From a virus (lineage: Duplodnaviria > Caudoviricetes), in the IMG/VR virus record IMGVR_UViG_3300013126_000002, positions 1 to 63,185 of that record: 63,185 nucleotides of DNA. One strand, written 5' to 3'. How positions within the stretch are numbered: the stretch's first letter is position 1; the number at the start of each line of letters is the position of its first letter. Below are positions 1 through 63,185 of this stretch, in pieces. The translations under genes were made by a program, and so were the position numbers. The notes below the pieces were generated by a model. The model saw only the letters and a program-made list of their open reading frames with translations. It was not told where the DNA came from and ran no database searches.

Positions 1-123
1 CTTCTCCGCCTCACTCTTGGTGTCGGCAGCGTTGGTCAGCACGTCAGCAATCGACTGTGCGAAGTTAATGCGGTCTTGCGCGGACTTGAACACAATATCC
101 TGCCCTGCGGACGTTACCAGATC
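1..123. repeat. Terminal direct repeat (circular assembly overlap), copy 1
   Basis: 1-123 is identical to 63063-63185 and a reading frame runs through the join. Confidence 0.95.
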
Positions 124-3100
124 GCGCAGGTGGGTAATGTACTCGCGCACGGCCATATTCCGGTTGGCATTTGCCATCTGGTTATAGTGCGCCATAAGCT
201 GGCTGTTGCCCTTGGCTTCCCGGTACGCATCCTTAAGCTGCTTGAACCACTCTACTTCGTGCGGACGCGGTGTGCCGTTGGCCTTGTGGTTGGCAATATC
301 AGCCACCTTTTCGCGCAGCTTCGTAACGGATTCTTCCCACTTGGCGATGGAGTCCTTCAGCGCATTGATGCGTTCCGCCTTGGCGGTCTTCATCTCCAGC
401 TTGGCTTCCTCGATCTTATCTTCCAGTTCCTGAATCTTGTCGCCCGCATTTTCACGTAGCGCATCCTGAGCCTGCATATCACGCAGTTCTTCCAGCGTGT
501 TGACGCGATCCAGCTTGCCCAGCGGTACGCGCAGCAGGGTAGAGTAGGCCATAAGAGCGCTCAGAATGGGGCGCTGTTTCGGGTGGACTTCCAGATGGCT
601 CATCAGGTTGGCGATGTGCTGGTTGGTACGTTCTACCAGTCGAGTAGCCTCAGCCGTTTGCCGCTGGCTGAACTTAACGTATTCGCCGATTTCTGGCATC
701 AGCCGCTTGTACCAAGACGCCAAGTGGTTCAAAGACCCCCAAGCGATCATCTCCTTTACCGTGCCGCCATTAACGTCACGGGTGGAGGTCAGGGAGTCTA
801 ACCATTTCCGAACTGACCCCCATAGGCTGCTCATGGCGGTAGACAATGCGGGAATCTGCTGCACGGTGCCAGCAGTATTGGCAGTCATGTAGCTAACGCC
901 TGTCCGGCCTTGATCAGCCTTATCGATGCCCTTGGCAAGCACTTGCGGGATACTGACGATCTCGGCCAGCACGGACACACGATCTGCGGTAATGGGGATA
1001 CGGAGGATAGCGGCAATCGTCTCGATCAGCGACCGCCATGCCGACTTCTTGGCAATGGGGGCTTCGATATTAGCCAGCGCATTCTGGAACGCGGCGTTGG
1101 ACATGGCCTCAGCGATAAACTCACGCACGTCCTTACCGGCATAGGCGGCAGGGAATGCTGCTGCCAGTTGGCTCTTGGTAAGGTCTTTGAGCCGTTGCAG
1201 GCGTGCAAGTGCGCTCTGCTGGCTATCTGTCAGCAGATGAGGGTTGCGAATGGCGTAGTCCAGCGCTGCATGGGTAATTTCATGTGCGATGGCGTGCATA
1301 CTGCCAGAACTGCCTTCGCTGATGTAGATCGTATTCTCTGCGCCAACGTACGCCCCCAGCGCTGCCGTATTCTTCGGGAAGCGCTTAAGCATCTCCTCCT
1401 TCGTCAGCATCACCAGCTTAACGTCAGGATTGATCAGGCTTGCTACGCGTGCGATCTCGCGCACGATAGGGTTGGTGCGGGTAGCAACACCGGTCAGCAG
1501 ATCGTAGACGGCCTTCATATCACCTGCGGCAATGGCGTCCTTAAGGTCAGCAATATCCTGCTTATCCGCAAGCGTCTTACGCATGGGCTCATAGCCCTTG
1601 GGCGACTTGTCTACTTCGATCTCATCATCTTCGGCTTCACCTGCCTGATCTTCCATGCTTTGCTCAGCGGCCTTACGAGTCTTTCCGGACGGCAGAGCGC
1701 GGCCTTCCGTCACCATAAAGGCGCGGGCCTTCTCGTTCCATATCCGGACAGACTCGCTATCAGTCAGGTCTACCTCCCCGATGGCGTCTACGATCTTGCG
1801 TACGGGGACTCCCGACTTGGCTACCTGCTTCAGCAGCCTCTCATGCGCTGACAGCAGCGATTGGGTAGGCGGAGTCTTCGGCTTGGTTTCTACCTGCACG
1901 GGAGCGGGCTCGGCCTGCGCGGACGCAGCTTCGGCCTTGGCCTGCTTAGCCTCCTTGGCTACCTGTGCTTTGGTCTTCGGCTTGGTTTCTTTAGCTACTT
2001 GCTCTTTGGTTTTGGCGGGCGCAACATTCCCAGCTTCTTGGGCAGGGGCTTGTTCTTGGGCGTTTCCGCTTGCCACTCCTTCGCCAGTTCCGGCTTGTTG
2101 GCGTACATCCACTTGCGCTGCTGCTGGCTTTTGAACGGCATTCTTCTTCCCCTTTACAGGTTTGGCGGCAGGGGCAGGCTCTGCGGCAGCCTGCGCCCGC
2201 TCTTGAACTACCATTTCGTAATCCCGCATGTCTGTGGCAAAGTCAGTCTTGCCACGACGTAGCGCATCCATAAACTGCGGAGCGTTGAGTTCTACGAACG
2301 CAGCGGGGCCTTCCGGGTGCGCGATAGCTGCTTCCCGGTTAGCTGCATACCACTGCTTAGCCGTTTTGACCTGCTCTGCCTTATTAGCGGCAGGCCGTCC
2401 ACCCAACGGAATAACAGGAGCGGTGCGGACAGGGCGCGACTCAGGGATAATGATCTGCCCCGTCGGCTGTTGTAGCGGCGGAAGTTCCGTCGATCTCTGG
2501 GCCACCTGTACGAAGCCGGGGCCCTGCTCAAACACGGGTACAGTGGCCGGAATAGCTGCTGGAAACTCTACTTGCGGTGCGTTGAAGTCCAACCGCCGTT
2601 GCATCGGAGAAACAGGCTGAGCAGGGGCTTCTACGGCAGTCTCTGCCGCAGGGGCTGCTACTTCCCCGCTGGGGGCAAGCGCAAAATTGGGGCGCTCAGG
2701 GGTAAGGGAATACCCGGCATCCGTCGGGGCCAGCGCCATACCGCTCGGAGGCTGTACTGTAGCGGCAGCCTCTTGGGCCGCTTGCAGTTGCGCTGTCAGA
2801 TACTGATTGTACGCGCTCAGGGCAACCTTCATGGCTTGCGGGCTGGGCGTTTCCGACAGTAAATCGGCCTGCACGTCCTCTGGCAATGTCCGCAGGAAGT
2901 CGCCCATACCTATGGCATCAGGTATCGCGTCTCCCATCTGCTGCTTCATAGCTACATACTCGTAGGACAGGTCGCTACGAGTTTTTTCCAGCTCCGCCAG
3001 CTCAGCCCTATCAATAGCTGCCGCATCTGCTTTTTCCACGGCAGCGGTCTGGTCAGGAGTAAGGGTGCGATCAGGCAACGCCCGAATCGGATTGGGTAGC

Positions 3101-4194
3101 CCCAGCGGCATACCTGCTGCTTCAGGGGCTTCAGGGGCTTCCGGAGCTTCCGGAGGTGCGGGCGGGGTGATCCCCGGAGTACGCGGAGCGGGCGGAGATA
3201 CAAGCCCTGCAAATCCGCCACCCACACCACCAAGCAGGCCACCAGCCAGCGCACCTTCAAGTGCCGCATCAATAGCACCATCCAGCACCTTGGTAGCCGG
3301 ATCAATGTACATAGCCCGCGAGGGATTGGTAAGAATCTGCTCAGCGCCAGACTGTACGAATTCTTGGCCGGACTCACGAATCATGCCCTTGAAGGCTTCG
3401 GTGAGCATCTTGGCTCCCGCCACACGGGGGCCAAACAGTGCAGGCAGTACGCCAGCCCCAGCAACAGCAGAGCCGAACAATGTACCTGCGGCAGATAGCG
3501 TAGACGCCTGCTCTGCGCGGGCTTCGTACAACCTACGAGCTTTTACGGGGTCGCCCTGCGCGTCAGCCAAGGCCTTCTGATACCCCTCGGTATCCTGAAT
3601 CTGCTCAGTGCTAAGCGCCTGAAGCTGGTGGCCTACATCGGCAGGCGTCTGTACAGCGGTGACCGCTGCTTCCCCTACCCCGTAAGTAGCCAGATCGCGC
3701 AGGCGCTCTGCGGTCTTCGCCCCTACACCAGTGGCTGTAGCGATACCTTCGGCTGTAGGGGCTACCTTGGCGAGCGTGTTACCCAGCATACCTGCCGGGA
3801 TCATGGACGGTGCGGACTCGGCAGCGCCGTATGCAGCCTTGCGAAGTAGGTTACCTTCGTCCCATGCCTCACCGACAGTCTGGCCGCGAACCTGCTGCGC
3901 TTTCGGGGACAGGTACTTTTCCGTGGTGTCCGCGCCACGATACATGGCTTCGCGGAAGGAACCACCCAGATCACTCAGAAACTGGTTGCCAGTGACATCC
4001 CCAACCATCTTGGTCGGTGTGCCAAGCCCTGCGCCCATGAGCTTCCATGCGCCCATGAACCCCAGACGAGGATAATCCCCGATGCTAGACTCTAATTCCG
4101 TAGAAACGGGGGCCGTAGCCCCCATAGACATAATTTCTTCGTCGGATTTGCCTGCTGCAATCGCCGCTAGAATCTGCTCATCGGTTAGTGCCAT
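1..4194 (-). CDS. Large internal virion/polyvalent protein, N-terminal part (continues at 63062 to 60408; ~2282 aa total), with a zincin-like metallopeptidase domain
   Basis: ATG at 4194 (MALTDEQILAAIAAG) with AAGGG upstream. Absent from the ORF track because no stop occurs in-window. In frame with 60408..63155. HEITH at 1270-1284 and EFIAEA at 1105-1122. Confidence 0.85.
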   Translation of the reverse strand, partial: MALTDEQILAAIAAGKSDEEIMSMGATAPVSTELESSIGDYPRLGFMGAWKLMGAGLGTPTKMVGDVTGNQFLSDLGGSFREAMYRGADTTEKYLSPKAQQVRGQTVGEAWDEGNLLRKAAYGAAESAPSMIPAGMLGNTLAKVAPTAEGIATATGVGAKTAERLRDLATYGVGEAAVTAVQTPADVGHQLQALSTEQIQDTEGYQKALADAQGDPVKARRLYEARAEQASTLSAAGTLFGSAVAGAGVLPALFGPRVAGAKMLTEAFKGMIRESGQEFVQSGAEQILTNPSRAMYIDPATKVLDGAIDAALEGALAGGLLGGVGGGFAGLVSPPAPRTPGITPPAPPEAPEAPEAPEAAGMPLGLPNPIRALPDRTLTPDQTAAVEKADAAAIDRAELAELEKTRSDLSYEYVAMKQQMGDAIPDAIGMGDFLRTLPEDVQADLLSETPSPQAMKVALSAYNQYLTAQLQAAQEAAATVQPPSGMALAPTDAGYSLTPERPNFALAPSGEVAAPAAETAVEAPAQPVSPMQRRLDFNAPQVEFPAAIPATVPVFEQGPGFVQVAQRSTELPPLQQPTGQIIIPESRPVRTAPVIPLGGRPAANKAEQVKTAKQWYAANREAAIAHPEGPAAFVELNAPQFMDALRRGKTDFATDMRDYEMVVQERAQAAAEPAPAAKPVKGKKNAVQKPAAAQVDVRQQAGTGEGVASGNAQEQAPAQEAGNVAPAKTKEQVAKETKPKTKAQVAKEAKQAKAEAASAQAEPAPVQVETKPKTPPTQSLLSAHERLLKQVAKSGVPVRKIVDAIGEVDLTDSESVRIWNEKARAFMVTEGRALPSGKTRKAAEQSMEDQAGEAEDDEIEVDKSPKGYEPMRKTLADKQDIADLKDAIAAGDMKAVYDLLTGVATRTNPIVREIARVASLINPDVKLVMLTKEEMLKRFPKNTAALGAYVGAENTIYISEGSSGSMHAIAHEITHAALDYAIRNPHLLTDSQQSALARLQRLKDLTKSQLAAAFPAAYAGKDVREFIAEAMSNAAFQNALANIEAPIAKKSAWRSLIETIAAILRIPITADRVSVLAEIVSIPQVLAKGIDKADQGRTGVSYMTANTAGTVQQIPALSTAMSSLWGSVRKWLDSLTSTRDVNGGTVKEMIAWGSLNHLASWYKRLMPEIGEYVKFSQRQTAEATRLVERTNQHIANLMSHLEVHPKQRPILSALMAYSTLLRVPLGKLDRVNTLEELRDMQAQDALRENAGDKIQELEDKIEEAKLEMKTAKAERINALKDSIAKWEESVTKLREKVADIANHKANGTPRPHEVEWFKQLKDAYREAKGNSQLMAHYNQMANANRNMAVREYITHLRDLVTSAGQDIVFKSAQDRINFAQSIADVLTNAADTKSEAEK

Positions 4195-4206
4195 CTGGTG
4201 CCCTTA

Positions 4207-5286
4207 TTATCTGCCGCGCAGTTGCTGGATACGTGCAAGCTCCGCCAGTTGGTCCTTAGTATACACCTGCGGAACCCCGCCTTGGTTTTTGTTGGTCATG
4301 GTAAGCGTGCCAGTCAACTCATCCAAATTGGTCGTAAAAACATCATTTTTCGCGGTTCCGCTCATAGAGGCAAGCATCTCGTTAAGCCGGTCAAAGGGGA
4401 GATTGCCGTTCAACGCTTCCTGAATAAGCAACGTCTTGTACTGCTGTTGCTGCGCCTCCGGAGCCTTTTGCAGAAGCTCGGCCTGTTTTGCCTGTAACGT
4501 AGCATCAGAAGCGATCCGCTGTTTCTGCAAATCGCCCTGCGTCTTGATGCCCTCTTGCTCGATATCGCCTTCGTTAGCCATCTCCTGTATTTCCATGCCG
4601 TACTGTCCCTTCATACGAGCGGCATCTACGTTCCCTTGTGCCTGTGCCTTGTGCTGCTCCAGCATACCGCCGGGGCCTGCCTGCTTCATCAGGTTATTGA
4701 GGGACTGTGCGGACGCTTGCCAGCGCGGAATATCGCCAATACCAGACGGGCCATTCTTGTAGTCCCGCTGCATGGTATCAATCGTGTCCAGCATATCGGA
4801 ACGCAGGCGCATATTCTGCATGTTATCAAGCTGATTCTGGTACACGTTACCGCCGATGCCAGCATCGGGGATTCCAGTAGGGGCGAGACTCGTCAGTTTG
4901 CGGTTGCCTTGGTCATCATAGGTAACATCGTACCCGTTCTCGGAAGCCAGTGCGTCAGACTCGCGGCGGCGTCGCGCGGCCAACTCCATATTGGCCCCCT
5001 TGTCGATTGCCATATCGGAACGCTGCTGCTCCGTATACGGAGTAGTATCGCGTGCCGCCGCAATAACCAGATTACCATTTGCTGCTGACGGTGTGGCGGC
5101 GGAAGCCGCAGGGGGGGTCATACCGGCTGGCTTAGTAGCTTGGATGGGTGCGGCAGGCGGTAAGACCGGCTTGGGCGGCTGGGCATTCTTATGAATGAGC
5201 TTACTAAAATCCGCAGTCTGCCCGGTCGGGGAATACCAACCGCCACGCGGAGTTGGCATAAGCATTTGTTCAAGATATCCGGCCAT
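4207..5286 (-). CDS. Putative internal virion (ejection) protein
   Basis: 359 aa, Gln/Ala-rich and helical, immediately upstream of the giant internal protein. Confidence 0.55.
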   Translation of the reverse strand: MAGYLEQMLMPTPRGGWYSPTGQTADFSKLIHKNAQPPKPVLPPAAPIQATKPAGMTPPAASAATPSAANGNLVIAAARDTTPYTEQQRSDMAIDKGANMELAARRRRESDALASENGYDVTYDDQGNRKLTSLAPTGIPDAGIGGNVYQNQLDNMQNMRLRSDMLDTIDTMQRDYKNGPSGIGDIPRWQASAQSLNNLMKQAGPGGMLEQHKAQAQGNVDAARMKGQYGMEIQEMANEGDIEQEGIKTQGDLQKQRIASDATLQAKQAELLQKAPEAQQQQYKTLLIQEALNGNLPFDRLNEMLASMSGTAKNDVFTTNLDELTGTLTMTNKNQGGVPQVYTKDQLAELARIQQLRGR

Positions 5287-5292
5287 AGTTTC

Positions 5293-6276
5293 TTACCCCT
5301 GTACAGTGGTCACGTTGCCAATGTTGGCAAGCGACTGGTTAGCATTGATGGCGGAGGAGGCGATCTGGGCAACGGCTTCCGCAGCCTTCGTAGCTGCTGC
5401 CACGCGAGACTGTGTGTTGCTGTTCACCAGATTAACGAACGCTTCGTTGTTCCGCATCTGCATTTCGGAATTGAATTTGTCGGCGTCAAGCAGATAGCCG
5501 TACTTGGCTACCAGTGCGCGAACGTAGTCGGATGCGGAGTCCCACATCCAGCGGTTGGCTTCGGCTTTCGCCTTTGCCATATCTGCGGCAGCGGTAGGGA
5601 GCGCCATCCATGCACGAATGTAATCGCCCAGCGCAGCAGCGATGCCAAGGCGCAGCTTGGTCATTTCTTGGATAGCTACCTTGGTCATCTCGACCGAGAT
5701 TTCCGTGTTCTTGATCGCCAGCTCGCGGTTGATGGTCGCCGACTGATCGCTTGCCTTGGCGCGGGCTTGCATCTGACGTGCCAGAAGTGCGCCGGGCGGC
5801 ATGGAGTAGCCCATAGCAGCAAACGCCGACATGGCTTCAGCCTCAAGCTGGATAGCGTCGTTGATCTCACGCCCACGGGCGCGATCCCAGATTTGCGTCT
5901 CGACTGCGGCAGGGATACCAATGTATCCGTCATTCACCACAGCACACAGCCACGCATCTTCGGACGGCTGAATGCACGGGTCAAGCACAGGGAAGTATGT
6001 ATCCATCCAGTCAGTCATCATCCCCCTGATCCAGTCTTCCAGATCGCCCCAAATATCATCAAGGTCGGACTGGTATTGGTACACCAAATCCTTGTTGGGG
6101 TTGAACGGGGGGATGGGAAAGTCAACAGCCCGAACTTCGTCCGGGCCGGTGATGGTGGTGACGTTTACCGCATTAGTTTGCGCCTCTTTAGCGAGCGCCT
6201 GCGCCAGTTCGCTGTTCTCGTTAGCGACTGTCTGGTTGTTGTTGATTACCGCAGTTACTTGGGCTTCAGCACTCAT
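5293..6276 (-). CDS. Putative internal virion/structural protein
   Basis: 327 aa, Ala-rich helical, in the late operon. Confidence 0.55.
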   Translation of the reverse strand: MSAEAQVTAVINNNQTVANENSELAQALAKEAQTNAVNVTTITGPDEVRAVDFPIPPFNPNKDLVYQYQSDLDDIWGDLEDWIRGMMTDWMDTYFPVLDPCIQPSEDAWLCAVVNDGYIGIPAAVETQIWDRARGREINDAIQLEAEAMSAFAAMGYSMPPGALLARQMQARAKASDQSATINRELAIKNTEISVEMTKVAIQEMTKLRLGIAAALGDYIRAWMALPTAAADMAKAKAEANRWMWDSASDYVRALVAKYGYLLDADKFNSEMQMRNNEAFVNLVNSNTQSRVAAATKAAEAVAQIASSAINANQSLANIGNVTTVQG

Positions 6277-6313
6277 GGCGCAGCTCCGCTAAATGTTGCC
6301 TAACAGTATATCA

Positions 6314-8176
6314 CTACACACGGCGCGTCAACATGACTGGGAACCACTCCACAGCCTCGATTTCAAAGTCCGATCCTGCCACGTTAGTAATCTCAAACTG
6401 CCAGTAGCGCGACTTCACGCCACGGCCAAGGTCGATCTTGGCTTCGCGCACGGTGGTGTTGTTCACGTCCAGCAGATACGTACGGCGCTCGTTCTCGTTA
6501 GCGATGGTCGTCAGGTACATCTGGCCGTCCGTGGACAGCCCCAAGTACGCCTTCAACATGCGCTTCATCACGCTATCGCCAAAGTCATCACGACCAGTCA
6601 GCACGGCAGCGTTAATGTCATCGCCGTCATCCGTGCCACCGGTAAGTTCGTAGATGCCGTCTTCCGTAGCGCCAAGCTGTACGCCCTGCACGTCAGTGAA
6701 CGAATTGAACGGGTACTGCACGTACCGCGATACGGCGTGCGTGTTGGCATTCATCACCCAGCCGGTGTACTGCTCGCCACTGATAATGGCCCCGATACCG
6801 ATGATGAACCCGTCGTTGATGGCACTAATCATGAGCTGCGTCATGGATTGTACGCCATCGAATGTAACGGTATCCGTTACGACCCCAAGGGCTTCGCGCA
6901 GGGCGATAACCGATTCACTCATCGTAATGGTCTGCGCCACCAAGTTCTCGTAGCTGGAACCACCAGCCGACAGGTCGGACATGGTTACGGAGTCGGTTAC
7001 GACGATCACCAGCGGTACAGTATCGATCTGGCTTGCAGTGAGCGAGATGCCTTCCGTCATCACCGTGCTATCGATAAGCTGGTAGGTCTGGCTAATGCTC
7101 ACACCATCAGATAGCGAGTTCTGCTTAACCCCGACAGCTTCCCATGCCAGATCAAACCATGCGCCGTAGCCAGCACCTGCGTAATAGTGCGCCGCGATGC
7201 GCTCCGCCGATAGGACTTTGTTGTAGAACGCCATATTGCCGTAATACCCGATGGCCCCAAGCTGGGACGACGTAGCCGGAATGTACGACCCCATGTATAT
7301 CGCATCTGCGGTGGTCATCGTCGGCGTGAAGTACGCGCTGTCGTATGTCTGCGAGTACCCCCGTTGCTGCCCGTCAATGAATATCTTTAACTCTTTAGTC
7401 ACTGTGCTAAACGTGGTGACAATATGATGCGCCTGCCCATCTAGTACATTAACCGCTCTAAGCGGGTATGTAGAATAGTAATTTGGGTCCGTGGCTTCCG
7501 CGTCCTGTACAGGGTCAACGAATGTGGCATCTGAATAGTTGCCTGCCGCCAAGTTCCAATTTGAAGGCCCGCCCGTGACGGCGGTGACTGCTGTTACGTT
7601 TCCGGAAGTACCATCTACCGCCCCCCAAATATTTGTTTGGACTGCCCCGTTAGCTTGTACAAATAAAGCCCAGCTAGACGTGGATAGCGTAGCGTTTCGT
7701 CTTGCCATTAAATACTGCGCTTGCCTGTGGATTGTATTACTGCCGCCATACGTATTGCGAATGTCGTTAGTGGCCTTGAACCAGCACTCGGCTGTAAACG
7801 CAGTAACGTCCCACGCTGCGTTATCAGCAGCGGCTAGATACCCTCCAGACCCTTCCCGTGAGGTGTTCCAGTACCTAGTGGGGGAGAGGCCATTATTGCT
7901 GAAATAGACGCTTTTGTCCCCAGACTGTGTAGCTATAAGGCTGGCTCTGTTAAGCAGAATGCCGACGTTCGCCGCGTTTGTAGCGGATATGGTCAGCTTT
8001 GTGGTGCCTGTGTAGTACCCGGTATCGTACGTGCCATTGACATTTACGGAGCCAGTCCAACCATTGGCGAAAGCGTAGTTTGTCTCGGTGACAGACCCCG
8101 GCGTACCGCCAGTGGTCTGCACCATCTTGTAATAGAACAGCGGCTGGTCCGTCTGGACTTCAGAATCGTAACTCAT
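6314..8176 (-). CDS. Virion tail protein with LamG/concanavalin-like domain
   Basis: FTAECWF, HHIVTTF, LKIFIDG and MAFYNKVLSAERIAAHY resemble LamG; the C-terminus looks like a conserved phage domain. Confidence 0.7.
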   Translation of the reverse strand: MSYDSEVQTDQPLFYYKMVQTTGGTPGSVTETNYAFANGWTGSVNVNGTYDTGYYTGTTKLTISATNAANVGILLNRASLIATQSGDKSVYFSNNGLSPTRYWNTSREGSGGYLAAADNAAWDVTAFTAECWFKATNDIRNTYGGSNTIHRQAQYLMARRNATLSTSSWALFVQANGAVQTNIWGAVDGTSGNVTAVTAVTGGPSNWNLAAGNYSDATFVDPVQDAEATDPNYYSTYPLRAVNVLDGQAHHIVTTFSTVTKELKIFIDGQQRGYSQTYDSAYFTPTMTTADAIYMGSYIPATSSQLGAIGYYGNMAFYNKVLSAERIAAHYYAGAGYGAWFDLAWEAVGVKQNSLSDGVSISQTYQLIDSTVMTEGISLTASQIDTVPLVIVVTDSVTMSDLSAGGSSYENLVAQTITMSESVIALREALGVVTDTVTFDGVQSMTQLMISAINDGFIIGIGAIISGEQYTGWVMNANTHAVSRYVQYPFNSFTDVQGVQLGATEDGIYELTGGTDDGDDINAAVLTGRDDFGDSVMKRMLKAYLGLSTDGQMYLTTIANENERRTYLLDVNNTTVREAKIDLGRGVKSRYWQFEITNVAGSDFEIEAVEWFPVMLTRRV

Positions 8177-8955
8177 GTGAAGGTTACTCCCAGAACGAAG
8201 GAAATAGGTGTGGTAGATGTGCCCGTAGTTTCAGACCCAGCCGTAACTGTACGGCGAATCCAGACGCCGAATTTGCCGGTTGTCGCTACGGAGGCTACGT
8301 ATAGCCCGTCCCCGGAGTTGGTAGGCGTCGTAAACGTAACGCCGCTCGGTGCAGTGTTCTCGTCTGCAATAGTGGTAGCACTACCGCCCGTGCCTGCCGG
8401 GTCAAGCCCGATAGCAATGCTGCTGCCTGTCGGCACTGTGTAAAGCCACAGACGGAAATTGCTCAACGTGCTGGCACTGGCGTTATAGACATAGAAGCAG
8501 CGGTAGTTGGTGTGCCCGTTGATACTGTCGGACGCGGAAATATTATCCAGCAGCCCTCCGGCGTTCTTCGATACGGTGACGGCTGTAGACGCGTCGCTGC
8601 CGGGCAGACTGCCTGCAACAACAGAAATACGCAAGGCTTGGATACCATCCAGAGAGTACAGTGTGTATCGCCCTGTCGTGCCTATGTTCACATCGGGCCC
8701 TGCGGCAGACCCGAAAGCGGCCCAAGTAGCCAGCGTACCCGTGGTCGTGTACTCCAACGTGCCTGCGCCAACGGACGACCGAGGAGCATCAAGCACTGTA
8801 ATTCCTGAAATCGGTGTGGTGACGCTTACGTTGTTGGACTTGATGAACCCGTCAGGGAATGACGCTGTGGACATGGCCCCACCCAAAGATGCAGCAGCGC
8901 TGGTGTTGGCGGCCCCGCCCGACAGTCGATATTCAATGTCTGCTTGTGTTGGCAT
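8173..8955 (-). CDS. Virion structural protein
   Basis: 260 aa, S/T/G-rich; YRLSGG, YRCFYVYN and GVWIRRTV motifs typical of phage tail-associated proteins. Confidence 0.6.
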   Translation of the reverse strand: MPTQADIEYRLSGGAANTSAAASLGGAMSTASFPDGFIKSNNVSVTTPISGITVLDAPRSSVGAGTLEYTTTGTLATWAAFGSAAGPDVNIGTTGRYTLYSLDGIQALRISVVAGSLPGSDASTAVTVSKNAGGLLDNISASDSINGHTNYRCFYVYNASASTLSNFRLWLYTVPTGSSIAIGLDPAGTGGSATTIADENTAPSGVTFTTPTNSGDGLYVASVATTGKFGVWIRRTVTAGSETTGTSTTPISFVLGVTFT

Positions 8956-11183
8956 TACGCAGCCCCTATAAACACGCTATTCACTGATTCGCCAGTATAC
9001 GCGCCAATCTTGGAAATGTAATTACAGAATGTCTCACCGCCAACGGCGCTGGCCGTAGCGAAATTCACTGGTGTAGAAAATGGAAAACTGCGCGATGGGG
9101 CGATCTGGTTGTATGACCAGTTGACCGGAACAGGCACCGTGCCACCGTACCCAATGTAGTAATTGGTAGGGTCAGCTTGCGTAGACTCGGTGCCGGGATA
9201 CGTCGGTGTATTGACGATACTCTCCCCCGGAGACGTGGCCGCAGTCATAAACTCAAATATAGGGCTTCCACCAGCGGGGCAGTTCACCTTGACTTTGTAG
9301 CGGGCTTCGCTTACCGCCGTAGTGAGTGTACGAACCGCGATCACGCGCGAAGTCTCCATCCCGCGATTGCCGATAAACACCCCAGAGCAGTCGTTCATTG
9401 GGATGATTACAATCGCGCGTTCCCGCTCAGTTCCGCTGCCCAATAGGTCGAATGTGGACCACCCTTCTGCCACAGTTACCCATTCTGTATCGAAATTCGG
9501 GCAGGAATATCCTAGCCCGTTGATATAGTCATTATAGTCAGTGATGAACTGATTGTACCCCGTCACTTCTTTCAGGTAGTCCGTCGGTGGTGCTGGCTCT
9601 CTGCCTGTAGTGCGCTTATCGTACTGCTCGTCTCGTATCCCCCAGTCTTGGGAGTTGCCGCTGGTTAGCGACTTGTTCAGGCTTGGAAACACCTGCCCCC
9701 CTACCGATATAACGCCTTCGTGCCCACCCGCGTACTGAATATCATGCGCGTGCCCATTCCCAGCCAACGTCCATACGTAGTTACCAGCCCATTGAAACAC
9801 CGGGTCCACAACAGTATCCCTGTACCCAGCGAATTCGCTGGCTTCAATAGCTATTACCTTCAGCGTGTCGGACTTATCGTAGAAGCAGTACAACTCCCCG
9901 CTGCCTTGGCTGACTATGGAAGTGTTCAAGTCTTGAAACAGCACTAGCTGGTTGGACGTATAGTCGGGAATCCAGATATTCTGGAACGAAAACTCAGTCA
10001 TCCACGCGCCTTTGTATTGCGCGTCAACGGAAATAGTCCACCGTGCCGATTCTTCCTGTATCGGCGTAGATGCCGACGGGGCAAACTCGATGGAGTCCCT
10101 ATGCAGGTTTATAGTTACGCGGGTGGACTCGTTCACACTTGTAGGCCCGCTACCGCTACCCTCCAGCATGACAATCGACGCCTTATCCCCACCCCATGTG
10201 AACGACCATCCATACGCTACCGATGATCCATGCGTAGCCGGAATGCCGGTATCGCGCGTAAACCTGAATTCAGAGTCGATGGTAATGTCGGCCAGAACAT
10301 AGGCCTCCGCTATGGCCTTGTCTTCCCGCGACAGTCCAGCATTCTTCAACCATGCAATGATGTTCTTGCCGCACGGGGTCGGCGTCATGCGGGTAATCTG
10401 GACTTTGTAGTTGCCGTCCTTGAAGATGTAGACGAGCCAGTAATTCCCGTCGTCGTCGGTGTAGATGCCGTGGCTATTGGCTGAAGTGTTCAGCAGTGAG
10501 GTGTTCCCGCTGGTGGTGGATACCCGGATGCCCGGAACCCCGCTAAACGACACGGGTTGCCACCGCCGCGTACCTTTGAACGTGGCCTGCGAAGCGTACA
10601 GTGACTGAATGAACAGCCTGAGCTTGCCGCTGTACATCGACGGAGGGCACTGCCCCAGCGCTTCTTTGCTGGTACGAAACTGCTCCATCTTTTCATTGAT
10701 CACGGCCTGACTTGTGCCGGGCGAAAACGTAGGCTTGGAGAACTCCGGAATCGCCGTGCCGCTAGGGTATGGAGCAGAAGACGGACGATCATCACCAAGC
10801 TCTGGAACAAGCCCGGATTCGCCAACCGTAATGCTTCCCCACACGGTATTGCCGGTTAGATGTGCAGCTTCGGTATACAGCAGGGGTGACTCGTACCGAA
10901 GTACGTTCTCAGGTGCGTAGATACCCAGCCGGAGAAGGCCGTGATAGGACAGCAGCGAACAGCCGCCACCGGCCTCGATGGAAACCCAATTTCGTGTGTG
11001 GTTGGTCGCTGTGGCGTGGATGTGGACCTTCACATCGGCGCTGACCATAAAGGTCTTGTCCAAAAACGGAAGGCCAAGAGTAACGCACTGACCAATTAGC
11101 CAGTTGCATTGATTCTTGGCCCATCCAACGTACGTAGCCGCTTTGGCTGTATCCCCGAACAGGCGGACCTGTACGTTCGCCAT
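8955..11183 (-). CDS. Putative tail/structural protein
   Basis: 742-aa ORF with overlapping start/stop in the late operon. Confidence 0.55.
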   Translation of the reverse strand: MANVQVRLFGDTAKAATYVGWAKNQCNWLIGQCVTLGLPFLDKTFMVSADVKVHIHATATNHTRNWVSIEAGGGCSLLSYHGLLRLGIYAPENVLRYESPLLYTEAAHLTGNTVWGSITVGESGLVPELGDDRPSSAPYPSGTAIPEFSKPTFSPGTSQAVINEKMEQFRTSKEALGQCPPSMYSGKLRLFIQSLYASQATFKGTRRWQPVSFSGVPGIRVSTTSGNTSLLNTSANSHGIYTDDDGNYWLVYIFKDGNYKVQITRMTPTPCGKNIIAWLKNAGLSREDKAIAEAYVLADITIDSEFRFTRDTGIPATHGSSVAYGWSFTWGGDKASIVMLEGSGSGPTSVNESTRVTINLHRDSIEFAPSASTPIQEESARWTISVDAQYKGAWMTEFSFQNIWIPDYTSNQLVLFQDLNTSIVSQGSGELYCFYDKSDTLKVIAIEASEFAGYRDTVVDPVFQWAGNYVWTLAGNGHAHDIQYAGGHEGVISVGGQVFPSLNKSLTSGNSQDWGIRDEQYDKRTTGREPAPPTDYLKEVTGYNQFITDYNDYINGLGYSCPNFDTEWVTVAEGWSTFDLLGSGTERERAIVIIPMNDCSGVFIGNRGMETSRVIAVRTLTTAVSEARYKVKVNCPAGGSPIFEFMTAATSPGESIVNTPTYPGTESTQADPTNYYIGYGGTVPVPVNWSYNQIAPSRSFPFSTPVNFATASAVGGETFCNYISKIGAYTGESVNSVFIGAA

Positions 11184-11184
11184 A

Positions 11185-11736
11185 TTAGGTCGATGCGGCT
11201 GCGATAGTGTAGGTAATCAGCAGTTGGTCGCCGTTTTGGACGGAACGCGCAGATGCAAAACGTGCGGCTGCCATCAGCGTACCAGCACCGGTAGAACCCT
11301 TGGTAGACACGGACGCCAAGAATGCACCGTAGATCGTCTTGGTGGCATTGATGGAGAACGTAGCCTTGCTGGCGCTGTTGGTGATGGACTGGCCCGACGG
11401 GGCTGCTTCCACGTATTCCTGACGACCGGCTTCGGTGTAGGCTGTACACTCGGTAGCGACAGTAGCGAAGCCACCGGCACCAGCGTGAACGTCAGCGGCC
11501 ACGGGGGTGTAGTTGCCTTCAAACAGGCCGACATACCATGTCGTGACTTGCGTACCGGCGTTGAAAACAGCGCCGAGAATGTGGTTCAGACCTTCGTTGA
11601 CGATGAGATTGGCGTCTTCCCACACATCAACCACTTTGCCGTCACGGACGAGTTCAAACGCGAACTTACCGCCGACCTTGATACTTCCGTTGCTCATATC
11701 GTTCATGTCGAACTCCTTATCCAAATGACCTGACAA
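11185..11736 (-). CDS. Virion structural protein (tail-associated)
   Basis: NLIVNEGLNHIL and GDQLLITYT motifs; the start may be slightly downstream. Confidence 0.6.
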   Translation of the reverse strand: MSGHLDKEFDMNDMSNGSIKVGGKFAFELVRDGKVVDVWEDANLIVNEGLNHILGAVFNAGTQVTTWYVGLFEGNYTPVAADVHAGAGGFATVATECTAYTEAGRQEYVEAAPSGQSITNSASKATFSINATKTIYGAFLASVSTKGSTGAGTLMAAARFASARSVQNGDQLLITYTIAAAST

Positions 11737-13015
11737 CTTCCGCTTCTACGTAATCGGTAGCTTGCAGAGAGTTAGCTTCCGTCCCACCTTGCACTGCACC
11801 AATCAACTGCCGCACACTGTCGTGTTCGCGGAACAGCGCCGCCCCAGACTCATACGTCTGCGATGGTATCACATTTCCTTCCATGTGATTGACGGCCTTC
11901 CCGCCAGCTCCGCCAACGCACCAGCCGCGTGTAGAAAGCCACGCAACGTCGGTAGAATTGGGGATGTTGATGCCTGTGCCGGGGGTAACTGCGTAAGGGA
12001 ATACCTGCGTACGAATATACTTGCCCGGCTCATCCGCGTCACCGCCTGAGAACCAGTACGTAGCTTCGGAATCCGCGATGTACAACCCGTCAGGAACCGC
12101 CTTGATCATTGTGACCGGCGATTCAAACGAGTAGAAATTCTTGCTGAGTTCGGTCAGCCTGTATCGAAGCGCCGACGTGAAGTACACGAAGTTGCCTGAC
12201 GCGCCGAAAATGCGGCCCTTATGGTACTCAAGCATACCGCACGGCGGGAACGGGTACTGGTACCACGACCTCAGTGGGATGCTCAGCGTAGCGCTGGGCA
12301 GGATCGTAAGCGACGTAGTACCGATGGGGTATTCCCCGTACAGATACTCAACCTCGCCATTCTGATACGTCACGTACACGCGCACGCGCGTGATGTGGGC
12401 GTGCGGGGCTACAGCAGGGATGCCGGTGACAAGGATCGATCCGCCATCGGGCACAACCACCAGCTCGGAAGAATCCACGCCGCCTTCTTCGCCAGTGTTC
12501 AATACGTAAGTGACAGCGACTTGGTAAGTGCCACCGGGCAGGCCGCCGCCAGCTACGCCCAGCGCATTGACGACAGGGCCAACGGGGATACCCCAGATGG
12601 ACATGGTGCCGTCTTCGCGGATGGTGCCAGTAACTGTGGCTGCATCAGACCAATATGTCGTGCCGTTGACTTCAACAAAGGAAGGCTTGGTGGCTGTATT
12701 CAAGCCAACTGTCAGCGTTGACGCTGTGTAGTCGGCATTCAATTGCTTCAGCTCCGCACCTTCGGCAAACAGCGTGCGCCCGGCCCCGCGCCACAGCCCG
12801 CGCACGTTGGTTCCTGCGTAGCGTTGCACGCGGCCATCGCGGCGGCGAACCTTGCCAGCGTCATTGATATCCACGTTCACTGCGTCACGCAGCGTGCCGT
12901 CAGGCAGCGCGTAGTCAGGCATGACGTTGTTCATACCCTTCGGCCAGCCATCCGTGCGGATAGGCTCGACCGGTGCCGCAGATGCTGCGGAGTTCGGGTC
13001 TTTCAGGATAGCCAT
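11717..13015 (-). CDS. Putative tail nozzle/stabilisation protein (beta-propeller-like)
   Basis: 432 aa directly after the adaptor; GMNN..PD..LP..LRDAVNVD N-terminus typical of podophage nozzles. Confidence 0.55.
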   Translation of the reverse strand: MAILKDPNSAASAAPVEPIRTDGWPKGMNNVMPDYALPDGTLRDAVNVDINDAGKVRRRDGRVQRYAGTNVRGLWRGAGRTLFAEGAELKQLNADYTASTLTVGLNTATKPSFVEVNGTTYWSDAATVTGTIREDGTMSIWGIPVGPVVNALGVAGGGLPGGTYQVAVTYVLNTGEEGGVDSSELVVVPDGGSILVTGIPAVAPHAHITRVRVYVTYQNGEVEYLYGEYPIGTTSLTILPSATLSIPLRSWYQYPFPPCGMLEYHKGRIFGASGNFVYFTSALRYRLTELSKNFYSFESPVTMIKAVPDGLYIADSEATYWFSGGDADEPGKYIRTQVFPYAVTPGTGINIPNSTDVAWLSTRGWCVGGAGGKAVNHMEGNVIPSQTYESGAALFREHDSVRQLIGAVQGGTEANSLQATDYVEAEVVRSFG

Positions 13016-13782
13016 TAGTTGCTGTTCCTAGCCCAGCTAAACCCGGAGCGACCGAACGCAAAGCGGGTGGAGGAGAACATCTTGCGTTTGGCTTCCTGCT
13101 CGGCTTCTTCCAGCACGGTTTCAAACGCCTTCTTGAACTTCTCGGCCTTGGCTTCGGCGCTGCCATCGACATCATGGTTGGACAAGGCGCGGTACGCGGC
13201 CCAGCCCAGCATATCGAGATGGTAGTCTTCCGGAATCTCCGGCTCATCGGCCAGATTAGCCAACGTGACGTTACCGACTGGTAGCCGGGCAACGCGCATG
13301 TAGATGACCTTATCCAGCTCATCATCGCTCGGCGTAGGATACACGCGCAGGTTGATCTGCGTCTGCGAGCCAATGGTCACGGCTTCGTCAGTGGTGTATG
13401 CACGGGGGCGTCCGGGCTGGGACGTGGATAGCTGGTTCACATCCCACATCAGCGGGTCTGTGTACGGCGTCACATTGAGATCGTCATGTGCTGCGTGAGG
13501 CAGGTCGTTCTCGTCAACGTCGTATTTAGCGGAAATGACTGCAAGCACCACGGGGTCCAGCTCATAGATGGACTGGCCGGGCACAAGGATAACTTGGGTG
13601 TATGCGGCAGTAATGTTGTCCCGCAACAGCAGGGAGCGACGGGCGAAGCGGCGGTAGGCATCGTTGATGTACCGCATGAGCGTGTCATCGCTCCAGAGAA
13701 AATCGTTAGGGCCGGATACGATATCCGACCCGTCACGGAGCATATTGAGCCTCAACTCATCCAGCAATTCCTGAAATGTCAA
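13015..13782 (-). CDS. Head-tail adaptor protein
   Basis: WSDDTLMRYINDA, VYPTP and EPEIPEDYH..L..WA motifs. Confidence 0.7.
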   Translation of the reverse strand: MTFQELLDELRLNMLRDGSDIVSGPNDFLWSDDTLMRYINDAYRRFARRSLLLRDNITAAYTQVILVPGQSIYELDPVVLAVISAKYDVDENDLPHAAHDDLNVTPYTDPLMWDVNQLSTSQPGRPRAYTTDEAVTIGSQTQINLRVYPTPSDDELDKVIYMRVARLPVGNVTLANLADEPEIPEDYHLDMLGWAAYRALSNHDVDGSAEAKAEKFKKAFETVLEEAEQEAKRKMFSSTRFAFGRSGFSWARNSN

Positions 13783-13803
13783 TTGAGGCTCCTTGCGATA
13801 TGG

Positions 13804-14130
13804 TTAAGCGATTGTACGCTCAAGAACTCGGTACGGGAAGCGCAGCTTCTTGCGGAAACCAGTCACCTGATCACCGTTGACGATGGGCACATCCTGAATC
13901 GCGTCATCCAGCACGCTCAGCAGGGATTCCGGAACATCGGCAGGCTCACCGGGACGTAAAACATACCCAATGCCATTGATGCCAAAAAACTGCCCAGTCG
14001 GCGGGATTTCGGGGGATTCCTCCAGAATGATCTTCACGCGACGTTCGGCTTGTTGCGTCTTCGCCTGCGCCACTGAGTCCAGTCCGTCCGATACCGGAAC
14101 TGCTTTGTCTACCTTGATTTCGTTCGCCAC
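13804..14130 (-). CDS. Conserved hypothetical head-region protein
   Basis: GGAGG RBS; FGINGIGYVL..GE..DVPE motif. Confidence 0.65.
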   Translation of the reverse strand: MANEIKVDKAVPVSDGLDSVAQAKTQQAERRVKIILEESPEIPPTGQFFGINGIGYVLRPGEPADVPESLLSVLDDAIQDVPIVNGDQVTGFRKKLRFPYRVLERTIA

Positions 14131-14141
14131 TTAATGCCTCC

Positions 14142-14360
14142 TTAGACTGCGCGAAACCGGCCAATAACATCAGCCACAGCTTGCGTAGTTTCCACTTCCA
14201 CATCTGCCGGATACGTATATCCGACCCCATTGATGCAACAAGAAACGGTCTTGTTGCCCTGCCCGTCAAACACGACCTTGATGGTATCGCTGGCCTGCTT
14301 GGGGACTTCCACAGCCTGCACGTCGTCAACAACGGCGGGCTTTTTCTTCGGAGTAGCCAC
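14142..14360 (-). CDS. Hypothetical protein (probable paralogue of 13804..14130)
   Basis: CINGVGYTYP..VE motif; GTG start overlapping the upstream stop. Confidence 0.6.
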   Translation of the reverse strand: MATPKKKPAVVDDVQAVEVPKQASDTIKVVFDGQGNKTVSCCINGVGYTYPADVEVETTQAVADVIGRFRAV

Positions 14361-14572
14361 TAGTCTTCCTCCTTGCGTTTACCGATGGCGATTTCAAAGG
14401 CGGTAGAAAACTCGTCCTTTTCCTCGACCGGCTTCAGTTTAGGCAGCTCAGCCTGAATCTTGGCTACAGCTTCGGCTTCGCTGTTGTACAGGTACTCTTT
14501 CCATTCTGTGCCATAAGCCAGATAGACTTCATACCCATTCTCGGCTTTCTCGACTTTTACTACGCAACTCAT
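14360..14572 (-). CDS. Hypothetical protein
   Basis: 70 aa; VKVEKAENGYEV N-terminus common in phage small proteins. Confidence 0.6.
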   Translation of the reverse strand: MSCVVKVEKAENGYEVYLAYGTEWKEYLYNSEAEAVAKIQAELPKLKPVEEKDEFSTAFEIAIGKRKEED

Positions 14573-14574
14573 GT

Positions 14575-14598
14575 TAAGAACGGGGGCCGAAGCCCCCT
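14575..14598 (-). terminator. Hairpin GGGGGC-TTCG-GCCCCC (terminator-like)
   Basis: Stem with UUCG loop after the decoration gene; short U-tract. Confidence 0.55.
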
Positions 14599-14603
14599 AT
14601 TCC

Positions 14604-14942
14604 TTAGCCTTGAGCGACCCAAGAAAGTGCTTGGGCGTTCACAGCAGCAGCGGCAGAGATCAGGAACGTGCCGACAGCGCCGTTAGCGGTGGTGCCATCG
14701 CCGATCAGGATCGCGCTGGTTGCGTCAGCCGTGGTAGTACCGGCAGTCACGGTCTTGATGGTGATGGTGTTACCCATACCTTCAAACTTTTCCCAGACGA
14801 TCACGCCAGTGGTGTTGAACACCTTGATCCAGCGGGGGACAAAACCCACAGTAACGGTGGTGGCAGTGCCGTCACCAGTGAAAGAACCAGACGCGAAGTT
14901 TACAACTCCCATCTGCTGAGAAGTGGCGGATACAGAGGCCAT
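14604..14942 (-). CDS. Putative head decoration/minor capsid protein
   Basis: Directly after the MCP; G/T-rich; TVGFVPRWIKV. Confidence 0.55.
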   Translation of the reverse strand: MASVSATSQQMGVVNFASGSFTGDGTATTVTVGFVPRWIKVFNTTGVIVWEKFEGMGNTITIKTVTAGTTTADATSAILIGDGTTANGAVGTFLISAAAAVNAQALSWVAQG

Positions 14943-14964
14943 GATATTTCCTTTCTATTCAGAT

Positions 14965-14988
14965 TTCAGAAGGGGGCCGAAGCCCCCA
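14965..14988 (-). terminator. Hairpin after major capsid gene
   Basis: Same GGGGGC-TTCG-GCCCCC stem-loop. Confidence 0.55.
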
Positions 14989-14992
14989 TTCA

Positions 14993-16066
14993 TTAGGCGG
15001 TAGCGCCAACTTCCAGACGAACCATCCATGCGTCGTTCAGGATGATTGCGTTCTGCCAAGCCTTCCAGCCCACGGTGCCACGCTGAGCCAGCGGGTCGCC
15101 AGCGACCGGCTTCGGATTCACCACCATCGGGGTGATGGAGTCCTTGCCCTTCAGCGGGACGATACCGTATGCGTCACGGCCAAACACCAGCACCGGATAC
15201 ACGTCGATGTTACCACCGGTAGCACGCAGGCCGGTTGCGCCGACTGCTGCGCCTTCGCCGTAGAACGGGGTGCAAACGGTAGTGACGAGGTAGCGAACTT
15301 GCTCGACAGAGCCGATTTCGCCTTCGTACGGGGTGGTATGGGGGCCGTAATCAGCAACCGGCTTGAAGCCCGGCAGGTTACGGATGTCGCTTTCCAGATC
15401 GGGGTGGGTGACAGCGATGTAGCTGGCTTCCACAGACTTGGTGTTGAAGTCCGGGGTGGAGGCAACGACAGTCGTGATCTTCTTGGCGTTCTGACGATTC
15501 AGGATCGTAGATGCCGAGCGGCCCAGAGCGTTGGTCACGGAAGCCGGGGTGGTGGAGCCACCAATCGGCAGTGCAACCAAGTTACGGGTAGCGACGCCAC
15601 CGACGCGCAGGACGTTAGTACCAGCCTTCAGCACGTTGTAGCGGATGGTTTCGATGGTCAGAGCTGCGGACTCGCCCAGAACTTCAGTGGCTTGTTGCAG
15701 AATCTGGTCTTCGTGGGTATCCATGATCACATCGGTGATGGTCATGTAGTCGCCATACTGTTGCAGGGTGACAGTGTAGTCCTGATTAGCCAGCTTACGG
15801 CCAGTCGGGGTCACACCTTCAACCAGCGGAGTGGTGGACAGCGGAACAGACCATGCGTTTGCTGCATTGCCGTCAGCGGCTGCACCGGTAGAACCGGACA
15901 GGAAGTAGCGACGGAACTTGGCGACGCGGGTGCTGTTGTTCGGGATCGGATAGGTCTGACCGAACTTTTCGAAGTACATGTACGGCATACCACGGGTAAG
16001 CAGTTGCTTGACTGCGTACGCTGCGGTACGGGGGGTAATATCACCATAAACGGTTACTGCGGCCAT
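14993..16066 (-). CDS. Major capsid protein (N4-gp56 family)
   Basis: YGDITPRTAAYA, KFRRY, PLVEGVTP, LQQYGD, GEIG and DPLAQRGTVGWK motifs; AAAGGAG RBS. Confidence 0.92.
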   Translation of the reverse strand: MAAVTVYGDITPRTAAYAVKQLLTRGMPYMYFEKFGQTYPIPNNSTRVAKFRRYFLSGSTGAAADGNAANAWSVPLSTTPLVEGVTPTGRKLANQDYTVTLQQYGDYMTITDVIMDTHEDQILQQATEVLGESAALTIETIRYNVLKAGTNVLRVGGVATRNLVALPIGGSTTPASVTNALGRSASTILNRQNAKKITTVVASTPDFNTKSVEASYIAVTHPDLESDIRNLPGFKPVADYGPHTTPYEGEIGSVEQVRYLVTTVCTPFYGEGAAVGATGLRATGGNIDVYPVLVFGRDAYGIVPLKGKDSITPMVVNPKPVAGDPLAQRGTVGWKAWQNAIILNDAWMVRLEVGATA

Positions 16067-16089
16067 GATTGGCTCCTTTCAGTTCAAAA

Positions 16090-16995
16090 TTAACTTTTGC
16101 CGGTCGCCTCCGCCCACGCACCATCATAATCGTTTGCGTCGGTAACGGCAGGTACTTGCGTCCGTTTTGAACTTACTACACTCAGCTTTTGCGCCGCTTG
16201 TTTGGCCTTGGCGGGTGGTTCAGCAGGGGCGGATGGACTACCCGACCCTTGGGTTACTTGAGGCTTGGCTTTACCCGTAGCCTCTTTCCAAATCGTTACG
16301 AGGTCAGCAATTTCTTCTGCTGTGCCTCCCTTAACAATCTCAGAGAATACTTTACCACGGGTTCCGGTCTGTGTGCCAACCCAATCAATGACTTGGGGGC
16401 GAACAGTATCGTAATCTTCGTGGACAGATTTGATAGCTGCTTCATGCGAATCATATTCGCTGGTCTTGTAGTGGTCAACCAGCGGGGAGATCGCCTGCGA
16501 TACTTGGGCGAACACGTACTGGACGGCCTCGTACAAATCCTTACGGCGTTTCAAGGCTTCGGCGCGGCTGATCTCCGGCCAATCCTTCTCATATTCGGTA
16601 AGGAATTTCTGCTCGTCTTCGGTCAGCGCGAACCCGGTTGGGGTTTCAGCAGCAGGTACTTCAGGCTCAGCAGCAGGTGCGGGTGCAGGCGGCTCTGCGG
16701 GCTTAGCGATCTCTTGACGTAACTTCGCCAGCTCTTGAGCGAAGTTCGATTCGCCGGACGATTCTGCCGCACCGTCTCCTTCAGCTTCCGTAGCAGCCGG
16801 TTCCGATTCACCGCCGTCAGTCGCTGCGGCCCCCCCGTCGCCCATTTCACCTTCTGCTTCAGCAGCATTACCGTCCTCCCCGTTGGTAACCGGAGCTACG
16901 TCTGCCGGAGGCGTGCCTTCAGGGGCCACACTTTCGGCAAATGCAGCCGCAAATTCGTCTTCTGGTGCCTGTACTTCATTGTTTTCAGTAGTCAT
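16090..16995 (-). CDS. Capsid scaffolding protein
   Basis: Acidic low-complexity N-terminus and DYDGAWAEA C-terminus, between portal and MCP. Confidence 0.7.
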   Translation of the reverse strand: MTTENNEVQAPEDEFAAAFAESVAPEGTPPADVAPVTNGEDGNAAEAEGEMGDGGAAATDGGESEPAATEAEGDGAAESSGESNFAQELAKLRQEIAKPAEPPAPAPAAEPEVPAAETPTGFALTEDEQKFLTEYEKDWPEISRAEALKRRKDLYEAVQYVFAQVSQAISPLVDHYKTSEYDSHEAAIKSVHEDYDTVRPQVIDWVGTQTGTRGKVFSEIVKGGTAEEIADLVTIWKEATGKAKPQVTQGSGSPSAPAEPPAKAKQAAQKLSVVSSKRTQVPAVTDANDYDGAWAEATGKS

Positions 16996-17012
16996 ATTCC
17001 CGCCTTATACCC

Positions 17013-17270
17013 CTATGATTTTTGGTTGTCAACGCCGAAGCCTTCGTTATGGATGATGTCGAGCATCTTCCTATATCCGTTGGCCTCCCCTTGCAGCCTA
17101 GACACGGTTGCAGCGTCACTAGCTACCAGCAACCTGTCCTTTGCTACTTCTACGCCATATTCCAGCAATTGCTCGATTGCCAGAATGGATGGGTCATTTC
17201 GGAACTGCTGGACCGTTGCCCGTAGGCTTGCCAGCTTCTCCTGAACTGCCTCCCGCTTCTTGTACGCCAC
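17013..17270 (-). CDS. Small protein after portal
   Basis: GTG start with AGGAGG RBS; RLQGEA motif typical of post-portal genes. Confidence 0.6.
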   Translation of the reverse strand: MAYKKREAVQEKLASLRATVQQFRNDPSILAIEQLLEYGVEVAKDRLLVASDAATVSRLQGEANGYRKMLDIIHNEGFGVDNQKS

Positions 17271-19380
17271 TTTCAAGTCCTCCTAACAGTTGGTTGACCA
17301 CCTCCGCAGACTGGGCATCAGCCGCAGCCTGATTCTTGTTGCCCTGCGTAACCGCCTTGAAGGCGTCGGCAAGGGCCGCACGAATTTGTACCCGCATCAT
17401 TTCTTCCTGCTGCGCCGCTGCACGCTGGGCGCTCTGAGCCTGATTCTCCTTGATGCGCTTGGCTTCTTCGCGGGTGACGATGACGTTCTCGGTCAAATCG
17501 CGGGCAGCCGCACGTTCGCGCAACAGCTCGTACCCGTCTACGAAGGCCTTTTCTTCTTCCGACAGGGTTTGCACAAAGGAATCCAATTGCATCCCCCGCA
17601 CTTCCTTCGCCATCAGGCTGGTAGACCCCTTGGCCTGCACTTGGAAGTCGCCCTGAATATGGGGCTTCGGGTTCAACTGCTGGTTGAATGCTACGAGCGA
17701 AGTAATAACCGATTCGGTGAACACATCGAAATTGCGTACCACGTCCTTGAACGGCAGGGCGGCATCGTTACGGATCAGGCTGGCCCCTGCTGCCGTACGG
17801 AACGGCTCGGACGGGGCTTTCTGCATGTCTCCGCCTGTGGCCGGGCCTACGAAGGTCTCGGCATCGGCAAACTGCTGGAACAGGTTAATCACCTGCGTCA
17901 GTTCGGTAATGTGGCTGTCGATCTTGATCTCGCGGATGGCGGGCATGTTGGCGTCTGCGCCGAGCCCTTCCCGATACCACAGCTTGTGCGGGCTGACGCT
18001 ACGCAAGTCCTGATCCATACGGAGCAGGTCGGTGTTCAGCTCAAGGTTGGGGCCACAGACGACCGAGGCGTTGTCCATCATCATCATGGACGCGGCAGTA
18101 ATACTCATCTGGCTGTCGCGCATGATATTGGGCAGGCCGTTGCCAGTCAGGCTGGTATCGTCTTCCTCAAACACGAACTGGTGGTACATGTTGACCTTAT
18201 AGCCGGTATCCAGCTCCACCCACGGGCTAATGTCGGCCTTGATGACCTCATTGTCGAGCATCCAGATGTCTGCCTCGACTTCCTCGTTGCGGAGTTCTTC
18301 CGGCACTTCCACGCCGCACTGAATCAGGTCGTAGGCGCTGATGTAGCCGTACCACTGGATGGCCTCGTACTTGCGCCCCTGCTGGTCGCCGGTATTGAGC
18401 GCAACGCCCATCGACTTCAGCTCGGTCTCGTACGTGCGACGCTTGTAGTTGCCATTGGGCGTCTTGTTCAGATACGCCTTGATGTTCTCCCCAAGGAAGT
18501 CCGACCGGTCGGCCAGCTTGCGAAGCTGGTGGCGGCTGAGGACGTGGCGCTGGAACTGGCCGTCCATCTGGCTGAACGTCTTGGCCGTCATGTCGGGGTA
18601 GTAATCCCATATCGACACGAACTCAAACTGCGGGCGGTAGACCTGCGTAGTCACCGGCTCCCACATCCCCGTCATCGGATTTTGTGTCCATGAGCGCTGC
18701 ATCTGCGTACGTGACATGGGGCCCTTAAGCACGCCAATGCCGAACGTAACGCCGGACTTGATGACCTGTTTGCAGAGGGTAACGTAGGAAATGCTGCGAT
18801 CTCCGCCCAACTCCTCCAACTGGTCGTCAATTTCCAGTTCCAAGTTGCGTCCGCGTTCAGCGGCAAAGCGTATGACCGCTTCCTCGATCTCCTCATCGCC
18901 CATCTCGCCGCCAGTTTCCTCGTACAGCGCGGTGAGTACGCTGTTCATGTCTTCGGGGCTGAGGTTGGGTACGGGGGAGGGCTCGATGCCGTAGTTCTTG
19001 TCGGACTCAGGGAACAGCAGGTTCATCAGCCGTGCGACCATGCTGACGGTCTTCACGCGGGTGACGCGCGGGTAGGTCTTGGCTTTGTTGGGGTCCAGCT
19101 TGGCTTCGACTTCGGGGTCATGCTGGCCGAGGTACTGGCGCAGGTTCCGCATCCATTTGATTTCCGCGATGCGGCGTTCGCGTTCATACGTTTCGAAGCG
19201 TTGGTACAGTTTCAGGCCGAGAGTCCGGAGTTTTTCCGGATCGAGGGCGCGTGCTGCGCTCTGTACGGCCTGTTCTCCTGTCATTTCGGGTGGGGCCACA
19301 CCGGCACCTGTGGCGAGCGGGGAGGCAGTGCCGGGGGCCCCATTGATCGGGACGTTAGGGTCTAAGGGTTGTTGTGCCAT
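17194..19380 (-). CDS. Portal protein
   Basis: 728 aa after terminase; GIGVLKGP, IWDYYPD and G.GLP.IMRDSQ motifs; coiled-coil C-terminus. Confidence 0.85.
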   Translation of the reverse strand: MAQQPLDPNVPINGAPGTASPLATGAGVAPPEMTGEQAVQSAARALDPEKLRTLGLKLYQRFETYERERRIAEIKWMRNLRQYLGQHDPEVEAKLDPNKAKTYPRVTRVKTVSMVARLMNLLFPESDKNYGIEPSPVPNLSPEDMNSVLTALYEETGGEMGDEEIEEAVIRFAAERGRNLELEIDDQLEELGGDRSISYVTLCKQVIKSGVTFGIGVLKGPMSRTQMQRSWTQNPMTGMWEPVTTQVYRPQFEFVSIWDYYPDMTAKTFSQMDGQFQRHVLSRHQLRKLADRSDFLGENIKAYLNKTPNGNYKRRTYETELKSMGVALNTGDQQGRKYEAIQWYGYISAYDLIQCGVEVPEELRNEEVEADIWMLDNEVIKADISPWVELDTGYKVNMYHQFVFEEDDTSLTGNGLPNIMRDSQMSITAASMMMMDNASVVCGPNLELNTDLLRMDQDLRSVSPHKLWYREGLGADANMPAIREIKIDSHITELTQVINLFQQFADAETFVGPATGGDMQKAPSEPFRTAAGASLIRNDAALPFKDVVRNFDVFTESVITSLVAFNQQLNPKPHIQGDFQVQAKGSTSLMAKEVRGMQLDSFVQTLSEEEKAFVDGYELLRERAAARDLTENVIVTREEAKRIKENQAQSAQRAAAQQEEMMRVQIRAALADAFKAVTQGNKNQAAADAQSAEVVNQLLGGLESGVQEAGGSSGEAGKPTGNGPAVPK

Positions 19381-19410
19381 AGGTCGCTCCTAGCGAAGAT
19401 GCCGTTCACT

Positions 19411-20868
19411 CTACCCGAAGTTATATCTGTTGTCGAATCGCGGCGGTACGAACGCGTTGGTACTGTTGCGTGCGGCGCGGTTTGCGCCTTTGCGGAAGTA
19501 TTTGGCGAGGTACTGTACGGCATCCAGTGGGTGGCTGTACTCGTTCTTGTCCGGTTCGGCGGCGGTTGTGCCTTTACGGCTGATGGCGTAGCGATACCCG
19601 CCTTCGAAGCCACGGATTATGGTTCGGCATCCGGGGTCGATGAGCAGGGCGGGGCCTACGTCTGTCAGGCGCATGAGGTAGTGTTCCACTGCGTCCAAGC
19701 GTGGTTGCAGGGTGTTATCGGTGTCGTATTTGACTTCGAAGTGTTTGCGATACACGTCCACGACTGATTTCTCGTCGGATTGTGCGCGTATGGCGGCTGC
19801 GGGGTCGGGGACGACCAGTGGGTTCTTGAACATCTGGTATTTCGCCCGCAGGAGGGGTTTCAGCCGTTCTGCGATCTGCCTTTCAGCGCCCATGTCGCGC
19901 TGGATCAGTTCATCGTAGATGAGCAGTCTGCCGTGGCTGTCTTCTTGGCCGATGGCGATGGCGCTGAAGTTGAGTCCGGGGTCCAGACTGATGATGAGGG
20001 GCAGGTGGGGGTTTGGCATGAGCGGTTTGGCTGACACATGCAGATCGCGGTTGAACGCGGGGAACACCGGCTGGCCGTCTAGGCTGAAGCCCCATTGTAC
20101 CTCGATGAACTGTTTTACCCACTCCTTGGACTTCCCTTCGGCTTGGGAGGTGTAGTACTCGGTTCTACCGGGCAGGTTGTCGGTATTTTCTGCGGTCGGC
20201 AGGAACCCCGACGGTTGCACGAACAGCCGCACGTTGTTGGGCAGCGGGTTCTTGACGAGGTAATCGTACCACCATGAGTTCTCGTCTCCGGTGTTGGATG
20301 AGCCCCACATGCCCCAGTTGGACGCGCCGCCGTGTAGCGCGGGCGGGTATCGTCCGCAGCGTGCTGCCAGTGCTTCCACGATCTCCTTGCGTATCTGCAC
20401 GAACTCATCGAGGATGGCAAACGTGACTTCCAGCGACAGTACGCGTGCCACGTCATCGGGGGTATCCAGCGGTCGGAACAGCACTTCGCACTCCACGTCG
20501 GCGTAGCGCAGGATGAACTTGTATTCTGACGCTTTCCAAGTACCCGCCTGCCCGTCCTTGAACCAATAGTTCCACGAACTGAGGGTGGTATCGCGCAGTT
20601 GCGGCATGGTGTTACGGACGATCACCGCGCGGGAGCGCCTGATGCCGTCGATGGGGGAGGGTGCCTGAAGGCCTGCCATGTAGGCCAGCTTGAACATGAT
20701 GCCGGTGGTCTTGCCCGAACCTACCGGGCCGAGAATCCAATCGTAGAACATGCGTGCCGGGGTGTAGTCGAGGATGAACGCATCGACTGTCGGCGGTGGG
20801 GTGTAGTTGATCGTGTTGGCGTCATTGACCTTGTTGGCCGCAGTGGTGAAGTCCCCGATGTCAGCCAT
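19411..20868 (-). CDS. terL: Terminase large subunit
   Basis: Walker A GPVGSGKT, Walker B AILDE, RNase H-like nuclease ISLDPG, SHPLDAVQY. Confidence 0.92.
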   Translation of the reverse strand: MADIGDFTTAANKVNDANTINYTPPPTVDAFILDYTPARMFYDWILGPVGSGKTTGIMFKLAYMAGLQAPSPIDGIRRSRAVIVRNTMPQLRDTTLSSWNYWFKDGQAGTWKASEYKFILRYADVECEVLFRPLDTPDDVARVLSLEVTFAILDEFVQIRKEIVEALAARCGRYPPALHGGASNWGMWGSSNTGDENSWWYDYLVKNPLPNNVRLFVQPSGFLPTAENTDNLPGRTEYYTSQAEGKSKEWVKQFIEVQWGFSLDGQPVFPAFNRDLHVSAKPLMPNPHLPLIISLDPGLNFSAIAIGQEDSHGRLLIYDELIQRDMGAERQIAERLKPLLRAKYQMFKNPLVVPDPAAAIRAQSDEKSVVDVYRKHFEVKYDTDNTLQPRLDAVEHYLMRLTDVGPALLIDPGCRTIIRGFEGGYRYAISRKGTTAAEPDKNEYSHPLDAVQYLAKYFRKGANRAARNSTNAFVPPRFDNRYNFG

Positions 20869-21457
20869 TGATGGTTACCGCCTCGCTGTCGATGGTGGGC
20901 CGGGGTGATGCGCTACCCCCGAAGTTGATGTTGATCTGGAACCCCGCTCCGGCAGCGCTGGGCTTCTCGTTGGTGTCTGTATAGTCGGCCCACTTCATCG
21001 TCTGCTTGATGAGGTCTGCCCGCACCGCAGCCGGGGTCGATTCGTCATGGATCATGAGGTACGACGTGTCCAGCAACGCCTCAGCCTGTATCCGCGCCTT
21101 GAGTTTGAACGCCGCGTTCTCGTTCTTGGCAATGTAGTTGCGTGCCCTGTCCACCGTGCGCTGGAACAGCGCGGACGACGAGATCGCCTCCCAATCCATC
21201 GGGTTGATCTTGTACGCCTTCAGCAGATCAGGGATGGGTGCCGTCCCTAGCGCTACCTCGATGGGTAGCGTGGACGGGAACCCAAGATCACCCTCCGGGG
21301 TCAGCGGAGCCGCAGTCCGGGGTTCAGGGAAGGTCTCGTTAAGGAAGGGCGTGTCCGGCGTCGCCTCGGTAATGGGCAGCAAGGCGTTCAGGTCGCCACT
21401 CAGGTTCATCGCCTGCGCTTCCTCCTCATCTGATCCGAACAAGTTTAGCTCCGACAT
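20861..21457 (-). CDS. terS: Putative terminase small subunit
   Basis: Immediately upstream of terL; GFQININFG C-terminal motif. Confidence 0.6.
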   Translation of the reverse strand: MSELNLFGSDEEEAQAMNLSGDLNALLPITEATPDTPFLNETFPEPRTAAPLTPEGDLGFPSTLPIEVALGTAPIPDLLKAYKINPMDWEAISSSALFQRTVDRARNYIAKNENAAFKLKARIQAEALLDTSYLMIHDESTPAAVRADLIKQTMKWADYTDTNEKPSAAGAGFQININFGGSASPRPTIDSEAVTING

Positions 21458-21758
21458 TTGCTACCTCCTCAACCTTGGATTCGTTCAGCGTGCGTACGTC
21501 CACACCCTGCTCCTGTGCCTCCGCCAACCGGTTCGCAGCCTTGATCCGGTCTACATAGTTCTTCCGGCTCAGTCGGGAAGCCTCCGGATTGCGCGTACGC
21601 CACTCCTGCGACTTGATCTTCTGACACTCCCGGCAGTAATAGTGATACCCGCCTACCACACTCCGGTTCTTCGCAAACTCGGACAGGTTTTTCGACACCT
21701 TGCAGCGACTACAGACGCGCATGTAATCAGGGGTCTTCCGCTCCATTTCATTCTCCAC
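21426..21758 (-). CDS. Zn-finger protein (CSRC...CREC)
   Basis: Resembles the N-terminal Zn module of HNH/EndoVII-type proteins; no catalytic motif seen. Confidence 0.6.
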   Translation of the reverse strand: MENEMERKTPDYMRVCSRCKVSKNLSEFAKNRSVVGGYHYYCRECQKIKSQEWRTRNPEASRLSRKNYVDRIKAANRLAEAQEQGVDVRTLNESKVEEVANVGAKLVRIR

Positions 21759-21777
21759 TCAGGTTGATTCGGTGTCA

Positions 21778-21807
21778 ATTGTATGGGGGGTGAGAATTGA
21801 TTGTCAA
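21778..21807 (-). promoter_or_regulatory. Leftward sigma70-like promoter for the late arm
   Basis: TTGACA (21807-21802), 18 nt, TACAAT (21783-21778). Confidence 0.55.
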
Positions 21808-21856
21808 GTAAGCAGGTGAAAAAACCCGGAAAATTTTTTGGGGGAAGGGGGCCTTT

Positions 21857-21952
21857 AATACCCCTAATTAGAGTAGGGTTATTATGTTTTTACCGGGAAT
21901 TTTAAATACCCATGCTCTAAGTAGGGTTATTATGTTTTTACTGGAAATTTTA
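21857..21952. repeat. Two tandem ~48-bp repeats, candidate packaging/terminus site
   Basis: AGTAGGGTTATTATGTTTTTAC at 21872 and 21920. Confidence 0.75.
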
Positions 21953-22030
21953 TTTATGAAAGGGGCAAAGCGACGGGCGCGTGAACCCAAAACCCCCTTG
22001 GGGGGCTTCGCCAGAAAAAAGAATTCTTAC

Positions 22031-22059
22031 TTGACAAACTAAGTGGGTTGTGAGATACT
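22031..22059 (+). promoter_or_regulatory. Early promoter P1
   Basis: TTGACA-17-GATACT. Confidence 0.75.
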
Positions 22060-22110
22060 AGCATCGTGGTGAAGCAAGCCACATCTATCCAACTATCAAA
22101 GGAGCCTATC

Positions 22111-22350
22111 ATGGCAACAATGATTGCAAAGCCCGCCGCTGCTAAAGCGGTACCGGCTGCCCGCCCGTCGAATTCGGCGACAATGCGGGCAGACCTTATC
22201 CACGCAGCGTATGAGCTGTGCGCCGCTCATGTGCGCGAGGTGGCCGTCAACGGCAGCTCGTTTGAGCTGGTATGCGCGGCAGAGGATGCAGCGCGATTCG
22301 TTCGCAGCGTAGAAACCGCCATGCAGCGGTTTGAACGTAACCAAGACTAA
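22111..22350 (+). CDS. Early hypothetical protein
   Basis: AAAGGAG RBS before the ATG at 22111. Confidence 0.75.
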   Translation: MATMIAKPAAAKAVPAARPSNSATMRADLIHAAYELCAAHVREVAVNGSSFELVCAAEDAARFVRSVETAMQRFERNQD

Positions 22351-22385
22351 ATGGAGCTGGCGGGCGAAAGCCCGCCAGATAAATC

Positions 22386-22646
22386 ATGACATATCAAGAT
22401 ACCCTTGCTTTCCGCACTTTGATCCGCCAAATCGCCGACACGCTGGCTGCACAGTATAGCGACAAGCTGATCAAGCCTGCCAACTACAGCTATGCGATGG
22501 CTTATATTCGCGCAGTACCCAGCTTGTTAGATGGCGAGCTGCACGCACAGGGCCTGTACATCCAGAGCAATCTGGCATGGTGGCGCGGCGATACAGCAAA
22601 GCAATACAAGATCATGTTGAAGAACGCAACGAACGCAGTTAAGTAA
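22386..22646 (+). CDS. Early hypothetical protein
   Basis: Q.LYI.SNL..WRG..AK motif typical of small phage early proteins. Confidence 0.75.
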   Translation: MTYQDTLAFRTLIRQIADTLAAQYSDKLIKPANYSYAMAYIRAVPSLLDGELHAQGLYIQSNLAWWRGDTAKQYKIMLKNATNAVK

Positions 22647-22652
22647 GAACTT

Positions 22653-22678
22653 GGGGGCTTCGGCCCCCATTTCTTTTT
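22653..22678 (+). terminator. Rho-independent terminator
   Basis: GGGGGC-TTCG-GCCCCC followed by a T-rich tract. Confidence 0.85.
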
Positions 22679-22748
22679 GCCCCTGTATTTTAGCGACATA
22701 GTAGTAGCCACCACCTTGCACCACATACCACTCAGCCACTAATATCAC

Positions 22749-22777
22749 TTGACAAACTTGTATCAGAAGTGCATAAT
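22749..22777 (+). promoter_or_regulatory. Early promoter P2
   Basis: TTGACA-17-CATAAT. Confidence 0.85.
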
Positions 22778-22802
22778 ACACACATGATCTCGATTTGGGG
22801 TC

Positions 22803-22824
22803 ATCTGCCTGTTAACGGGCAGTC
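22803..22824. promoter_or_regulatory. 22-bp palindrome copy 1
   Basis: atCTGCCTGTTAACGGGCAGTC. Confidence 0.8.
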
Positions 22825-22848
22825 AATTAACGCTAAAAGGAGCCTATC

Positions 22849-23565
22849 ATGGCACGTAATAACCGCGCGGCAGCCGCCGCATCCGCCGCTGCTCAGGCAG
22901 CATCCGTTCAACCCAGCATCGAAGACCTGATTGTTGCCGAGTGGCAGCATCTGTTCGAAGCAAAGAAAGATACCGCCAAGTACGCTGAAGAATTGAAGCG
23001 TGCCGCTGGCGGTGCTGGCAAGGCAGCGCTGCAAATCATGTTCATCATCCGCGAGGATGTGGTGATGATCGAAGTGAAAGAGACGCGCCGCCCAACGCTG
23101 AAATCTACCGCCAGCGCCGAGAAGGCAATCGCGCTGGGGCTGAAACTGGCGAACGAAGCCGGACTTTCGGATAAGACCATTGAAGACGTGCAAGCGCTGA
23201 TCCGCCGCTTTGCACGCATGGATGTGGCGAAGCGTACCGCCGTACTTAGCAAGGCAGCAGGTATGGGCATCAACGCTATGCGTAAGGTCTTTACCGCCGT
23301 GGAAACCGGCAATGCTGGCGGCGAAGAAGGCGGCAGCGGCGAAGGCAGCGGCGAAGGCAAAACCGCACCAGCAGCGAAAGACCTGAAAGAGCCGGAATTG
23401 GCGGAACTTCTCGCCAGCGTAACCGGCATGGGTGATCGCGTCACATGGCTGCAAGTGATCGCACTGGTGCAGGAAATCGGCGTGCAGACCAGCGCCGAAC
23501 TTCTGCAAAAAGAAGTAACCGCAATCGACAAGCAGCAGGCGGCGAAGCAAAAGAAAGCCGCTTAG
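22849..23565 (+). CDS. Early hypothetical protein, paralogue A
   Basis: 238 aa, AAAAGGAG RBS, own promoter and terminator. Confidence 0.85.
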   Translation: MARNNRAAAAASAAAQAASVQPSIEDLIVAEWQHLFEAKKDTAKYAEELKRAAGGAGKAALQIMFIIREDVVMIEVKETRRPTLKSTASAEKAIALGLKLANEAGLSDKTIEDVQALIRRFARMDVAKRTAVLSKAAGMGINAMRKVFTAVETGNAGGEEGGSGEGSGEGKTAPAAKDLKEPELAELLASVTGMGDRVTWLQVIALVQEIGVQTSAELLQKEVTAIDKQQAAKQKKAA

Positions 23566-23588
23566 TTCTACCTGATTCAATCCTTCCA

Positions 23589-23614
23589 GCCCCGCGAAAG
23601 CGGGGCTTTTTTTT
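23589..23614 (+). terminator. Rho-independent terminator
   Basis: GCCCCGC-GAAA-GCGGGGC followed by T8. Confidence 0.9.
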
Positions 23615-23627
23615 GCCTTGAATTTGG

Positions 23628-23649
23628 GACTGGTCGTTAACGGGCAGTC
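23628..23649. promoter_or_regulatory. 22-bp palindrome copy 2
   Basis: GACTGGTCGTTAACGGGCAGTC, extended by GG/CC and followed by a T-tract. Confidence 0.85.
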
Positions 23650-23744
23650 CCGTTTTTTCTTTTTTGCCTGTACTTTCCTCCTGACTGGAGCGACATAGTA
23701 GTAGCCATGCCCCAATCCATCATCATGCACGCGTGAAATATCAC

Positions 23745-23773
23745 TTGACAAAATAGTATCAGACGAGCATAAT
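23745..23773 (+). promoter_or_regulatory. Early promoter P3
   Basis: TTGACA-17-CATAAT. Confidence 0.85.
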
Positions 23774-23807
23774 AACAATTCCCCTGCATTTTTCGCAGGG
23801 GAAGCCT

Positions 23808-23829
23808 GACTGGCCGTTAACGGCCAGTC
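23808..23829. promoter_or_regulatory. 22-bp palindrome copy 3 (perfect)
   Basis: GACTGGCCGTTAACGGCCAGTC. Confidence 0.9.
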
Positions 23830-23857
23830 GATCAACTATCTAACTAGGAGCAATATC

Positions 23858-24508
23858 ATGGCTAAATCCAAGCCCGCAGTACCCGCAGTTGACACCCTCG
23901 ACACTCTTGCCCGTAGCGAATGGCAAGTGCTGTTTTCCGCAAAGGCCGCGACCCGCACGCACGCCGAGCAACTAAAGGCCGCAGCAGGAAGTGCTGGTGC
24001 TGCTACGTTGCACCTCATGTCCCTGATCAAGGATGACCTGACCCTGATCGAGATCAAAGAGGAACGCAGGCCTGCTATCAAGACGACCGCCAGCGCCGAA
24101 CGCGTGATCGCTATCGGGATCGAGATGGCTCGCGCAGGTGGAATGGCCGACAAAACAGTCGAGGACGTGCAAGCCCTCATCCGCAGGTTCGCACGCATGA
24201 CCGCAGAAAAGCGGGCTGCTGTGCTGACGCAAGGGATCGATAAAGGCCTGAATGCCCTGCGAAAGGTGTTCCTTGCCCTTGAGAACGGCGCAAAGGGGTC
24301 GGATGAGGGTGAGGGTTCAACCGCCCCAGAAAAACAGCTCACAGAGCCCGACATCGCCGAGCTGCTGACAAGCATAACGAAGCACGGCACGCGCGAGACG
24401 TGGTTGTCCCTGATCGCAGTCGCAGTTGACTATGGGGTCGAGGCCGCAGCCAAGTTGGTCGAGGCTGACCTGAACAAGCCAGCCAAGCGCACCCGCAAAG
24501 CAGCCTAA
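23858..24508 (+). CDS. Early hypothetical protein, paralogue B
   Basis: 216 aa; shares EDVQALIRRFARM and TASAE with paralogue A. Confidence 0.85.
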   Translation: MAKSKPAVPAVDTLDTLARSEWQVLFSAKAATRTHAEQLKAAAGSAGAATLHLMSLIKDDLTLIEIKEERRPAIKTTASAERVIAIGIEMARAGGMADKTVEDVQALIRRFARMTAEKRAAVLTQGIDKGLNALRKVFLALENGAKGSDEGEGSTAPEKQLTEPDIAELLTSITKHGTRETWLSLIAVAVDYGVEAAAKLVEADLNKPAKRTRKAA

Positions 24509-24526
24509 TCCCCTGCTGTTACCCTT

Positions 24527-24555
24527 AAAGCCCTGCTTTTGCAGGGCTTTTTTTT
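24527..24555 (+). terminator. Rho-independent terminator
   Basis: GCCCTGC-TTTT-GCAGGGC followed by T8. Confidence 0.9.
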
Positions 24556-24622
24556 GTCCATTGTTCTCACCTGATAACATCTGCCCTGATATTCCCCAGC
24601 AAGATCAGACACTTAATGCTTT

Positions 24623-24644
24623 GACTGCCCGTTAACGGGCTGTC
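24623..24644. promoter_or_regulatory. 22-bp palindrome copy 4
   Basis: GACTGCCCGTTAACGGGCTGTC. Confidence 0.85.
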
Positions 24645-24699
24645 GTAGTCACGCTCGACTGGCGCGACATAGTAGTCGCCATGCCCCAAAAACACGTAG

Positions 24700-25400
24700 C
24701 ACTAACAGATGACGAGAACAATGAAGGAGAAAAAGTGTAATGAAATCAATGACTGGCCGTTAACGGCTAGTGCAAAGTGATACGAATATCTACTTACACG
24801 CGAAAAAGCAAATGAGACGGGTATGAAAGTGAAAGTCTAAAAACGTAATGAAATCAACGGAAACAGGTGCTCACAAAATAGGCATTGCGAGACGTGTAAG
24901 GGGTATGCACCCACTAGAGCCTGAAGTCCAAAATGTTATGGGTCTCCTACCTAAGTACCTGTTTTCTATATCTTTATTTATTATATTTATTATATGTATT
25001 GCATTTCTTGTCTAAAAACGGGAAATTACATACGCCACACGCGCGACCCCAACTTAAAGTAAAGTCTTAAGTTCTCATTTGAGACCTATAAGTCACCAAA
25101 AAACGCGTATCCTTATTTTTTTCGCCGAAATCTGCATTCTCACCATCCGGTAGTATATCCCCTTATTTTTCTCAATGAAATCAACGATCTTGCCAGCACC
25201 CAACAGGTTAGTACTTACACACCCGTCTCAAACTTCGCATACAATCTCAGATTCCCTTATATAAATCAAGCACTTAGGGGTCAGACCCACTTTCATCCGA
25301 TACTAATTATGTTGTTGATTTGTATAGACTTTCTCATTTGGTGCGTATAATTATACGCCACGTCATATTTAACACATTTGTTACTAATTCACTGCCTTTT
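24700..25400. other. Candidate replication origin (non-coding, AT-rich core, direct and inverted repeats)
   Basis: No ORF in the track; AT-rich tract ~24962-25000; three TGAAATCAA copies; IHF-consensus AATCAAGCACTTA at 25264. Confidence 0.5.
24751..24772. promoter_or_regulatory. 22-bp palindrome copy 5
   Basis: GACTGGCCGTTAACGGCTAGTG. Confidence 0.8.
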
Positions 25401-25422
25401 CACTGCCTTTTCCCTTTCTCAC

Positions 25423-25451
25423 TTGACAAATACGTATCGCTCTGGTACAAT
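25423..25451 (+). promoter_or_regulatory. Early promoter P4
   Basis: TTGACA-17-TACAAT with TGn extended -10. Confidence 0.85.
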
Positions 25452-25507
25452 ACGAGTTGGGGGAATGTTTCCCCCAAGTAGGGTTTGGGGTGCAGGTAGT
25501 GCTACCC

Positions 25508-25529
25508 CACTGGCCGTTAACGACCAGTC
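25508..25529. promoter_or_regulatory. 22-bp palindrome copy 6
   Basis: CACTGGCCGTTAACGACCAGTC. Confidence 0.85.
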
Positions 25530-25555
25530 AATTTTCCAACTATAAGGAGTGCATC

Positions 25556-26095
25556 ATGTGTGAAGGCAAGTGCAAGGGCAGTATGGATTCCACATCCACG
25601 GCCACGTTGTCGGTTCAACTGGCAGCAGCGCAGGAGGTGTCGGACATCTATCTTGGGGAAGCTAATGCCCTGATGGGTGATCTGGATCGCCTGTGCAAGT
25701 TGTTGGCTGTCGGTATGCGCCGTGACGATGAAGATCAGTTGAATGGCGAGATGGTTCTCATGATGGTGACTGCCGTGATTGAGCGCTATTACGAGGTGTT
25801 CAACTACAAGCAGGGCAAGTATGTACCCATGCACGTACGCATGGACAAGTTGCAGGAGGCGGGCATCATGACTGAGGGTGAGGCGTCTGCGGTACTGGCA
25901 CGTCTTGACGCGATGATCGAGATGTTCACCACGTTGGCTAAGGTCGAGGCGAGCGAGACGCAGGATGACGCGACTGAGGTGACCGAGGCCTTCATCGACA
26001 AGTACGGCAACAGCATCAGCAACGACACAACCGCTAAGGGCAGTACCTGCCCTTCACCCGATTCTATTTTCGTTGACACGGAGGGCAACGCGTAA
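25556..26095 (+). CDS. Early hypothetical protein (acidic)
   Basis: TAAGGAG RBS before the ATG at 25556. Confidence 0.75.
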   Translation: MCEGKCKGSMDSTSTATLSVQLAAAQEVSDIYLGEANALMGDLDRLCKLLAVGMRRDDEDQLNGEMVLMMVTAVIERYYEVFNYKQGKYVPMHVRMDKLQEAGIMTEGEASAVLARLDAMIEMFTTLAKVEASETQDDATEVTEAFIDKYGNSISNDTTAKGSTCPSPDSIFVDTEGNA

Positions 26096-26117
26096 GTGCA
26101 GTACCAGCAACACCTCT

Positions 26118-26139
26118 GACTGGCCGTTAACGACCAGTC
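26118..26139. promoter_or_regulatory. 22-bp palindrome copy 7
   Basis: GACTGGCCGTTAACGACCAGTC. Confidence 0.85.
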
Positions 26140-26202
26140 AACAGCAAGTGCAGTATCTGCACTTCAGCAGTACCCAACTACCTAACTCTTAAGGAGACTA
26201 GC

Positions 26203-29200
26203 ATGACAACAGTTACAACGACTGCGATGCCCAAGGTGAGCCTCAATAGCCCGACCTTGGTGCAAGAGCTGGCCGCGCACCAGCAGGAAGGACGTGTAGC
26301 AGGTATGCACGTTCTGATCGACATCCCTGCCGAACTGGCTGAGCTGTTCCGCTATCGCGCAATGACCTCCAGTAGCCCGCTGTTCCACACGCTGGAGGCT
26401 GAGAAGCCCGAAGCGTTCAAGCAGTTGCGGCGCTATCTGTCCCTGATGCACTACACGGCATGGAACGTACGCACCAACGCCTACATGGTCAAGATCGGAC
26501 GTATCGGCGACAACACCCACATGGACGAGACTGTGCCATCGCTCATGGCGCATCCGGCAGGTCGTGTGCCTGAGTGGCAGGTCGATCATGGCGCAGGTCA
26601 GTCAACCCATATATCAATGATGACCGACTGGCAGACGCCAAGTGCCGCACCCACCCCCTCACCCGCTTCATCCACGGCCTTCGTCTCGTCAGCACCCGCC
26701 ACTCCGGCATGGGTCTACACGCCGCGCGTCAAGCGCGTGCTGCCTGCATGGATGAAGGGCACCATCGGTGATAACTTCACGGGCAACATCCGCGCCGTGG
26801 TGCAGGTGCGAGGGCGCAACGCACTGGCTCCCGTAATGATGGACACCCCCATCTCGGCACTCAACCTGACCACCAACATCATGGCTCCGGCCAGCCCCTC
26901 GTCAGGTGCATCGCAAGGCGTCATGCCCATCACCGAACACATGCTCAACTGGGCACGCGGGCGGCACGTAGCTACGGCAGCATATAGCCACATGCGCAAC
27001 GCCGAGATGCGTACCGAGGCCGTCAACATCATGACCAAGATGATGGAGGAGAACCCCGACCTGTTCCAGTCTGCTGACGGCACGCCTCGGTTCGTAAGCC
27101 CGTCTACGGCATACGCCGAGTCGCCGTGGTCAGGTACGTCATCGTTCTGGTCACATCATCCGGCCATGTCATCCGTCCGTATGGTCACGACAGGCGCGAC
27201 TACTACTATGTGCTTCGGGACACGTAGCGAACAGGAGCAGTTCATCAATAGCTATGGCGATACGACTGTAACCGAGTCCATCCCTCTGGGCGCGTACGCA
27301 GGCCTGCTCCCTTGTGTCGTAACCGCATGGCGGCGACTGTCAGCGCATACCTATGATTCCATATCCATATCCGAAGGTCGCCATTACGCCATCGGACGTA
27401 ACCTGTTGTGCGTGCCCCTGTCCCTGCCTACTTGGCGTAGCGCCTCCTCCCGCGTGGCGTTCGAAGGGGTGGAGCCGAACAATACGGCGATATGGGCGTG
27501 GTTCATGCGTGCCGAAGGCGCGTCAGTCAACGCTGGCGCTGGAGACGAGGCCTTGCCGTTGGCAGTCGTCACCCAAAACATCAATACCCGCACATGGTCT
27601 ATCTACTACCTGAAGGGCGTGGTTCACGACTGTCCGTTAACAGCCAGTCAACCTATCGATCCGTCCCTCATCGTGGAGAGCCCCACGTCAGCCATCCACG
27701 TGGAGGCCAAGAACGACCTGCTCGCGCTGGGCGTGTCCAAGGCAGCAGCAACCCGTGCCCTGCACCTGTCCTTCCGTATCGCAACAGGCGCGTTCGCCAA
27801 GGCGTTGGGTAACCAGTACGAGAACGGGCGCGTGTCAACGACTGAAGCCCTTAGCTCCATCGACAGCTTCTGTGCCTATGGTCTGGTCGGTAGCGAGGAT
27901 AACAGCGGCGTGCAGGTCTATACCCGCTCCATCAAATGGCTGTCGCAACTGTGCAGCAACATGAGCTTCGCCCTGTCATCCGTGCAACGCAACGCACTGG
28001 CAGGTCAGCACATCGGCAGCTATCTGGTAACCTCCTTCCCCACAGCATTGGGCGATGCGATGACCCATAGCCGTATGATCGCCAACACGCAGCAGTCCGC
28101 GCAGGCGCTCCACATGGCTACTGCCCTGTGGCGAGGCATCCATGTGCCTAACTGCAATACCCGCCGCGCAGTAGAGATGCTGGGAACCCTCAACACCTAC
28201 CTCGTCAACACCAGTACAGCACTGCACCGCGAAGTACGCACTACCCTGCGTACCAACGGCTCGCCTGTGACCGACCCCATCGCATATCGGTTCGTGTACT
28301 GCCCGCTGACGCAACGCATCTGGCTGCGACTCGTTCCCGATGGCGAGGCGGCTAACGATGGCCGCATGGTCAACCACCCGTCAGCATCCGAGGTACACGC
28401 TACCTTGGGCGTGCGCGATATGGTCATGCGCTGTTGCGTAGGCTGCGGCACCATCGTCACTATCGACTGCGATTTGGATGTCCCGATGTGGTGGTCACCC
28501 GCTACGCATGAGACAGAGGCTGGCGAGATTTGCGGCTTGTGTCGGCAGACCAACTACGACACTTGCGAGTGCTGCGGTCAAGCCTCACTGCGGACAAATA
28601 TGTTCCGCACCGCAACAGGTGGCCGCGCTTGCAATTCGTGCGCTCCGCACTATCGCCGTTGTACGTCATGCAACACGCTCACCCATGAGAACGAGCATGA
28701 GGCGTGTAACGGGATGTGCAGTCGCTGTCACGCTGAAGCACAACGGGAACTCCGCCAGCGCGAGTCCATGCCGTTCGGTGGCTATCATCAGACCCGCCGT
28801 AATGGATCGTTCTTTACCGAACGCAACGCCGACCCCAAGGATAAGTCCATCCCCTTGGGCGTGGAGCTGGAGGTGTGCTGCACGGGCGACCATCGTGACG
28901 ATGTGCTGCATGAACTCGGCAAGAAAGGCTACGGGCACTACTTCATCGCCGAACGCGATGGCTCCCTGTCCGATGAGCGTGGTGTCGAGTTCGTATCTGC
29001 ACCCATGACCCGTAGCATGTGGGAGTGCGTGCTGTCCGGCAAGCCTACACCCCACGGGCACTCGCTCAATGTGTGCGCCGATATGCTGGGGTATGGCGTC
29101 CGTGGCTACAACGTCAAGGGCAACTACGGCACGTATGGCATCCATATCAGCGTGGCACGGCATCGCCTCACCCCGTTGCAGGAAGCACGCATCCTTGCTT

Positions 29201-29856
29201 TCTTGCTGGCTAAGAACAACACGGCGTTCGTGCAGGCCATCGCACAACGCGCCAGCATCTACGGCAGCGGCAAGCAGATCGGTAGCGGGTACAACGAGCG
29301 CGATACGTTCCGCAACGGCAAGCTCGGCGGCCTGCATCAGGAGTATATGGGCGACAAGCTGGTCAAGAAACCGGCAGGGTATGGCAAGTATTGCCCCGTC
29401 AATTACAAGGGCACCAGCAATGGTATGCCTGCCTTGGCCGAGTTCCGGATATTCCAAAGCACGCTGAACGAAGCCAGCTTCCGCAAGAACCTTGAGTTCG
29501 TGTGGGCACTGCTCGATTGGGTGCAGCAGCCGTCCGGTGGGTCTGTCAGCCATACCGACTTCTGTGCATGGCTTGGCCGTCCGGAGAACCGCAAGCAGTA
29601 TCCGAATCTGGTGGCCTACCTGATGCGTGACGAGTACAGCATCAAAGGCGCAAAGCGGGTTACCAATACTTGGTTCGGGCATATCAACCCGCCCAAGAAA
29701 GACCGCCGCGAGCCCGCTGTCGATGAGGAATCTATCGAGGACGCTCCGACTACTATGACGTTGACGGAGACGATCCCTGTGGTCACTATCGACTTGCCGT
29801 TTACCACCAGCACCACAACCAGCTCTACCTATGCTGTATACACCACTGCCCGTTAA
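26203..29856 (+). CDS. Large putative amidoligase (COOH-NH2 ligase) with CxxC Zn-ribbon array and long unknown N-terminus
   Basis: GVELEV, ERDGSL, GVEFVSAP, GIHISV and EFRIFQST motifs; several CxxC pairs upstream of them. Confidence 0.85.
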   Translation: MTTVTTTAMPKVSLNSPTLVQELAAHQQEGRVAGMHVLIDIPAELAELFRYRAMTSSSPLFHTLEAEKPEAFKQLRRYLSLMHYTAWNVRTNAYMVKIGRIGDNTHMDETVPSLMAHPAGRVPEWQVDHGAGQSTHISMMTDWQTPSAAPTPSPASSTAFVSSAPATPAWVYTPRVKRVLPAWMKGTIGDNFTGNIRAVVQVRGRNALAPVMMDTPISALNLTTNIMAPASPSSGASQGVMPITEHMLNWARGRHVATAAYSHMRNAEMRTEAVNIMTKMMEENPDLFQSADGTPRFVSPSTAYAESPWSGTSSFWSHHPAMSSVRMVTTGATTTMCFGTRSEQEQFINSYGDTTVTESIPLGAYAGLLPCVVTAWRRLSAHTYDSISISEGRHYAIGRNLLCVPLSLPTWRSASSRVAFEGVEPNNTAIWAWFMRAEGASVNAGAGDEALPLAVVTQNINTRTWSIYYLKGVVHDCPLTASQPIDPSLIVESPTSAIHVEAKNDLLALGVSKAAATRALHLSFRIATGAFAKALGNQYENGRVSTTEALSSIDSFCAYGLVGSEDNSGVQVYTRSIKWLSQLCSNMSFALSSVQRNALAGQHIGSYLVTSFPTALGDAMTHSRMIANTQQSAQALHMATALWRGIHVPNCNTRRAVEMLGTLNTYLVNTSTALHREVRTTLRTNGSPVTDPIAYRFVYCPLTQRIWLRLVPDGEAANDGRMVNHPSASEVHATLGVRDMVMRCCVGCGTIVTIDCDLDVPMWWSPATHETEAGEICGLCRQTNYDTCECCGQASLRTNMFRTATGGRACNSCAPHYRRCTSCNTLTHENEHEACNGMCSRCHAEAQRELRQRESMPFGGYHQTRRNGSFFTERNADPKDKSIPLGVELEVCCTGDHRDDVLHELGKKGYGHYFIAERDGSLSDERGVEFVSAPMTRSMWECVLSGKPTPHGHSLNVCADMLGYGVRGYNVKGNYGTYGIHISVARHRLTPLQEARILAFLLAKNNTAFVQAIAQRASIYGSGKQIGSGYNERDTFRNGKLGGLHQEYMGDKLVKKPAGYGKYCPVNYKGTSNGMPALAEFRIFQSTLNEASFRKNLEFVWALLDWVQQPSGGSVSHTDFCAWLGRPENRKQYPNLVAYLMRDEYSIKGAKRVTNTWFGHINPPKKDRREPAVDEESIEDAPTTMTLTETIPVVTIDLPFTTSTTTSSTYAVYTTAR
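27628..27649. promoter_or_regulatory. 22-bp palindrome copy 8 (intragenic)
   Basis: GACTGTCCGTTAACAGCCAGTC. Confidence 0.8.
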
Positions 29857-29865
29857 CGACCAGTG
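29844..29865. promoter_or_regulatory. 22-bp palindrome copy 9 (contains the amidoligase stop codon)
   Basis: CACTGCCCGTTAACGACCAGTG. Confidence 0.85.
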
Positions 29866-29893
29866 AACTAACTATCTATAAAGGAGTAATACC

Positions 29894-31192
29894 ATGTGTT
29901 TGATTATTGTTAAGCCCGTTGCTGCAACCTTCTCTGACGAATGGCTGCGCGACTTCTACTCTCGCAACGCTGATGGCTACGGCTTCATGTATGCCAAGGA
30001 CGGCGAGCTTATCGTTGACAAGGCAGTCCCCAAGACCGCTGACGAGTGGGTCACCGCGTTCCGTAAGCATGAGGAGTATGCCTGCGCTATCCACCTGCGT
30101 ATGCGTACCCACGGCGACATCGACCTTGCCAATGCCCACCCCTATCCGGTACTGACCAAAGAGGTCAATGGCCGCGATGTGTGGATGATGCACAACGGCA
30201 TCCTGTCGGGCGTAGCTTCCGACAATACCAAGATGTCCGATACGTGGCACTTCATCCGTGACGAGGTGCGCCCCATGCTTGAGCGTGACCCCGACCTGCT
30301 TACTGTCGAGCCGTTCCAGAAATGGCTGGGCAACCGCATCGGGTACAACAACAAGCTGGTGTTCGCCGATAACCTCGGCAACGTGGTCGTCATCAACAAG
30401 TCTGCGGGCAACGAGTTCAAGGGTTGCTGGCTGTCCAACACGTATGCTTGGTCGTACTCCATGCGTAATCAGGAGTCACCCGTTGCCAAGACCTACTTTC
30501 GTAACGGACGCTATATGTCCGAAGCGGAATGGGATGAGGAGTTCAGCGGTCACTACGGCAAGGTCAATGCTGGCGGCGGCTTCGTTGGCGGCAACAACGG
30601 CGCGTATCGTGGCTACAACGGCGGCGGCTCGTACTCTGGCAATAGCCATCGCTCTCTGGGGTCGTATACGCCTCCGGTGCCTCAGCCCGCACCCATCACG
30701 TCATCTGCCAAGCCCAGCCAGCCCGACCTGTATAACAAGGGCAAGGACTTCCAGACCTATGCGAACGGCGTCAATGTCGTACGCTACGATGCGGCGGCCA
30801 CGTCCCGTAAGGGCAAGAAAGGCAAGAAGAACGCCACCAAGAACCTGCCGGTAATCGATGGGCATGAGATGGTGTATATGTCTCGCAGCGAGTTCCTCGA
30901 CTACGCCACCTTCGCGCCGGGGCTGCTGTGGACGGCGTTTTCCGAGCTGTGCCTTGAGCTTGATCTGGAAACTGTCGTCACCTCCATCGATGATGACGAG
31001 GCCGACATGGAAGATTTGTCGAACGAGATCGAATCTGAAGCCGCCAAGATCGTAACGCAACGTGACGATGACGTGCCGCTGTTCGATCAGTCTCAGGCCG
31101 TCAAGACCGTGACTGCGCTCGATGACGAGTACGCCGAAGCCAACGCGCAGGTGCTGTCCGAACTGGGCTTCAAGGAGGGCTACCATGAGTAA
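29894..31192 (+). CDS. Class II (Ntn) glutamine amidotransferase
   Basis: N-terminal MC, N.DGYG, HLRMRTHG, NAHPY, HNGIL and SDT motifs; acidic C-terminal extension. Confidence 0.9.
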   Translation: MCLIIVKPVAATFSDEWLRDFYSRNADGYGFMYAKDGELIVDKAVPKTADEWVTAFRKHEEYACAIHLRMRTHGDIDLANAHPYPVLTKEVNGRDVWMMHNGILSGVASDNTKMSDTWHFIRDEVRPMLERDPDLLTVEPFQKWLGNRIGYNNKLVFADNLGNVVVINKSAGNEFKGCWLSNTYAWSYSMRNQESPVAKTYFRNGRYMSEAEWDEEFSGHYGKVNAGGGFVGGNNGAYRGYNGGGSYSGNSHRSLGSYTPPVPQPAPITSSAKPSQPDLYNKGKDFQTYANGVNVVRYDAAATSRKGKKGKKNATKNLPVIDGHEMVYMSRSEFLDYATFAPGLLWTAFSELCLELDLETVVTSIDDDEADMEDLSNEIESEAAKIVTQRDDDVPLFDQSQAVKTVTALDDEYAEANAQVLSELGFKEGYHE

Positions 31193-31448
31193 GCGAGACG
31201 CCACCCTGAACGATGTCATGCAGCGCCTGATCCGTGTGGAAACCCGCGTCACCACGCTGGGCAACCACATGGGCTGCGAAATGGGCAACGCCCTCGACCG
31301 CATCTATCTGGACGAGCAGAACCGCATCACTCTGCGCGGCCTCGATAGCCCCCTGTCGGCCATCCTCCAGTTCTGCCGTCTGGCAGGGCTGACTGGCGAA
31401 CAGCGGGTGTGGTACGCAGGCAAAATCTTCTGCGTGATTTGGGCTTGA
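31185..31448 (+). CDS. Hypothetical protein
   Basis: AAGGAGG RBS; RLIRVETRV. Confidence 0.7.
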   Translation: MSKRDATLNDVMQRLIRVETRVTTLGNHMGCEMGNALDRIYLDEQNRITLRGLDSPLSAILQFCRLAGLTGEQRVWYAGKIFCVIWA

Positions 31449-31473
31449 CAAGTTAGTCAAGTAAGTGTAATCT
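31445..31473 (+). promoter_or_regulatory. Promoter P5
   Basis: TTGACA-17-TAATCT. Confidence 0.7.
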
Positions 31474-31480
31474 GAGAGGT

Positions 31481-31502
31481 GACTGCCCGTTAACAGGCAG
31501 TC
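31481..31502. promoter_or_regulatory. 22-bp palindrome copy 10 (at about +1 of P5)
   Basis: GACTGCCCGTTAACAGGCAGTC, extended by GGT/ACC. Confidence 0.85.
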
Positions 31503-31517
31503 ACCCAAGGAGACTGT

Positions 31518-31688
31518 ATGACAGCCCAGATTATTGATCTGATGCGGTATCTGAAGGCCAAGGTTCGTCCGGTCTACACGTATACCTGCAAGATGTGTGG
31601 ACGCCCCGCTACGTGGCACTCGGAGCGGTCGTTCTGTGACAAGTGTGTACCACTGCCCAAAGGAGATAAGCATGGAAACGACAGGTAA
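31518..31688 (+). CDS. Small Zn-finger protein (56 aa; not in ORF track)
   Basis: AAGGAG RBS; CKMC...CDKC. Confidence 0.65.
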   Translation: MTAQIIDLMRYLKAKVRPVYTYTCKMCGRPATWHSERSFCDKCVPLPKGDKHGNDR

Positions 31689-31884
31689 ACTGATCTGCGC
31701 CATTACAGGGCGCAAGATGAAGGTAGGGGAGGAGGTTGTGTCTTTCAGGGGTGAGATGTATACCCTTGTTGGATGGGATGCCCCTAAACGCGAAGGCAGC
31801 TCAGGTCGCGTGTATGTGAAGGACGCAACGGGAGAAGTGCAGGAGTATTTCCCTAGCGTGTTTGAAGCCAAGTTCGATAATTAA
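31672..31884 (+). CDS. Hypothetical protein
   Basis: AAAGGAG RBS; METTGKLIC... Confidence 0.7.
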   Translation: METTGKLICAITGRKMKVGEEVVSFRGEMYTLVGWDAPKREGSSGRVYVKDATGEVQEYFPSVFEAKFDN

Positions 31885-31953
31885 CAGTCGGGCCGGATGG
31901 CACTACTATGCCGTCCGGTCAGTCACCAACCCAACTAGTTATAGGAGACAAAA

Positions 31954-32760
31954 ATGAGCGAACCTAGAGTGTCGCGCAAAGCAGCAATCCTTGAGTACCT
32001 TAGTCGAGTACCTGATGGGGTGCGCGGTTCAGTAATTATGGAGGCACTGAACTTACCCCTGAACTTCTCCAGCGGGTATATGCGGGCGCACGTCAAGAGC
32101 GGTATGGTCGAGGTAATCAGCACCAACCCCAAAATCTACCGTATCACCAAGCACGGGCTGGCCGAGATCGGCGGTGCAGTGGGCACGGCCACGAATGTTC
32201 CCCCACGCGACCTTGCCCTTATTGAAAGACGGCCATCCACGCCCCCACTGGTCGTTAACGGGCAGTCAGCACTGGATAGCGCCATCGAAGCGCTGGCCGA
32301 TGCGCTAGTTGCCCGCGTGTCCGATGTCGTAGAGGCCAAGGTCGAAGGACTGATCGCAGGTATAGTGGAGACGCAGGTAGCCCGCAGTCTGGAGAAGCTG
32401 ACTGCTTCCATCAAGCCTGCCACAGGGCTGGGCATGGAGGCATATCGTACAAAACTGGCCGCTCCACCGCCTAAAGCAAAGCTGCCCCGTGTCTTGGTAG
32501 GTGGGTTGCTTCCCGATCAGGCCAACATCATCCAGAAAGAGTTTTCCGATGCGCTGGATATTCGGTTCTTGGGCGCTAACGAGAACGTGCAGTTGTGGAA
32601 GTCCAACGCGTCCCATGCGGATGCGGTGTTCGTGTTTGCAGACAAGATCAGCCACATGCTGATCCGTGCAGTAGAGAGCGTAGGAGCAACGCCCATCATC
32701 GTTAAGGGCGGCATGTCATCCCTGCGCGAAGCGCTAACCAAATACTACGTGGAGGTGTGA
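31954..32760 (+). CDS. Putative winged-HTH regulator with C-terminal DUF2325-like domain
   Basis: N-terminal AILEYL...YRITKHG resembles wHTH; C-terminal ADAVFVFADKISH...GGMSSL. Confidence 0.6.
   Translation: MSEPRVSRKAAILEYLSRVPDGVRGSVIMEALNLPLNFSSGYMRAHVKSGMVEVISTNPKIYRITKHGLAEIGGAVGTATNVPPRDLALIERRPSTPPLVVNGQSALDSAIEALADALVARVSDVVEAKVEGLIAGIVETQVARSLEKLTASIKPATGLGMEAYRTKLAAPPPKAKLPRVLVGGLLPDQANIIQKEFSDALDIRFLGANENVQLWKSNASHADAVFVFADKISHMLIRAVESVGATPIIVKGGMSSLREALTKYYVEV
32246..32267. promoter_or_regulatory. 22-bp palindrome copy 11 (intragenic)
   Basis: CACTGGTCGTTAACGGGCAGTC. Confidence 0.8.
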
Positions 32761-32761
32761 T

Positions 32762-32902
32762 ATGCCTATGTATGTGGATGAGAATGACGTGATCGTACGC
32801 ATCACGTTCGACAGGGTAGCGTGCGAACAGCCGTTGAAAGAGTCGGTGGTTCGCAAGCTGGTCAACAGCGTGTGGTTCTTGGTATTCGGAGGTGTGCGAT
32901 GA
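32762..32902 (+). CDS. Small hypothetical protein
   Basis: GGAGG RBS; fills the gap with ATGA coupling to the next gene. Confidence 0.55.
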   Translation: MPMYVDENDVIVRITFDRVACEQPLKESVVRKLVNSVWFLVFGGVR

Positions 32903-33054
32903 GGTACTGGATATGCAGGGAAGATGGTGACACGTTCATCCTTCCCGCCAAAACTGAAGCGGCAGCCCGTGAGGCTGCGATCATCTACAACGCCACGGTC
33001 GTAAGAGAGGCCACGGCAGACGAGGTGGCTGCGGCCAAACGGGAGGCAAAATGA
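32899..33054 (+). CDS. Small hypothetical protein
   Basis: GGAGG RBS; ATGA overlaps at both ends. Confidence 0.65.
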   Translation: MRYWICREDGDTFILPAKTEAAAREAAIIYNATVVREATADEVAAAKREAK

Positions 33055-33248
33055 CCGAGTACAGAGTGACATACAGGATATTTTGCGGCGGCGACTCGCG
33101 GCTGTTGTTTGTAGAAGCCGATGGCCCTATTGCGGCTGAAGCGGTGGCGCTGGATCACATCCGCCGTACCTATGGGCACGCGCAGTCCCATATCAGGTCG
33201 GTAGAGCCGTACATCCGCCCCGTAGGGGGGCGGGTAATTTCAGACTAG
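33051..33248 (+). CDS. Small hypothetical protein
   Basis: GGAGG RBS. Confidence 0.65.
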   Translation: MTEYRVTYRIFCGGDSRLLFVEADGPIAAEAVALDHIRRTYGHAQSHIRSVEPYIRPVGGRVISD

Positions 33249-33259
33249 AGGAGAACGAA

Positions 33260-33424
33260 ATGTTCCGTAATTACGACAACATGGACGACTGGTGGGATGC
33301 GGTCGGAAAGGAGAAGTGGCGTGAACTGGAACGCGAGAAGGCAGCCGAGCGTGCAGCAGACGCTGCAAGAGCAGCACAGGAAGAACGTGACCGAGCTAAT
33401 CCTGAACATGATAAAGGAGTTTAA
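33260..33424 (+). CDS. Small hypothetical protein (54 aa; not in ORF track)
   Basis: GAGGAG RBS; MFRNYDNMDDWW... Confidence 0.6.
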   Translation: MFRNYDNMDDWWDAVGKEKWRELEREKAAERAADAARAAQEERDRANPEHDKGV

Positions 33425-33636
33425 TGATGGACAAGAAGTATTCGGGCAAGGTAGTCAACCTGCCCATCGAGACGCACCAGCGGTTGGAAGCATATCGTGC
33501 AAAACTGTCGGCGCATTTAGGGTTTACACCCTCGTTGTCGGAGACTATCGCGTTCGCGCTTAAGGCGCGTGAACGTGACGAGCAGGCTAAAGACTGCCCG
33601 TTAACGACCAGTGAAGGTGCGACTGATGACCGTTAA
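33424..33636 (+). CDS. Putative ribbon-helix-helix DNA-binding protein
   Basis: KVVNLP.ETHQRL...SLSETIAFAL pattern. Confidence 0.5.
   Translation: MMDKKYSGKVVNLPIETHQRLEAYRAKLSAHLGFTPSLSETIAFALKARERDEQAKDCPLTTSEGATDDR
33592..33613. promoter_or_regulatory. 22-bp palindrome copy 12 (intragenic)
   Basis: GACTGCCCGTTAACGACCAGTG. Confidence 0.85.
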
Positions 33637-33943
33637 GGACGTTATCCTGCAAGCGTTGCAGGCCAAGGATCAGACCACTTCCGAGCTGGAGGCCTTGGGG
33701 TTTCACCGCGACACTGTGCAGCGCCGTACCAAGGAGTTGGTGGAGGAAGGGCTGGTGTTCAGGTGTGGCAGGGGCAGCAAGACCTACTACACGACCAAGG
33801 GCAAGGGCGTATTTCCCACCAAGAAAGAACGCCCCCTCACCCTGCCCGACCTCCCGCCACTTATGTTGTGGTGGGGCGGGTACAACGACAAATCCCCTGA
33901 TCCTGATCAGGGGCGATACATCAACGGAGGGCAATGGTCATGA
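33626..33943 (+). CDS. Winged-HTH DNA-binding protein
   Basis: ILQAL..TTSEL..RDTVQRRTKELVEEGLV.R.GRG. Confidence 0.7.
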   Translation: MTVKDVILQALQAKDQTTSELEALGFHRDTVQRRTKELVEEGLVFRCGRGSKTYYTTKGKGVFPTKKERPLTLPDLPPLMLWWGGYNDKSPDPDQGRYINGGQWS

Positions 33944-34149
33944 GTACGAATCGCAGGTATAGCGTAGGAGACAAGGTAATGCTGAACACCGCAGCCTTGT
34001 TCGCCTCCCCCATCCGCACCAACAAGTGGATCGAGGCAGAAATCAAGGACAGGACGCCGACACGCGCATCGCCCCGCTATTGGGTATTCCACGACTGTGG
34101 CAGTCCTTTGTGGGTGTCTGATCACATGCTGAAGGAGAAAGAACAATGA
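33940..34149 (+). CDS. Hypothetical protein
   Basis: YSVGDKV, SH3-like; ATGA coupling. Confidence 0.6.
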   Translation: MSTNRRYSVGDKVMLNTAALFASPIRTNKWIEAEIKDRTPTRASPRYWVFHDCGSPLWVSDHMLKEKEQ

Positions 34150-34517
34150 ACGAAGAATTGCAGAAAAACGCAGCCGACCTGCTGCTGATGCTGAAAGACG
34201 GTATCGAAAAAGGTACGCAAGTAGCCGGTGAGCAACTGCCTGATCTGGCCTACCAGTATGTGATGTATGGTCGGGTAACGCTTACCTTCGGTGTGCTGTG
34301 CGGCATCGCCATGCTTGCCTTCACAGTCTATTACGCCAACAGAATAGCTAAAAGAGCCGAGGACGAAGGACAAGATCATGTCTTGGTGTGGATTGCAGCA
34401 GCAATCTCTCTAACAATCTTTGGTGTACCAACAACAGTTGCCTTGCCTGAGTTCTTCATGGTCTGGTTCGCCCCGAAAATCTGGTTGTTACAAGAAATTG
34501 CGAAGGTGCTGAAATGA
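34146..34517 (+). CDS. Membrane protein
   Basis: Two hydrophobic segments; EQLPD and WFAPKIWLL motifs common in phages. Confidence 0.75.
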   Translation: MNEELQKNAADLLLMLKDGIEKGTQVAGEQLPDLAYQYVMYGRVTLTFGVLCGIAMLAFTVYYANRIAKRAEDEGQDHVLVWIAAAISLTIFGVPTTVALPEFFMVWFAPKIWLLQEIAKVLK

Positions 34518-34687
34518 CTTTCGATGAGTGGCTTGAAACCGCCAACACTGATCGTATAACTCTAAGGGATGCATGGCAAGCAAGCCGCAAACAGGCGTTT
34601 ATAGAGGCGGCAGGAGTATGTGATGACTTTGAGGCGTTTGCAGTTAAGGCGGACATCCTCGCCCTTGTGGAGAAAGAACATGACTGA
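34514..34687 (+). CDS. Small hypothetical protein (not in ORF track)
   Basis: MTFDEWL...AWQA; ATGA coupling. Confidence 0.6.
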   Translation: MTFDEWLETANTDRITLRDAWQASRKQAFIEAAGVCDDFEAFAVKADILALVEKEHD

Positions 34688-34916
34688 CATTATCGAAAGA
34701 CTGCGCTCACCGGCTGTCGTGTTTTACGAGTACGCTGCAGATGACGGTGCGTTGCTTAAAGAAGCCGCTGATGAGATTGAACGCCTCCGTGAAGAACTAG
34801 CGAAAGCGCAGAAGGATGCGGAGAAGTGGCAGCAGCATGTAGCAAGACAACGCGCACCTGCCCATAGTTGTGACATTGAAGGTTGCGCTGTGTGCGACCC
34901 GACCTACGGATTGTGA
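34680..34916 (+). CDS. Hypothetical protein
   Basis: MTDIIERLR...EAADEIERLR motif. Confidence 0.7.
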   Translation: MTDIIERLRSPAVVFYEYAADDGALLKEAADEIERLREELAKAQKDAEKWQQHVARQRAPAHSCDIEGCAVCDPTYGL

Positions 34917-34925
34917 GGAATCGAA

Positions 34926-35270
34926 ATGAAAGACCAAGTAACTTTAACCAAGGAGAAACAAATGAACAGTCAAGCAGAAACTATCACTATCAATGGCGTT
35001 GATTATGTGCGTGCAGATCAAGCCAAACATATCATCGGGAATCGCCAAGTTGTTGTCGTGGATCGTGGTTGGATTTTCGCCGGAGATATGGAGCGCGTTG
35101 ACGGACGTATCAAGCTGACCCGCGCACTCCACGTTTTCAAGTGGGAATCCATCGGCTTTGCAAAGATGGTAGAAACCGCCAAAGCAGACCTGCGCCCGAT
35201 TGCTGATGTTGACATTCCAGCAGACTCCGAAATCTTCTCTATTCCGGTAGAAGAATCATGGGGGCTGTAA
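34926..35270 (+). CDS. Conserved phage protein (DUF6948-like)
   Basis: ITINGVDYVRAD..VVVDRGWIFAG; the start may be at 34962. Confidence 0.65.
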   Translation: MKDQVTLTKEKQMNSQAETITINGVDYVRADQAKHIIGNRQVVVVDRGWIFAGDMERVDGRIKLTRALHVFKWESIGFAKMVETAKADLRPIADVDIPADSEIFSIPVEESWGL

Positions 35271-35512
35271 CGGAGTTTAGACCTGTCGGCTACGGCGACG
35301 GCAACGGCAACGGCAGCGGCTACGGCAACGGCAGCGGCTACGGCGACGGCGACGGCAACGGCTACGGCAACGGCAGCGGCTACGGCAACGGCGACGGCAA
35401 CGGCTACGGCGACGGCTACGGCTACGGCAACGGCGACGGCAACGGCTACGGCGACGGCGACGGCTACGGCTACGGCACTATCAGAAAGAACAACCGGAGG
35501 CGTAGATCATGA
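35258..35512 (+). CDS. Glycine-rich (G-Y/D/N/S) repeat protein
   Basis: GYGDGNG repeats and a basic tail. Confidence 0.65.
   Translation: MGAVTEFRPVGYGDGNGNGSGYGNGSGYGDGDGNGYGNGSGYGNGDGNGYGDGYGYGNGDGNGYGDGDGYGYGTIRKNNRRRRS
35288..35476. repeat. Hexamer tandem repeat GGC(TAC/GAC/AAC/AGC)
   Basis: About 30 consecutive units. Confidence 0.9.
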
Positions 35513-35835
35513 CCACCAAAGACCAAGAGCCAGTAGCGTGGGAATGTGTAAACCGAGTAGATAAGACTGTCTACCTGACACGCCAACCGATTACGTCAGA
35601 GTTTGCTGACACACTTTGGAAATGCACCCCGCTCTACGCCCACCCCACAGACCTCGTTGCCGAGAACGGAACATGGACATGGGGAAAGAATGAAAAAGAC
35701 GGGGAGTTTTTCATCGAATCATCCGATTTCACCCATGATGTGCGCTTGTATCTCAACGGAGACTTTGCGGATGAACAGCAGAAGATTATGTACCTGACCG
35801 AGATTGCCAAACGGCTTAACCTCAACGGAGTATGA
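35509..35835 (+). CDS. Hypothetical protein
   Basis: EPVAW...PLYAHP fused to a DFTHDVRL..GDF module. Confidence 0.7.
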   Translation: MTTKDQEPVAWECVNRVDKTVYLTRQPITSEFADTLWKCTPLYAHPTDLVAENGTWTWGKNEKDGEFFIESSDFTHDVRLYLNGDFADEQQKIMYLTEIAKRLNLNGV

Positions 35836-35836
35836 A

Positions 35837-36016
35837 ATGACCAAGCGAATCGTTCTTAACCGTGTACTGACGCGCGAGATTGGAAGGCCGGTTAGAACAG
35901 GATCGAGCAGGTACAACAGACAACGCACCTTGAGGATATTCACTAGCTGCCGGTACAGAGGCGGCGTGTGGCTGACCAGAGAGGTAAGGCGCAGCATGAT
36001 GGAGGATTTGAAATGA
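35837..36016 (+). CDS. Small basic hypothetical protein
   Basis: GGAG RBS; ATGA coupling. Confidence 0.5.
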   Translation: MTKRIVLNRVLTREIGRPVRTGSSRYNRQRTLRIFTSCRYRGGVWLTREVRRSMMEDLK

Positions 36017-36348
36017 CCACCAGAGAGGTATTGATTGAGGCGGCACAGGCTGTGCGCTACATACTGGATACTGACACGCCAGATCACGACAACAGAAAGT
36101 TGGAGGTTCGCATAGCCCAAGCAGTCATTGACTGCGTAAAACAAGAAGCCCTCGTTGCCGAGAAGGATGCTGAGCTTGAACGGCTGCGCGCTGAGATTGC
36201 CAAACTTACCAAGTGCATTGAACGGATGCGTGTTGCAGGTGGTTCACAAGAGTTCCACGCGGCGTTTGAACTAGCGAAGGATGCAATTGCGCCAAACAGC
36301 GACCATCACGGAGAGGATTGGACACAACGAGATTCGGAGTATTTGTAA
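36013..36348 (+). CDS. Hypothetical protein
   Basis: GGAGG RBS; coiled-coil segment. Confidence 0.65.
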   Translation: MTTREVLIEAAQAVRYILDTDTPDHDNRKLEVRIAQAVIDCVKQEALVAEKDAELERLRAEIAKLTKCIERMRVAGGSQEFHAAFELAKDAIAPNSDHHGEDWTQRDSEYL

Positions 36349-36794
36349 TGAACTGTTCAAACTGGCCTAGCGCCTACGAAGTATGGGTACAACGCAGTGA
36401 CACTAATCACGGATGGCGGCGGTATAGCATTTATGAATCTTATGAGCAGGCGGAAGCCACGGTAAAACGTGTCGAAGGTGCGCCGCTGGAATTGAAGATT
36501 GTTCCGCTGTATGTCGCAGCACCTGACCAAACAGACGCCCTCGTTGCAGCCACATACATGGCGGCAGCGGATGTGTGTGAAAAAGCAATGCCACTTCATG
36601 CAACCGCTACGGGGGTATATGTTTCAGAAAAAATCCGCGCTCTCACCCCTGCTGATGCGCTGGCAAAGCTCAGGGAGTTGATGCTGGAGGTGGCGACACG
36701 GGCAGCGTTTGATGCGGTACTAAAAGGCGGCAGATCGATGGATGACCTTGAAGCCATAGTAGACGAGGTGCTTGGGAAACGTAAAGCCAAATGA
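36348..36794 (+). CDS. Hypothetical protein
   Basis: GGAG RBS; TAATG coupling. Confidence 0.65.
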   Translation: MNCSNWPSAYEVWVQRSDTNHGWRRYSIYESYEQAEATVKRVEGAPLELKIVPLYVAAPDQTDALVAATYMAAADVCEKAMPLHATATGVYVSEKIRALTPADALAKLRELMLEVATRAAFDAVLKGGRSMDDLEAIVDEVLGKRKAK

Positions 36795-36900
36795 CCGGAA
36801 ACGTAAAGGGGTTCTGCATGGCAATCATTAGAGAGAGCAAAAGTCTTGAAGTGGATGGGTGTGTGGAGAAACGTAAAGCCAGCGAATAGGAAACGTAAAC

Positions 36901-37011
36901 ATGAAACCTAACGTGCGCCGCCCAATGTGGCGGATGCGGGTAGTCAAGTCCCGCAAGGGTAAAGGTAGTTTTAAACGAAAGGAAAAATATGAAACGGCAG
37001 ACAAAGGCTGA
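36901..37011 (+). CDS. arfA: ArfA-like alternative ribosome-rescue peptide (36 aa; not in ORF track)
   Basis: MKPNVRRPMWRMRVVKSRKGKGSFKRKEKYETADKG; matches the ArfA core P-L-F-R-x-R-V-x-K-x-K-K-G-K-G-S-Y-x-R-K; AGGA RBS. Confidence 0.65.
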   Translation: MKPNVRRPMWRMRVVKSRKGKGSFKRKEKYETADKG

Positions 37012-37288
37012 AGTCAGGTACGAACGGCAGGTCAAGGAGTGGCTATATGCACAGCATAATGTGGAGGAGGCCTTGCTTACCTTGGACTATATGGATCAGC
37101 TAATCCGTGATCGGGATGCCGCTGTACGCCACGCGAATTTTGTCTCTGACCTAGGGCTTCGATACAAAAAGACTAGGGACATCTATAAGGCGGTTCTCAG
37201 GGCGTGCAAGGCCGTGGGTACGCCTGAACTGGTGCCCCGTGTGGTGAAGGAAGTACGCCGCATAGTATGGGCAAAGAACATCGATTGA
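36989..37288 (+). CDS. Hypothetical protein
   Basis: AAGGA RBS; 99 aa. Confidence 0.65.
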   Translation: MKRQTKAEVRYERQVKEWLYAQHNVEEALLTLDYMDQLIRDRDAAVRHANFVSDLGLRYKKTRDIYKAVLRACKAVGTPELVPRVVKEVRRIVWAKNID

Positions 37289-37301
37289 AAGGAGGAGGGT
37301 T

Positions 37302-37469
37302 ATGTGCGACAGTCGATTTAGCGTACTGGTGTTTCTGGCCTACTGCCTGCTGTGTACTATCGTAGGTGCGCTTGCCATGTGGCTTGCGCTGAGCGGTACG
37401 CATACGTGCAGTGTAGAGGTTCAGCATACCGATCATGTGGCCGTTTACATTACCGAGTGCAAGATATAG
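37302..37469 (+). CDS. Small membrane protein (not in ORF track)
   Basis: AGGAGG RBS; one hydrophobic segment. Confidence 0.6.
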   Translation: MCDSRFSVLVFLAYCLLCTIVGALAMWLALSGTHTCSVEVQHTDHVAVYITECKI

Positions 37470-37516
37470 ACTAGCAATTCGGCCTCACCTTTATTGCGAA
37501 AGCAGCCCAAGATATT

Positions 37517-37795
37517 GTGATGATTATCTTAAACCGAGGTGGGGCCGATTCTACTTGGGGAGGTAGTGTGGAAGGTACGATCAAAGTTAATAACGTCTTG
37601 ATGCCGATGATGCCGTACGGCTGTCACTCGGACAATTCCCCCGACAGATTCAAAGAACCCCTGCTCACCAATGGCCGCGTGGTATGGCCGCACCGCATGA
37701 GTACGCAGTGCAGGTACGATGGGCGCGAGCGCGACCAGCGATGCGCCGAGTGCGAGCATGTGTGGGATACCGCGTACGTCGAAACCCTTATCTAG
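37517..37795 (+). CDS. Hypothetical Cys-containing protein (start uncertain)
   Basis: PYGCH...MSTQCRYD...RCAEC. Confidence 0.55.
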   Translation: MMIILNRGGADSTWGGSVEGTIKVNNVLMPMMPYGCHSDNSPDRFKEPLLTNGRVVWPHRMSTQCRYDGRERDQRCAECEHVWDTAYVETLI

Positions 37796-37803
37796 GAGCC
37801 TTT

Positions 37804-37989
37804 ATGGAGAAACTGGCAACAATCATCCCGCAGGATAGATGGTGGCGCAGAGGGGAGTGCGTAGTGCGTATTCTCAGTCGCGGCCATTACCCTGACACCG
37901 CATGGGTACGTCTGCCCAACGATGTAGAAACCGAGGTCTACATCAGCGATCTTGAGAACCCGCCTCCTCTACCCGTTAACGGACAGTGA
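37804..37989 (+). CDS. Hypothetical protein
   Basis: AGGAG RBS. Confidence 0.6.
   Translation: MEKLATIIPQDRWWRRGECVVRILSRGHYPDTAWVRLPNDVETEVYISDLENPPPLPVNGQ
37967..37988. promoter_or_regulatory. 22-bp palindrome copy 13 (degenerate)
   Basis: ctCTaCCCGTTAACGGACAGTG. Confidence 0.55.
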
Positions 37990-37991
37990 TC

Positions 37992-38279
37992 ATGAACATT
38001 CTTGAAGAAGCCCAAAGCATTATCTATGGTGACCGCGAGCAGACGTACGGCCACCCCGCCAAGAACATCAACCACATCGCCGCGCAGTGGACGCTATACC
38101 TCCACCAGCGCCACGGCATAGTAGTGACACTTACTGCCGAGGACGTGTGCTGGATGATGGTAGACCTTAAGAAAACCCGCCAGATGAACGCACAGAAGCG
38201 GGATAACGTAGTGGATGGCGCAGGCTATCTAGCCCTTATCGAACGTATTGGAGAACACAATGGAACTGCTGACACTTGA
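37992..38279 (+). CDS. DUF6378-like protein
   Basis: ILEEA..IIYGDR..TYG.P and DN.VDGAGY motifs. Confidence 0.7.
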   Translation: MNILEEAQSIIYGDREQTYGHPAKNINHIAAQWTLYLHQRHGIVVTLTAEDVCWMMVDLKKTRQMNAQKRDNVVDGAGYLALIERIGEHNGTADT

Positions 38280-40068
38280 TTTCGAAACATTCTATTCCAA
38301 GGACTACACGCTCAAGAAACTGACCACCGAGGGGTACATCCGCGACTCGCGCTTCAAGGCGCACGGCTGTGGGTTTAAGTGGAATGAGGAGGGTAGTTTC
38401 TGGGTCTCCGGCAAGGACTTGCCCGCCTTCTTTGAGGCAAACCGCACGCGTATCGAACAGGCTGCTGTACTGGCCCACCACGCGCATTTTGACGGGCTCA
38501 TCCTGTCGCATCATTACGGCATTGTGCCCAAGGCCTACTTCGACACCCTGAGCATGGGACGGGTACTGCACGGCCACGACGTTGGCGGCTCACTGGCTAA
38601 GCTGGTGGCGCACTACAAACTGCGCCGCAAGATGTCGGAGCGGCTAGTTGCTACAATGGGTATCGAGGAACTTGGCCCTGATCTGGAGACGGCGCTGGCC
38701 GAATACTGCTTGGGTGACGTGGATAACACCTACGACCTGTGCCAGATTTTCCTGCCGCAGTTCAAGCGTACCGAGCTGAAGTTCATCGACATCACCGTCA
38801 AGATGTTCACGCGCCCGCTGCTTACACTGGATACCGCCCTGCTGGAAGAAGCTGAGCGCCGTCTTGCCGAAGATATTGACGGGCTGCTGCGCGAAGCAGG
38901 GGTGGACAACAAGGAGGTGCTGCGGAGCGATGCCAAGTTTGCCGAACTGCTTGGCGCGTACATCGGCCCTGAGAACGTCCCGACCAAGATCAGCAAGACG
39001 ACGGGGTTGCCCGCATACGCGTTCGCCAAGACGGACAAGGCGTTCACCGATCTTGTGGATAGTGGCGACCCCACGGTAGCTGCACTGGTGCTGGCACGGC
39101 TTAGCACCAAGACCAGTATCATGGTCTCCCGCACTGCGCGTATGTCCGCTATGGCGAAGCGCGGCCCCGCGCCCGTCTACATCAAGTACGCAGGCGCTGT
39201 GCAGACGCACCGCACGTCAGGCGGCGACAAGATGAACTGGCAGAACCTCAGCAAGGGTAGTGTCCTGCGTAAGGCCGTCATGGCTCCGGAAGGCTACGTG
39301 CTGGGGGTGTGCGATAGCTCCAACATCGAGTCACGCGTACTGGATACGCTGGCAGGGCAGATGGACGCTGTGCAGCGCTACCGCGACAGGCAAGACCCCT
39401 ATACGCACTTGGCATCCAAAATCTACCACCGCGTCATCACCAAGGAGGACGCCGATGAGCGCCAGTTGGGCAAGGTGGCTAAGTTGGGGCTGGGGTTCGG
39501 CATGGGGGCGAAGAAGTTTAAGGTCACGGCTCAGAACTGGGGCATCAACATTGACGACGAGATGGCGTTCAATACGGTGGAGACCTACCGCAATACCCAC
39601 GGCAAGGTAGTCGAGCTGTGGAACAGGGCAGGGTTCGCCATCGAGGCCATGTCGAAGGGTATGCGCGTGAATGTCGATTCGGCGGGTCTAGTTGTCACGG
39701 ATGTTCAGTCCCTGATCCTGCCGAATGGCCTGCGCCTGCGCTATCCGCAGTTGCGCCGAGGGCGTGACGGGTGGGAGTTTTTCAACGGGAAATTCTGGAC
39801 AAAAATCTACGGCGGTAAGCTGGTAGAAAATATCGTTCAGGCACTTGCGCGGATCATTGTTTCGGAGCAAACTGTCCTTATCGCGCGTGAACTTCCCGTC
39901 GTAATGTTCGCGCATGACGAAGCTGTGACCCTAATGCCGGAGGCAACGGCTGATGCAGGGCTCAGTTACATGCTGGAATGTATGCGTACACCACCTGAGT
40001 GGTGGCCGACTGTTCCTATTGGTGCTGAAGCGGGGTATGCTGTACGTTACAGTGACGCCAAAAAATAG
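38260..40068 (+). CDS. Family A DNA polymerase with 3'-5' exonuclease
   Basis: Exonuclease LDFET, HFDG, YCLGD; motif A DSSNIESR; motif B RQLGKVAKLGLGFG; motif C HDE. Confidence 0.92.
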   Translation: MELLTLDFETFYSKDYTLKKLTTEGYIRDSRFKAHGCGFKWNEEGSFWVSGKDLPAFFEANRTRIEQAAVLAHHAHFDGLILSHHYGIVPKAYFDTLSMGRVLHGHDVGGSLAKLVAHYKLRRKMSERLVATMGIEELGPDLETALAEYCLGDVDNTYDLCQIFLPQFKRTELKFIDITVKMFTRPLLTLDTALLEEAERRLAEDIDGLLREAGVDNKEVLRSDAKFAELLGAYIGPENVPTKISKTTGLPAYAFAKTDKAFTDLVDSGDPTVAALVLARLSTKTSIMVSRTARMSAMAKRGPAPVYIKYAGAVQTHRTSGGDKMNWQNLSKGSVLRKAVMAPEGYVLGVCDSSNIESRVLDTLAGQMDAVQRYRDRQDPYTHLASKIYHRVITKEDADERQLGKVAKLGLGFGMGAKKFKVTAQNWGINIDDEMAFNTVETYRNTHGKVVELWNRAGFAIEAMSKGMRVNVDSAGLVVTDVQSLILPNGLRLRYPQLRRGRDGWEFFNGKFWTKIYGGKLVENIVQALARIIVSEQTVLIARELPVVMFAHDEAVTLMPEATADAGLSYMLECMRTPPEWWPTVPIGAEAGYAVRYSDAKK

Positions 40069-40077
40069 GAGGTTGTT

Positions 40078-40353
40078 ATGCCGTCTAGCTCAAACTACGT
40101 GCGTGATTACGCGCAGGAGTACAAAACGTCCAAGAAACGTGGGGAGGGCAAAGGCAACGCCCTCCGCCATAAGGCTCGCCGCAAGGCGGTCAAACTTGGC
40201 ATGGTAAAGCCCGGCGATGGTAAGGATGTTGATCACAAGCAGGCGCTGAGCAAGGGGGGCAGTAACGACAAGTCGAATTGGCGCGTCACATCTGCCAGCG
40301 AGAACCGGAGCTTCCCGCGTAATAAACGCGGGGGCATGATAAGGAATACATGA
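40078..40353 (+). CDS. HNH endonuclease-like protein
   Basis: DVDHK.ALSKGGSN..SN.R....NRS. Confidence 0.8.
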   Translation: MPSSSNYVRDYAQEYKTSKKRGEGKGNALRHKARRKAVKLGMVKPGDGKDVDHKQALSKGGSNDKSNWRVTSASENRSFPRNKRGGMIRNT

Positions 40354-41018
40354 AACAGCCTAACTGGTCGTTCTCCTCATTGGAGAAATTCAGGACGTGC
40401 CCCAAGCAGTTCTACCATGTACGGATTGCGAAAGATGTAGTTGAACCCCCCGGCGAGGCGGCAACGTGGGGCAGCAGGGTACACAAGGCCATCGAAGATT
40501 ATCTACGCGATGGCAAGCCGTTGGAACCTGAGTTGTCGATGTATGAGAAGTACTGCCGTGGGTTGGCAGATATTAAGGCGGAGCAGTTTCTGATCGAGCA
40601 TCCTATGTCGATCAACGCCAATATGTCGCCCTGTGAATGGGCGGCAGAAGATGTATGGTGCAGGGCGATTGCCGACGTGCTGGCCGTTAAAGGCGAACGT
40701 GCGCTGGTATGGGATCACAAGACCGGAAAGAAGAAACCCTCCGATCAGTTGGCCCTGAACGCCCTGCTGGTGTTCATCCATTACCCTGAAGTCGAGGAAG
40801 TAAAGTCGGTATTCTACTGGCTGAAGATCGATGACTATACGGAGGAGACGTTCTTCCGGACGGAGATTCCGCAGTTGTGGCAGCGCTTCCTGCCGGACTT
40901 GCAGCAGTACAACAAGGCGCATGAGACGGGCGTATTCAATGCAAAACCGTCAGGCCTTTGCAACGGATGGTGTGCGGTAGAAAGCTGCCCGCACTGGCGT
41001 CCGAAGCGTAAGAAATAA
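40350..41018 (+). CDS. PD-(D/E)XK exonuclease (Cas4/RecB-like)
   Basis: WSFS..F..CP, G..VH, AD, DHKTGK, QL, and C..WC...CPH. Confidence 0.85.
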   Translation: MKQPNWSFSSLEKFRTCPKQFYHVRIAKDVVEPPGEAATWGSRVHKAIEDYLRDGKPLEPELSMYEKYCRGLADIKAEQFLIEHPMSINANMSPCEWAAEDVWCRAIADVLAVKGERALVWDHKTGKKKPSDQLALNALLVFIHYPEVEEVKSVFYWLKIDDYTEETFFRTEIPQLWQRFLPDLQQYNKAHETGVFNAKPSGLCNGWCAVESCPHWRPKRKK

Positions 41019-41049
41019 AAAACCTCCGGTGCTGGAGAGACACCGGAGG
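41017..41049 (-). terminator. Hairpin with A-tract on its left side (antisense terminator)
   Basis: AAAAAA CCTCCGGTG...CACCGGAGG. Confidence 0.55.
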
Positions 41050-41078
41050 CAACCCTTAGTTATAGGAGCCCATAGGAG

Positions 41079-41432
41079 ATGAGCAAGGCAATTGTATTTA
41101 CGAACGAAGCCGATGTAAAGCGGGAAGTCAAGAAAATCCTGAAAAAGCACGGCATCCACCCGTATGCAGCACCCATTGTAGAAGGCGCACGCGGCTACTA
41201 CTTCATGCCGTCAGCCAATGCGTATGGCAGCAACGGCACCAGCGACTTCATCGTCAACGTCAAAGGGCACTTCGTAGCCATCGAGACGAAGTTCGGGCGT
41301 AACCAGCCTACCCCACTGCAACAGCGTTTTATAGACGCCACCAACCAGACAACGGGTATCGCCTGTGTAGTTAATGAGCTGTGCCTTGACCAGCTTGATC
41401 AGCTTTTGACCCACCACTTCGGGGGGCTGTGA
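41079..41432 (+). CDS. VRR-NUC domain nuclease
   Basis: EADVK, G.SDF, G.FVAIETK, PTPLQ. Confidence 0.85.
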   Translation: MSKAIVFTNEADVKREVKKILKKHGIHPYAAPIVEGARGYYFMPSANAYGSNGTSDFIVNVKGHFVAIETKFGRNQPTPLQQRFIDATNQTTGIACVVNELCLDQLDQLLTHHFGGL

Positions 41433-43009
41433 TGCAAGTCGTTACTGATCAACGTGCGCTATTGCTACGCGTCAGGCATCCTGATGCGGTAAAGCAGTTC
41501 ATCCCCCGTAGCAAAGTCCTGCCTCCGGATATTCAGGCGCAGGTCGATGGGCACAACGTATCCGTGTACCACGGGCTGGAGGAGTTCAAGGTTCTTCGCA
41601 ACCTGAACATCAAGGCTCCCAGTCCGATCATGTATTACTACGACTGGCCGGGCAAGTACACGCCGTTCGCCCACCAGAAGGAAACTTCCGCGTTCCTGAC
41701 GCTGCACCATAGGGCGTTCGTGCTGAATGAGATGGGTACGTCCAAGACCGCATCCAACTTGTGGGCTGCCGACTTCCTGATGCAACAGGGTGCAATCCGC
41801 AAAGTGCTGGTGCTGTCGCCGCTGTCTACGCTGGAGCTGGTATGGCTCAATGAAATCTTCTCTGCCGTACCCCATCGTTCGGCGGTAGTCCTGCACGGCC
41901 CCGCAAAGAAGCGGTTTGAACTGCTGGCACAGGACGCAGACTTTTACATCATGAACCACGATGGCTTGAAGGTCACGGGGATGGTAGCCGAACTGGCGAA
42001 AAAGGCAGGGATCGACTTGATCATTGTCGATGAGGCCAGCGTATTCCGCAACGCAGGCACCAAGGCGTATAAGCTACTCAAGAGCCTGATCACCCCCCGT
42101 ATGAGGCTCTGGCTGAACACGGGCACCCCCTGCCCGAACGCGCCGACTGACGCATGGGCACTGGCTCGACTGGTGTGCCCTGATCGGGTGCCGCAGTTCT
42201 TCGCTACCTACAAACGGCAGCTTATGTTTCAGGTGTCGCAGTACAAATGGAAGGCTAAGCCCGAAGCCTACGAACTGGCGTTCCAGTCCATGCAACCTGC
42301 GATCCGGTACAAGAAAAGCGAGTGCCTTGATCTGCCGCCAGTCATGTTTGAGAACCGCGAAGCCGAGTTGTCTGAAGAACAGAAGCATACCTATAAGGTG
42401 ATGAAGTCCAAGATCATGTCGGCGCAGATTGACGGGGCGCAGATCACGGCGGTCAATGCTGCTGACCAGATCAACAAGCTGCGGCAAATCCTGTGCGGCG
42501 TAGTCAAGAACCCTGAGACAGGCGACTATCTGGAGATCGACCATAGCGCACGCACAAGGCTGCTGCTGGAGATTATCGAGGAGGCCAGCGCCAAGGTGCT
42601 GGTAGTCGTGCCGTTCAAGGGGATCATCGAGACGCTGGCAAAGGAAGTAGGCAAACACCACTCGGTTGCCGTGCTGAACGGGGACGTATCGCGTAACGAG
42701 CGCACCCGCATCGTCAATGAGTTCAAGACCCAGAAAGACCCGCATGTGCTGCTATGCCACCCCAAGGTTATGGCGCACGGGCTGAATCTGGTCGAGGCAG
42801 ATACGATGGTGTTCTATGCCCCGATCTACTCCAACGACGAAGCGTTGCAGGTGGTAGAACGATTCAACCGCGCAGGCCAGACCCGCAAGATGACTGTCGT
42901 TAAGATCGGCGCTCACCCGCTGGAGTGGGGCATCTACGACACGCTGAACAGCCGCAAGACCGCGCAGGAGACCATTCTTGATCTGTACAAAAAAGAGTTG
43001 CAAACTTAA
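41429..43009 (+). CDS. SNF2-family helicase
   Basis: PFAHQ, EMGTSKT, DEAS, TGTP, HGLNL, R.GQ. Confidence 0.9.
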   Translation: MMQVVTDQRALLLRVRHPDAVKQFIPRSKVLPPDIQAQVDGHNVSVYHGLEEFKVLRNLNIKAPSPIMYYYDWPGKYTPFAHQKETSAFLTLHHRAFVLNEMGTSKTASNLWAADFLMQQGAIRKVLVLSPLSTLELVWLNEIFSAVPHRSAVVLHGPAKKRFELLAQDADFYIMNHDGLKVTGMVAELAKKAGIDLIIVDEASVFRNAGTKAYKLLKSLITPRMRLWLNTGTPCPNAPTDAWALARLVCPDRVPQFFATYKRQLMFQVSQYKWKAKPEAYELAFQSMQPAIRYKKSECLDLPPVMFENREAELSEEQKHTYKVMKSKIMSAQIDGAQITAVNAADQINKLRQILCGVVKNPETGDYLEIDHSARTRLLLEIIEEASAKVLVVVPFKGIIETLAKEVGKHHSVAVLNGDVSRNERTRIVNEFKTQKDPHVLLCHPKVMAHGLNLVEADTMVFYAPIYSNDEALQVVERFNRAGQTRKMTVVKIGAHPLEWGIYDTLNSRKTAQETILDLYKKELQT

Positions 43010-43025
43010 CAAGTTTGTGTATAAT
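42998..43025 (+). promoter_or_regulatory. Promoter
   Basis: TTGCAA-16-TATAAT. Confidence 0.55.
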
Positions 43026-43066
43026 ACGTGTAAGTTTCACCCTTAGCCCACTATTAGGAGAATAAT

Positions 43067-43471
43067 ATGAGCATCGATCTTTCCAGCCACACTGTCGATA
43101 AGCTGGTGGCGACCTACATTCGGCTGCGCGATCAACGCGCCGAAGCTACCCGTGCCTATGAAGCCGAGGACAAAGAATTTTCTGCTGCCTTGGCCGACTT
43201 GTCTGCCGAACTGCTGCGCCGTGCCCAAGAGTCTGGCGTAGAGGGGTTCAAGACCGAACATGGCACCACCTACAAGAAGGTATCCGTCAAGGCGTCTATT
43301 GCCGATGACAACATTTTCTATAACTGGCTGCGCGATAACGATGCGGCGGCTGCGTTCCTTGAGCGCCGCGTCAAGTCGTCCTCTGTCGCCAGTTATATGG
43401 AAGAACACGAAGCTGCGCCGCCCGGCCTGAACGTGTTTAAAGAACTGACCATGCAGGTCAGGAAGTCTTAA
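43067..43471 (+). CDS. Conserved replication-module protein
   Basis: YIRLRD, KTEHGT and PPGLN motifs typical of the gene preceding phage SSB. Confidence 0.7.
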   Translation: MSIDLSSHTVDKLVATYIRLRDQRAEATRAYEAEDKEFSAALADLSAELLRRAQESGVEGFKTEHGTTYKKVSVKASIADDNIFYNWLRDNDAAAAFLERRVKSSSVASYMEEHEAAPPGLNVFKELTMQVRKS

Positions 43472-43491
43472 CCCCAACTAAGGAGCATATT

Positions 43492-44493
43492 GTGAGCGCA
43501 CTTATTCCGTTTGAATCTGCTTCGGTTCCCGCCCACGTCCTCGCGGCGTTCGGTGGCGAGTCGAATATCCCGCAACGCGCATCTATCCCCAGCCTGACGT
43601 TCCGTGGCAAGGTGTGGCGCATTAACCTTGAGGGCGAGGAGACGCCCATCACCAAGGAAACCGAGGATGGTGTCGAGCCGGTTAGCACCGTCAGCGTTGT
43701 CATCCTGAACTTCAACCGCAACCGCAGCCGCGCGTATTACGAAGGCTCGTTTGAGGAAGGCAAGAGCCAAGCTCCGGCCTGTTGGTCTAGCGATGGCGTA
43801 GCCCCCGACAAGGGTGTGTCTGAGCCGTGTGCTGCTACCTGTGCCGCGTGCCCCAACTCCGTCAAGGGTAGTCGCGTAACCGACAACGGCAAGGCCGTCA
43901 CCGCTTGTTCGCAGTTCCAGCGTCTGGTCGTGGTGCCGTCTACCAGCCTCAACTTTGAGCCGCTGCTGCTCCGTCTGCCGCAGACTTCTCTGTGGGATAA
44001 GGACAACGCAGCCAACGAGGCGCAAGGCTGGTACGCATGGAGTCAGTTCGTAGACTTCATCCGCGCACGCGGCGTCACCAACTCGGCTACCATTGCCGTC
44101 AAGGTGAAGTTCGACTCCCGCGTAGCCTACCCGAAGCTGTTGTTCAAGGCTGATCGGTATCTGGATGCGGACGAGCTGAACGTCACCCGCGATCTGTGGA
44201 AAAGCACGAAGGTGCTGGACTTGATCAATGGCGCGAACTTCGTTGGCCCGACCAGCGACACGCCTGCGATTGCCCAGCCGCAGAAGGGTAAGGTAACGCC
44301 CATCAACGCCGCCAAGCAGGCGAGTACTGTGGCGGTGCCGGAAACGTCTGATGAGGATGAAGCTGCCGGTACGTGGGGTGCAGCATCTGCATCTGCCCCC
44401 GTTGCTGAGCCGGAGCCCGCCCCTGTGGCAGCCCAAGCAGTTGAGGTTGGTAGCAAGCTCGGTGCCGCCCTGACTAGCTGGGATGACGCATAA
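43492..44493 (+). CDS. Putative ssDNA-binding/annealing protein
   Basis: P.CWS.DG..P, C..CP..KGS, and an acidic WDDA terminus. Confidence 0.65.
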   Translation: MSALIPFESASVPAHVLAAFGGESNIPQRASIPSLTFRGKVWRINLEGEETPITKETEDGVEPVSTVSVVILNFNRNRSRAYYEGSFEEGKSQAPACWSSDGVAPDKGVSEPCAATCAACPNSVKGSRVTDNGKAVTACSQFQRLVVVPSTSLNFEPLLLRLPQTSLWDKDNAANEAQGWYAWSQFVDFIRARGVTNSATIAVKVKFDSRVAYPKLLFKADRYLDADELNVTRDLWKSTKVLDLINGANFVGPTSDTPAIAQPQKGKVTPINAAKQASTVAVPETSDEDEAAGTWGAASASAPVAEPEPAPVAAQAVEVGSKLGAALTSWDDA

Positions 44494-44503
44494 TTAACCA
44501 ACA

Positions 44504-44519
44504 GGGGGCTTCGGCCCCC
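44504..44519 (+). terminator. GGGGGC-TTCG-GCCCCC hairpin (no U-tract)
   Basis: Identical to the hairpins at 14582, 14972 and 22653. Confidence 0.5.
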
Positions 44520-44541
44520 TACCTACCCTTCGGAGACCATA

Positions 44542-44928
44542 ATGAGTAAAACTGTTGCCCGTCGAGGCCGTCCCCTGTCTCTCTATGATGAGACTACCCA
44601 ACGCATCAATAACGCTGTTGCCCGCGATCCTGCCCAGCTTGGCCCCCGCCTTGGCCTGTGCGCTCGTCAGTGCGGACTGTCCGCCCGCGAAGTGGCTGGC
44701 CTTTTAGATGCTTCCCTTCCAACCGTATACCGCTGGTTCTTTGGCGAAAGCGAGCCGTCCCGTGCCTATCGTGGTCGTGCGCTGCGGATGCTGAAGATCA
44801 TGGAGTGGGCCGTCAAGACCGGTCGTATCCCGATTCTCGGATATTCGCCGGAAGAAACTGTTTTAAATTATCGAGCCGTTTCAACCGATTACGCAAAAGC
44901 CAAAGATGCCCCTGTTGATGTAGGTTGA
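44542..44928 (+). CDS. XRE-like HTH protein
   Basis: GLSAREVAGLL..S.PTVYRWF.G.SEP; N-terminal RRGRP. Confidence 0.75.
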   Translation: MSKTVARRGRPLSLYDETTQRINNAVARDPAQLGPRLGLCARQCGLSAREVAGLLDASLPTVYRWFFGESEPSRAYRGRALRMLKIMEWAVKTGRIPILGYSPEETVLNYRAVSTDYAKAKDAPVDVG

Positions 44929-44953
44929 ACTCCGCATTTTGCGGGTGTAATCT
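44925..44953 (+). promoter_or_regulatory. Promoter for primase with an inverted repeat in its spacer
   Basis: TTGAAC-17-TAATCT; CCGCA-TTT-TGCGG in the spacer. Confidence 0.45.
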
Positions 44954-44978
44954 AGTTCTTTATCGATAAGGGGGCACT

Positions 44979-47894
44979 GTGGAAACGCTTGAATTTTTGC
45001 GGCGTGTCTGGCCGCAGGAGGGATATTATTGCATAGCTGTCCCACGAACCGGACTCATCAAGGGTGAGCAACGCTCTTGGTTTGACCACCATGTCTATGC
45101 AACTATCGAAGCCGCAGCGGCCAAGGCCTTGGAGTTGGATGCCCAAGGGGATGACGTGTACTACGCACTGTCGTCACTCAGTCAGCCAGAGTATTACGAG
45201 GAGACCAAGGCAGGCCGTAAGCGCAGGGTGCGTACAAAGCAGAACCTGCACCTGCTGGGCACTTTGTTCTTGGAAGTCGATGTCGGGGAAGGGAAGGACT
45301 ACGCAACTGCTGAGGAAGCGCTCGATGCAGTAAAGCAGTTCGCCTACCAGATCGGCTGGCCGCTTCCAGAAGTCGTGTCCAGCGGGTACGGCCTCCATCT
45401 GTATTGGCGACTTGATCAGCCAATCGCCGCACGTATGCAAGACACCATCGCCGATCTGCTGAAGGTAGCCGCTGATACGGTAGGATTCCATCTGGATCGT
45501 CAGGCTTTGGACTGTGCGCGGGTGTTTCGGGTGGTCGGTACGCACAATTATAAGCGTGGCGGCAAAAAACCGGTGGAAATGGTACGCCCATCTAGGACAC
45601 ACTCTCCAAAAGCCCTGTATACGGCCCTCAAATCGTTTTGCGGGGAGCATGTAGCTAACACCCTTAGCCGCGCTGCGATCTCCAGTCCTAGCGCGACTGT
45701 GCAAGCCGGTTTTGAGGACAACCTCAAAAAATCACACGCCCCGTTGAATTTCGATGGTTTGCTCCGGTGTAAGCAGATTCGGGAGACTGTCGAGGAGAAT
45801 GGCAACGTAGAATACGGTCAATGGTGGCACACGATTCAGGTTATCCGACTGTGTGACAACGGGCGGGAACGCGCTCATGAGATTTCGCAGCATGGGGAAA
45901 AATACAGCGCCGCCGATCTGGACAAGTACCTTGATAATTTTGAGGTCAACGACATCGGCCCTACCCTGTGTTCCACGTTTGCGGCAAAGAGCCCCGGCAA
46001 ATGTGACGGCTGCCCATTCCGAGGTGACATCACATCTCCGGCGAAGCTGGGCAGGGTAGCGGTAGAAGCTGCCCCTCCCGTAGTCAAGTTCAACGGCAAG
46101 GAACATGTGATCCCCGTAGCGGCAGAACACATTGAGATTCCCAACCCGCCGTTCCCGTATGTACGTCGTGAAGGTGGTGGCATTGTCATCAGATCGTCCA
46201 GACAGGATGGCGATGGTGAGGTGGTGCAGGAGGAGGAAGTAATCTTCGACTACGACATCTTTCCGGTCAAGCGTATGCACCATACAGGTCAGCAGGTAGA
46301 GACGACCCTGTGGCATATCGAGATTCCAACGGACGGCAAGAAGGAAGTGGAGATCGCGGCTGCCGATCTATACGACAAGCGGGCGTTTTCCAAGGCCATT
46401 ACGGCTAAGGGGGTTTATCCATCTACGGGTGGTATTGAGGCATTGAGGTCATTTATGGTTGCTTACATCAGGTTGCTGCAACAGCGTGCCAAGGCGGAGC
46501 GGAAGTACCACACCCTTGGCTGGCAGGAGGACGGCTCGTTCGTGCTGGGGGATCGCGTGTACGCCAAGGACAGCATCCAGCACTGCGACATAGTAGACAC
46601 ACCCCCCATCGACCAGATCAAGACCAAGGGGCGGATCGAGGCATGGTGCGACGTGCTTGACCTGTACAACCACGATGCGTTTGTGGCACACCAGTTTGCG
46701 TTCTTTGCTGGGGCGGGGTCTATATTCACCCCCCTGTCGAACTACGAAGGTGCGTCCATTTGGTTGCACGGGCACTCCGGCGCATCCAAGACTTCTATCC
46801 AGTACCTGATCAATTCTGTGTATGGTACGCCCAAGGGCATGATCCTGAGCGGTGATCCGGCCATGTCCACCTACAACGCCAAGATCACCCATATCGCCAC
46901 TTTGAAGAACCTGCCTACCACGCTGGACGAGGCTACCCGTATGTCACGGGAGGAACTGGAGACGTTCAGCTATACCTTCACCCAAGGGCAGAACAAGGCT
47001 CGTCTGAACCCTGACGGCACGATGAAGCAAGACCCGCGCAAATGGAAGGCCATCTGCGTACTGTCGGCGAACGAGGGCGCTTACGACAAGCTGGCTAGTA
47101 GCCAAGGCAATAGTAACGCCAAGGCGCTACGTATCATGGAGCTGTACGTTCCCGTGACCCACGTTTATACCAAGCATGACTTCGATGAACGGTATCAGGC
47201 GCTGTGGGAAAACTACGGACTGGCAGGCCACCTGATCGTGAACTGGGCGGTCAACCACTACGAAGAATTGCAAGCCATGACGCAGGCGTTCAAGGTGCAG
47301 TTTGAGCGTGACGCCGCCATATCGGCAGAGGAGCGGTATTGGTCGCTGCTGGCAGTAGCAGCCATGACAGCCTTCACCATCATGAAACAGCTTGGCCTGC
47401 ATGGTATGCGTATGGAGCCGATGTACGACTACATCGTATCGCGTGCCGGAGTTAACCGTAGTACGGTGCAGACCAACCAGTTTACGGCGAAGGATATGCT
47501 GTCCGAATACATCAACGCGCACACCACGCAGATGCTGGTCACACAGGAGCCGCTGGAGGGCTTCGCAGGCCAAGGGCCGATTGTCAGCGTCATGCCTCGC
47601 GGCGAGTTGCAGATGCGGATGGACATGACTACCCAACGGCTTTATATGGCGAAGGCTCCGTTCCGCGACTGGTGTACAAAACGTGGCATGTCGGCTACCA
47701 ACGCCATCACGGAACTGTTCACTGCGGGGGTCATCACAGACCGCAACACCCGCCGTGCGCTGGGACAGGGTACGCAGTTCGCTACTGGTGCTGTGGCTTG
47801 CGTGGAAGTAGACATGACGAAGCTGGTGGAAGGTGCGGTGTCCATCACCAAACTGGTGGAGGAGGCCAAGCATGACAGTCTTCCGGCGCATTAA
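44979..47894 (+). CDS. Primase-helicase (AEP/RepB-like N-terminus, DUF927 plus P-loop)
   Basis: EVD, SGYGLHLYW, RVFRVVGTHNYK, C..F..C.GCP, LGW, GHSGASKT, LDE. Confidence 0.85.
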   Translation: METLEFLRRVWPQEGYYCIAVPRTGLIKGEQRSWFDHHVYATIEAAAAKALELDAQGDDVYYALSSLSQPEYYEETKAGRKRRVRTKQNLHLLGTLFLEVDVGEGKDYATAEEALDAVKQFAYQIGWPLPEVVSSGYGLHLYWRLDQPIAARMQDTIADLLKVAADTVGFHLDRQALDCARVFRVVGTHNYKRGGKKPVEMVRPSRTHSPKALYTALKSFCGEHVANTLSRAAISSPSATVQAGFEDNLKKSHAPLNFDGLLRCKQIRETVEENGNVEYGQWWHTIQVIRLCDNGRERAHEISQHGEKYSAADLDKYLDNFEVNDIGPTLCSTFAAKSPGKCDGCPFRGDITSPAKLGRVAVEAAPPVVKFNGKEHVIPVAAEHIEIPNPPFPYVRREGGGIVIRSSRQDGDGEVVQEEEVIFDYDIFPVKRMHHTGQQVETTLWHIEIPTDGKKEVEIAAADLYDKRAFSKAITAKGVYPSTGGIEALRSFMVAYIRLLQQRAKAERKYHTLGWQEDGSFVLGDRVYAKDSIQHCDIVDTPPIDQIKTKGRIEAWCDVLDLYNHDAFVAHQFAFFAGAGSIFTPLSNYEGASIWLHGHSGASKTSIQYLINSVYGTPKGMILSGDPAMSTYNAKITHIATLKNLPTTLDEATRMSREELETFSYTFTQGQNKARLNPDGTMKQDPRKWKAICVLSANEGAYDKLASSQGNSNAKALRIMELYVPVTHVYTKHDFDERYQALWENYGLAGHLIVNWAVNHYEELQAMTQAFKVQFERDAAISAEERYWSLLAVAAMTAFTIMKQLGLHGMRMEPMYDYIVSRAGVNRSTVQTNQFTAKDMLSEYINAHTTQMLVTQEPLEGFAGQGPIVSVMPRGELQMRMDMTTQRLYMAKAPFRDWCTKRGMSATNAITELFTAGVITDRNTRRALGQGTQFATGAVACVEVDMTKLVEGAVSITKLVEEAKHDSLPAH

Positions 47895-48093
47895 TTTCGG
47901 CCCCAGAAAGTGTAGTAGGTGCGGCGAGCGTGCCTACGATGGGGAGTTTCTGGTTTTTAACGGCGGGCTCAATCGTAGATGGGTCTGCCACACATGTGGA
48001 GGCAAAAATGCTGGCGAAAATGGAAGTAGAACTTCTGGATGTTATGGGTTCGGACTTGACGGTAGTAAATGCGGCGCGGGTTTCGATGGCTAA
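47872..48093 (+). CDS. Small Zn-ribbon protein
   Basis: GGAGG RBS; CSRC...RRWVCHTC. Confidence 0.55.
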   Translation: MTVFRRINFGPRKCSRCGERAYDGEFLVFNGGLNRRWVCHTCGGKNAGENGSRTSGCYGFGLDGSKCGAGFDG

Positions 48094-48742
48094 GGAATCC
48101 GAGTGGGATGAGTATGCCGTAGTCGAGTGCGCGGACTGCTTCGGGGCTGGGTGCCAGCACTGCGGCGGTGATGGCGAGGTGATCATTCGGGAACTGAAGG
48201 CTGGAGACAGGAAGCTGATCAGCTACTTGGCTGAGCATAAACACTGGAGCCCGTTTGCCCACCCGCAACTGTCCTTCCGTATCAAAGCCCCTATTGCTAT
48301 TGCCAGACAGCTCGGCAAGCATCAGGTAGGCCTGACGTGGAATGAGATTAGCCGCAGATACGTGGATAGCCCCCCTGAGTACTACCTGCCGGATATATTC
48401 CGGAAGCGGGCGGACAACGTGAAACAGGGTAGCTCGCCTGAGCCTGTCGAACACAACGAAGACCTGAAGCATGAGTTTGCCAACTTCCTGAACATCGTGA
48501 ATGGCTATTACTTGCAGATGATCGAGGACGGGGTATGCCCAGAGCAGGCCAGATTCATCCTGCCTCAAAACATGATGACCGAGTGGATATGGACGGGATC
48601 GTTGTACGCGTTTGCTAGGGTAGTTGCCCTGCGGTTGGATAATCACGCGCAGGCGGAGTGCAGGGAGATTGCAGGTGTGCTGGCAGAGGAATGCGCCAGA
48701 CACTTCCCTGTATCGTGGGTAGCCATCCAGTCTAACGCCTAA
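48008..48742 (+). CDS. thyX: Flavin-dependent thymidylate synthase
   Basis: MGSDLTVVNAARVS, HWSPFAH, RQLGKH, WNEISRRY, PEQARFILPQ, R...HAQ.E. Confidence 0.93.
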   Translation: MLAKMEVELLDVMGSDLTVVNAARVSMAKESEWDEYAVVECADCFGAGCQHCGGDGEVIIRELKAGDRKLISYLAEHKHWSPFAHPQLSFRIKAPIAIARQLGKHQVGLTWNEISRRYVDSPPEYYLPDIFRKRADNVKQGSSPEPVEHNEDLKHEFANFLNIVNGYYLQMIEDGVCPEQARFILPQNMMTEWIWTGSLYAFARVVALRLDNHAQAECREIAGVLAEECARHFPVSWVAIQSNA

Positions 48743-48743
48743 C

Positions 48744-48768
48744 AAAAACCCGGCTTTCGCCGGGTTTT
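48744..48768. terminator. Bidirectional terminator between the convergent arms
   Basis: AAAAACCCGGC-TTTC-GCCGGGTTTT. Confidence 0.9.
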
Positions 48769-48807
48769 CTACTTCTTCTTACCGCCACCCTTCTTCTTAC
48801 AAGCCAC
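48769..48807 (-). CDS. 12-aa basic micro-peptide MACKKKGGGKKK
   Basis: GTG start 8 nt after GGAGG (AAAGGAGGGTGA); stop abuts the terminator. Confidence 0.5.
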   Translation of the reverse strand: MACKKKGGGKKK

Positions 48808-48970
48808 GGGATCACCCTCCTTTCTGCTGACATTTACGACAAGTCGCCCCTTCGCAGGGACAGTAAGGTTTCCCACATTTCGGGCAGGTAGGTGCGCTCA
48901 TGCCAACCACCAATAGATCATCCACCAAGCAGTGAACGCCCAGCCAATCCCATTCCATGTGGCTTTAGTG

Positions 48971-49351
48971 CTAATTTCCGCGCAGATTAGTCCAACCATA
49001 GCGTTGTAACCCCTCAAGCATAGCCGGTCCGACCGGATCACCATTTGCCAGTGCGCCAGCACCATACCCAAGCGCACCACCCACACTCGGCGCAACAGCG
49101 AGTCCAGCCGCGCCAAGCCCCATACCCAACCGCGCAGCCTTGGCTGCCTGTGCAGCACGCCATTGACCAGCCGCCTGACCGGCAGGAGATGCTACAGGCT
49201 TAGGGGCAGCAGTCGCTGCGGGTGTGTGGCTCTGGAAGCCAGCGCGTTCCAGTTCGGCAATAGCCGGGTTCTTAACGGGGTCCATCAGGCGGTGCGTGGC
49301 ACCCTGATTTTGCAGCACATCAATACCTTGCGGGGGGATCATTCCGGCCAT
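48971..49351 (-). CDS. Hypothetical Ala/Gly-rich protein
   Basis: AAGGAG RBS; 126 aa. Confidence 0.65.
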   Translation of the reverse strand: MAGMIPPQGIDVLQNQGATHRLMDPVKNPAIAELERAGFQSHTPAATAAPKPVASPAGQAAGQWRAAQAAKAARLGMGLGAAGLAVAPSVGGALGYGAGALANGDPVGPAMLEGLQRYGWTNLRGN

Positions 49352-49352
49352 G

Positions 49353-49640
49353 TTACTTCTCCTTTTGGTTCACCGCATCTACCAGCCCATTGTGGCGGGT
49401 AGCGCATAGATTATACTCAGAAGCCCAGCGCAGCAGAGTAGAAACAAGCATAGTGCCAGTAGTTCCTTCATGCTCACTTAGCGGGTCGCACTTCGTCAGC
49501 AGGTTTTGCTGGATCGGCGGCACCACCTCTGGCTGCTTTGTTAATAAGCTGCACCCCGGAAGCATCAAGGCAATGCTGAGAATAAACGGGACGGTCAATA
49601 ATCTTGAGCTTTTCACGTTCGATTGTACGTTCATTTGCAC
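49353..49640 (-). CDS. o-spanin (Rz1-like lipoprotein)
   Basis: Lipobox LPGC; NLLTKC and Y..CATRH; overlaps the i-spanin. Confidence 0.75.
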   Translation of the reverse strand: MQMNVQSNVKSSRLLTVPFILSIALMLPGCSLLTKQPEVVPPIQQNLLTKCDPLSEHEGTTGTMLVSTLLRWASEYNLCATRHNGLVDAVNQKEK

Positions 49641-49839
49641 GCAACTCCTTCAGTCGTTCCTCGACTACCGCTGCTACGCGGCCTTCTTCCGCCCGCACGG
49701 CGTTAATCATTTCAACCCGTGCTTCCTGCGCTGCCAGCTCGGCCTCTGCTACAAACGCGCCTTTGGTACGCCAGCCGAGGCTGAAACACACGACAGCGAA
49801 TGCGATGACGGCCAATAGCCTGATAACCAGCGGGTTCAT
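49474..49839 (-). CDS. i-spanin (Rz-like)
   Basis: N-terminal TM segment, coiled coil, RPVY..C.D..G. Confidence 0.8.
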   Translation of the reverse strand: MNPLVIRLLAVIAFAVVCFSLGWRTKGAFVAEAELAAQEARVEMINAVRAEEGRVAAVVEERLKELRANERTIEREKLKIIDRPVYSQHCLDASGVQLINKAARGGAADPAKPADEVRPAK

Positions 49840-50042
49840 TGTTCGTCCTTCTTCGGAGCCTTGTACTCTACGATGCGCTTGCTGACTTCGTAGCCACCTA
49901 CTGACACCAAGAATACACCAAGCAGTTCCGCACCGATAGTGTCGGCCTGACGCCAGACGACGTAGGTTGCCAGAGCGAATGCAATGTTGGTCCACACCTT
50001 CGACATGCTTGGCCGTCCACGGCTATAGAATAGAAACTTCAT
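49836..50042 (-). CDS. Putative holin
   Basis: 68 aa, two TM segments, GRPS.SK.W, charged tail. Confidence 0.65.
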   Translation of the reverse strand: MKFLFYSRGRPSMSKVWTNIAFALATYVVWRQADTIGAELLGVFLVSVGGYEVSKRIVEYKAPKKDEQ

Positions 50043-50058
50043 AGAGAACCCCCTTCGG

Positions 50059-50172
50059 TTAGTCCCGTTCATCTTCATCCTGCCACGGCTCAACATCGTC
50101 TGAAATAATCACCAGACCCCAGATGATAAACATGACGCACACACATGCGCCTATAAGCAACCAGTCGTTCAT
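50059..50172 (-). CDS. 37-aa single-TM peptide (not in ORF track)
   Basis: GGAGG RBS; ATGA overlap with endolysin; hydrophobic segment followed by an acidic tail. Confidence 0.5.
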   Translation of the reverse strand: MNDWLLIGACVCVMFIIWGLVIISDDVEPWQDEDERD

Positions 50173-50579
50173 GGTAAAAAGAACCTCCGTCCAGAGCCGG
50201 GTTTGCGGCTTGACCAGTGCGACCAGCGCGGCGTAGCCGACTTGTGTTCAAACCACAGCCCGCTGCTGTTCAACATTGCGTAATTACGATACAGCCACTC
50301 GTCGATCTTGTTGTCAGGGTCGTAGATGTCCACAGCCATGCCTTGCTTGTGGGCGCTGTTTGGTGCGCCAATGGGGCAGTTCTGCGGGCGGAAGCCGCCA
50401 AGGGTTTCACCACCTACGATAGAGCCGGTGATCGGGTTGATCTTAAACTCTACGCCGTCAGCTACCATCACTTCGATCAGCGCGTTACATGTAGCGACAA
50501 GCTGCTCGATGTTGTTCTCTTGGGCAGGCGTGACATGCCCTGCCCACTTACCGATGACCTGTTCTTTAGTCAGGAACAT
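50169..50579 (-). CDS. Endolysin, peptidase M15-like
   Basis: GFR..GA.NSAHK.G.AVD and WSH Zn-ligand motifs. Confidence 0.8.
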   Translation of the reverse strand: MFLTKEQVIGKWAGHVTPAQENNIEQLVATCNALIEVMVADGVEFKINPITGSIVGGETLGGFRPQNCPIGAPNSAHKQGMAVDIYDPDNKIDEWLYRNYAMLNSSGLWFEHKSATPRWSHWSSRKPGSGRRFFLP

Positions 50580-50583
50580 GTTT

Positions 50584-50790
50584 CTACAACGACGGTACGT
50601 ATACCGCGCGAGTTGCTTGGGAGCCGGTGAATTCGCCAGCGTTGTTTTCCCAGTTTGTGTCGGACGCCTCAAGAATGACAATGGCTGCGTCTGCTTTGAC
50701 TTGGCTGGAACATGCGATTACGTCGGTGACGACACTGATAGGGTCGCCGAGCTTGTTGTGCAACGTGGTAGTTACGTAGAGCTTGCCCAT
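50584..50790 (-). CDS. Hypothetical protein
   Basis: GGAG RBS. Confidence 0.55.
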   Translation of the reverse strand: MGKLYVTTTLHNKLGDPISVVTDVIACSSQVKADAAIVILEASDTNWENNAGEFTGSQATRAVYVPSL

Positions 50791-50791
50791 G

Positions 50792-50968
50792 TCATTTCTC
50801 CAGATGTTGAAGTGCTGTGGCTATGCTGCTGTCTTCCCAATCATTGATACGCGGTTCTTCGTCGGGGTCGGGGCGATCACACTTACAGATTTCACCGTTT
50901 TCCGGCATGTATGCTGTCTTGCACAGGGGGCATTTCACAATCTTGCTCAAGACAGATTCGCGTGTCAT
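50792..50968 (-). CDS. Small Zn-binding hypothetical protein
   Basis: CPLC...CKC; ATGA coupling. Confidence 0.45.
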   Translation of the reverse strand: MTRESVLSKIVKCPLCKTAYMPENGEICKCDRPDPDEEPRINDWEDSSIATALQHLEK

Positions 50969-51288
50969 TTCCCTGCTCCGGCGATCCATGCTGCCAGCTT
51001 CACCTGAACCCCGACTATGATTAAGCCGAGGATTAGAACCATCGAGAACCAGATGCCTTTGCGGATGGCTTCTTCACGGATACCTTGCCAGAACTTGGCC
51101 TCGGACTCGGCAGCCTTGATCTTGGCTTCGTGATACCGGCGATGGCCGGACACATCCACCTCGCCATCTACAATAGGGAACGCAGTGTTCAGGTGGCTCA
51201 CCTGCTTGATGATGGTGTCAAGCTGCTGCTCGATGTGGCTGAACTGTCTTCGTTCTGGGCCTGAGTAGTCAGGGTTTTCCATCGACAT
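50965..51288 (-). CDS. Membrane protein (holin/antiholin-like)
   Basis: YSGPERR N-terminus, GHRRYHE, C-terminal TM segment. Confidence 0.6.
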   Translation of the reverse strand: MSMENPDYSGPERRQFSHIEQQLDTIIKQVSHLNTAFPIVDGEVDVSGHRRYHEAKIKAAESEAKFWQGIREEAIRKGIWFSMVLILGLIIVGVQVKLAAWIAGAGK

Positions 51289-51343
51289 GTTGCGTCCTTT
51301 CGGTTCTTGATTTTATTGGATTGTACCAAAATCAACAGCAAAA

Positions 51344-52225
51344 CTATGCTACTTTTGTACAGTACAACTCAGAACCGGATCGTAATGACACCGCGCTTCC
51401 TGATGTAGTACTACTTTTGGCACGAAGTTGGAAATCACCTGCGGTGCTACTGGTTATAATCCGCGCTCTGTACCAGATTCCATAATCAGTGTTGTATGTA
51501 GCTGCCGCCGTACAAAAATGCGCAGTTTCTGTAGCCAACTCAAAAACGGTAGTGCTACCTCCAGTCCCGTTATAGTGAACTATCTGCTCAGACTTATACG
51601 TAGCCCCGCTCGGCAAAGTACAAGATACAGCAATCTGATATCCTCCAGATATGTTATCCTGCCACGTCAAAAACCCCTCAATCAGATACGTAGAATTTGC
51701 ATCTAGCGCGATGGTGGGCATATTGGTGACGGACATGAACGAAGTCGTGTTAATCGTCTGTCCTGCGGACATAGACACTCGCGTAGTGCCACCGCCACTT
51801 CCACCGCCTGTTGCCTCTACCACGATGTACACGTTCAGATCAGCAGCACCTACACCAGCGCTGGTCACGTCGATGGTCAGGTAGTCGCTGGGTGTGAGTG
51901 CACTGGTAATACTGACAAGGCTGGACAGGTGGCTGCTGGCTGCGATGGTCGGGTACGTGCCGCTGAAGATGCTGGTGCCGTTCTTCTTCACGTCGATGAC
52001 CACAGAACCGCTAGAGCTTGTCGTGCCCAGCGAGATGTACACGCCCGTGATGTTAGTGCTGGTCGGGTGGTAATAGCGATACGTGCCGGTAGACGTAGTG
52101 ACGGGGCCAGCGAAGCTGGACATGATCGGGTCTGACCCACCGTTGTAAGTGACAGGGATGGAGTCGCCAGACGGTAACTGCTGCACCTGCCCGCCGATGA
52201 TTACCAGTGGTTTCTGAACGGCCAT
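51344..52225 (-). CDS. Putative tail fibre/receptor-binding protein
   Basis: MAVQKPLVI N-terminus; DVKKNGTSIF module; Gly linker. Confidence 0.6.
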   Translation of the reverse strand: MAVQKPLVIIGGQVQQLPSGDSIPVTYNGGSDPIMSSFAGPVTTSTGTYRYYHPTSTNITGVYISLGTTSSSGSVVIDVKKNGTSIFSGTYPTIAASSHLSSLVSITSALTPSDYLTIDVTSAGVGAADLNVYIVVEATGGGSGGGTTRVSMSAGQTINTTSFMSVTNMPTIALDANSTYLIEGFLTWQDNISGGYQIAVSCTLPSGATYKSEQIVHYNGTGGSTTVFELATETAHFCTAAATYNTDYGIWYRARIITSSTAGDFQLRAKSSTTSGSAVSLRSGSELYCTKVA

Positions 52226-52623
52226 TAGCCCCACCTCTGCGTCATGACTACGACTGTCGTACCGCCGCCGCTTTCGATAAGCTCAACCAGTCCCTGCTGC
52301 GGATCGTAGTAATAGTCACGGTCAGCGTAGTTGATGTCTTCGATCACAGGTACTTCGGTGTATGTAGCTACGTTTTGTCCTGACAACTCTACGGCACGAA
52401 TACCGGGGACTACGTGGGTAGAACGGTATCTGAAGTTGCCGTCCTCGTAGACCGTAGCCCCGAACAACTGGTGCGTGCCTTCGTATGCCTGTACCGTGAC
52501 CCGCAAAGCCTCACACCAGTTGGATTCTTCATACGTAACGAGCACGTCGAACCACTGCGGGAACGTACGGAACGCCGTACTTCCCACGCTAACAGTGAAC
52601 AGGTTTTGCGGTAGATACCTCAT
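52225..52623 (-). CDS. Hypothetical tail-region protein
   Basis: 132 aa with coupled start/stop. Confidence 0.6.
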   Translation of the reverse strand: MRYLPQNLFTVSVGSTAFRTFPQWFDVLVTYEESNWCEALRVTVQAYEGTHQLFGATVYEDGNFRYRSTHVVPGIRAVELSGQNVATYTEVPVIEDINYADRDYYYDPQQGLVELIESGGGTTVVVMTQRWG

Positions 52624-54263
52624 ACCGCGATATTTGCTACCGCCCTGACCTGTCCAGCAGCCGTGATCTTGATGTTGGTACTGGTCTCACCACCGCTGCT
52701 GGTCGTGATGGTCTTAGTCGTAGTGTCGTCCGAGAACGTACAGTTGGGCGAGTCGAACACCACCTGAACATCAGTAGCAATGCGCGAACCAGACGCATTG
52801 TACGCCGACAGGTTGAACGATGAATTGATGACCGTCCCGCTGTAGTTATAACTGCTGGATGCGAACGTCAGAGTGATCGTGGTAGCTACAGTCGGACTAT
52901 ACAAGCGAATCCCTGCCCCTATACCTCCTGCATCCATCACCCAAATCCGCCCCTCCATATCAACGCCGAAGGCTCCAGTGGTACTCGCCGTAGATACAGA
53001 CGAACTTGCGATATTATAGGGGATTGTCACTCCCTCGGAGTATCCATTAGTGTCGTCGAAAGTGTATAGCGTCGCTCCGCTAAACGTCATAACAGCGAGG
53101 GTTGTCCAGTCATCTTTGATCGGGAATACATTACGTATATGCCCGTGGGCTGTGCCTATGGCAATAGTTTCTTTGTAAACCAATGTAGTGGGGGTGCCTA
53201 CCGTAATCTTAAATCCGTACATCTTCAGATTAGAAGTGGTTTCGGTGGTGGTGCTTCCTGTCTCATATAAAGCAAAGTACACGTAGTCGTCAGTGGTAGT
53301 ATGTACGATCCACGTTCTCAAAGTGTGAGCAAAACTTGATTTTGCTGCTGCCGAAAATACAGCATCTGAATCCAACCCCCAGTCTATGGTGCAATTACCA
53401 ATAGATTGCGTTAGTCCACTCTCGCTGTATTGCTGGTATTTAACCGTATAGTAAGGAGCTGTTCCATTAGCCGTGGCAATGTATGAATACTTGCTATCAG
53501 AGGTATGTGCGTAACTGTGACTCGGAAACAGTTTCGGGAAAGTCGAGCTTATCCCGGTAGACGCATTTATAACCGTGGTCGTAAGCCCAGATTTAGCCAC
53601 CGCTAGAATACCAATCCTAGAGGCGTCCCCGCTAACTAGCCTACCAACCCCAATAAACCAGTATGTTGCATTCTCTGAAAGTAGCGTCGAGCGATACACA
53701 TATCCAGTACTATCAGAATAAATAGACGTACCGGCCCCCGGAGTGGCGGGCCATTTCCACATTGAATTTGCCACGGGTACGTTAGTACTACCCGAGTTCA
53801 TTAACCCTAACATGAATGATTGGCTAGCATCCCAACCCACGGGAACAAAACCAAAGAATACTGAGGTACCAAGATTGTATCTCGCTGTGTATCTACCAGT
53901 AAGATCAGTCTGTATATAGTAGGTGTTGTTATTACTGGTATTCCACCCATCGGGAGCGCCAGACATAAAATACTTGCTTGTTGAAGACTCTATAAACGAA
54001 TGGTTAGCCACAAGACCACCGGGGTCAGCTAGCGTTGAATCATACCAAGACTGAAAATCGGCAGCCGTGTTAATGGGGAGGCAGCAGAATCTGGCGGGTC
54101 GTAAAGCTGCGTGCGCGTAGGCTTGCGACGCTCCACAGGTAACCCCGAAAACTGGGGTTAGCGTATCTTTTGTGTATGCCTGCGTTCCGAGGTAGATATA
54201 CGAATCGTCCTCGACCATGTTAATGATCCCCAACGGAGCATTTTGCGTGGTAATCAGTGCCAT
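52620..54263 (-). CDS. Putative tail/receptor-binding protein
   Basis: 547 aa, S/T-rich, with an AT-richer interior. Confidence 0.55.
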   Translation of the reverse strand: MALITTQNAPLGIINMVEDDSYIYLGTQAYTKDTLTPVFGVTCGASQAYAHAALRPARFCCLPINTAADFQSWYDSTLADPGGLVANHSFIESSTSKYFMSGAPDGWNTSNNNTYYIQTDLTGRYTARYNLGTSVFFGFVPVGWDASQSFMLGLMNSGSTNVPVANSMWKWPATPGAGTSIYSDSTGYVYRSTLLSENATYWFIGVGRLVSGDASRIGILAVAKSGLTTTVINASTGISSTFPKLFPSHSYAHTSDSKYSYIATANGTAPYYTVKYQQYSESGLTQSIGNCTIDWGLDSDAVFSAAAKSSFAHTLRTWIVHTTTDDYVYFALYETGSTTTETTSNLKMYGFKITVGTPTTLVYKETIAIGTAHGHIRNVFPIKDDWTTLAVMTFSGATLYTFDDTNGYSEGVTIPYNIASSSVSTASTTGAFGVDMEGRIWVMDAGGIGAGIRLYSPTVATTITLTFASSSYNYSGTVINSSFNLSAYNASGSRIATDVQVVFDSPNCTFSDDTTTKTITTSSGGETSTNIKITAAGQVRAVANIAV

Positions 54264-54264
54264 A

Positions 54265-54432
54265 TCAAGCCTCTACTTTTTCCCAAGTGATTGGGGTGTC
54301 ATTCACCAGCCGCCAATAGGTATTATCTCTGTGCTGAAAACAGAGATTGCCGACTTCTTCCGGCAGCACACAGGTAATGCGCGCACGCTCGTTTTCAGTC
54401 GGCAACTCCCAAGATACAAATCCTTCAGGCAT
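54265..54432 (-). CDS. 55-aa tail-associated protein (not in ORF track)
   Basis: MPEGFVSWELPTENERARITCVLPEEVGNLCFQHRDNTYWRLVNDTPITWEKVEA; fills the intergenic gap. Confidence 0.6.
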   Translation of the reverse strand: MPEGFVSWELPTENERARITCVLPEEVGNLCFQHRDNTYWRLVNDTPITWEKVEA

Positions 54433-54434
54433 GA

Positions 54435-54911
54435 TTACGACAGCAGTACGCCGTTGTGGTCTAGTGTGATTTCCAGTTCGGTAGTGCTGATAGCAATACC
54501 GATCTTGACCACGTAGTTGCCGGAACCTGTCGGAGCGGTGGTAGTCAGCAGACCAGCCGATGTGGACAGATAGTACAGTGAACCGGCAGTCAGCGTGGTG
54601 GAGCCAGCAACATCGGTCCAGTCGGCAGAAGCCAGGATACCGTCAGTCTGAATAAAGCCGGAGCCAGCAGCGGCGATGGAAGCGTCCTTCACCAGACCCA
54701 GCACTTGGCGAGTACCGGCAGCGCCAGCAGAAGCCTTGTTCACGGAACCAGCAGCAGACACGTACACCGGCATACCGATGGTGATTGCGCCAGCGTTGGC
54801 GTTGGTCATCGCTACGACATCAACTTCGCTGGAAGCTGCTGACAGGGTATCCCCAGACGGGATTTGCTGAACCTGACCATTGATGATTACGAGGGGTTTC
54901 TGGACTGCCAT
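54435..54911 (-). CDS. Virion structural protein (capsid cement/DUF2190-like)
   Basis: GMPVYV, VLGL, LTAGSLYYLS..AG.LTTTAP; AAAGGAG RBS. Confidence 0.6.
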   Translation of the reverse strand: MAVQKPLVIINGQVQQIPSGDTLSAASSEVDVVAMTNANAGAITIGMPVYVSAAGSVNKASAGAAGTRQVLGLVKDASIAAAGSGFIQTDGILASADWTDVAGSTTLTAGSLYYLSTSAGLLTTTAPTGSGNYVVKIGIAISTTELEITLDHNGVLLS

Positions 54912-54923
54912 GATAAGTCTCCT

Positions 54924-55493
54924 TTAGACCAAGAGGATTGGTTCCTCAATGTTGACGTTAAGTGTATCAGATTTGACTGCCATGCCAACCCTAGTTACAT
55001 ACCCAGTGCTGGGGGCGGTCAGCGTAATGGCCCCAGAACCAACAAAATAAGGCGAACCCGCCGTAAGTCCGGCAAGCGTTAAACTACCGCTAGTTACTAC
55101 CTTCGCAGTGAACGTAGCAAGAACTGTATCGCGGATAAGGCCGACGATCTGCGGATCGGTGTAGGACGCTGCGTAGACCTTGTTGGCAGATACCTTCACA
55201 GGTGTGCCCGGCGTCAGGTCTTCACCTGCCTCAAGTTCCAGCAACGCACCGCCGCCCCCACCGCCGCCAGAGAACTCGATCCACGTAACCAAGTCGTTAT
55301 CCAGCACCCACAGCGTACCCGTATCGCGGGTGTATACGGCCATGCCAGCAACGCGGCGTTCAGTGGTGATCGCATCGCGTGCGGTGTTATCCGCGACTTC
55401 GTGCCATCCACCTTTGCCATATACGCTTGAATGCGTGGCGTAGGTGTCGGACGGAGCCGTGGTTGCGATGTAGTCGGTGACTGGAATCGGCAT
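54924..55493 (-). CDS. Virion structural protein
   Basis: GGW..V..RDAI..ERR..GM module plus a domain resembling 54435..54911. Confidence 0.6.
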   Translation of the reverse strand: MPIPVTDYIATTAPSDTYATHSSVYGKGGWHEVADNTARDAITTERRVAGMAVYTRDTGTLWVLDNDLVTWIEFSGGGGGGGALLELEAGEDLTPGTPVKVSANKVYAASYTDPQIVGLIRDTVLATFTAKVVTSGSLTLAGLTAGSPYFVGSGAITLTAPSTGYVTRVGMAVKSDTLNVNIEEPILLV

Positions 55494-56422
55494 CAGCTAA
55501 CAGCGATGTTAATCGCACCTCCGAGGATGTTGGTCGTGCGGTGGACGTAATAGTTGGTCGTCTGGCCGAACGTGTTGGTAATCGCAAGAGTGTACGCAGC
55601 TTGCATGGCTACGTCTAGGTTGGTAGCCGTGTCCTTGAACGTGGACTTCAACCCCCATGCAGTCGGGTAGGCAATCCACTTGTAGCCGCCGCCCAAGAAC
55701 GCGAACGTGCCGGTAAAGTTGGTCGCCAGCCCGGTGACGCGCAGGGCTTCTACGTCGGCTTCGACAAGGGCGGCTGTGGTGCTTTCTCCGTAGAACCGTC
55801 GCCACTGCCAACTGACGCTGAAGTCTCTGGTGAAGGTGGCTGCGTTGGTGTTGGTTCCGGTAATGCGCCATGTGTGGCTGGTTGCTGACGTTTTCGTAAT
55901 TGCTCCAATACCCAAGGCTTCTGACCCATCATTAGCACCTCCTGTGAGCAGGTTAGTACTGGCAGTGATGTCATCGATCTTGATCGTATTGGCTTGGACG
56001 TTGCTGCTGTTGCTGGTTGCCCAAGTGAAAGTCTTTGTGCCAGCCGCGATGGTATCTCCTACCTCAAGCGGGCTAGTCTGGCTAAAGCTGAACGAAGAAA
56101 AAGCTGGGGCTTGGTACGGGTAGAACAGTGTGTCCAGCGCGTCCTGCACTGTCCCTGAGAACGTATGCCCCGCCGATACGCCCCCAATCGTTGTAGGCAC
56201 AGGCGTGAGCCTGTTGTAATCTGCGTCACCATACCCAGCGGGGCCAGCCTGCCCCATCGTAACAACGTGGATATGGGTTTCTTCGGAGCTGACATGCGAC
56301 TCCGTATCTACGACAACTACATCGGTAGATTCATGGGTAAAGGAAACGACGGACTCGTCCGGTAGAACGACTACGTTCTTGTCCGGAACTACGACGCTTA
56401 CGGTATCTTTCTGTTCACCCAT
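55493..56422 (-). CDS. Virion structural protein
   Basis: LD.LFYPY.AP motif, Ig-like T-rich region. Confidence 0.6.
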   Translation of the reverse strand: MGEQKDTVSVVVPDKNVVVLPDESVVSFTHESTDVVVVDTESHVSSEETHIHVVTMGQAGPAGYGDADYNRLTPVPTTIGGVSAGHTFSGTVQDALDTLFYPYQAPAFSSFSFSQTSPLEVGDTIAAGTKTFTWATSNSSNVQANTIKIDDITASTNLLTGGANDGSEALGIGAITKTSATSHTWRITGTNTNAATFTRDFSVSWQWRRFYGESTTAALVEADVEALRVTGLATNFTGTFAFLGGGYKWIAYPTAWGLKSTFKDTATNLDVAMQAAYTLAITNTFGQTTNYYVHRTTNILGGAINIAVS

Positions 56423-56574
56423 ATCTCGTTCGACTCTGAAAAGGTTACAACGTCAGCCGTGTCGGCACGGACAAACAGTTGCCGGAAGAACCGCGATACG
56501 ACCTCGACAATATCGAACAGCCACGATTCGATACTGAAGCTGTTGGTGTCAAAGCTGTTGTCATCAAACGCCAC
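56398..56574 (-). CDS. 58-aa hypothetical protein (not in ORF track)
   Basis: MAFDDNSFDTNSFSIESWLF...; fills the gap with overlaps at both ends. Confidence 0.5.
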   Translation of the reverse strand: MAFDDNSFDTNSFSIESWLFDIVEVVSRFFRQLFVRADTADVVTFSESNEIWVNRKIP

Positions 56575-57934
56575 GCCACTTGTCCAGACTGGTGCCGGTG
56601 CCTGTTACAGTCGCGCCGTTCATCTTCTTGGTGTCTGCATGGATCGGCGTTGCCTGCGCTGCCGCAATCACGGCTGCTGCAATGTCTGCGATCTGTGCCG
56701 GTGTAAGTTCCTGTTGTACGATCATATCGACCCCCAGATACTGCCTAGTGTTGAAGAACGTAACCCCTATTGTAAACGGAACCGCGTCACTTTCGGTAAG
56801 CGCGGGTGCAAGTATGATACTAGTGGCATCGAACGCCGTCAGCGTGATGGAAGTCGGGTCTGCGAGCGAACCTAGCGTGTTGGCTGCATTGAACGCAGTG
56901 AAGTTGAGCGTCGCAGAGTCAGCGTTACTGATGTAGGCAACAATGCCGGTAGCATCGGAGAACGTCAGGCTGTACGAAGTCGGTGCGAAGCTGCCCACGA
57001 TTGTAGCGGTGGCTGCGATGCCAGTGATCGACAGGGACGTGCTGTTTGCTACCGAGATAACCACCAGACCGCTAGTAGCATCGAACGCAGTGATCGACAG
57101 GCTGGATGCACCGGCTACGCTGGTGATGGCGTCCGCAGCGGCAAACGCTACAATCCCTTCGGATGTCGGAGTGGCGTTGCTGGTGATCGTGTCGGTTGCA
57201 GCAGACGCAGTGATCGACAGGCTGGTGGTAGCCCCTGCGCTGGTAATCGTGCCCGTAGCGGCGAACGCTACAAGCCCCTCAGTCGTAGGCCCGGCAGCGC
57301 TGACAATCGCGTCTGTGGCGTTAGCTGCTGTTACCGACAGGCTTGTAGTAGATAGACTGCTTACAATCGCTGCGGTGGCCGCCTGCGCGGTGATCGACAG
57401 GCTTGTGGGGTTCGCATCAGATTCAGTATTGACCGCGCCACCAGTGATCGTGTCAGTCGCGTCAAACGCTGTGATCGCTAGGCTGGTGGGTGCGGATACA
57501 GACGTGATGGCGTCCGTCGCCGTCGATGCAGTAATCGCTAGGCTGGTGGTGCCCGCTGCCGATACCAGAGCATCTGTTGCAGTAGACGCGGTGATCGCTA
57601 GGCTGGTTGCAGCAGATACGGACGTGATGGCGTCCGTAGCCGTAGACGCCGTAATCGATACGCTAGTCGGGTTTGCCGACGATATAGCCACCAACCCACT
57701 GGTGGCGTCAAACGCCGTGATTGTGAGGCTGGTGGTATTGAGCGCCGATACAACGCTGGCCGTCGCCGTCGAGGCTGTCAGCGTGACGCTGGCAGGGTCT
57801 GCGCTGGATGTGATGTTCCCAGACGCAGCCGAAGTTTCGACTACTTCGGTGTCAAACCAAGCCTCTGGTTGGATTTCTGCATCGAACCACGCATCTGGCC
57901 GGAGTTCTCCATCCCACCAACCTAACTTAGCCAT
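56564..57934 (-). CDS. Repeat-rich virion protein (~19-aa S/T/A repeats)
   Basis: TSLAITASTATDAITSVSA-type repeats. Confidence 0.7.
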   Translation of the reverse strand: MAKLGWWDGELRPDAWFDAEIQPEAWFDTEVVETSAASGNITSSADPASVTLTASTATASVVSALNTTSLTITAFDATSGLVAISSANPTSVSITASTATDAITSVSAATSLAITASTATDALVSAAGTTSLAITASTATDAITSVSAPTSLAITAFDATDTITGGAVNTESDANPTSLSITAQAATAAIVSSLSTTSLSVTAANATDAIVSAAGPTTEGLVAFAATGTITSAGATTSLSITASAATDTITSNATPTSEGIVAFAAADAITSVAGASSLSITAFDATSGLVVISVANSTSLSITGIAATATIVGSFAPTSYSLTFSDATGIVAYISNADSATLNFTAFNAANTLGSLADPTSITLTAFDATSIILAPALTESDAVPFTIGVTFFNTRQYLGVDMIVQQELTPAQIADIAAAVIAAAQATPIHADTKKMNGATVTGTGTSLDKWRGV

Positions 57935-57937
57935 GCG

Positions 57938-58102
57938 TTACCCCGGAGGCGAAAAAGTTACACCGTCATACGTCCAGCCGATATTTTCCTCGCCAGTCTG
58001 CTCGATGATTTCGTGTTCTGGGTAAATCTCGACTAAATCCTCGATGCCATCTACCGCAACGCAATGCTCGACAATGCCGCCTTTAACCAGAACGAAAATC
58101 AT
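57938..58102 (-). CDS. Small tail-fibre-associated protein
   Basis: MIFVLVKGGIVE...IGWTYDG.TF.PP motif. Confidence 0.65.
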   Translation of the reverse strand: MIFVLVKGGIVEHCVAVDGIEDLVEIYPEHEIIEQTGEENIGWTYDGVTFSPPG

Positions 58103-58103
58103 C

Positions 58104-59291
58104 TTATTTCTCCATAACGACAACTTCGCCGTTAAAGAACGTGGCCGTTGTCGCGCTTGCAAGAACACAATGCAGCATACAGGTGCCGTTATACAGCCGG
58201 ATGCCGGGAGCGCCGATAATCTTCTGTGCCGATACGTTAGCGATGGTGGTGCCAATCTTGGCGACATCTCGGCAGATCATCAGGCTGACTGCGCCGCCAC
58301 CTAGCGAGGTTCCGAGCGTGATCGACTGAACGGATCGCACGCCTTTGTCACCGGCCTGCAAGCTAAACCAGACAATCGTGCCGATAACCGGGGTTGCCGG
58401 AATCTGTGATCCTGCGATAGCCTTCAGCGTTGCCGTGCGGCCAGAAGTCCCATCGCTGTTTGTGTAGCTGACCGTGGTGTTGGCGATGGCCGAAGCGTTG
58501 GTATTGGCCGTAGTGGTCAGCAGCGCGATCAGACACCCTTCGCCGTTGGTTGTGCCGTTAATATCACGCGCAGGTAGGGTCGGCGTGGTGATCGCTTGCG
58601 CGGTAGTTGTAGTTACGGCAATCCCGCTGTTCACCCACAAGCAGTCGAAGAACAGGTGTGAGTGGTTGGTCGATGAAGCCATCTGAATTTCGGTCAAGTA
58701 GTTCGCGCCGGTTGCCGGGTTTTTGATCGGCACGCAACCGTTGTCCGATGCTGTAGTTCCGTCAGTGGCACGCCCATTGATGCCCGGAGTACCGGGTGCC
58801 CATGCGCCGGGGAAGCCTGCATCCTTACTAGTGCAGTACCAGCACCCGGCAACGTCTGCCGCTGTGCCGCTCTTCATGAACGGGAAGGCGTTTCCTGTAT
58901 AGGCACCAAGGCCCATTGCAGGATATTCTGCCCCCTGCTGATCGCGGTGTACCCACGACCCGTCCTCCCGATACCCCATGTTTTCGCCGGGAAGCAGCGT
59001 GAACTCGATAACCTCCACCGAGTTTGTGCCATCGTAATGCTGCACCGCGACTGTACAGGACGTTCCGGCGCTGGCATTGGTAATGTACAAGCCCTTCAGG
59101 TTGCGCGTAGTGCTTGCTGCCGGAGAAGCTACAACGGTCGTAGTGGTGGCGGTAGTGATCTTGGTATTCGTGCGCCCCGGCGTTACCGTGGTGCCGTTCA
59201 AGTCAACATAAGACGCGTGAACGTCGATGGAGTTGGCGGCGGCGCTGGTAACAACCCGGACTAGATCGGAAGTGCTATTAAGCAGCAGCAT
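58104..59291 (-). CDS. Virion structural protein
   Basis: 395 aa; LPARD.NG and LQAGDKGVRSVQS motifs. Confidence 0.65.
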   Translation of the reverse strand: MLLLNSTSDLVRVVTSAAANSIDVHASYVDLNGTTVTPGRTNTKITTATTTTVVASPAASTTRNLKGLYITNASAGTSCTVAVQHYDGTNSVEVIEFTLLPGENMGYREDGSWVHRDQQGAEYPAMGLGAYTGNAFPFMKSGTAADVAGCWYCTSKDAGFPGAWAPGTPGINGRATDGTTASDNGCVPIKNPATGANYLTEIQMASSTNHSHLFFDCLWVNSGIAVTTTTAQAITTPTLPARDINGTTNGEGCLIALLTTTANTNASAIANTTVSYTNSDGTSGRTATLKAIAGSQIPATPVIGTIVWFSLQAGDKGVRSVQSITLGTSLGGGAVSLMICRDVAKIGTTIANVSAQKIIGAPGIRLYNGTCMLHCVLASATTATFFNGEVVVMEK

Positions 59292-59303
59292 GAGGTGCCC
59301 CTA

Positions 59304-59732
59304 TTACGCAATCGTCAAAATGGTGCCCGGATCGGTGTTGTTGAACTTGACTTGGAACGAGTCGCCAGAGTTCAGCGTAACCGCAGTGCCGTGATCCCAC
59401 CAAGCAATCAGTGCATCGACGGGGGATGTGGCAGTGTCGTTGTACAGGACGTAGTAGCGGAAGGTGCCCATTGCGCCGCCAGAAGCGGTGAAGGTCACGG
59501 ACGTGCCACTGATCGTCGTAGTGCCGGTAGATTCACTGATCGTGATGGTGGTTGCAGTACCGCCAGTCGGGTAGCCGTTCGTACCGCTGATCTGCGTAAT
59601 GTCAGTCAGGATGGTATTGGTTGCTACCGGTGCAGTGTTGGTGAGAGCGACTTTGAACGTATGCGCGTCCCAGTCGTGGACTCCGCGAGAAAGCTGCTCG
59701 GAGAAGTCTTGGAATTTCGTTACAGTTGCCAT
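59304..59732 (-). CDS. Virion structural protein
   Basis: FKVALTNTAP and FRYYVLYNDT..LI.WWD.G motifs; AGGAGG RBS. Confidence 0.7.
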   Translation of the reverse strand: MATVTKFQDFSEQLSRGVHDWDAHTFKVALTNTAPVATNTILTDITQISGTNGYPTGGTATTITISESTGTTTISGTSVTFTASGGAMGTFRYYVLYNDTATSPVDALIAWWDHGTAVTLNSGDSFQVKFNNTDPGTILTIA

Positions 59733-59743
59733 GTCGGCCTCCT

Positions 59744-60358
59744 TTAGTTCGTAACTTCAAGCTCAACGGTAACTTTGCCTTGGAGCAAATCAGTTACGAC
59801 TCCAGTGCCTGATACCATTTCAAGATCATACACCCCTTTGGTCCACGTAAACGCAGCGGTATCATCGGCGGCGATCTGCACGGTGATGGTCTTGCCTACG
59901 TTGTCCAACGTGATCGTAATCACATCTGCGGGGGTGTCTGCTACTTCGGTCGAGGCCAGCACTGTTCCGCCAACCTTGTCCTTGATCTTCATGCGTCCGG
60001 TATATCCGGACAGATCGACGGGGGTAAGCAGTTGCAAGTACCCGCCGCTAGTGTAGTTACCGTAATCGGTGCTGTTCACTTCGTTCAGCTCTACGGAATT
60101 AGCGTCAATAACCGTGGCGCGAACGTAGTCAGAATCAATCGGAGGGGCTTTCTTGGCGTTGATCTGCGTCATGCCCTTCACGGACACTACTGCAACGCGC
60201 CAGCCATCAGGGATCGAATGTCCGGTAGCTGTAACGACCGCAGGCGCACCTCTGGTGATGCCGGTGATGGCCTTGTACAAGTACGGCGGAGATTCCCAAC
60301 GCAGCACCCGTGTGAAGGTGCTGCCTTGCTTGATTGTCAGGTCTTGTTTAGCTGCCAT
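59744..60358 (-). CDS. Virion protein (BppU-like with FCCH-like insert)
   Basis: LTIKQGSTF, ITGIT.G.PAVVT..GH, DLSGYT and GVYDLE motifs. Confidence 0.6.
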   Translation of the reverse strand: MAAKQDLTIKQGSTFTRVLRWESPPYLYKAITGITRGAPAVVTATGHSIPDGWRVAVVSVKGMTQINAKKAPPIDSDYVRATVIDANSVELNEVNSTDYGNYTSGGYLQLLTPVDLSGYTGRMKIKDKVGGTVLASTEVADTPADVITITLDNVGKTITVQIAADDTAAFTWTKGVYDLEMVSGTGVVTDLLQGKVTVELEVTN

Positions 60359-60407
60359 GCCCTGCTCCTTGCGGTTTCTAGTAGTGTAGCCTGCCTATGG
60401 GGCCACG

Positions 60408-63185
60408 TCAAAAGTTAAGGTTTTCATAGGCATAGGCGGCGTCACGGCGGCTCATACCCAACATGCCGGTATCCGTAGTCAGCCCGATCTGGCGTTCCAA
60501 TGCGCGGCGGCGAAGCCCCTCTGCAATACCGGTAATCGGGTGTTCCGCGTGCTTGGCATTGTACTCCTCCATACGCTTCTGCCAGTACTGACGATTCTCG
60601 TCATTCTTGCTCTCGATTGCGTAATACAGGTTGTCACGAATGCGCTCGCGCTTCATGTTGATGACGGCTTCGCGGGTACGCATGTACCGCCCCTTTTCTT
60701 CCGCCGTGGCCTTCTCGGACGGCTTGAAGCCCATCGCAGTCAGGGCGACCATGTAGGGGGAGGTCTCTACCGGAATCTTGTTTCCGGCAGCGTTGATGTA
60801 CCCCTCGTTATACACCATGCGCGTAGCGCGGAACATGTCCCGCACAAATGTCGGCATACCTTCAATGCCGCCATCGATAGTGGTGAGCGGCGTCGGGGCC
60901 CCGATCAATGTATTCTTTGTCACGCTGGCTCCGGCCATAGCCATCTGATAGAGCCCGATAACCATGTTGAACGCGGGAGATGCCTGCGACCAGCCAGCAG
61001 AGTCTTTCAGCTTGTCCTCAAATGTCCGCTGATCCGCGAAGAACCGGCTGCCGGGAATAATGTCTGCCTGCCCTGCACGGGTGGATAGATCGACGCCCAG
61101 CGCATTGGGAATACCCTTGGTCAGCAGTTCGCCGCCCTTATCGCCCAGCATTGCTGCGGCGTACTGGCGCATGGCAAGACGTACATCCCAAGGATCATCG
61201 TCCTTATCTCCGGCGATAGCAGCGACCATGTTGATCGCAGCGGCAATAGCCGTAATGAACGGCAGCCCCAAGGCCCCGGCGTAAACCATCGTCATACCAA
61301 GTAGCCCGACCAGTGCGGTCTTGGCCTCAGCGGCCATAAGTTTGGCCTCTGCAACGGCCTTCTTGGCCTTTTCGATCTCGTTAACCGTAGCCGTATAGCG
61401 CGTATTCTCGCGCAGCCGGGCCTCAGCGTCCTTCAGTTCTGCCGTAAGCTGAATACGCACGGCCTTGCGATCCTTGCCTGTAGCCTCCTTGATCTTCTGC
61501 TCCAGATCGGCAATCAGCTTCTCGGTAGCGGCCTTGTCCAGCGACTTGATCTCGGAAGGGAACGCTGCTTCGCGGGCCTCGGCATCAGCCAGTTCGGCCT
61601 GTGCCTGTCGGAGTTGATACCCGACAGCCTCGGAGATAGTACGGATGTGCAGCTCCAGCAACTGCGCGTTGAACTGCTGAAACGTAGCGACCAAGGGGGT
61701 GACCTTGCCGAGGAACCCATGCTTGCCCAACGCGCGGGCCACGTTAATGGCCGTGTAGCTGAACTGCGTATCACGAACTGCCTTCAGCGCGAAATCTGCT
61801 GCGGCTTCCGCAGTGGGCAGGGCACGGGCGTGTTTGGATCGTGCCAGTCGATAAGCAGCCAACCCGACAACCAGCCGGTTAGCTACTTCGGCGTAGTGGT
61901 TGGTCAGGCCAGCAGTCTTGGACAGCCGCGAGGTAGTATCGCTCTGTTCGGCTTCCAGTCGGGTAATTTCACGGGTGATACCGAAGTTCACTTCCCCGGA
62001 GTCCAGTGCCTGCTGGATAAACGCCCGTTCATCAGCGGTCAGGTTGGTGAAGTGTTCGTCCGCAATCAGCGTAGCGTTCAGGAACTTGTCCAGATACGCC
62101 TTGCCCCCTTCAGCAGATGCGGCCTGTTGCTTGGTGGCCTCAAACAGCGCTGCCAAGCCGGTCTTAACATCGCCGTAAGCCTTGTACATCTCAGCCGTAG
62201 CCATACGATACCCGAACCGCCCGCCAAGGATAGGCAGCGAGATTTGGGTCGGTTGCAGCAGGTTAAGTATCAGGTATGCAGGGCTCAGAGCCAGATAGGT
62301 GGTGTACGCCCCAGACCGCAGCAGATCGATCAGCGGGGTTTCAATCGGGTCCATCGCATTGGCATGGCGCAGCCGCAGCTCATCGTACACGCGCTTCGCG
62401 TCTACGGCACTGGCCGAGTGGTTGGCCTCCATCGTACGAACAGACTGGTTCATGCTGTTGAACGACTCGTTGATCAGCGGCAGGTACAAGTGGTTGGCGA
62501 AGTACCGGTGCGAATTCACTGCACGATCTGCATAGCTACGGATCATCTCATCCAGCTTGAAGCCGGGAACAGCCTCGCGGCGGGTTAGCGCCTTACGGAC
62601 AGACCCTTCAGGGAGCATAGCCAACCAGCTATTACGGGCAGCAGCCTTCATCGAGTTCTTCTGCTTGTCCGTGACATTCAGCCGGTCGATCTCACCCAGC
62701 ATACGGTTCAGGAATTCCGGCGTAACGGCATTAGCCTGCACGGAGGACTCGTCGCTAAGTTGCCCCCACCCATAGGCCTTCAGTTCACCACTGGCTACTT
62801 CCTTCTCCAGCTCAGCGCCACGGGCCTGCATCTCGCGCTGTGTTGCAAACCGCTCAAACCAGCGTACGCCATCATTGTCTTCGTAGGATACGAAATAATC
62901 GCCGAAGCGGCCTACGTGGAAGTACGGGGAGCGCTCAGCCATCCGCACGATCTTCTGCATCACGCGCATTTCCTTGACCACTTCCATACGGCGGGCCGGG
63001 TTCTCCATCTTGGCTACGACTTCAGCAGCCTTGTCTTCCACCAGCTTACGGGCAGCATCCATCTTCTCCGCCTCACTCTTGGTGTCGGCAGCGTTGGTCA
63101 GCACGTCAGCAATCGACTGTGCGAAGTTAATGCGGTCTTGCGCGGACTTGAACACAATATCCTGCCCTGCGGACGTTACCAGATC
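60408..63185 (-). CDS. Large internal/polyvalent protein, C-terminal part with PLxRFG-like domain
   Basis: PYFHVGRFGDYFV at ~62890-62927; in frame with 1..4194 across the circular join. Confidence 0.85.
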   Translation of the reverse strand, partial: DLVTSAGQDIVFKSAQDRINFAQSIADVLTNAADTKSEAEKMDAARKLVEDKAAEVVAKMENPARRMEVVKEMRVMQKIVRMAERSPYFHVGRFGDYFVSYEDNDGVRWFERFATQREMQARGAELEKEVASGELKAYGWGQLSDESSVQANAVTPEFLNRMLGEIDRLNVTDKQKNSMKAAARNSWLAMLPEGSVRKALTRREAVPGFKLDEMIRSYADRAVNSHRYFANHLYLPLINESFNSMNQSVRTMEANHSASAVDAKRVYDELRLRHANAMDPIETPLIDLLRSGAYTTYLALSPAYLILNLLQPTQISLPILGGRFGYRMATAEMYKAYGDVKTGLAALFEATKQQAASAEGGKAYLDKFLNATLIADEHFTNLTADERAFIQQALDSGEVNFGITREITRLEAEQSDTTSRLSKTAGLTNHYAEVANRLVVGLAAYRLARSKHARALPTAEAAADFALKAVRDTQFSYTAINVARALGKHGFLGKVTPLVATFQQFNAQLLELHIRTISEAVGYQLRQAQAELADAEAREAAFPSEIKSLDKAATEKLIADLEQKIKEATGKDRKAVRIQLTAELKDAEARLRENTRYTATVNEIEKAKKAVAEAKLMAAEAKTALVGLLGMTMVYAGALGLPFITAIAAAINMVAAIAGDKDDDPWDVRLAMRQYAAAMLGDKGGELLTKGIPNALGVDLSTRAGQADIIPGSRFFADQRTFEDKLKDSAGWSQASPAFNMVIGLYQMAMAGASVTKNTLIGAPTPLTTIDGGIEGMPTFVRDMFRATRMVYNEGYINAAGNKIPVETSPYMVALTAMGFKPSEKATAEEKGRYMRTREAVINMKRERIRDNLYYAIESKNDENRQYWQKRMEEYNAKHAEHPITGIAEGLRRRALERQIGLTTDTGMLGMSRRDAAYAYENLNF
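63063..63185. repeat. Terminal direct repeat, copy 2
   Basis: Identical to 1-123. Confidence 0.95.

Follow-up and report, generated by a model that had tools for sequence, protein, structure and literature searches.

A 22-base palindrome was observed in 13 copies in a 63-kb phage, in the early genes only, and an array of this kind is a trait of a clade of roughly 60–68-kb uncultivated phages, in which the sequence of the palindrome differs per lineage. The window analyzed here is the whole virus record of an uncultivated lake phage (63,185 b). The sharing across the clade, together with the lineage-specific sequence, is the main new result and was absent from an earlier note on this DNA. Our favored reading, held tentatively and at a little below an even chance, is that the palindrome is a dyad-symmetric DNA operator read by a phage-encoded oligomeric protein, which would shut the early arm as a unit.

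The pattern SACTGNNNGTTAACNNNCAGTS, searched at up to two mismatches, yielded 13 matches compared to a mean of 0.03 in 100 dinucleotide shuffles (maximum shuffle count, 1), and the 13 coordinates recovered were identical to those listed earlier. Two mismatches each were found in the copies at 22803 and 37967 and one in about two others, while about 10 were exact. Scored with a symmetric half-site weight matrix, the 13 sites reached 26.5–38.3, and a scan of the genome with the matrix found no isolated half-site above 13.6. All 13 sites lie within 22803–37988, which is 15.2 kb or 24% of the record, and we calculate a probability of about 4e-8 that 12 further sites would land within that 24%. No copies had been noticed earlier in the other ~48 kb, and the next-best position in the genome indeed scored 4.0, against at least 26.5 for the sites. 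GTTAAC occurs 15 times in the 63,185 b; 13 occurrences are in the motif and the remaining two are at 47451 and 61380. The spacing of the sites is irregular, from 128 to 4375 b. ACTG and GTTAAC had been called nearly invariant, which agrees with GTT/AAC in 26 of 26 half-sites and ACTG in nearly all; C at half-site position 3 was also present in 26 of 26, and positions 6–8 were variable. The three conserved blocks of the 22-bp site are ~8 bp apart.

The placement of the sites (Table 1) rests on our crude gene calls and a promoter/terminator scan. The sites at 22803, 23808, and 25508 each lie 3' of a sigma70-like promoter with an 11/12 match and end 24–28 nt 5' of an ATG. Earlier observations on placement were reproduced: the copies at 23628 and 24623 follow terminator-like hairpins, the copy at 29844 includes the TAA of the 1217-aa ORF, and four copies are inside coding sequences (27628 and 32246 deep in ORFs, 33592 and 37967 in final codons), being read as DCPLT (27628, 33592) or PL(V/P)VNGQ (32246, 37967). 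ORFs 22849 and 23858 form a duplicated promoter-site-gene-terminator-site unit, and their proteins are 50% identical.

Table 1. Palindrome sites, promoters, and candidate reader genes in the window
Feature	Position	Strand	Description
Site 1	22803..22824		Two mismatches; 5' leader of ORF 22849; begins 25 nt past the -10 of promoter 22749-22777
Site 2	23628..23649		Directly behind terminator-like hairpin 23588-23607 of ORF 22849
Site 3	23808..23829		Sole perfect 22-bp palindrome; 5' leader of ORF 23858; 34 nt past the -10 of promoter 23745-23773
Site 4	24623..24644		Behind terminator-like hairpin 24527-24550 of ORF 23858
Site 5	24751..24772		Within ~1-kb AT-richer non-coding stretch 24509-25555
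Site 6	25508..25529		5' leader of ORF 25556; 56 nt past the -10 of promoter 25423-25451
Site 7	26118..26139		Intercistronic, between ORF 25556-26095 and ORF 26203-29856
Site 8	27628..27649		Deep within 1217-aa ORF; read DCPLTASQ
Site 9	29844..29865		GTTAAC contains TAA stop of 1217-aa ORF; 28 nt 5' of ATG of ORF 29894
Site 10	31481..31502		7 nt past promoter-like TTGACA(31445)-N17-TAATCT; 15 nt 5' of ATG of ORF 31518
Site 11	32246..32267		Deep within ORF 31954-32760, after the N-terminal winged-helix-looking part; read PPLVVNGQS
Site 12	33592..33613		Final codons of ORF 33424-33636; 12 nt 5' of ATG 33626 of winged-helix ORF
Site 13	37967..37988		Two mismatches; final codons of ORF 37804-37989; 3 nt 5' of ATG 37992 (DUF6378 protein)
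sigma70-like promoter	22749..22777	+	TTGACA-17-CATAAT, 11/12 match
Similar sigma70-like promoters	23745-23773, 25423-25451, 22031-22059		Promoter scan
70-aa ORF, candidate reader	33424..33636	+	Predicted homodimer with paired N-terminal strands (ribbon-helix-helix-like); encoded across site 12
105-aa winged-helix ORF, candidate reader	33626..33943	+	HVO_A0261_N, E 1.4e-6, 28.6 bits, under the Pfam cut-off of 35
128-aa Xre-like HTH ORF	44542..44928	+	Between SSB-like gene and primase; weak candidate
87-aa ORF	31185..31448	+	Sole early-arm protein common across the clade; weak candidate

The array adjoins the terminase genes, two of its copies lie in the 1-kb non-coding stretch that the earlier note took as an origin, and the Xre-like HTH ORF adjoins the primase. 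The sites could thus serve DNA transactions, as centromere-like partition sites, for the loading of a replication initiator or primase, or in terminase recognition. We consider this highly unlikely, because the sites follow gene starts and are spread over 15 kb at the irregular spacing given above, whereas origin and pac sites cluster, and because the presence of the HTH does not follow that of the palindromes. Tyrosine integrase, serine recombinase, and ParB_N domains were all not found in this phage, while the positive controls were detected, in line with the earlier statement that no integrase is present; the ParB_N result also counts against a DNA-transaction role.

Related lineages were found via DNA polymerase and the large terminase. 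At least 13 of them each carry a palindrome of their own (10–24 bp, 5–15 copies), restricted to the arm that separates the terminase genes from the DNA polymerase. The early and late sides were compared at 22 terminase loci whose early side spanned 5 kb or more. The most numerous exact palindrome family had at least five copies on 12 of the 22 early sides and three copies on four more, whereas on the late sides it never exceeded four copies and usually had one or two. In whole records, 8 sites fell in 9.5 of 67.9 kb (G001), 11 in 7.7 kb (G010), 9 in 11.8 kb (G011), and 10 in 12.7 kb (G012); the relative G015 had no palindromes. Among 121 sites from 14 phages, 60 end no more than 45 nt 5' of a ribosome-binding site and start, compared to 15% of random positions, a placement that fits expression control. 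In G001, G005, L159, and L148, the first copy precedes the -35 of the first early promoter, and copies stand directly behind terminator hairpins in this phage as well as in L117, L159, L169, L136, and L148.

The early arms have almost no proteins in common, a single 87-aa family being shared, yet the palindrome of the lineage stands before almost every early gene. The palindromes might therefore be junctions at which a hyperplastic early arm exchanges gene cassettes, and they would be kept because recombination there acquires or swaps ORFan genes. We judge this explanation quite improbable. The duplication of a whole unit at ORFs 22849 and 23858 would suit it, as would the intragenic copies at 27628 and 32246, which lie at apparent domain boundaries, and a gene replacement between the close pair G002 and G003 that begins ~20 nt after one palindrome and ends ~66 nt before the next. 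However, only about two of four G002/G003 indel borders are near a palindrome, 16–22 bp is short for homologous exchange, no site-specific recombinase was found in this phage, and exchange accounts neither for the lineage-specific sequence nor for the perfect dyad. A precedent is offered by the T4-type PeSL, repeated promoter and stem-loop units that flank ORFan genes in hypervariable regions and for which shuffling was proposed (PMC4122927). As described there, PeSL are composite terminator/promoter sequences conserved as such, whereas the element here, a bare dyad with a lineage-specific sequence, is also present within genes and where there is no promoter. A role in cassette exchange could coexist with a regulatory role.

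The N3 positions had been said to vary independently between half-sites, and this was observed: mirror positions 6 and 7 were each Watson-Crick paired in 7 of 13 sites, approximately the expectation for independent half-sites. Mirror-position mismatches in this phage include G·G, C·C, and C·A, with 4 G·U versus 9 C·A on the sense strand, and the arm mismatches of the 121 sites (27 G·T, 27 A·C, 43 other) gave no sense-strand wobble excess. Asymmetric centers were present in both orientations, CCAG 8 times and CTGG 6 times in G002, and TGA and TCA in L136. The palindrome runs unbroken through its center in this phage and in G001, G005, G006, L117, and G007; since a hairpin loop does not need this central run, it counts toward a DNA site.

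Alternatively, the element may be a hairpin in the early mRNA, recognized or cleaved by an RNA-binding protein of phage or host origin that would control the processing, stability, or translation of each cistron. We regard this as unlikely, while giving it appreciable weight. The proximity of 60 of the 121 sites to ribosome-binding sites and starts would suit a hairpin, and in L145 and L132 the palindrome arms lie on either side of the ribosome-binding site (GGAG) and adjoin the ATG, resembling a translational element. The outer flank in G002 has 8 G·T versus 2 A·C, and one G002 copy carries a compensatory double change. By RNA folding, 12 of the 13 sites of this phage form hairpins in which C-G and G-C pairs close a UUAA loop. 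L146 and L137 have hairpins at the equivalent position, with a conserved loop and at least four to five different compensatory stems, nearly all on the sense strand; as these are true hairpins with covarying stems, the RNA reading is still alive. Conversely, the folded sites span a six-fold range of stability (MFE -16.7 to -2.7 kcal/mol) and one site forms no hairpin, invariant self-complementary loops in six lineages are left unexplained, and copies lie 5' of the first promoters and behind terminators. RNase III requires about two helical turns of stem, for which the 8–9-bp stems are too short, and the sites had no Rfam match in an RNA family search. The independent half-sites, the lack of a G·U excess, and the invariant palindromic GTTAAC center are more readily reconciled with a dyad-symmetric DNA site than with a hairpin. 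The earlier preference for a DNA site is thus retained on these grounds and tempered by the folding of 12 of 13 sites and by the two lineages with covarying hairpins; strictly compensatory covariation in relatives had been named in the earlier note as what would mean an RNA structure.

Several lineage motifs, among them TGTGA-N6-TCACA of L117 and L159, appear to resemble shapes common in host operators. The sites may accordingly bind a host factor (a global regulator or a restriction-modification component) or be protected or decoy restriction sites in the first-entering DNA, and GTTAAC is kept at the sites in spite of extreme restriction-site avoidance. This phage has 371 palindromic hexamers compared to 978 expected, and GTTAAC outside the motif occurs twice compared to 10.3 expected. 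Because the genomes otherwise purge short palindromes, the retained copies are under positive selection, which we also count in favor of the operator reading. We nevertheless hold a host factor to be very improbable, as at least 13 related phages would each require a different one, and the half-sites across lineages vary on one theme (GTGT.., TGTGA.., TGTTA..), a better fit to one evolving reader family. The sites are also without any tie to DNA entry. A 123-b repeat of this phage lies inside a gene and therefore does not place the physical ends.

It appears barely plausible that the palindromes are promoters of the phage N4 type, hairpins used by an injected virion RNA polymerase. The palindromes do lie shortly 5' of early genes, and a virion-type ORF of 2285 aa shows similarity to the PHROG 'virion RNA polymerase' family in the N-terminal part of the profile (E 1.2e-15, positions 213–415 of 3406), but the match is confined to a non-catalytic stretch, and simple pattern searches for T7-like polymerase motifs (R-x3-K-x6-8-YG, T/DxxGR, HDS) found none in this giant ORF. 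The PF00940 profile had no match in the ORF, and its control was also without a match anywhere. Atlas features of the ORF indicate polyvalent-protein LPD domains, strong sigma70-type promoters are already present 5' of the sites, and the L159 palindrome is only ~8 nt from the ribosome-binding site.

According to the operator reading, the 22-bp element would consist of two 11-bp half-sites, GACTG-SYC-GTT, bound as double-stranded DNA by a phage-encoded oligomer (a dimer or a dimer of dimers). The copies sit at or just 3' of early promoters, behind early terminators, and at the majority of junctions between early genes, and, given this placement, occupancy would silence the entire early arm together. 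The effect on early genes would be repression: the site at 31481 would cover the transcription start and block initiation, and the other sites would be roadblocks to elongating or read-through host RNA polymerase. This mechanism is weakened by the ~8-bp spacing of the conserved blocks, an uncommon arrangement for a simple helix-turn-helix dimer, and by the apparently virulent lifestyle of the phage.

The best local candidate reader is the 70-aa ORF at 33424–33636, possibly with the adjacent winged-helix ORF. The predicted homodimer had an ipSAE of 0.44 (best of three controls, 0.00). Of proteins solved as pairs of one chain, 21 of 30 attained this mark, compared to 0 of 23 single-chain ones. 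The dimer models had at least 84% contact agreement between runs and a pLDDT of at least 66, and residue 11 pairs with residue 11, as it would in a ribbon-helix-helix; passing the mark may reflect likeness to solved dimers of the ribbon-helix-helix fold. The 70-aa ORF had no Pfam or PHROG match, and no homologue of it was detected in the relatives. Pfam found no DNA-binding domain in 80 early ORFs from seven relatives, a set that covers only the ~9 kb adjoining the terminase, and it is also blind to this phage's own candidate. The Xre-like HTH (missing from the palindrome-bearing G010, G011, and G012 and found in the palindrome-free G015) and the 87-aa protein (missing from G007, G010, and G012 and found in G015) are weak candidates because their presence does not track the palindromes.

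The Arc/Mnt operators of phage P22 immI are ~21 bp long, with two 10–11-bp half-sites that each bind one ribbon-helix-helix dimer. Two copies of the predicted ribbon-helix-helix-like dimer encoded across site 12, on 11-bp half-sites, would mirror this geometry. Such operators number one or two at a single P22 locus, whereas here there is an array of 13, and both the fold and the DNA binding of the candidate protein are putative. Many dispersed copies over early or lytic genes are found for the conserved inverted repeats (CIRs) of the phiC31 repressor and the P1 C1 operators, and reportedly for the SPBRE sites of MrpR in SPbeta. Those are temperate phages whose systems serve lysogeny, unlike the present phage, which appears virulent.

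The stoperators of cluster A mycobacteriophages number more than 20 copies in promoters and short intergenic spaces; they are bound by the L5 gp71-type immunity repressor, are thought to stop both initiation and elongation, and differ in sequence between related phages (PMC9283540). By that description they are asymmetric 13-mers read in one orientation only by a two-domain monomer, they occur throughout the genome, and their role is in the prophage immunity of temperate phages, whereas the element here is a 22-bp dyad limited to the early arm of a phage in which neither integrase nor ParB was found. No homologue of the stoperator repressor was found in this phage. The lytic T1-like phages T1 and Stevie carry a 22-bp repeat in 16–20 copies, mostly intergenic and given as of unknown function (PMC4319613). 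In that account the repeat is asymmetric and co-oriented with transcription, and no restriction to an early arm is reported, in contrast to the early-arm dyad described here.

The array is real and appears to extend the known range of dispersed operator arrays. On the operator reading, since each lineage has a different palindrome, site and reader must co-evolve quickly, and the pattern suggests that the regulatory address system of this clade of phages evolves fast.

The window was searched for the 22-bp palindrome with two or fewer mismatches, and the search returned exactly 13 matches against 0.03 expected, at the same 13 positions that the earlier note had picked out from the sequence alone. 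A half-site weight matrix scored the 13 sites at 26.5 to 38.3 bits and every other position at 4.0 bits or less, which agrees with the earlier statement that no copy was noticed in the other ~48 kb. No orphan half-site was found in the window by the same matrix, and 13 of the 15 GTTAAC hexamers of the genome belong to the motif. The half-site reads G/C-A-C-T-G-(G/C/T)-(C/T)-(C/T)-G-T-T, with positions 3 and 9 to 11 invariant in 26 of 26 half-sites. Placement was judged from a promoter and terminator consensus scan, crude RBS-based gene calls and direct reading. Of the 13 copies, 11 lie at promoters, terminators or gene junctions (see the table of window features). Copies downstream of promoters and after terminators, and the reading frames of sites in coding sequence, had been described correctly.

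Coordinates of the palindromic sites and other features of the window
Feature	Position in window	Remark
Promoter-proximal sites	22803, 23808, 25508	Shortly 3' of promoter-like elements
Promoter-proximal site	31481	Shortly 3' of a promoter-like element; begins 7 nt past a -10-like hexamer
Post-terminator sites	23628, 24623	3' of terminator-like hairpins
Site in non-coding DNA	24751	Within a 1-kb non-coding stretch
Gene-junction sites	26118, 29844, 33592, 37967	
Sites deep in ORFs	27628, 32246	
Endonuclease VII-like nuclease gene	21426-21758	Small, HNH-type; first gene of the terminase operon
Two tandem 48-b repeats	21854-21949	Divergent region, flanked by the endonuclease VII-like gene and the first early promoter
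Palindrome AAGAATTCTT	22019-22028	Just 5' of the first early promoter
Duplicated early cassettes	22686-24690	Order: promoter, site, gene, terminator, site
Third repeat GCGACATAGTAGTAGCC	22686-24690	3 copies, upstream of promoters
1217-aa ORF, then 432-aa ORF	26203-31192	Cys-rich repeats in the first; the second starts MC
87-aa family gene	31185-31448	
ORF of GYGNG/GDGNG repeats	35258-35512	
HNH-type nuclease gene	40078-40353	Small; after DNA polymerase; 57-70% identical in relatives
2285-aa open frame	60411-63062 plus 1-4203	Minus strand; crosses the record junction

The genes of the duplicated early cassettes, ORFs 22849 and 23858, are paralogous (50% identical). TAGT-rich motifs related to the third repeat precede the palindromes in three relatives' records (G001, G002 and G005).

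Nineteen of the 42 palindromic hexamers with an expectation of at least 8 occur at most once in the window, and all palindromic hexamers together number 371 against 978 expected. CAGCTG and CGATCG are both absent (28.8 and 26.9 expected), and GTTAAC occurs twice outside the motif against 10.3 expected. Thirteen conserved 22-bp palindromes in a genome that purges palindromes are therefore kept by selection. Hexamer avoidance of the same kind, with partly different hexamers, was present in the relatives' records G001, G005, G012 and G015. This extreme depletion of 6-bp palindromes resembles a broad avoidance of restriction sites.

The whole window corresponds to a single complete IMG/VR virus record (63,185 b). 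No RNA run was listed as containing its sequence, and the DNA runs that contain it are labelled lake water metagenomes. Over the early arm, contigs from four DNA runs matched the window exactly, with zero variants at any site and zero ends. The 123-b terminal repeat falls within the 2285-aa open frame, so it reflects overlap in the assembly of a circular or permuted map and does not mark a physical end. Minus-strand genes occupy 1-21.7 kb and also 51-63 kb, the former block including a portal-like protein (PHROG 'head-tail adaptor'), the large terminase, a putative small terminase and an endonuclease VII/HNH-like protein. On the plus strand, the arm at 22-48.7 kb begins with ORFans, followed by a replication module of DNA polymerase, PD-(D/E)XK nuclease, helicase-like ORF and primase-like ORF. 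A tRNA search gave 0 matches. No close phage was found in the GenBank phage collection; the DNA polymerase is 34% identical to that of Pseudomonas phage KPP25, and the large terminase is 48% identical to that of Pseudomonas phage Rollin, the closest cultivated phage by terminase. Numerous metagenome contigs without relation to the window aligned to the DNA of the ORF of GYGNG/GDGNG repeats, where depth jumped to 66-127 compared with about 0-9 elsewhere. The 1217-aa ORF has zero relatives among viral contigs, and the 432-aa ORF gave a sub-threshold class-II glutamine amidotransferase match (GATase_4, E 7.6e-5, 22.2 bits vs a cut-off of 23).

Relatives were gathered by DNA polymerase (30 loci, 34-50% identity) and by large terminase (80 loci, 44-69% identity). 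In their common layout, structural genes and terminase are followed by a divergent junction, next by a variable early arm and then by DNA polymerase. By phmmer, the early-arm proteins that relatives hold in common with the window amount to one 87-aa family only, and the early arm of every tabulated lineage carries a palindrome family of its own.

Palindrome families in the early arms of relatives (G, relatives' records; L, relatives' terminase loci)
Record or locus	Palindrome	Copies
G001	GTGTTAACGCGTTAACAC	8, all inside 9.5 of 67.9 kb
G002, G003	ACGGTGTGCYRGCACACYGT	About 15 each
G005	GTGTGTGCATGCACACAC	7
G006	GTGTAGGCATGCCTACAC	7
G007	TGTTTAAACA	9
G008 and L136	GTTACTSAGTAAC	3 and 7
L117	TGTGACACGTGTCACA	11
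L159	TGTGAC-N4-GTCACA	8
L167	GTGAAC-N2-GTTCAC	7
L133	TGTCACGACA-N3-TGTCGTGACA	9
L169	CGATTAAC-N2-GTTAATCG	8
L148	TGTTAA-N3-TTAACA	5
L122	TGTGAC-N5-GTCACA	5

As a control, the commonest exact palindrome family was counted on the early and late sides of the 22 terminase loci with at least 5 kb of early side. The early sides carried at least 5 copies at 12 loci and 3 copies at four more, and the late sides of the same 22 loci usually carried 1-2 copies, with a maximum of 4. Sites were restricted to stretches of 7.7-12.7 kb in three whole records (G010, G011 and G012). Rollin has 4 copies of a 21-b palindrome like AAAAGGTAGC-A-AGTTACTACCTTTT within 480 b (L310, positions 3-500; 30 of 61 kb examined), clustered and not dispersed. 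The complete record G015 contained zero palindromes, only repeated promoters; KPP25 had no repeated palindrome within the 44 of 64 kb examined; and no clear palindrome family was apparent at four terminase loci (L114, L135, L143 and L175). Megablast against the phage collection gave no match, and no close relative carrying the window's own motif was found. A pattern scan for that motif found 42 viral contigs with one site apiece and at least 118 stretches of metagenome contigs, with one site in each of the 80 listed. The palindrome array is real, selected and common in kind across the clade. Separately, AAGAATTCTT is common to the early-arm starts of the window, G001, G005, L159 and L148, whose repeated palindromes differ; it may act as a control site conserved in the clade, or a genome end may be close by.

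The symmetry of the sites could serve a protein on double-stranded DNA or a hairpin in RNA. In the window, Watson-Crick pairing is seen in 7 of 13 sites at mirror position 6 and in 7 of 13 at position 7, about as expected from independent draws and in keeping with the earlier observation that the half-sites vary independently; the mismatches at these positions are G·G, C·C and C·A. Over the window sites as a whole, 4 G·U mismatches were counted vs 9 C·A. When 121 sites from 14 phages were examined, arm mismatches comprised 27 G·T, 27 A·C and 43 others, with 987 positions paired, and there was no strand bias. The equality of G·T and A·C and the independent variation of the window halves favour a DNA dyad over the main rival explanation, an mRNA hairpin element, which appears less likely to us. 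The asymmetric palindrome centres of relatives, found in either orientation relative to transcription, point the same way. In six lineages the palindrome is unbroken through an invariant centre, which favours a DNA dyad because a hairpin loop needs no such centre. Palindrome copies also lie downstream of the conserved AAGAATTCTT element but ahead of the first early promoter's -35 (G001, G005, L159 and L148), and immediately 3' of terminator hairpins (the window and five relatives). Both placements favour DNA over a hairpin because little or no RNA should include them.

The position of the sites relative to genes argues for the hairpin: 60 of the 121 end 45 nt or less 5' of an RBS plus start, compared with 15% of random positions in the same arms. 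At L145 and L132 the dyads are imperfect, and their arms bracket the ribosome-binding site, flanking GGAG and abutting ATG. The flanks of the G002 palindromes have 8 G·T vs 2 A·C. Two further terminase loci, L146 (GTTACAGC; reverse complement, 14920-18755) and L137 (TGTCCAGAG; reverse complement, 15086-16381), carry elements with conserved loops whose stems come in several different versions, each with compensating changes and nearly always on the sense strand; these elements are real hairpins upstream of early genes, in the palindromes' usual place. On the side of the DNA dyad stands the spread of predicted RNA stability among the 13 window sites, from -16.7 to -2.7 kcal/mol. Rfam gave 0 matches. 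The view of the earlier note that a DNA site fits better than an RNA hairpin holds for the independent halves and the lack of strand bias, and is weakened by the compensating-stem hairpins of L146 and L137. Taken together, the DNA reading was given roughly twice the weight of the RNA reading.

Several candidates for a protein reader of the sites were considered. Positional orthologues of ORF 44542, an Xre-like helix-turn-helix protein, are flanked by an SSB-like gene and primase in G001, G005, G007, G008 and G015. This candidate failed the palindrome presence/absence test, being absent from the palindrome-bearing G010, G011 and G012 and present in the palindrome-free G015. In the 87-aa family, R14, R17, E19 and R21 are invariant and lie in a long N-terminal helix. 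The family has 16 relatives among 5.8 billion proteins, none of them named; its model (pLDDT 87.9) had no fold match in the PDB (best E 1.6), and the family failed the same presence/absence test. For ORFs 23858/22849 the model was unusable (pLDDT 40.3).

Three ORFs of the window's early arm look like DNA binders, namely 31954, 33626 and 33424. The N-terminal part of ORF 31954 reads like a winged helix by its sequence, with no Pfam hit, and ORF 33626 gave a winged-helix match below threshold. The 70-aa ORF 33424 was predicted as a homodimer with an ipSAE of 0.44 (best of 3 controls, 0.00), a mark that 21 of 30 proteins solved as same-chain pairs reached, as did 0 of 23 single-chain structures. 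Agreement between runs was at least 84% of contacts, and pLDDT was at least 66. In this model the N-terminal strands pair residue 11 with residue 11, and strand pairing of a residue with the same residue is the hallmark of a ribbon-helix-helix dimer. Resemblance to dimers of that fold with known structures may account for the homodimer pass. Site 33592, the twelfth, spans the end of ORF 33424, 12 nt 5' of the winged-helix gene 33626. ORF 33424 had no Pfam hit and no detectable homologue in any relative. When 80 early ORFs from seven relatives, within the ~9 kb beside the terminase, were run against Pfam, none showed a DNA-binding domain, and the window's own candidate ORF 33424 is equally invisible to Pfam; the only matches in those 80 were MoxR-type AAA and VWA/metallopeptidase pairs. 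Such pairs take the place of the 1217-aa and 432-aa ORFs in several relatives.

Other functions were also considered. RNase III sites of the T7 type are intercistronic hairpins that span about two helical turns and contain an internal loop; a site of this kind was rejected, the window stems being at most 9 bp. Early hairpin promoters of the N4 type were rejected by a crude test, in which the giant 2285-aa ORF lacked the RNA polymerase motifs sought; PF00940 had no match in the window, with an uninformative control. The N-terminus of this ORF matches a PHROG virion RNA polymerase family in its N-terminal, non-catalytic part only, and its C-terminus gives a match to giant DarB-like proteins. Its Atlas features are similar to the LPD domains found in polyvalent proteins, and the ORF looks like a protein of that kind. 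Against a temperate lifestyle or partition, no integrase, resolvase or ParB_N domain was found, and the positive controls worked; the absence of an integrase had been claimed from the sequence alone. For a parS/ParB or KorB-OB array, PF02195 had no match at E <= 1 (control positive in 11 of 14 genomes). As regards cassette exchange, the G002/G003 pair shows one gene replacement flanked by palindrome-bearing leaders, and its other indels are without such flanks; of 4 indel borders in the pair, about 2 are close to a palindrome.

Temperate phages supply most of the known arrays in which a single regulatory site is repeated over many genes, and there the arrays silence the prophage. The nearest functional analogue is the stoperators of cluster A mycobacteriophages, many copies of one short site, as with the 13 of the window. 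According to one report (PMC9283540), cluster A stoperators are asymmetric, orientation-dependent, genome-wide, read by a monomer and in the service of lysogeny. The window site, in contrast, is a dyad, and the asymmetric centres of relatives occur in both orientations. No counterpart of the monomeric immunity repressor of a temperate phage, with its HTH and stoperator domain, turned up in the window either: Pfam and PHROGs gave no family resembling a repressor for the scanned ORFs. There is also a structural likeness to operators of the Arc/Mnt type, dyads of about 21 bp with two 10-11-bp half-sites, the window site being 22 bp with two 11-bp half-sites (GACTG-SYC-GTT). In the Arc/Mnt arrangement two ribbon-helix-helix dimers bind, one per half-site. 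By analogy, two ORF 33424 dimers on the two 11-bp half-sites would reproduce this arrangement, and the ~8-bp spacing of the three conserved blocks fits an Arc/Mnt-like arrangement better than it would a helix-turn-helix dimer. Among lytic phages, PMC4319613 describes 16-20 copies of an asymmetric 22-bp intergenic repeat without known function in T1-like phages. The nearest evolutionary analogue is the PeSL cassettes of T4-type phages (PMC4122927). A PeSL cassette joins an early promoter to a stem-loop or terminator, and such cassettes flank ORFans of a hypervariable region, at the borders of indels between close relatives. In the window, promoter-site and terminator-site pairs occur. A narrow literature search, with subscription journals outside its coverage, found no paper on symmetric arrays that are specific to a lineage and restricted, in virulent phages, to the early arm, and no relevant match for dispersed palindromes in lytic phages.

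The most likely reading, held tentatively and at slightly less than an even chance, is that the palindromes are dispersed dyad operators for a putative fast-evolving phage protein that controls the early arm. A further proposal, which we consider rather improbable, is that in virulent phages the palindromes, together with their putative reader, act as an address system resembling immunity. On infection, a phage would then shut off its own whole early arm at once, and the early arm of superinfecting kin with the same address would be silenced, either as a by-product or by design. Conflict among co-infecting relatives would drive the fast turnover of palindromes between lineages, as in temperate repressor-operator pairs, here without lysogeny, and an RNA-hairpin version would have taken over the same niche in L146 and L137.

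The data describe a symmetric array that marks only the early arm in apparently virulent phages and recurs across a large uncultivated freshwater and soil clade, its sequence changing in every lineage, although these genomes otherwise eliminate short palindromes. Should the sites be read by a phage protein, they would represent a compact, orthogonal family of operator-regulator pairs and would offer a new picture of the timing, and perhaps the policing, of early expression in lytic phages. Should they instead function as RNA, they would make up a new class of element that controls early genes cistron by cistron. In both cases, the palindromes provide a simple sequence signature that delimits the early region in unannotated genomes of this clade.

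Follow-up and report, generated by a model that had tools for sequence, protein, structure and literature searches.

A 36-codon open reading frame in an uncultured, N4-like-looking lake phage of 63 kb is identified here as a genuine homologue of the ribosome rescue factor ArfA, with a family match that, at the level of sequence, goes beyond chance. The same comparisons place it as a derived, N-terminally shortened offshoot of the mini-ArfA group of phages and Pelagibacter, of which it appears to be an atypical member. The preferred reading, to which a probability of roughly 0.45 is given, is that the peptide would be a constitutively made, RF2-dependent minimal rescue factor in which a Met-Trp pair stands in for a lost helix.

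The DNA analysed (the window, 63,185 nucleotides) is an IMG/VR record of 63,185 bp that carries direct terminal repeats and has a completeness rating of 100%. DNA near-identical to it is contained in lake-water metagenome runs, no RNA run being listed among them, an absence that carries no information on expression. PHROG matches to a large terminase, a portal-like adaptor and a major head protein indicate a tailed phage, and by capsid protein the nearest cultured phages are Pseudomonas phage Rollin (42% identity), Stenotrophomonas phage StenR_269 and Xanthomonas phage DES1. A replication cluster occupies ~25 to 49 kb on the plus strand and encodes a DNA polymerase, a helicase, a primase-helicase, a PD-(D/E)XK nuclease and ThyX; the ArfA-like ORF lies inside this early/middle cluster, amid small uncharacterized genes and 1.2 kb 5' of the DNA polymerase gene. 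No tRNA or tmRNA was found in the whole genome, nor any translation-related match (Pfam, PHROGs) among the neighbours. Searches of deposited phages by tblastn with the peptide and by megablast with positions 36000-39000 gave no match, the tblastn blank being possibly due to the low-complexity filter. Two minus-strand ORFs extend off the record, one at either end: 1-4194 (1,398 aa, 3' open) and 60408-63185 (925 aa, 5' open). They have weak virion-RNA-polymerase-like and DarB-like PHROG matches and may be one very large gene (~2,300 aa) that was split where the record was opened. At 35258-35512 on the plus strand, an 84-aa ORF that adjoins the next gene is composed almost entirely of Gly-Tyr-Gly-Asn/Asp repeats (GYGNGSGYGDGDGNGYG...) followed by a basic tail, and has no significant family (best match E 7e-4, under the cut-off).

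The locus is laid out as follows.

36776..36899, plus strand: two 32-nt direct repeats with four exact copies of GAAACGTAAA, around a 32-aa ORF at 36791..36889 (from the sequence)
36874..36876, plus strand: in-frame TAA that bounds the frame upstream (read from the sequence)
36888..36891, plus strand: Shine-Dalgarno-like AGGA, 9 nt 5' of the ATG (read from the sequence)
36897..36991, plus strand: 95-nt block, 96.8% identical between the window and contig L164 (blastn)
36901..37011, plus strand: 36-aa ArfA-like ORF, ATG at 36901, TGA at 37009-37011, product MKPNVRRPMWRMRVVKSRKGKGSFKRKEKYETADKG
36901..36921, plus strand: residues 1-7, MKPNVRR, the sole remainder before the conserved Pro (alignment A2, N-terminus census)
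36922..36945, plus strand: residues 8-15, PMWRMRVV, aligned with E. coli ArfA Pro23-Glu30 (alignment to PDB ArfA chains)
36946..36990, plus strand: residues 16-30, KSRKGKGSFKRKEKY, basic KGKGS tail aligned with E. coli ArfA 31-45 (PDB alignment)
36989..37288, plus strand: downstream 99-aa gene, its ATG inside the ArfA-like ORF, 23-nt overlap (ORF list)

The preliminary description had proposed this 36-aa frame, its AGGA ribosome-binding site and an in-frame stop at 36874, and the sequence bears these out: the open frame holds 44 codons, with zero start codons between the TAA and the ATG. The predicted RNA fold of 36860-37060 is no better than that of shuffled sequences (z -0.22), the ORF has no Rfam match and no terminator-like site was found inside the frame. 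Given its own TGA and the lack of a hairpin or terminator in frame, that is, without the non-stop control of arfA, the peptide should be made whenever the operon is translated. The downstream 99-aa gene is without a match in Pfam, NCBIfam and the PHROG families, and neither it nor the neighbouring 158-aa gene has relatives among viral contigs.

The 32-nt direct repeats sit 92 nt apart, and at 0 mismatches GAAACGTAAA occurs nowhere else in the window. The repeat segment, ~113 bp, is missing from the sister contig L164 and supplies the window's present Shine-Dalgarno region; at this junction, directly 5' of the ArfA-like gene, it represents an insertion or a duplication, and it may have no part in the gene's function. 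The repeated motif resembles the 5' end of the ArfA-like gene itself (ATGAAACCTAACGT). The upstream 32-aa ORF was considered as a detached ArfA N-terminus and rejected, having no Pfam match at E<=10 and a VEKRKA likeness that stems from the repeated DNA. Two antisense ORFs (36670..37035 and 36828..37004) were likewise set aside, with a best family E of 0.07, under the cut-off, and bounds that differ from those of the conserved block.

ArfA-like identity had been proposed with an HMM search as its check and the lack of a profile match as one refutation. That refutation did not come about: the Pfam profile for ArfA (PF03889) gives 39.7 bits, above its cut-off of 25.5 (E 3.3e-10), peptide residues 5-30 falling on positions 18-43 of a 44-position model. 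A six-frame search of the whole 63-kb genome gave a single PF03889 match (E 5.1e-11, 38.8 bits). At E<=10 the only PDB sequences recovered are six E. coli ArfA chains (E about 5e-4), and in the full-length chain 5H5U_3 residues 21-46 align with residues 6-31 of the peptide; the E. coli stretch quoted in the preliminary description appears in this alignment, which together with the Pfam match also upholds its claim that the KGKGS core is kept. In the protein atlas, 29 of 30 feature matches are ArfA clusters of 33-39 aa, while no model in NCBIfam or PHROGs matched the peptide.

Two functional parts of ArfA are recognisable in this alignment. Residues 16-32 correspond to ArfA 31-47, a putative channel tail that reaches the Asn47 equivalent with KGKGS invariant, and WRMRVV falls on FRQRVE (E. 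coli 25-30), the candidate RF2-pairing strand. Across the 29 sequences of alignment A2, G20, K21, G22, S23 and R26 are invariant. The peptide's tail ends in KY where a KH motif stands, and KY is also found in long canonical forms, for example P0023. The N-terminal minidomain (E. coli ~2-20, including Ile11, Ala18 and Leu19) is absent, as are the non-stop mRNA and hydrophobic C-terminal extension of E. coli-type regulation, the ORF having its own TGA and a tail that ends at 36 aa. That most of the N-terminal region and the hydrophobic C-tail are lacking, as first described, is visible in the family alignment. By the informal features of phage and Pelagibacter mini-ArfAs, the size, stop codon and core agree, no helix is present and M-W stands in the place of K-[YF].

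The short N-terminus is shared by two relatives from metagenomes, of 35-36 aa, which with the phage peptide make up the known clade. P0001 (35 aa) is identical to the phage peptide over residues 1-30; P0002 (36 aa) starts Met-Thr-Lys-Pro-Asn and differs in the core only by K16R, F24Y, K25R and E28D, all conservative. The tail after Tyr30 varies among the three variants (ETADKG, AKDFT, EKDFT), which fits the reported dispensability of E. coli residues past Asn47 (PMC5378476), and the Arg-Met-Arg-Val-Val strand is as well conserved within the clade as the basic tail is. When the peptide was searched with phmmer against 1.84 billion representatives, its own cluster alone was recovered at E<=0.001, short length and library size limiting such a search. 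A DNA pattern for PMWRMRVV picked out 22 stretches in metagenomes, one a true relative (L164) and 21 due to chance, and the single viral stretch was also a chance match. A search for longer or fused forms gave a weak negative: 136 candidates yielded nine proteins at E<=1, each of them an ordinary ArfA-type protein of 78-112 aa at <=40 bits, and none of the clade.

The contig that carries P0001 (L164, 3,873 bp) derives from a mosaic sister phage that shares its gene order with the window, running from a homologue of the upstream gene through the ArfA-like gene and a DUF6378 gene to the DNA polymerase. Both flanks of the 95-nt block are unrelated or rearranged between the two. In L164 the end of the upstream gene runs directly into the ATG, with GAGGTG 8 nt 5' of it, and the downstream genes, which are unrelated (99 aa in the window, 105 aa in L164), begin at the same ATG. 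The L164-type junction is also present in one contig of a lake-water run that contains the window's own form, so both genotypes co-occur. Positions 1-139 of L164 are 98.6% identical to window 36409-36547, after which homology returns only at the C-terminus of the 158-aa gene; a 290-aa ORF (L164 241-1113, plus strand) lies within the stretch that corresponds to the window's unbroken 158-aa gene, and has the appearance of a gene insertion.

Ranked last among the four readings considered, and improbable, is that the ORF is a functionless or decaying mini-ArfA remnant that lost its 5' part on recombination and is carried between real genes. An ArfA match at E<=1 was found in 0/30 DNA-polymerase relatives from IMG/VR (34-50% identity), including 0/11 that are >=90% complete, and in 0/3 of the nearest cultured phages; the gene is by these absences accessory, placed at a mosaic junction and dispensable for the lineage. 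This, with the rearranged flanks and a clade of only three known members, represented by a single cluster in the phmmer search, is consistent with a remnant. Against it, all three variants, which differ at 13% of residues, preserve an intact frame, start and length, with core changes that are conservative only, and the two coding differences from L164 are both synonymous (Pro8 CCA/CCG, Lys16 AAG/AAA). A Shine-Dalgarno sequence is present in two different upstream contexts, and the 95-nt block is among the best-conserved segments, at 96.8% identity versus about 70-73% in other segments common to the window and L164. Together, the intact frame, the pattern of substitutions and the recurrent Shine-Dalgarno sequence argue, on sequence grounds, for a translated gene under selection.

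Small ArfA-family genes proved to be widespread. With a profile of the three clade sequences, 172 of 221 candidate proteins of 19-77 aa matched at E<=10, and 120 of the matches were listed; most of those listed carry PF03889 and many are only 35-49 aa. The nearest relatives (P0003-P0014) are 64-73% identical and have PKYRMRVV..KGKGSFKRKEK[YH] in common. A strict back-translated motif, R-V-[VI]-x-x-[KR]-K-G-K-G-S-[FY]-x-R, was then used, for which less than one chance match is expected in IMG/VR by the analysis's own estimate. It gave 118 listed stretches in IMG/VR (about 180 estimated from 42/64 parts scanned) and 120 in GTDB species genomes (about 500 estimated from 16/64 parts scanned). Two classes make up the bacterial matches. 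Pelagibacteraceae contigs, up to 966 kb in length, carry mini forms (35-42 aa) that have a stop of their own, and long forms (60-110 aa) come from Vibrio, Photobacterium, Rheinheimera, Alishewanella, Haemophilus and others. The viral matches include mini forms, a 63-68-aa type akin to the one in HTVC027P, a Pelagibacter phage, and longer lysine-rich proteins with the core embedded in them; similar mini genes are carried on viral contigs of 127-360 kb (L050, L085, L087).

Several of these loci merit separate mention. An ArfA-like core (NP[MV]AK...VVKPKKGKGSYTRK) is embedded in longer lysine/glycine-rich viral proteins at L042, L083, L098 and L149 (121 aa), and in five further loci (L058, L101, L119, L121, L142) the protein with the embedded core exceeds 150 aa and is open at the locus end. 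ArfA-like ORFs of Caulobacter phage Cr30 (11142-11261; H17/H18) and Pelagibacter phage HTVC027P (15783-15932; H16) were deposited as 'hypothetical protein'. Many Pelagibacteraceae single-cell and metagenome genomes (within L176-L295) carry an ArfA-family gene of 35-42 aa with its own stop, and a 2024 survey reports arfA in 0/2,376 Alphaproteobacteria (PMC11633108); SAR11 bacteria may possess an overlooked ArfA-type factor, and some of the contigs could be phage-derived.

ArfA-like mini-genes in phages are not new, and a short, stop-bearing form is common. Citromicrobium phage RXM g10 is annotated as ArfA (PMC8953757), and gp30 of HTVC027P is reported to have an ArfA domain and to be highly expressed both early and late (PMC12753301); in the literature searched, no functional study of any phage ArfA was found. 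The novelty implied by the preliminary description is reduced to this extent, since phage ArfAs are already annotated and common in viral contigs, and stop-bearing forms of 35-42 aa are the normal chromosomal form in Pelagibacteraceae. What sets the clade apart is a narrower point than the one first described, namely its loss of the helix.

The significance of that loss follows from reported structures of the E. coli complex (PMC5378476, PMC8012679). ArfA's C-terminal end sits in the empty mRNA tunnel, residues 25-29 pair with RF2 213-217 and Pro23 packs on A1492/A1493; the Pro23-Glu30 stretch comprises the decoding-centre contact, two hydrophobic-patch residues and the beta-strand paired with domain 2 of RF2. 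The inactive complex has a compact RF2 and disorder in ArfA residues 2-16; in the active one, the N-terminal minidomain is ordered between h69 and RF2, the Leu19/Leu24/Phe25 patch holds Trp319 of the RF2 switch loop, and Ala18 packs against Ile11 and C1914, its replacement in A18T giving a protein that recruits RF2 without release. E. coli ArfA is described as active if truncated at Asn47 and inactive if truncated after Met40 (PMC5378476). As aligned, the phage peptide appears to keep all parts that are ordered in the inactive complex and two of the three patch positions (as Met-Trp), without the rest of the minidomain.

In alignment A2 the first residue of the clade falls 5-6 columns later than that of the mini forms and 15 later than that of the long forms. 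The peptide begins at about E. coli residue 16, with no similarity before residue 21 and no counterpart of Ile11, Ala18 or Leu19. It has 12 residues before the RVV arginine, versus >=16 in all 118 listed viral loci; even when the longest possible N-terminus is taken, <=13 residues were found in 0/118 listed viral and 1/120 listed bacterial loci, the lone exception being a doubtful relative from Bacillus (L222), with one bacterial locus (L265) left unscored as its start codon is absent from the available stretch. The combination of an Asn at R-14 with hydrophobic R-12 and Leu, Val, Ile or Met at R-8 is complete in 92/118 listed viral and 115/120 listed bacterial loci and is missing here. As the motif pattern omits the N-terminus, this comparison is unbiased by the way in which the loci were selected. 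Set against the MK.N-PVA[RK]D-LRTPKYRMRVV... of the nearest relatives, the clade's MKPN-VRRPMWRMRVV looks like the product of a loss of about five residues, including the conserved Ala. The unusual point thus appears to be the loss of a short conserved helix that even other mini forms keep; in the portion of PMC12646239 available, nothing on N-terminal truncations was found.

The Met9-Trp10 pair is likewise, as far as the matches indicate, lineage-specific. The position of E. coli Phe25 is Tyr/Phe in 98/118 listed viral and 119/120 listed bacterial loci; Trp stands there in 1/118 and 0/120 respectively and, among the 96 motif-bearing proteins of the 120 listed from the profile search, only in P0001 and P0002. 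Where E. coli has Leu24, Met is seen in 0/120 listed bacterial and at most 1/118 listed viral loci.

The missing helix is one ground for a serious rival, considered unlikely though by no means negligible, in which a 'headless' ArfA blocks rescue; the preliminary description had put forward such a dominant-negative blocker alongside constitutive rescue. Such a peptide would dock in the vacant channel and lock RF2 in its compact, inactive form like ArfA(A18T), denying tmRNA-SmpB, and any ArfA or ArfB of the host, access to non-stop ribosomes, or titrating RF2; the phage might thereby prevent the tagging and degradation of products of its own processed mRNAs, or shut off the host. The parts that are missing are those reported as disordered in the inactive complex and required by the active state (residues 2-16 plus the fold at Ala18; PMC5378476), A18T is described as recruiting RF2 without release (PMC8012679), and the helix loss is clade-specific and kept across three variants. 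A synthetic peptide of the SmpB C-terminal tail has also been reported to inhibit tmRNA-SmpB binding (PMC8012679), so tail peptides can block. However, trapping ribosomes would also reduce the capacity for translation available to the phage itself, the retention of two of three hydrophobic-patch positions as Met-Trp suggests that the RF2 switch-loop contact is still wanted, and no phage inhibitor of rescue was found in the literature searched. A complex prediction for the peptide (A2) with RF2_ECOLI scored 0.00 against a mark of 0.32, without control runs, and bears on neither reading.

The conservation of the basic tail could instead reflect a ribosome-binding peptide whose use is other than RF2-dependent rescue, for example in the mRNA channel of vacant 30S or 70S particles, where it might modulate initiation, favour phage messages or protect idle ribosomes. 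The best-conserved part of the peptide is indeed this channel tail, with its five invariant residues, and ArfA-like cores are reused in longer lysine-rich phage proteins of 121 to >150 aa. Such a role is nevertheless rather unlikely: the RF2-pairing strand Arg-Met-Arg-Val-Val is equally conserved in the clade, and according to the literature available ArfA binding to the channel requires that it be empty, which points to non-stop ribosomes.

The rescue reading is favoured by the ArfA homology (PF03889; only ArfA chains in the PDB) and by the retention of Pro23, the aromatic residue at 25, Arg26, Arg28, Val29, KGKGS, Arg41 and Lys44, with a tail that extends past the Asn47 equivalent. It is favoured further by a gene that looks selected, by the lack of arfA-style non-stop control (own TGA, z -0.22, no Rfam match), by the frequency of small stop-bearing ArfA-family genes, of which HTVC027P gp30 is reported to be transcribed (PMC12753301), and by ArfT, an unrelated release factor-dependent factor of only ~40 aa (PMC8012679). 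It is weakened by the absence of the conserved N-terminal helix, A18T inside that fold being reported to abolish release (PMC5378476, PMC8012679), and by the dispensability of the gene for the lineage (0/30 and 0/3 kin).

From the gene, its homology, its conservation and its architecture, we infer the following course of binding and release for a rescue factor. With its own stop codon and no in-frame hairpin or terminator, the peptide would be made whenever the operon is expressed. Its basic KGKGS tail would enter the vacant mRNA channel in host ribosomes that have stalled at the 3' ends of truncated mRNAs. Pro-Met-Trp-Arg-Met-Arg-Val-Val would lie in the A site and pair as a beta-strand with domain 2 of host RF2. 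Met9-Trp10 would take over the contact to the RF2 switch-loop Trp that Leu19/Leu24/Phe25 make in E. coli ArfA, and host RF2 would then free the nascent chain. The benefit to the phage would be ribosome recycling, independent of tmRNA status, when mRNAs are cut, whether by phage-induced decay of host mRNA or by RNA-cleaving defence or toxin systems.

The clade appears to be the smallest natural version of ArfA and, because it keeps only the parts that are bound in the inactive E. coli complex, it offers a clean natural test of whether RF2 activation needs the N-terminal fold. If the peptide rescues ribosomes, the minimal need for switching on RF2 is far smaller than work in E. coli implies; if it blocks, phages own an anti-rescue weapon. 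A natural anti-rescue factor, an ArfA without its RF2-activating head that disables host handling of non-stop ribosomes or shields phage products from tmRNA tagging, is unlikely though not negligible; no viral inhibitor of ribosome rescue in bacteria would have preceded it, and it would be a ready-made 36-residue lead for rescue-blocking peptides.

Among known systems, ArfT of Francisella (~40 aa) and BrfA of Bacillus are likewise very small, basic, release factor-dependent rescue factors, evidence that a length of about 40 residues can be enough (PMC8012679), but they are non-homologous by the papers' account and BrfA is regulated via non-stop mRNA. E. coli ArfA (YhdL; PF03889; PDB 5U4I, 5MDV/5MDW, 5MGP, 5H5U, 7OJ0) is homologous over residues 21-46 and has in common with the phage peptide the decoding-centre Pro, an aromatic residue, the Arg-x-Arg-Val strand, KGKGS and a basic tail that ends in Lys plus an aromatic residue or His. 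In contrast to it, the phage peptide is without an equivalent of residues 1-15, shows no similarity over 16-20 (no Ala18 or Leu19) and lacks the hydrophobic C-tail; it is phage-borne and has its own stop codon with no in-frame hairpin. ArfA(A18T), whose N-terminal fold cannot form, is reported to bind non-stop ribosomes and recruit RF2 (PMC8012679, PMC5378476); it is a full-length laboratory point mutant, whereas in the phage peptide the segment is naturally absent. The mini-ArfAs of 35-45 aa (Pelagibacteraceae and many phages, among them HTVC027P gp30, RXM g10 and the Cr30 locus) are of the same family and share the small size, own stop and core, but keep the N-x-[IV]-A-x-x-L helix, with 16-22 residues before the RVV arginine where the clade has 12, and carry Lys/Leu-Tyr/Phe where the clade has Met-Trp.
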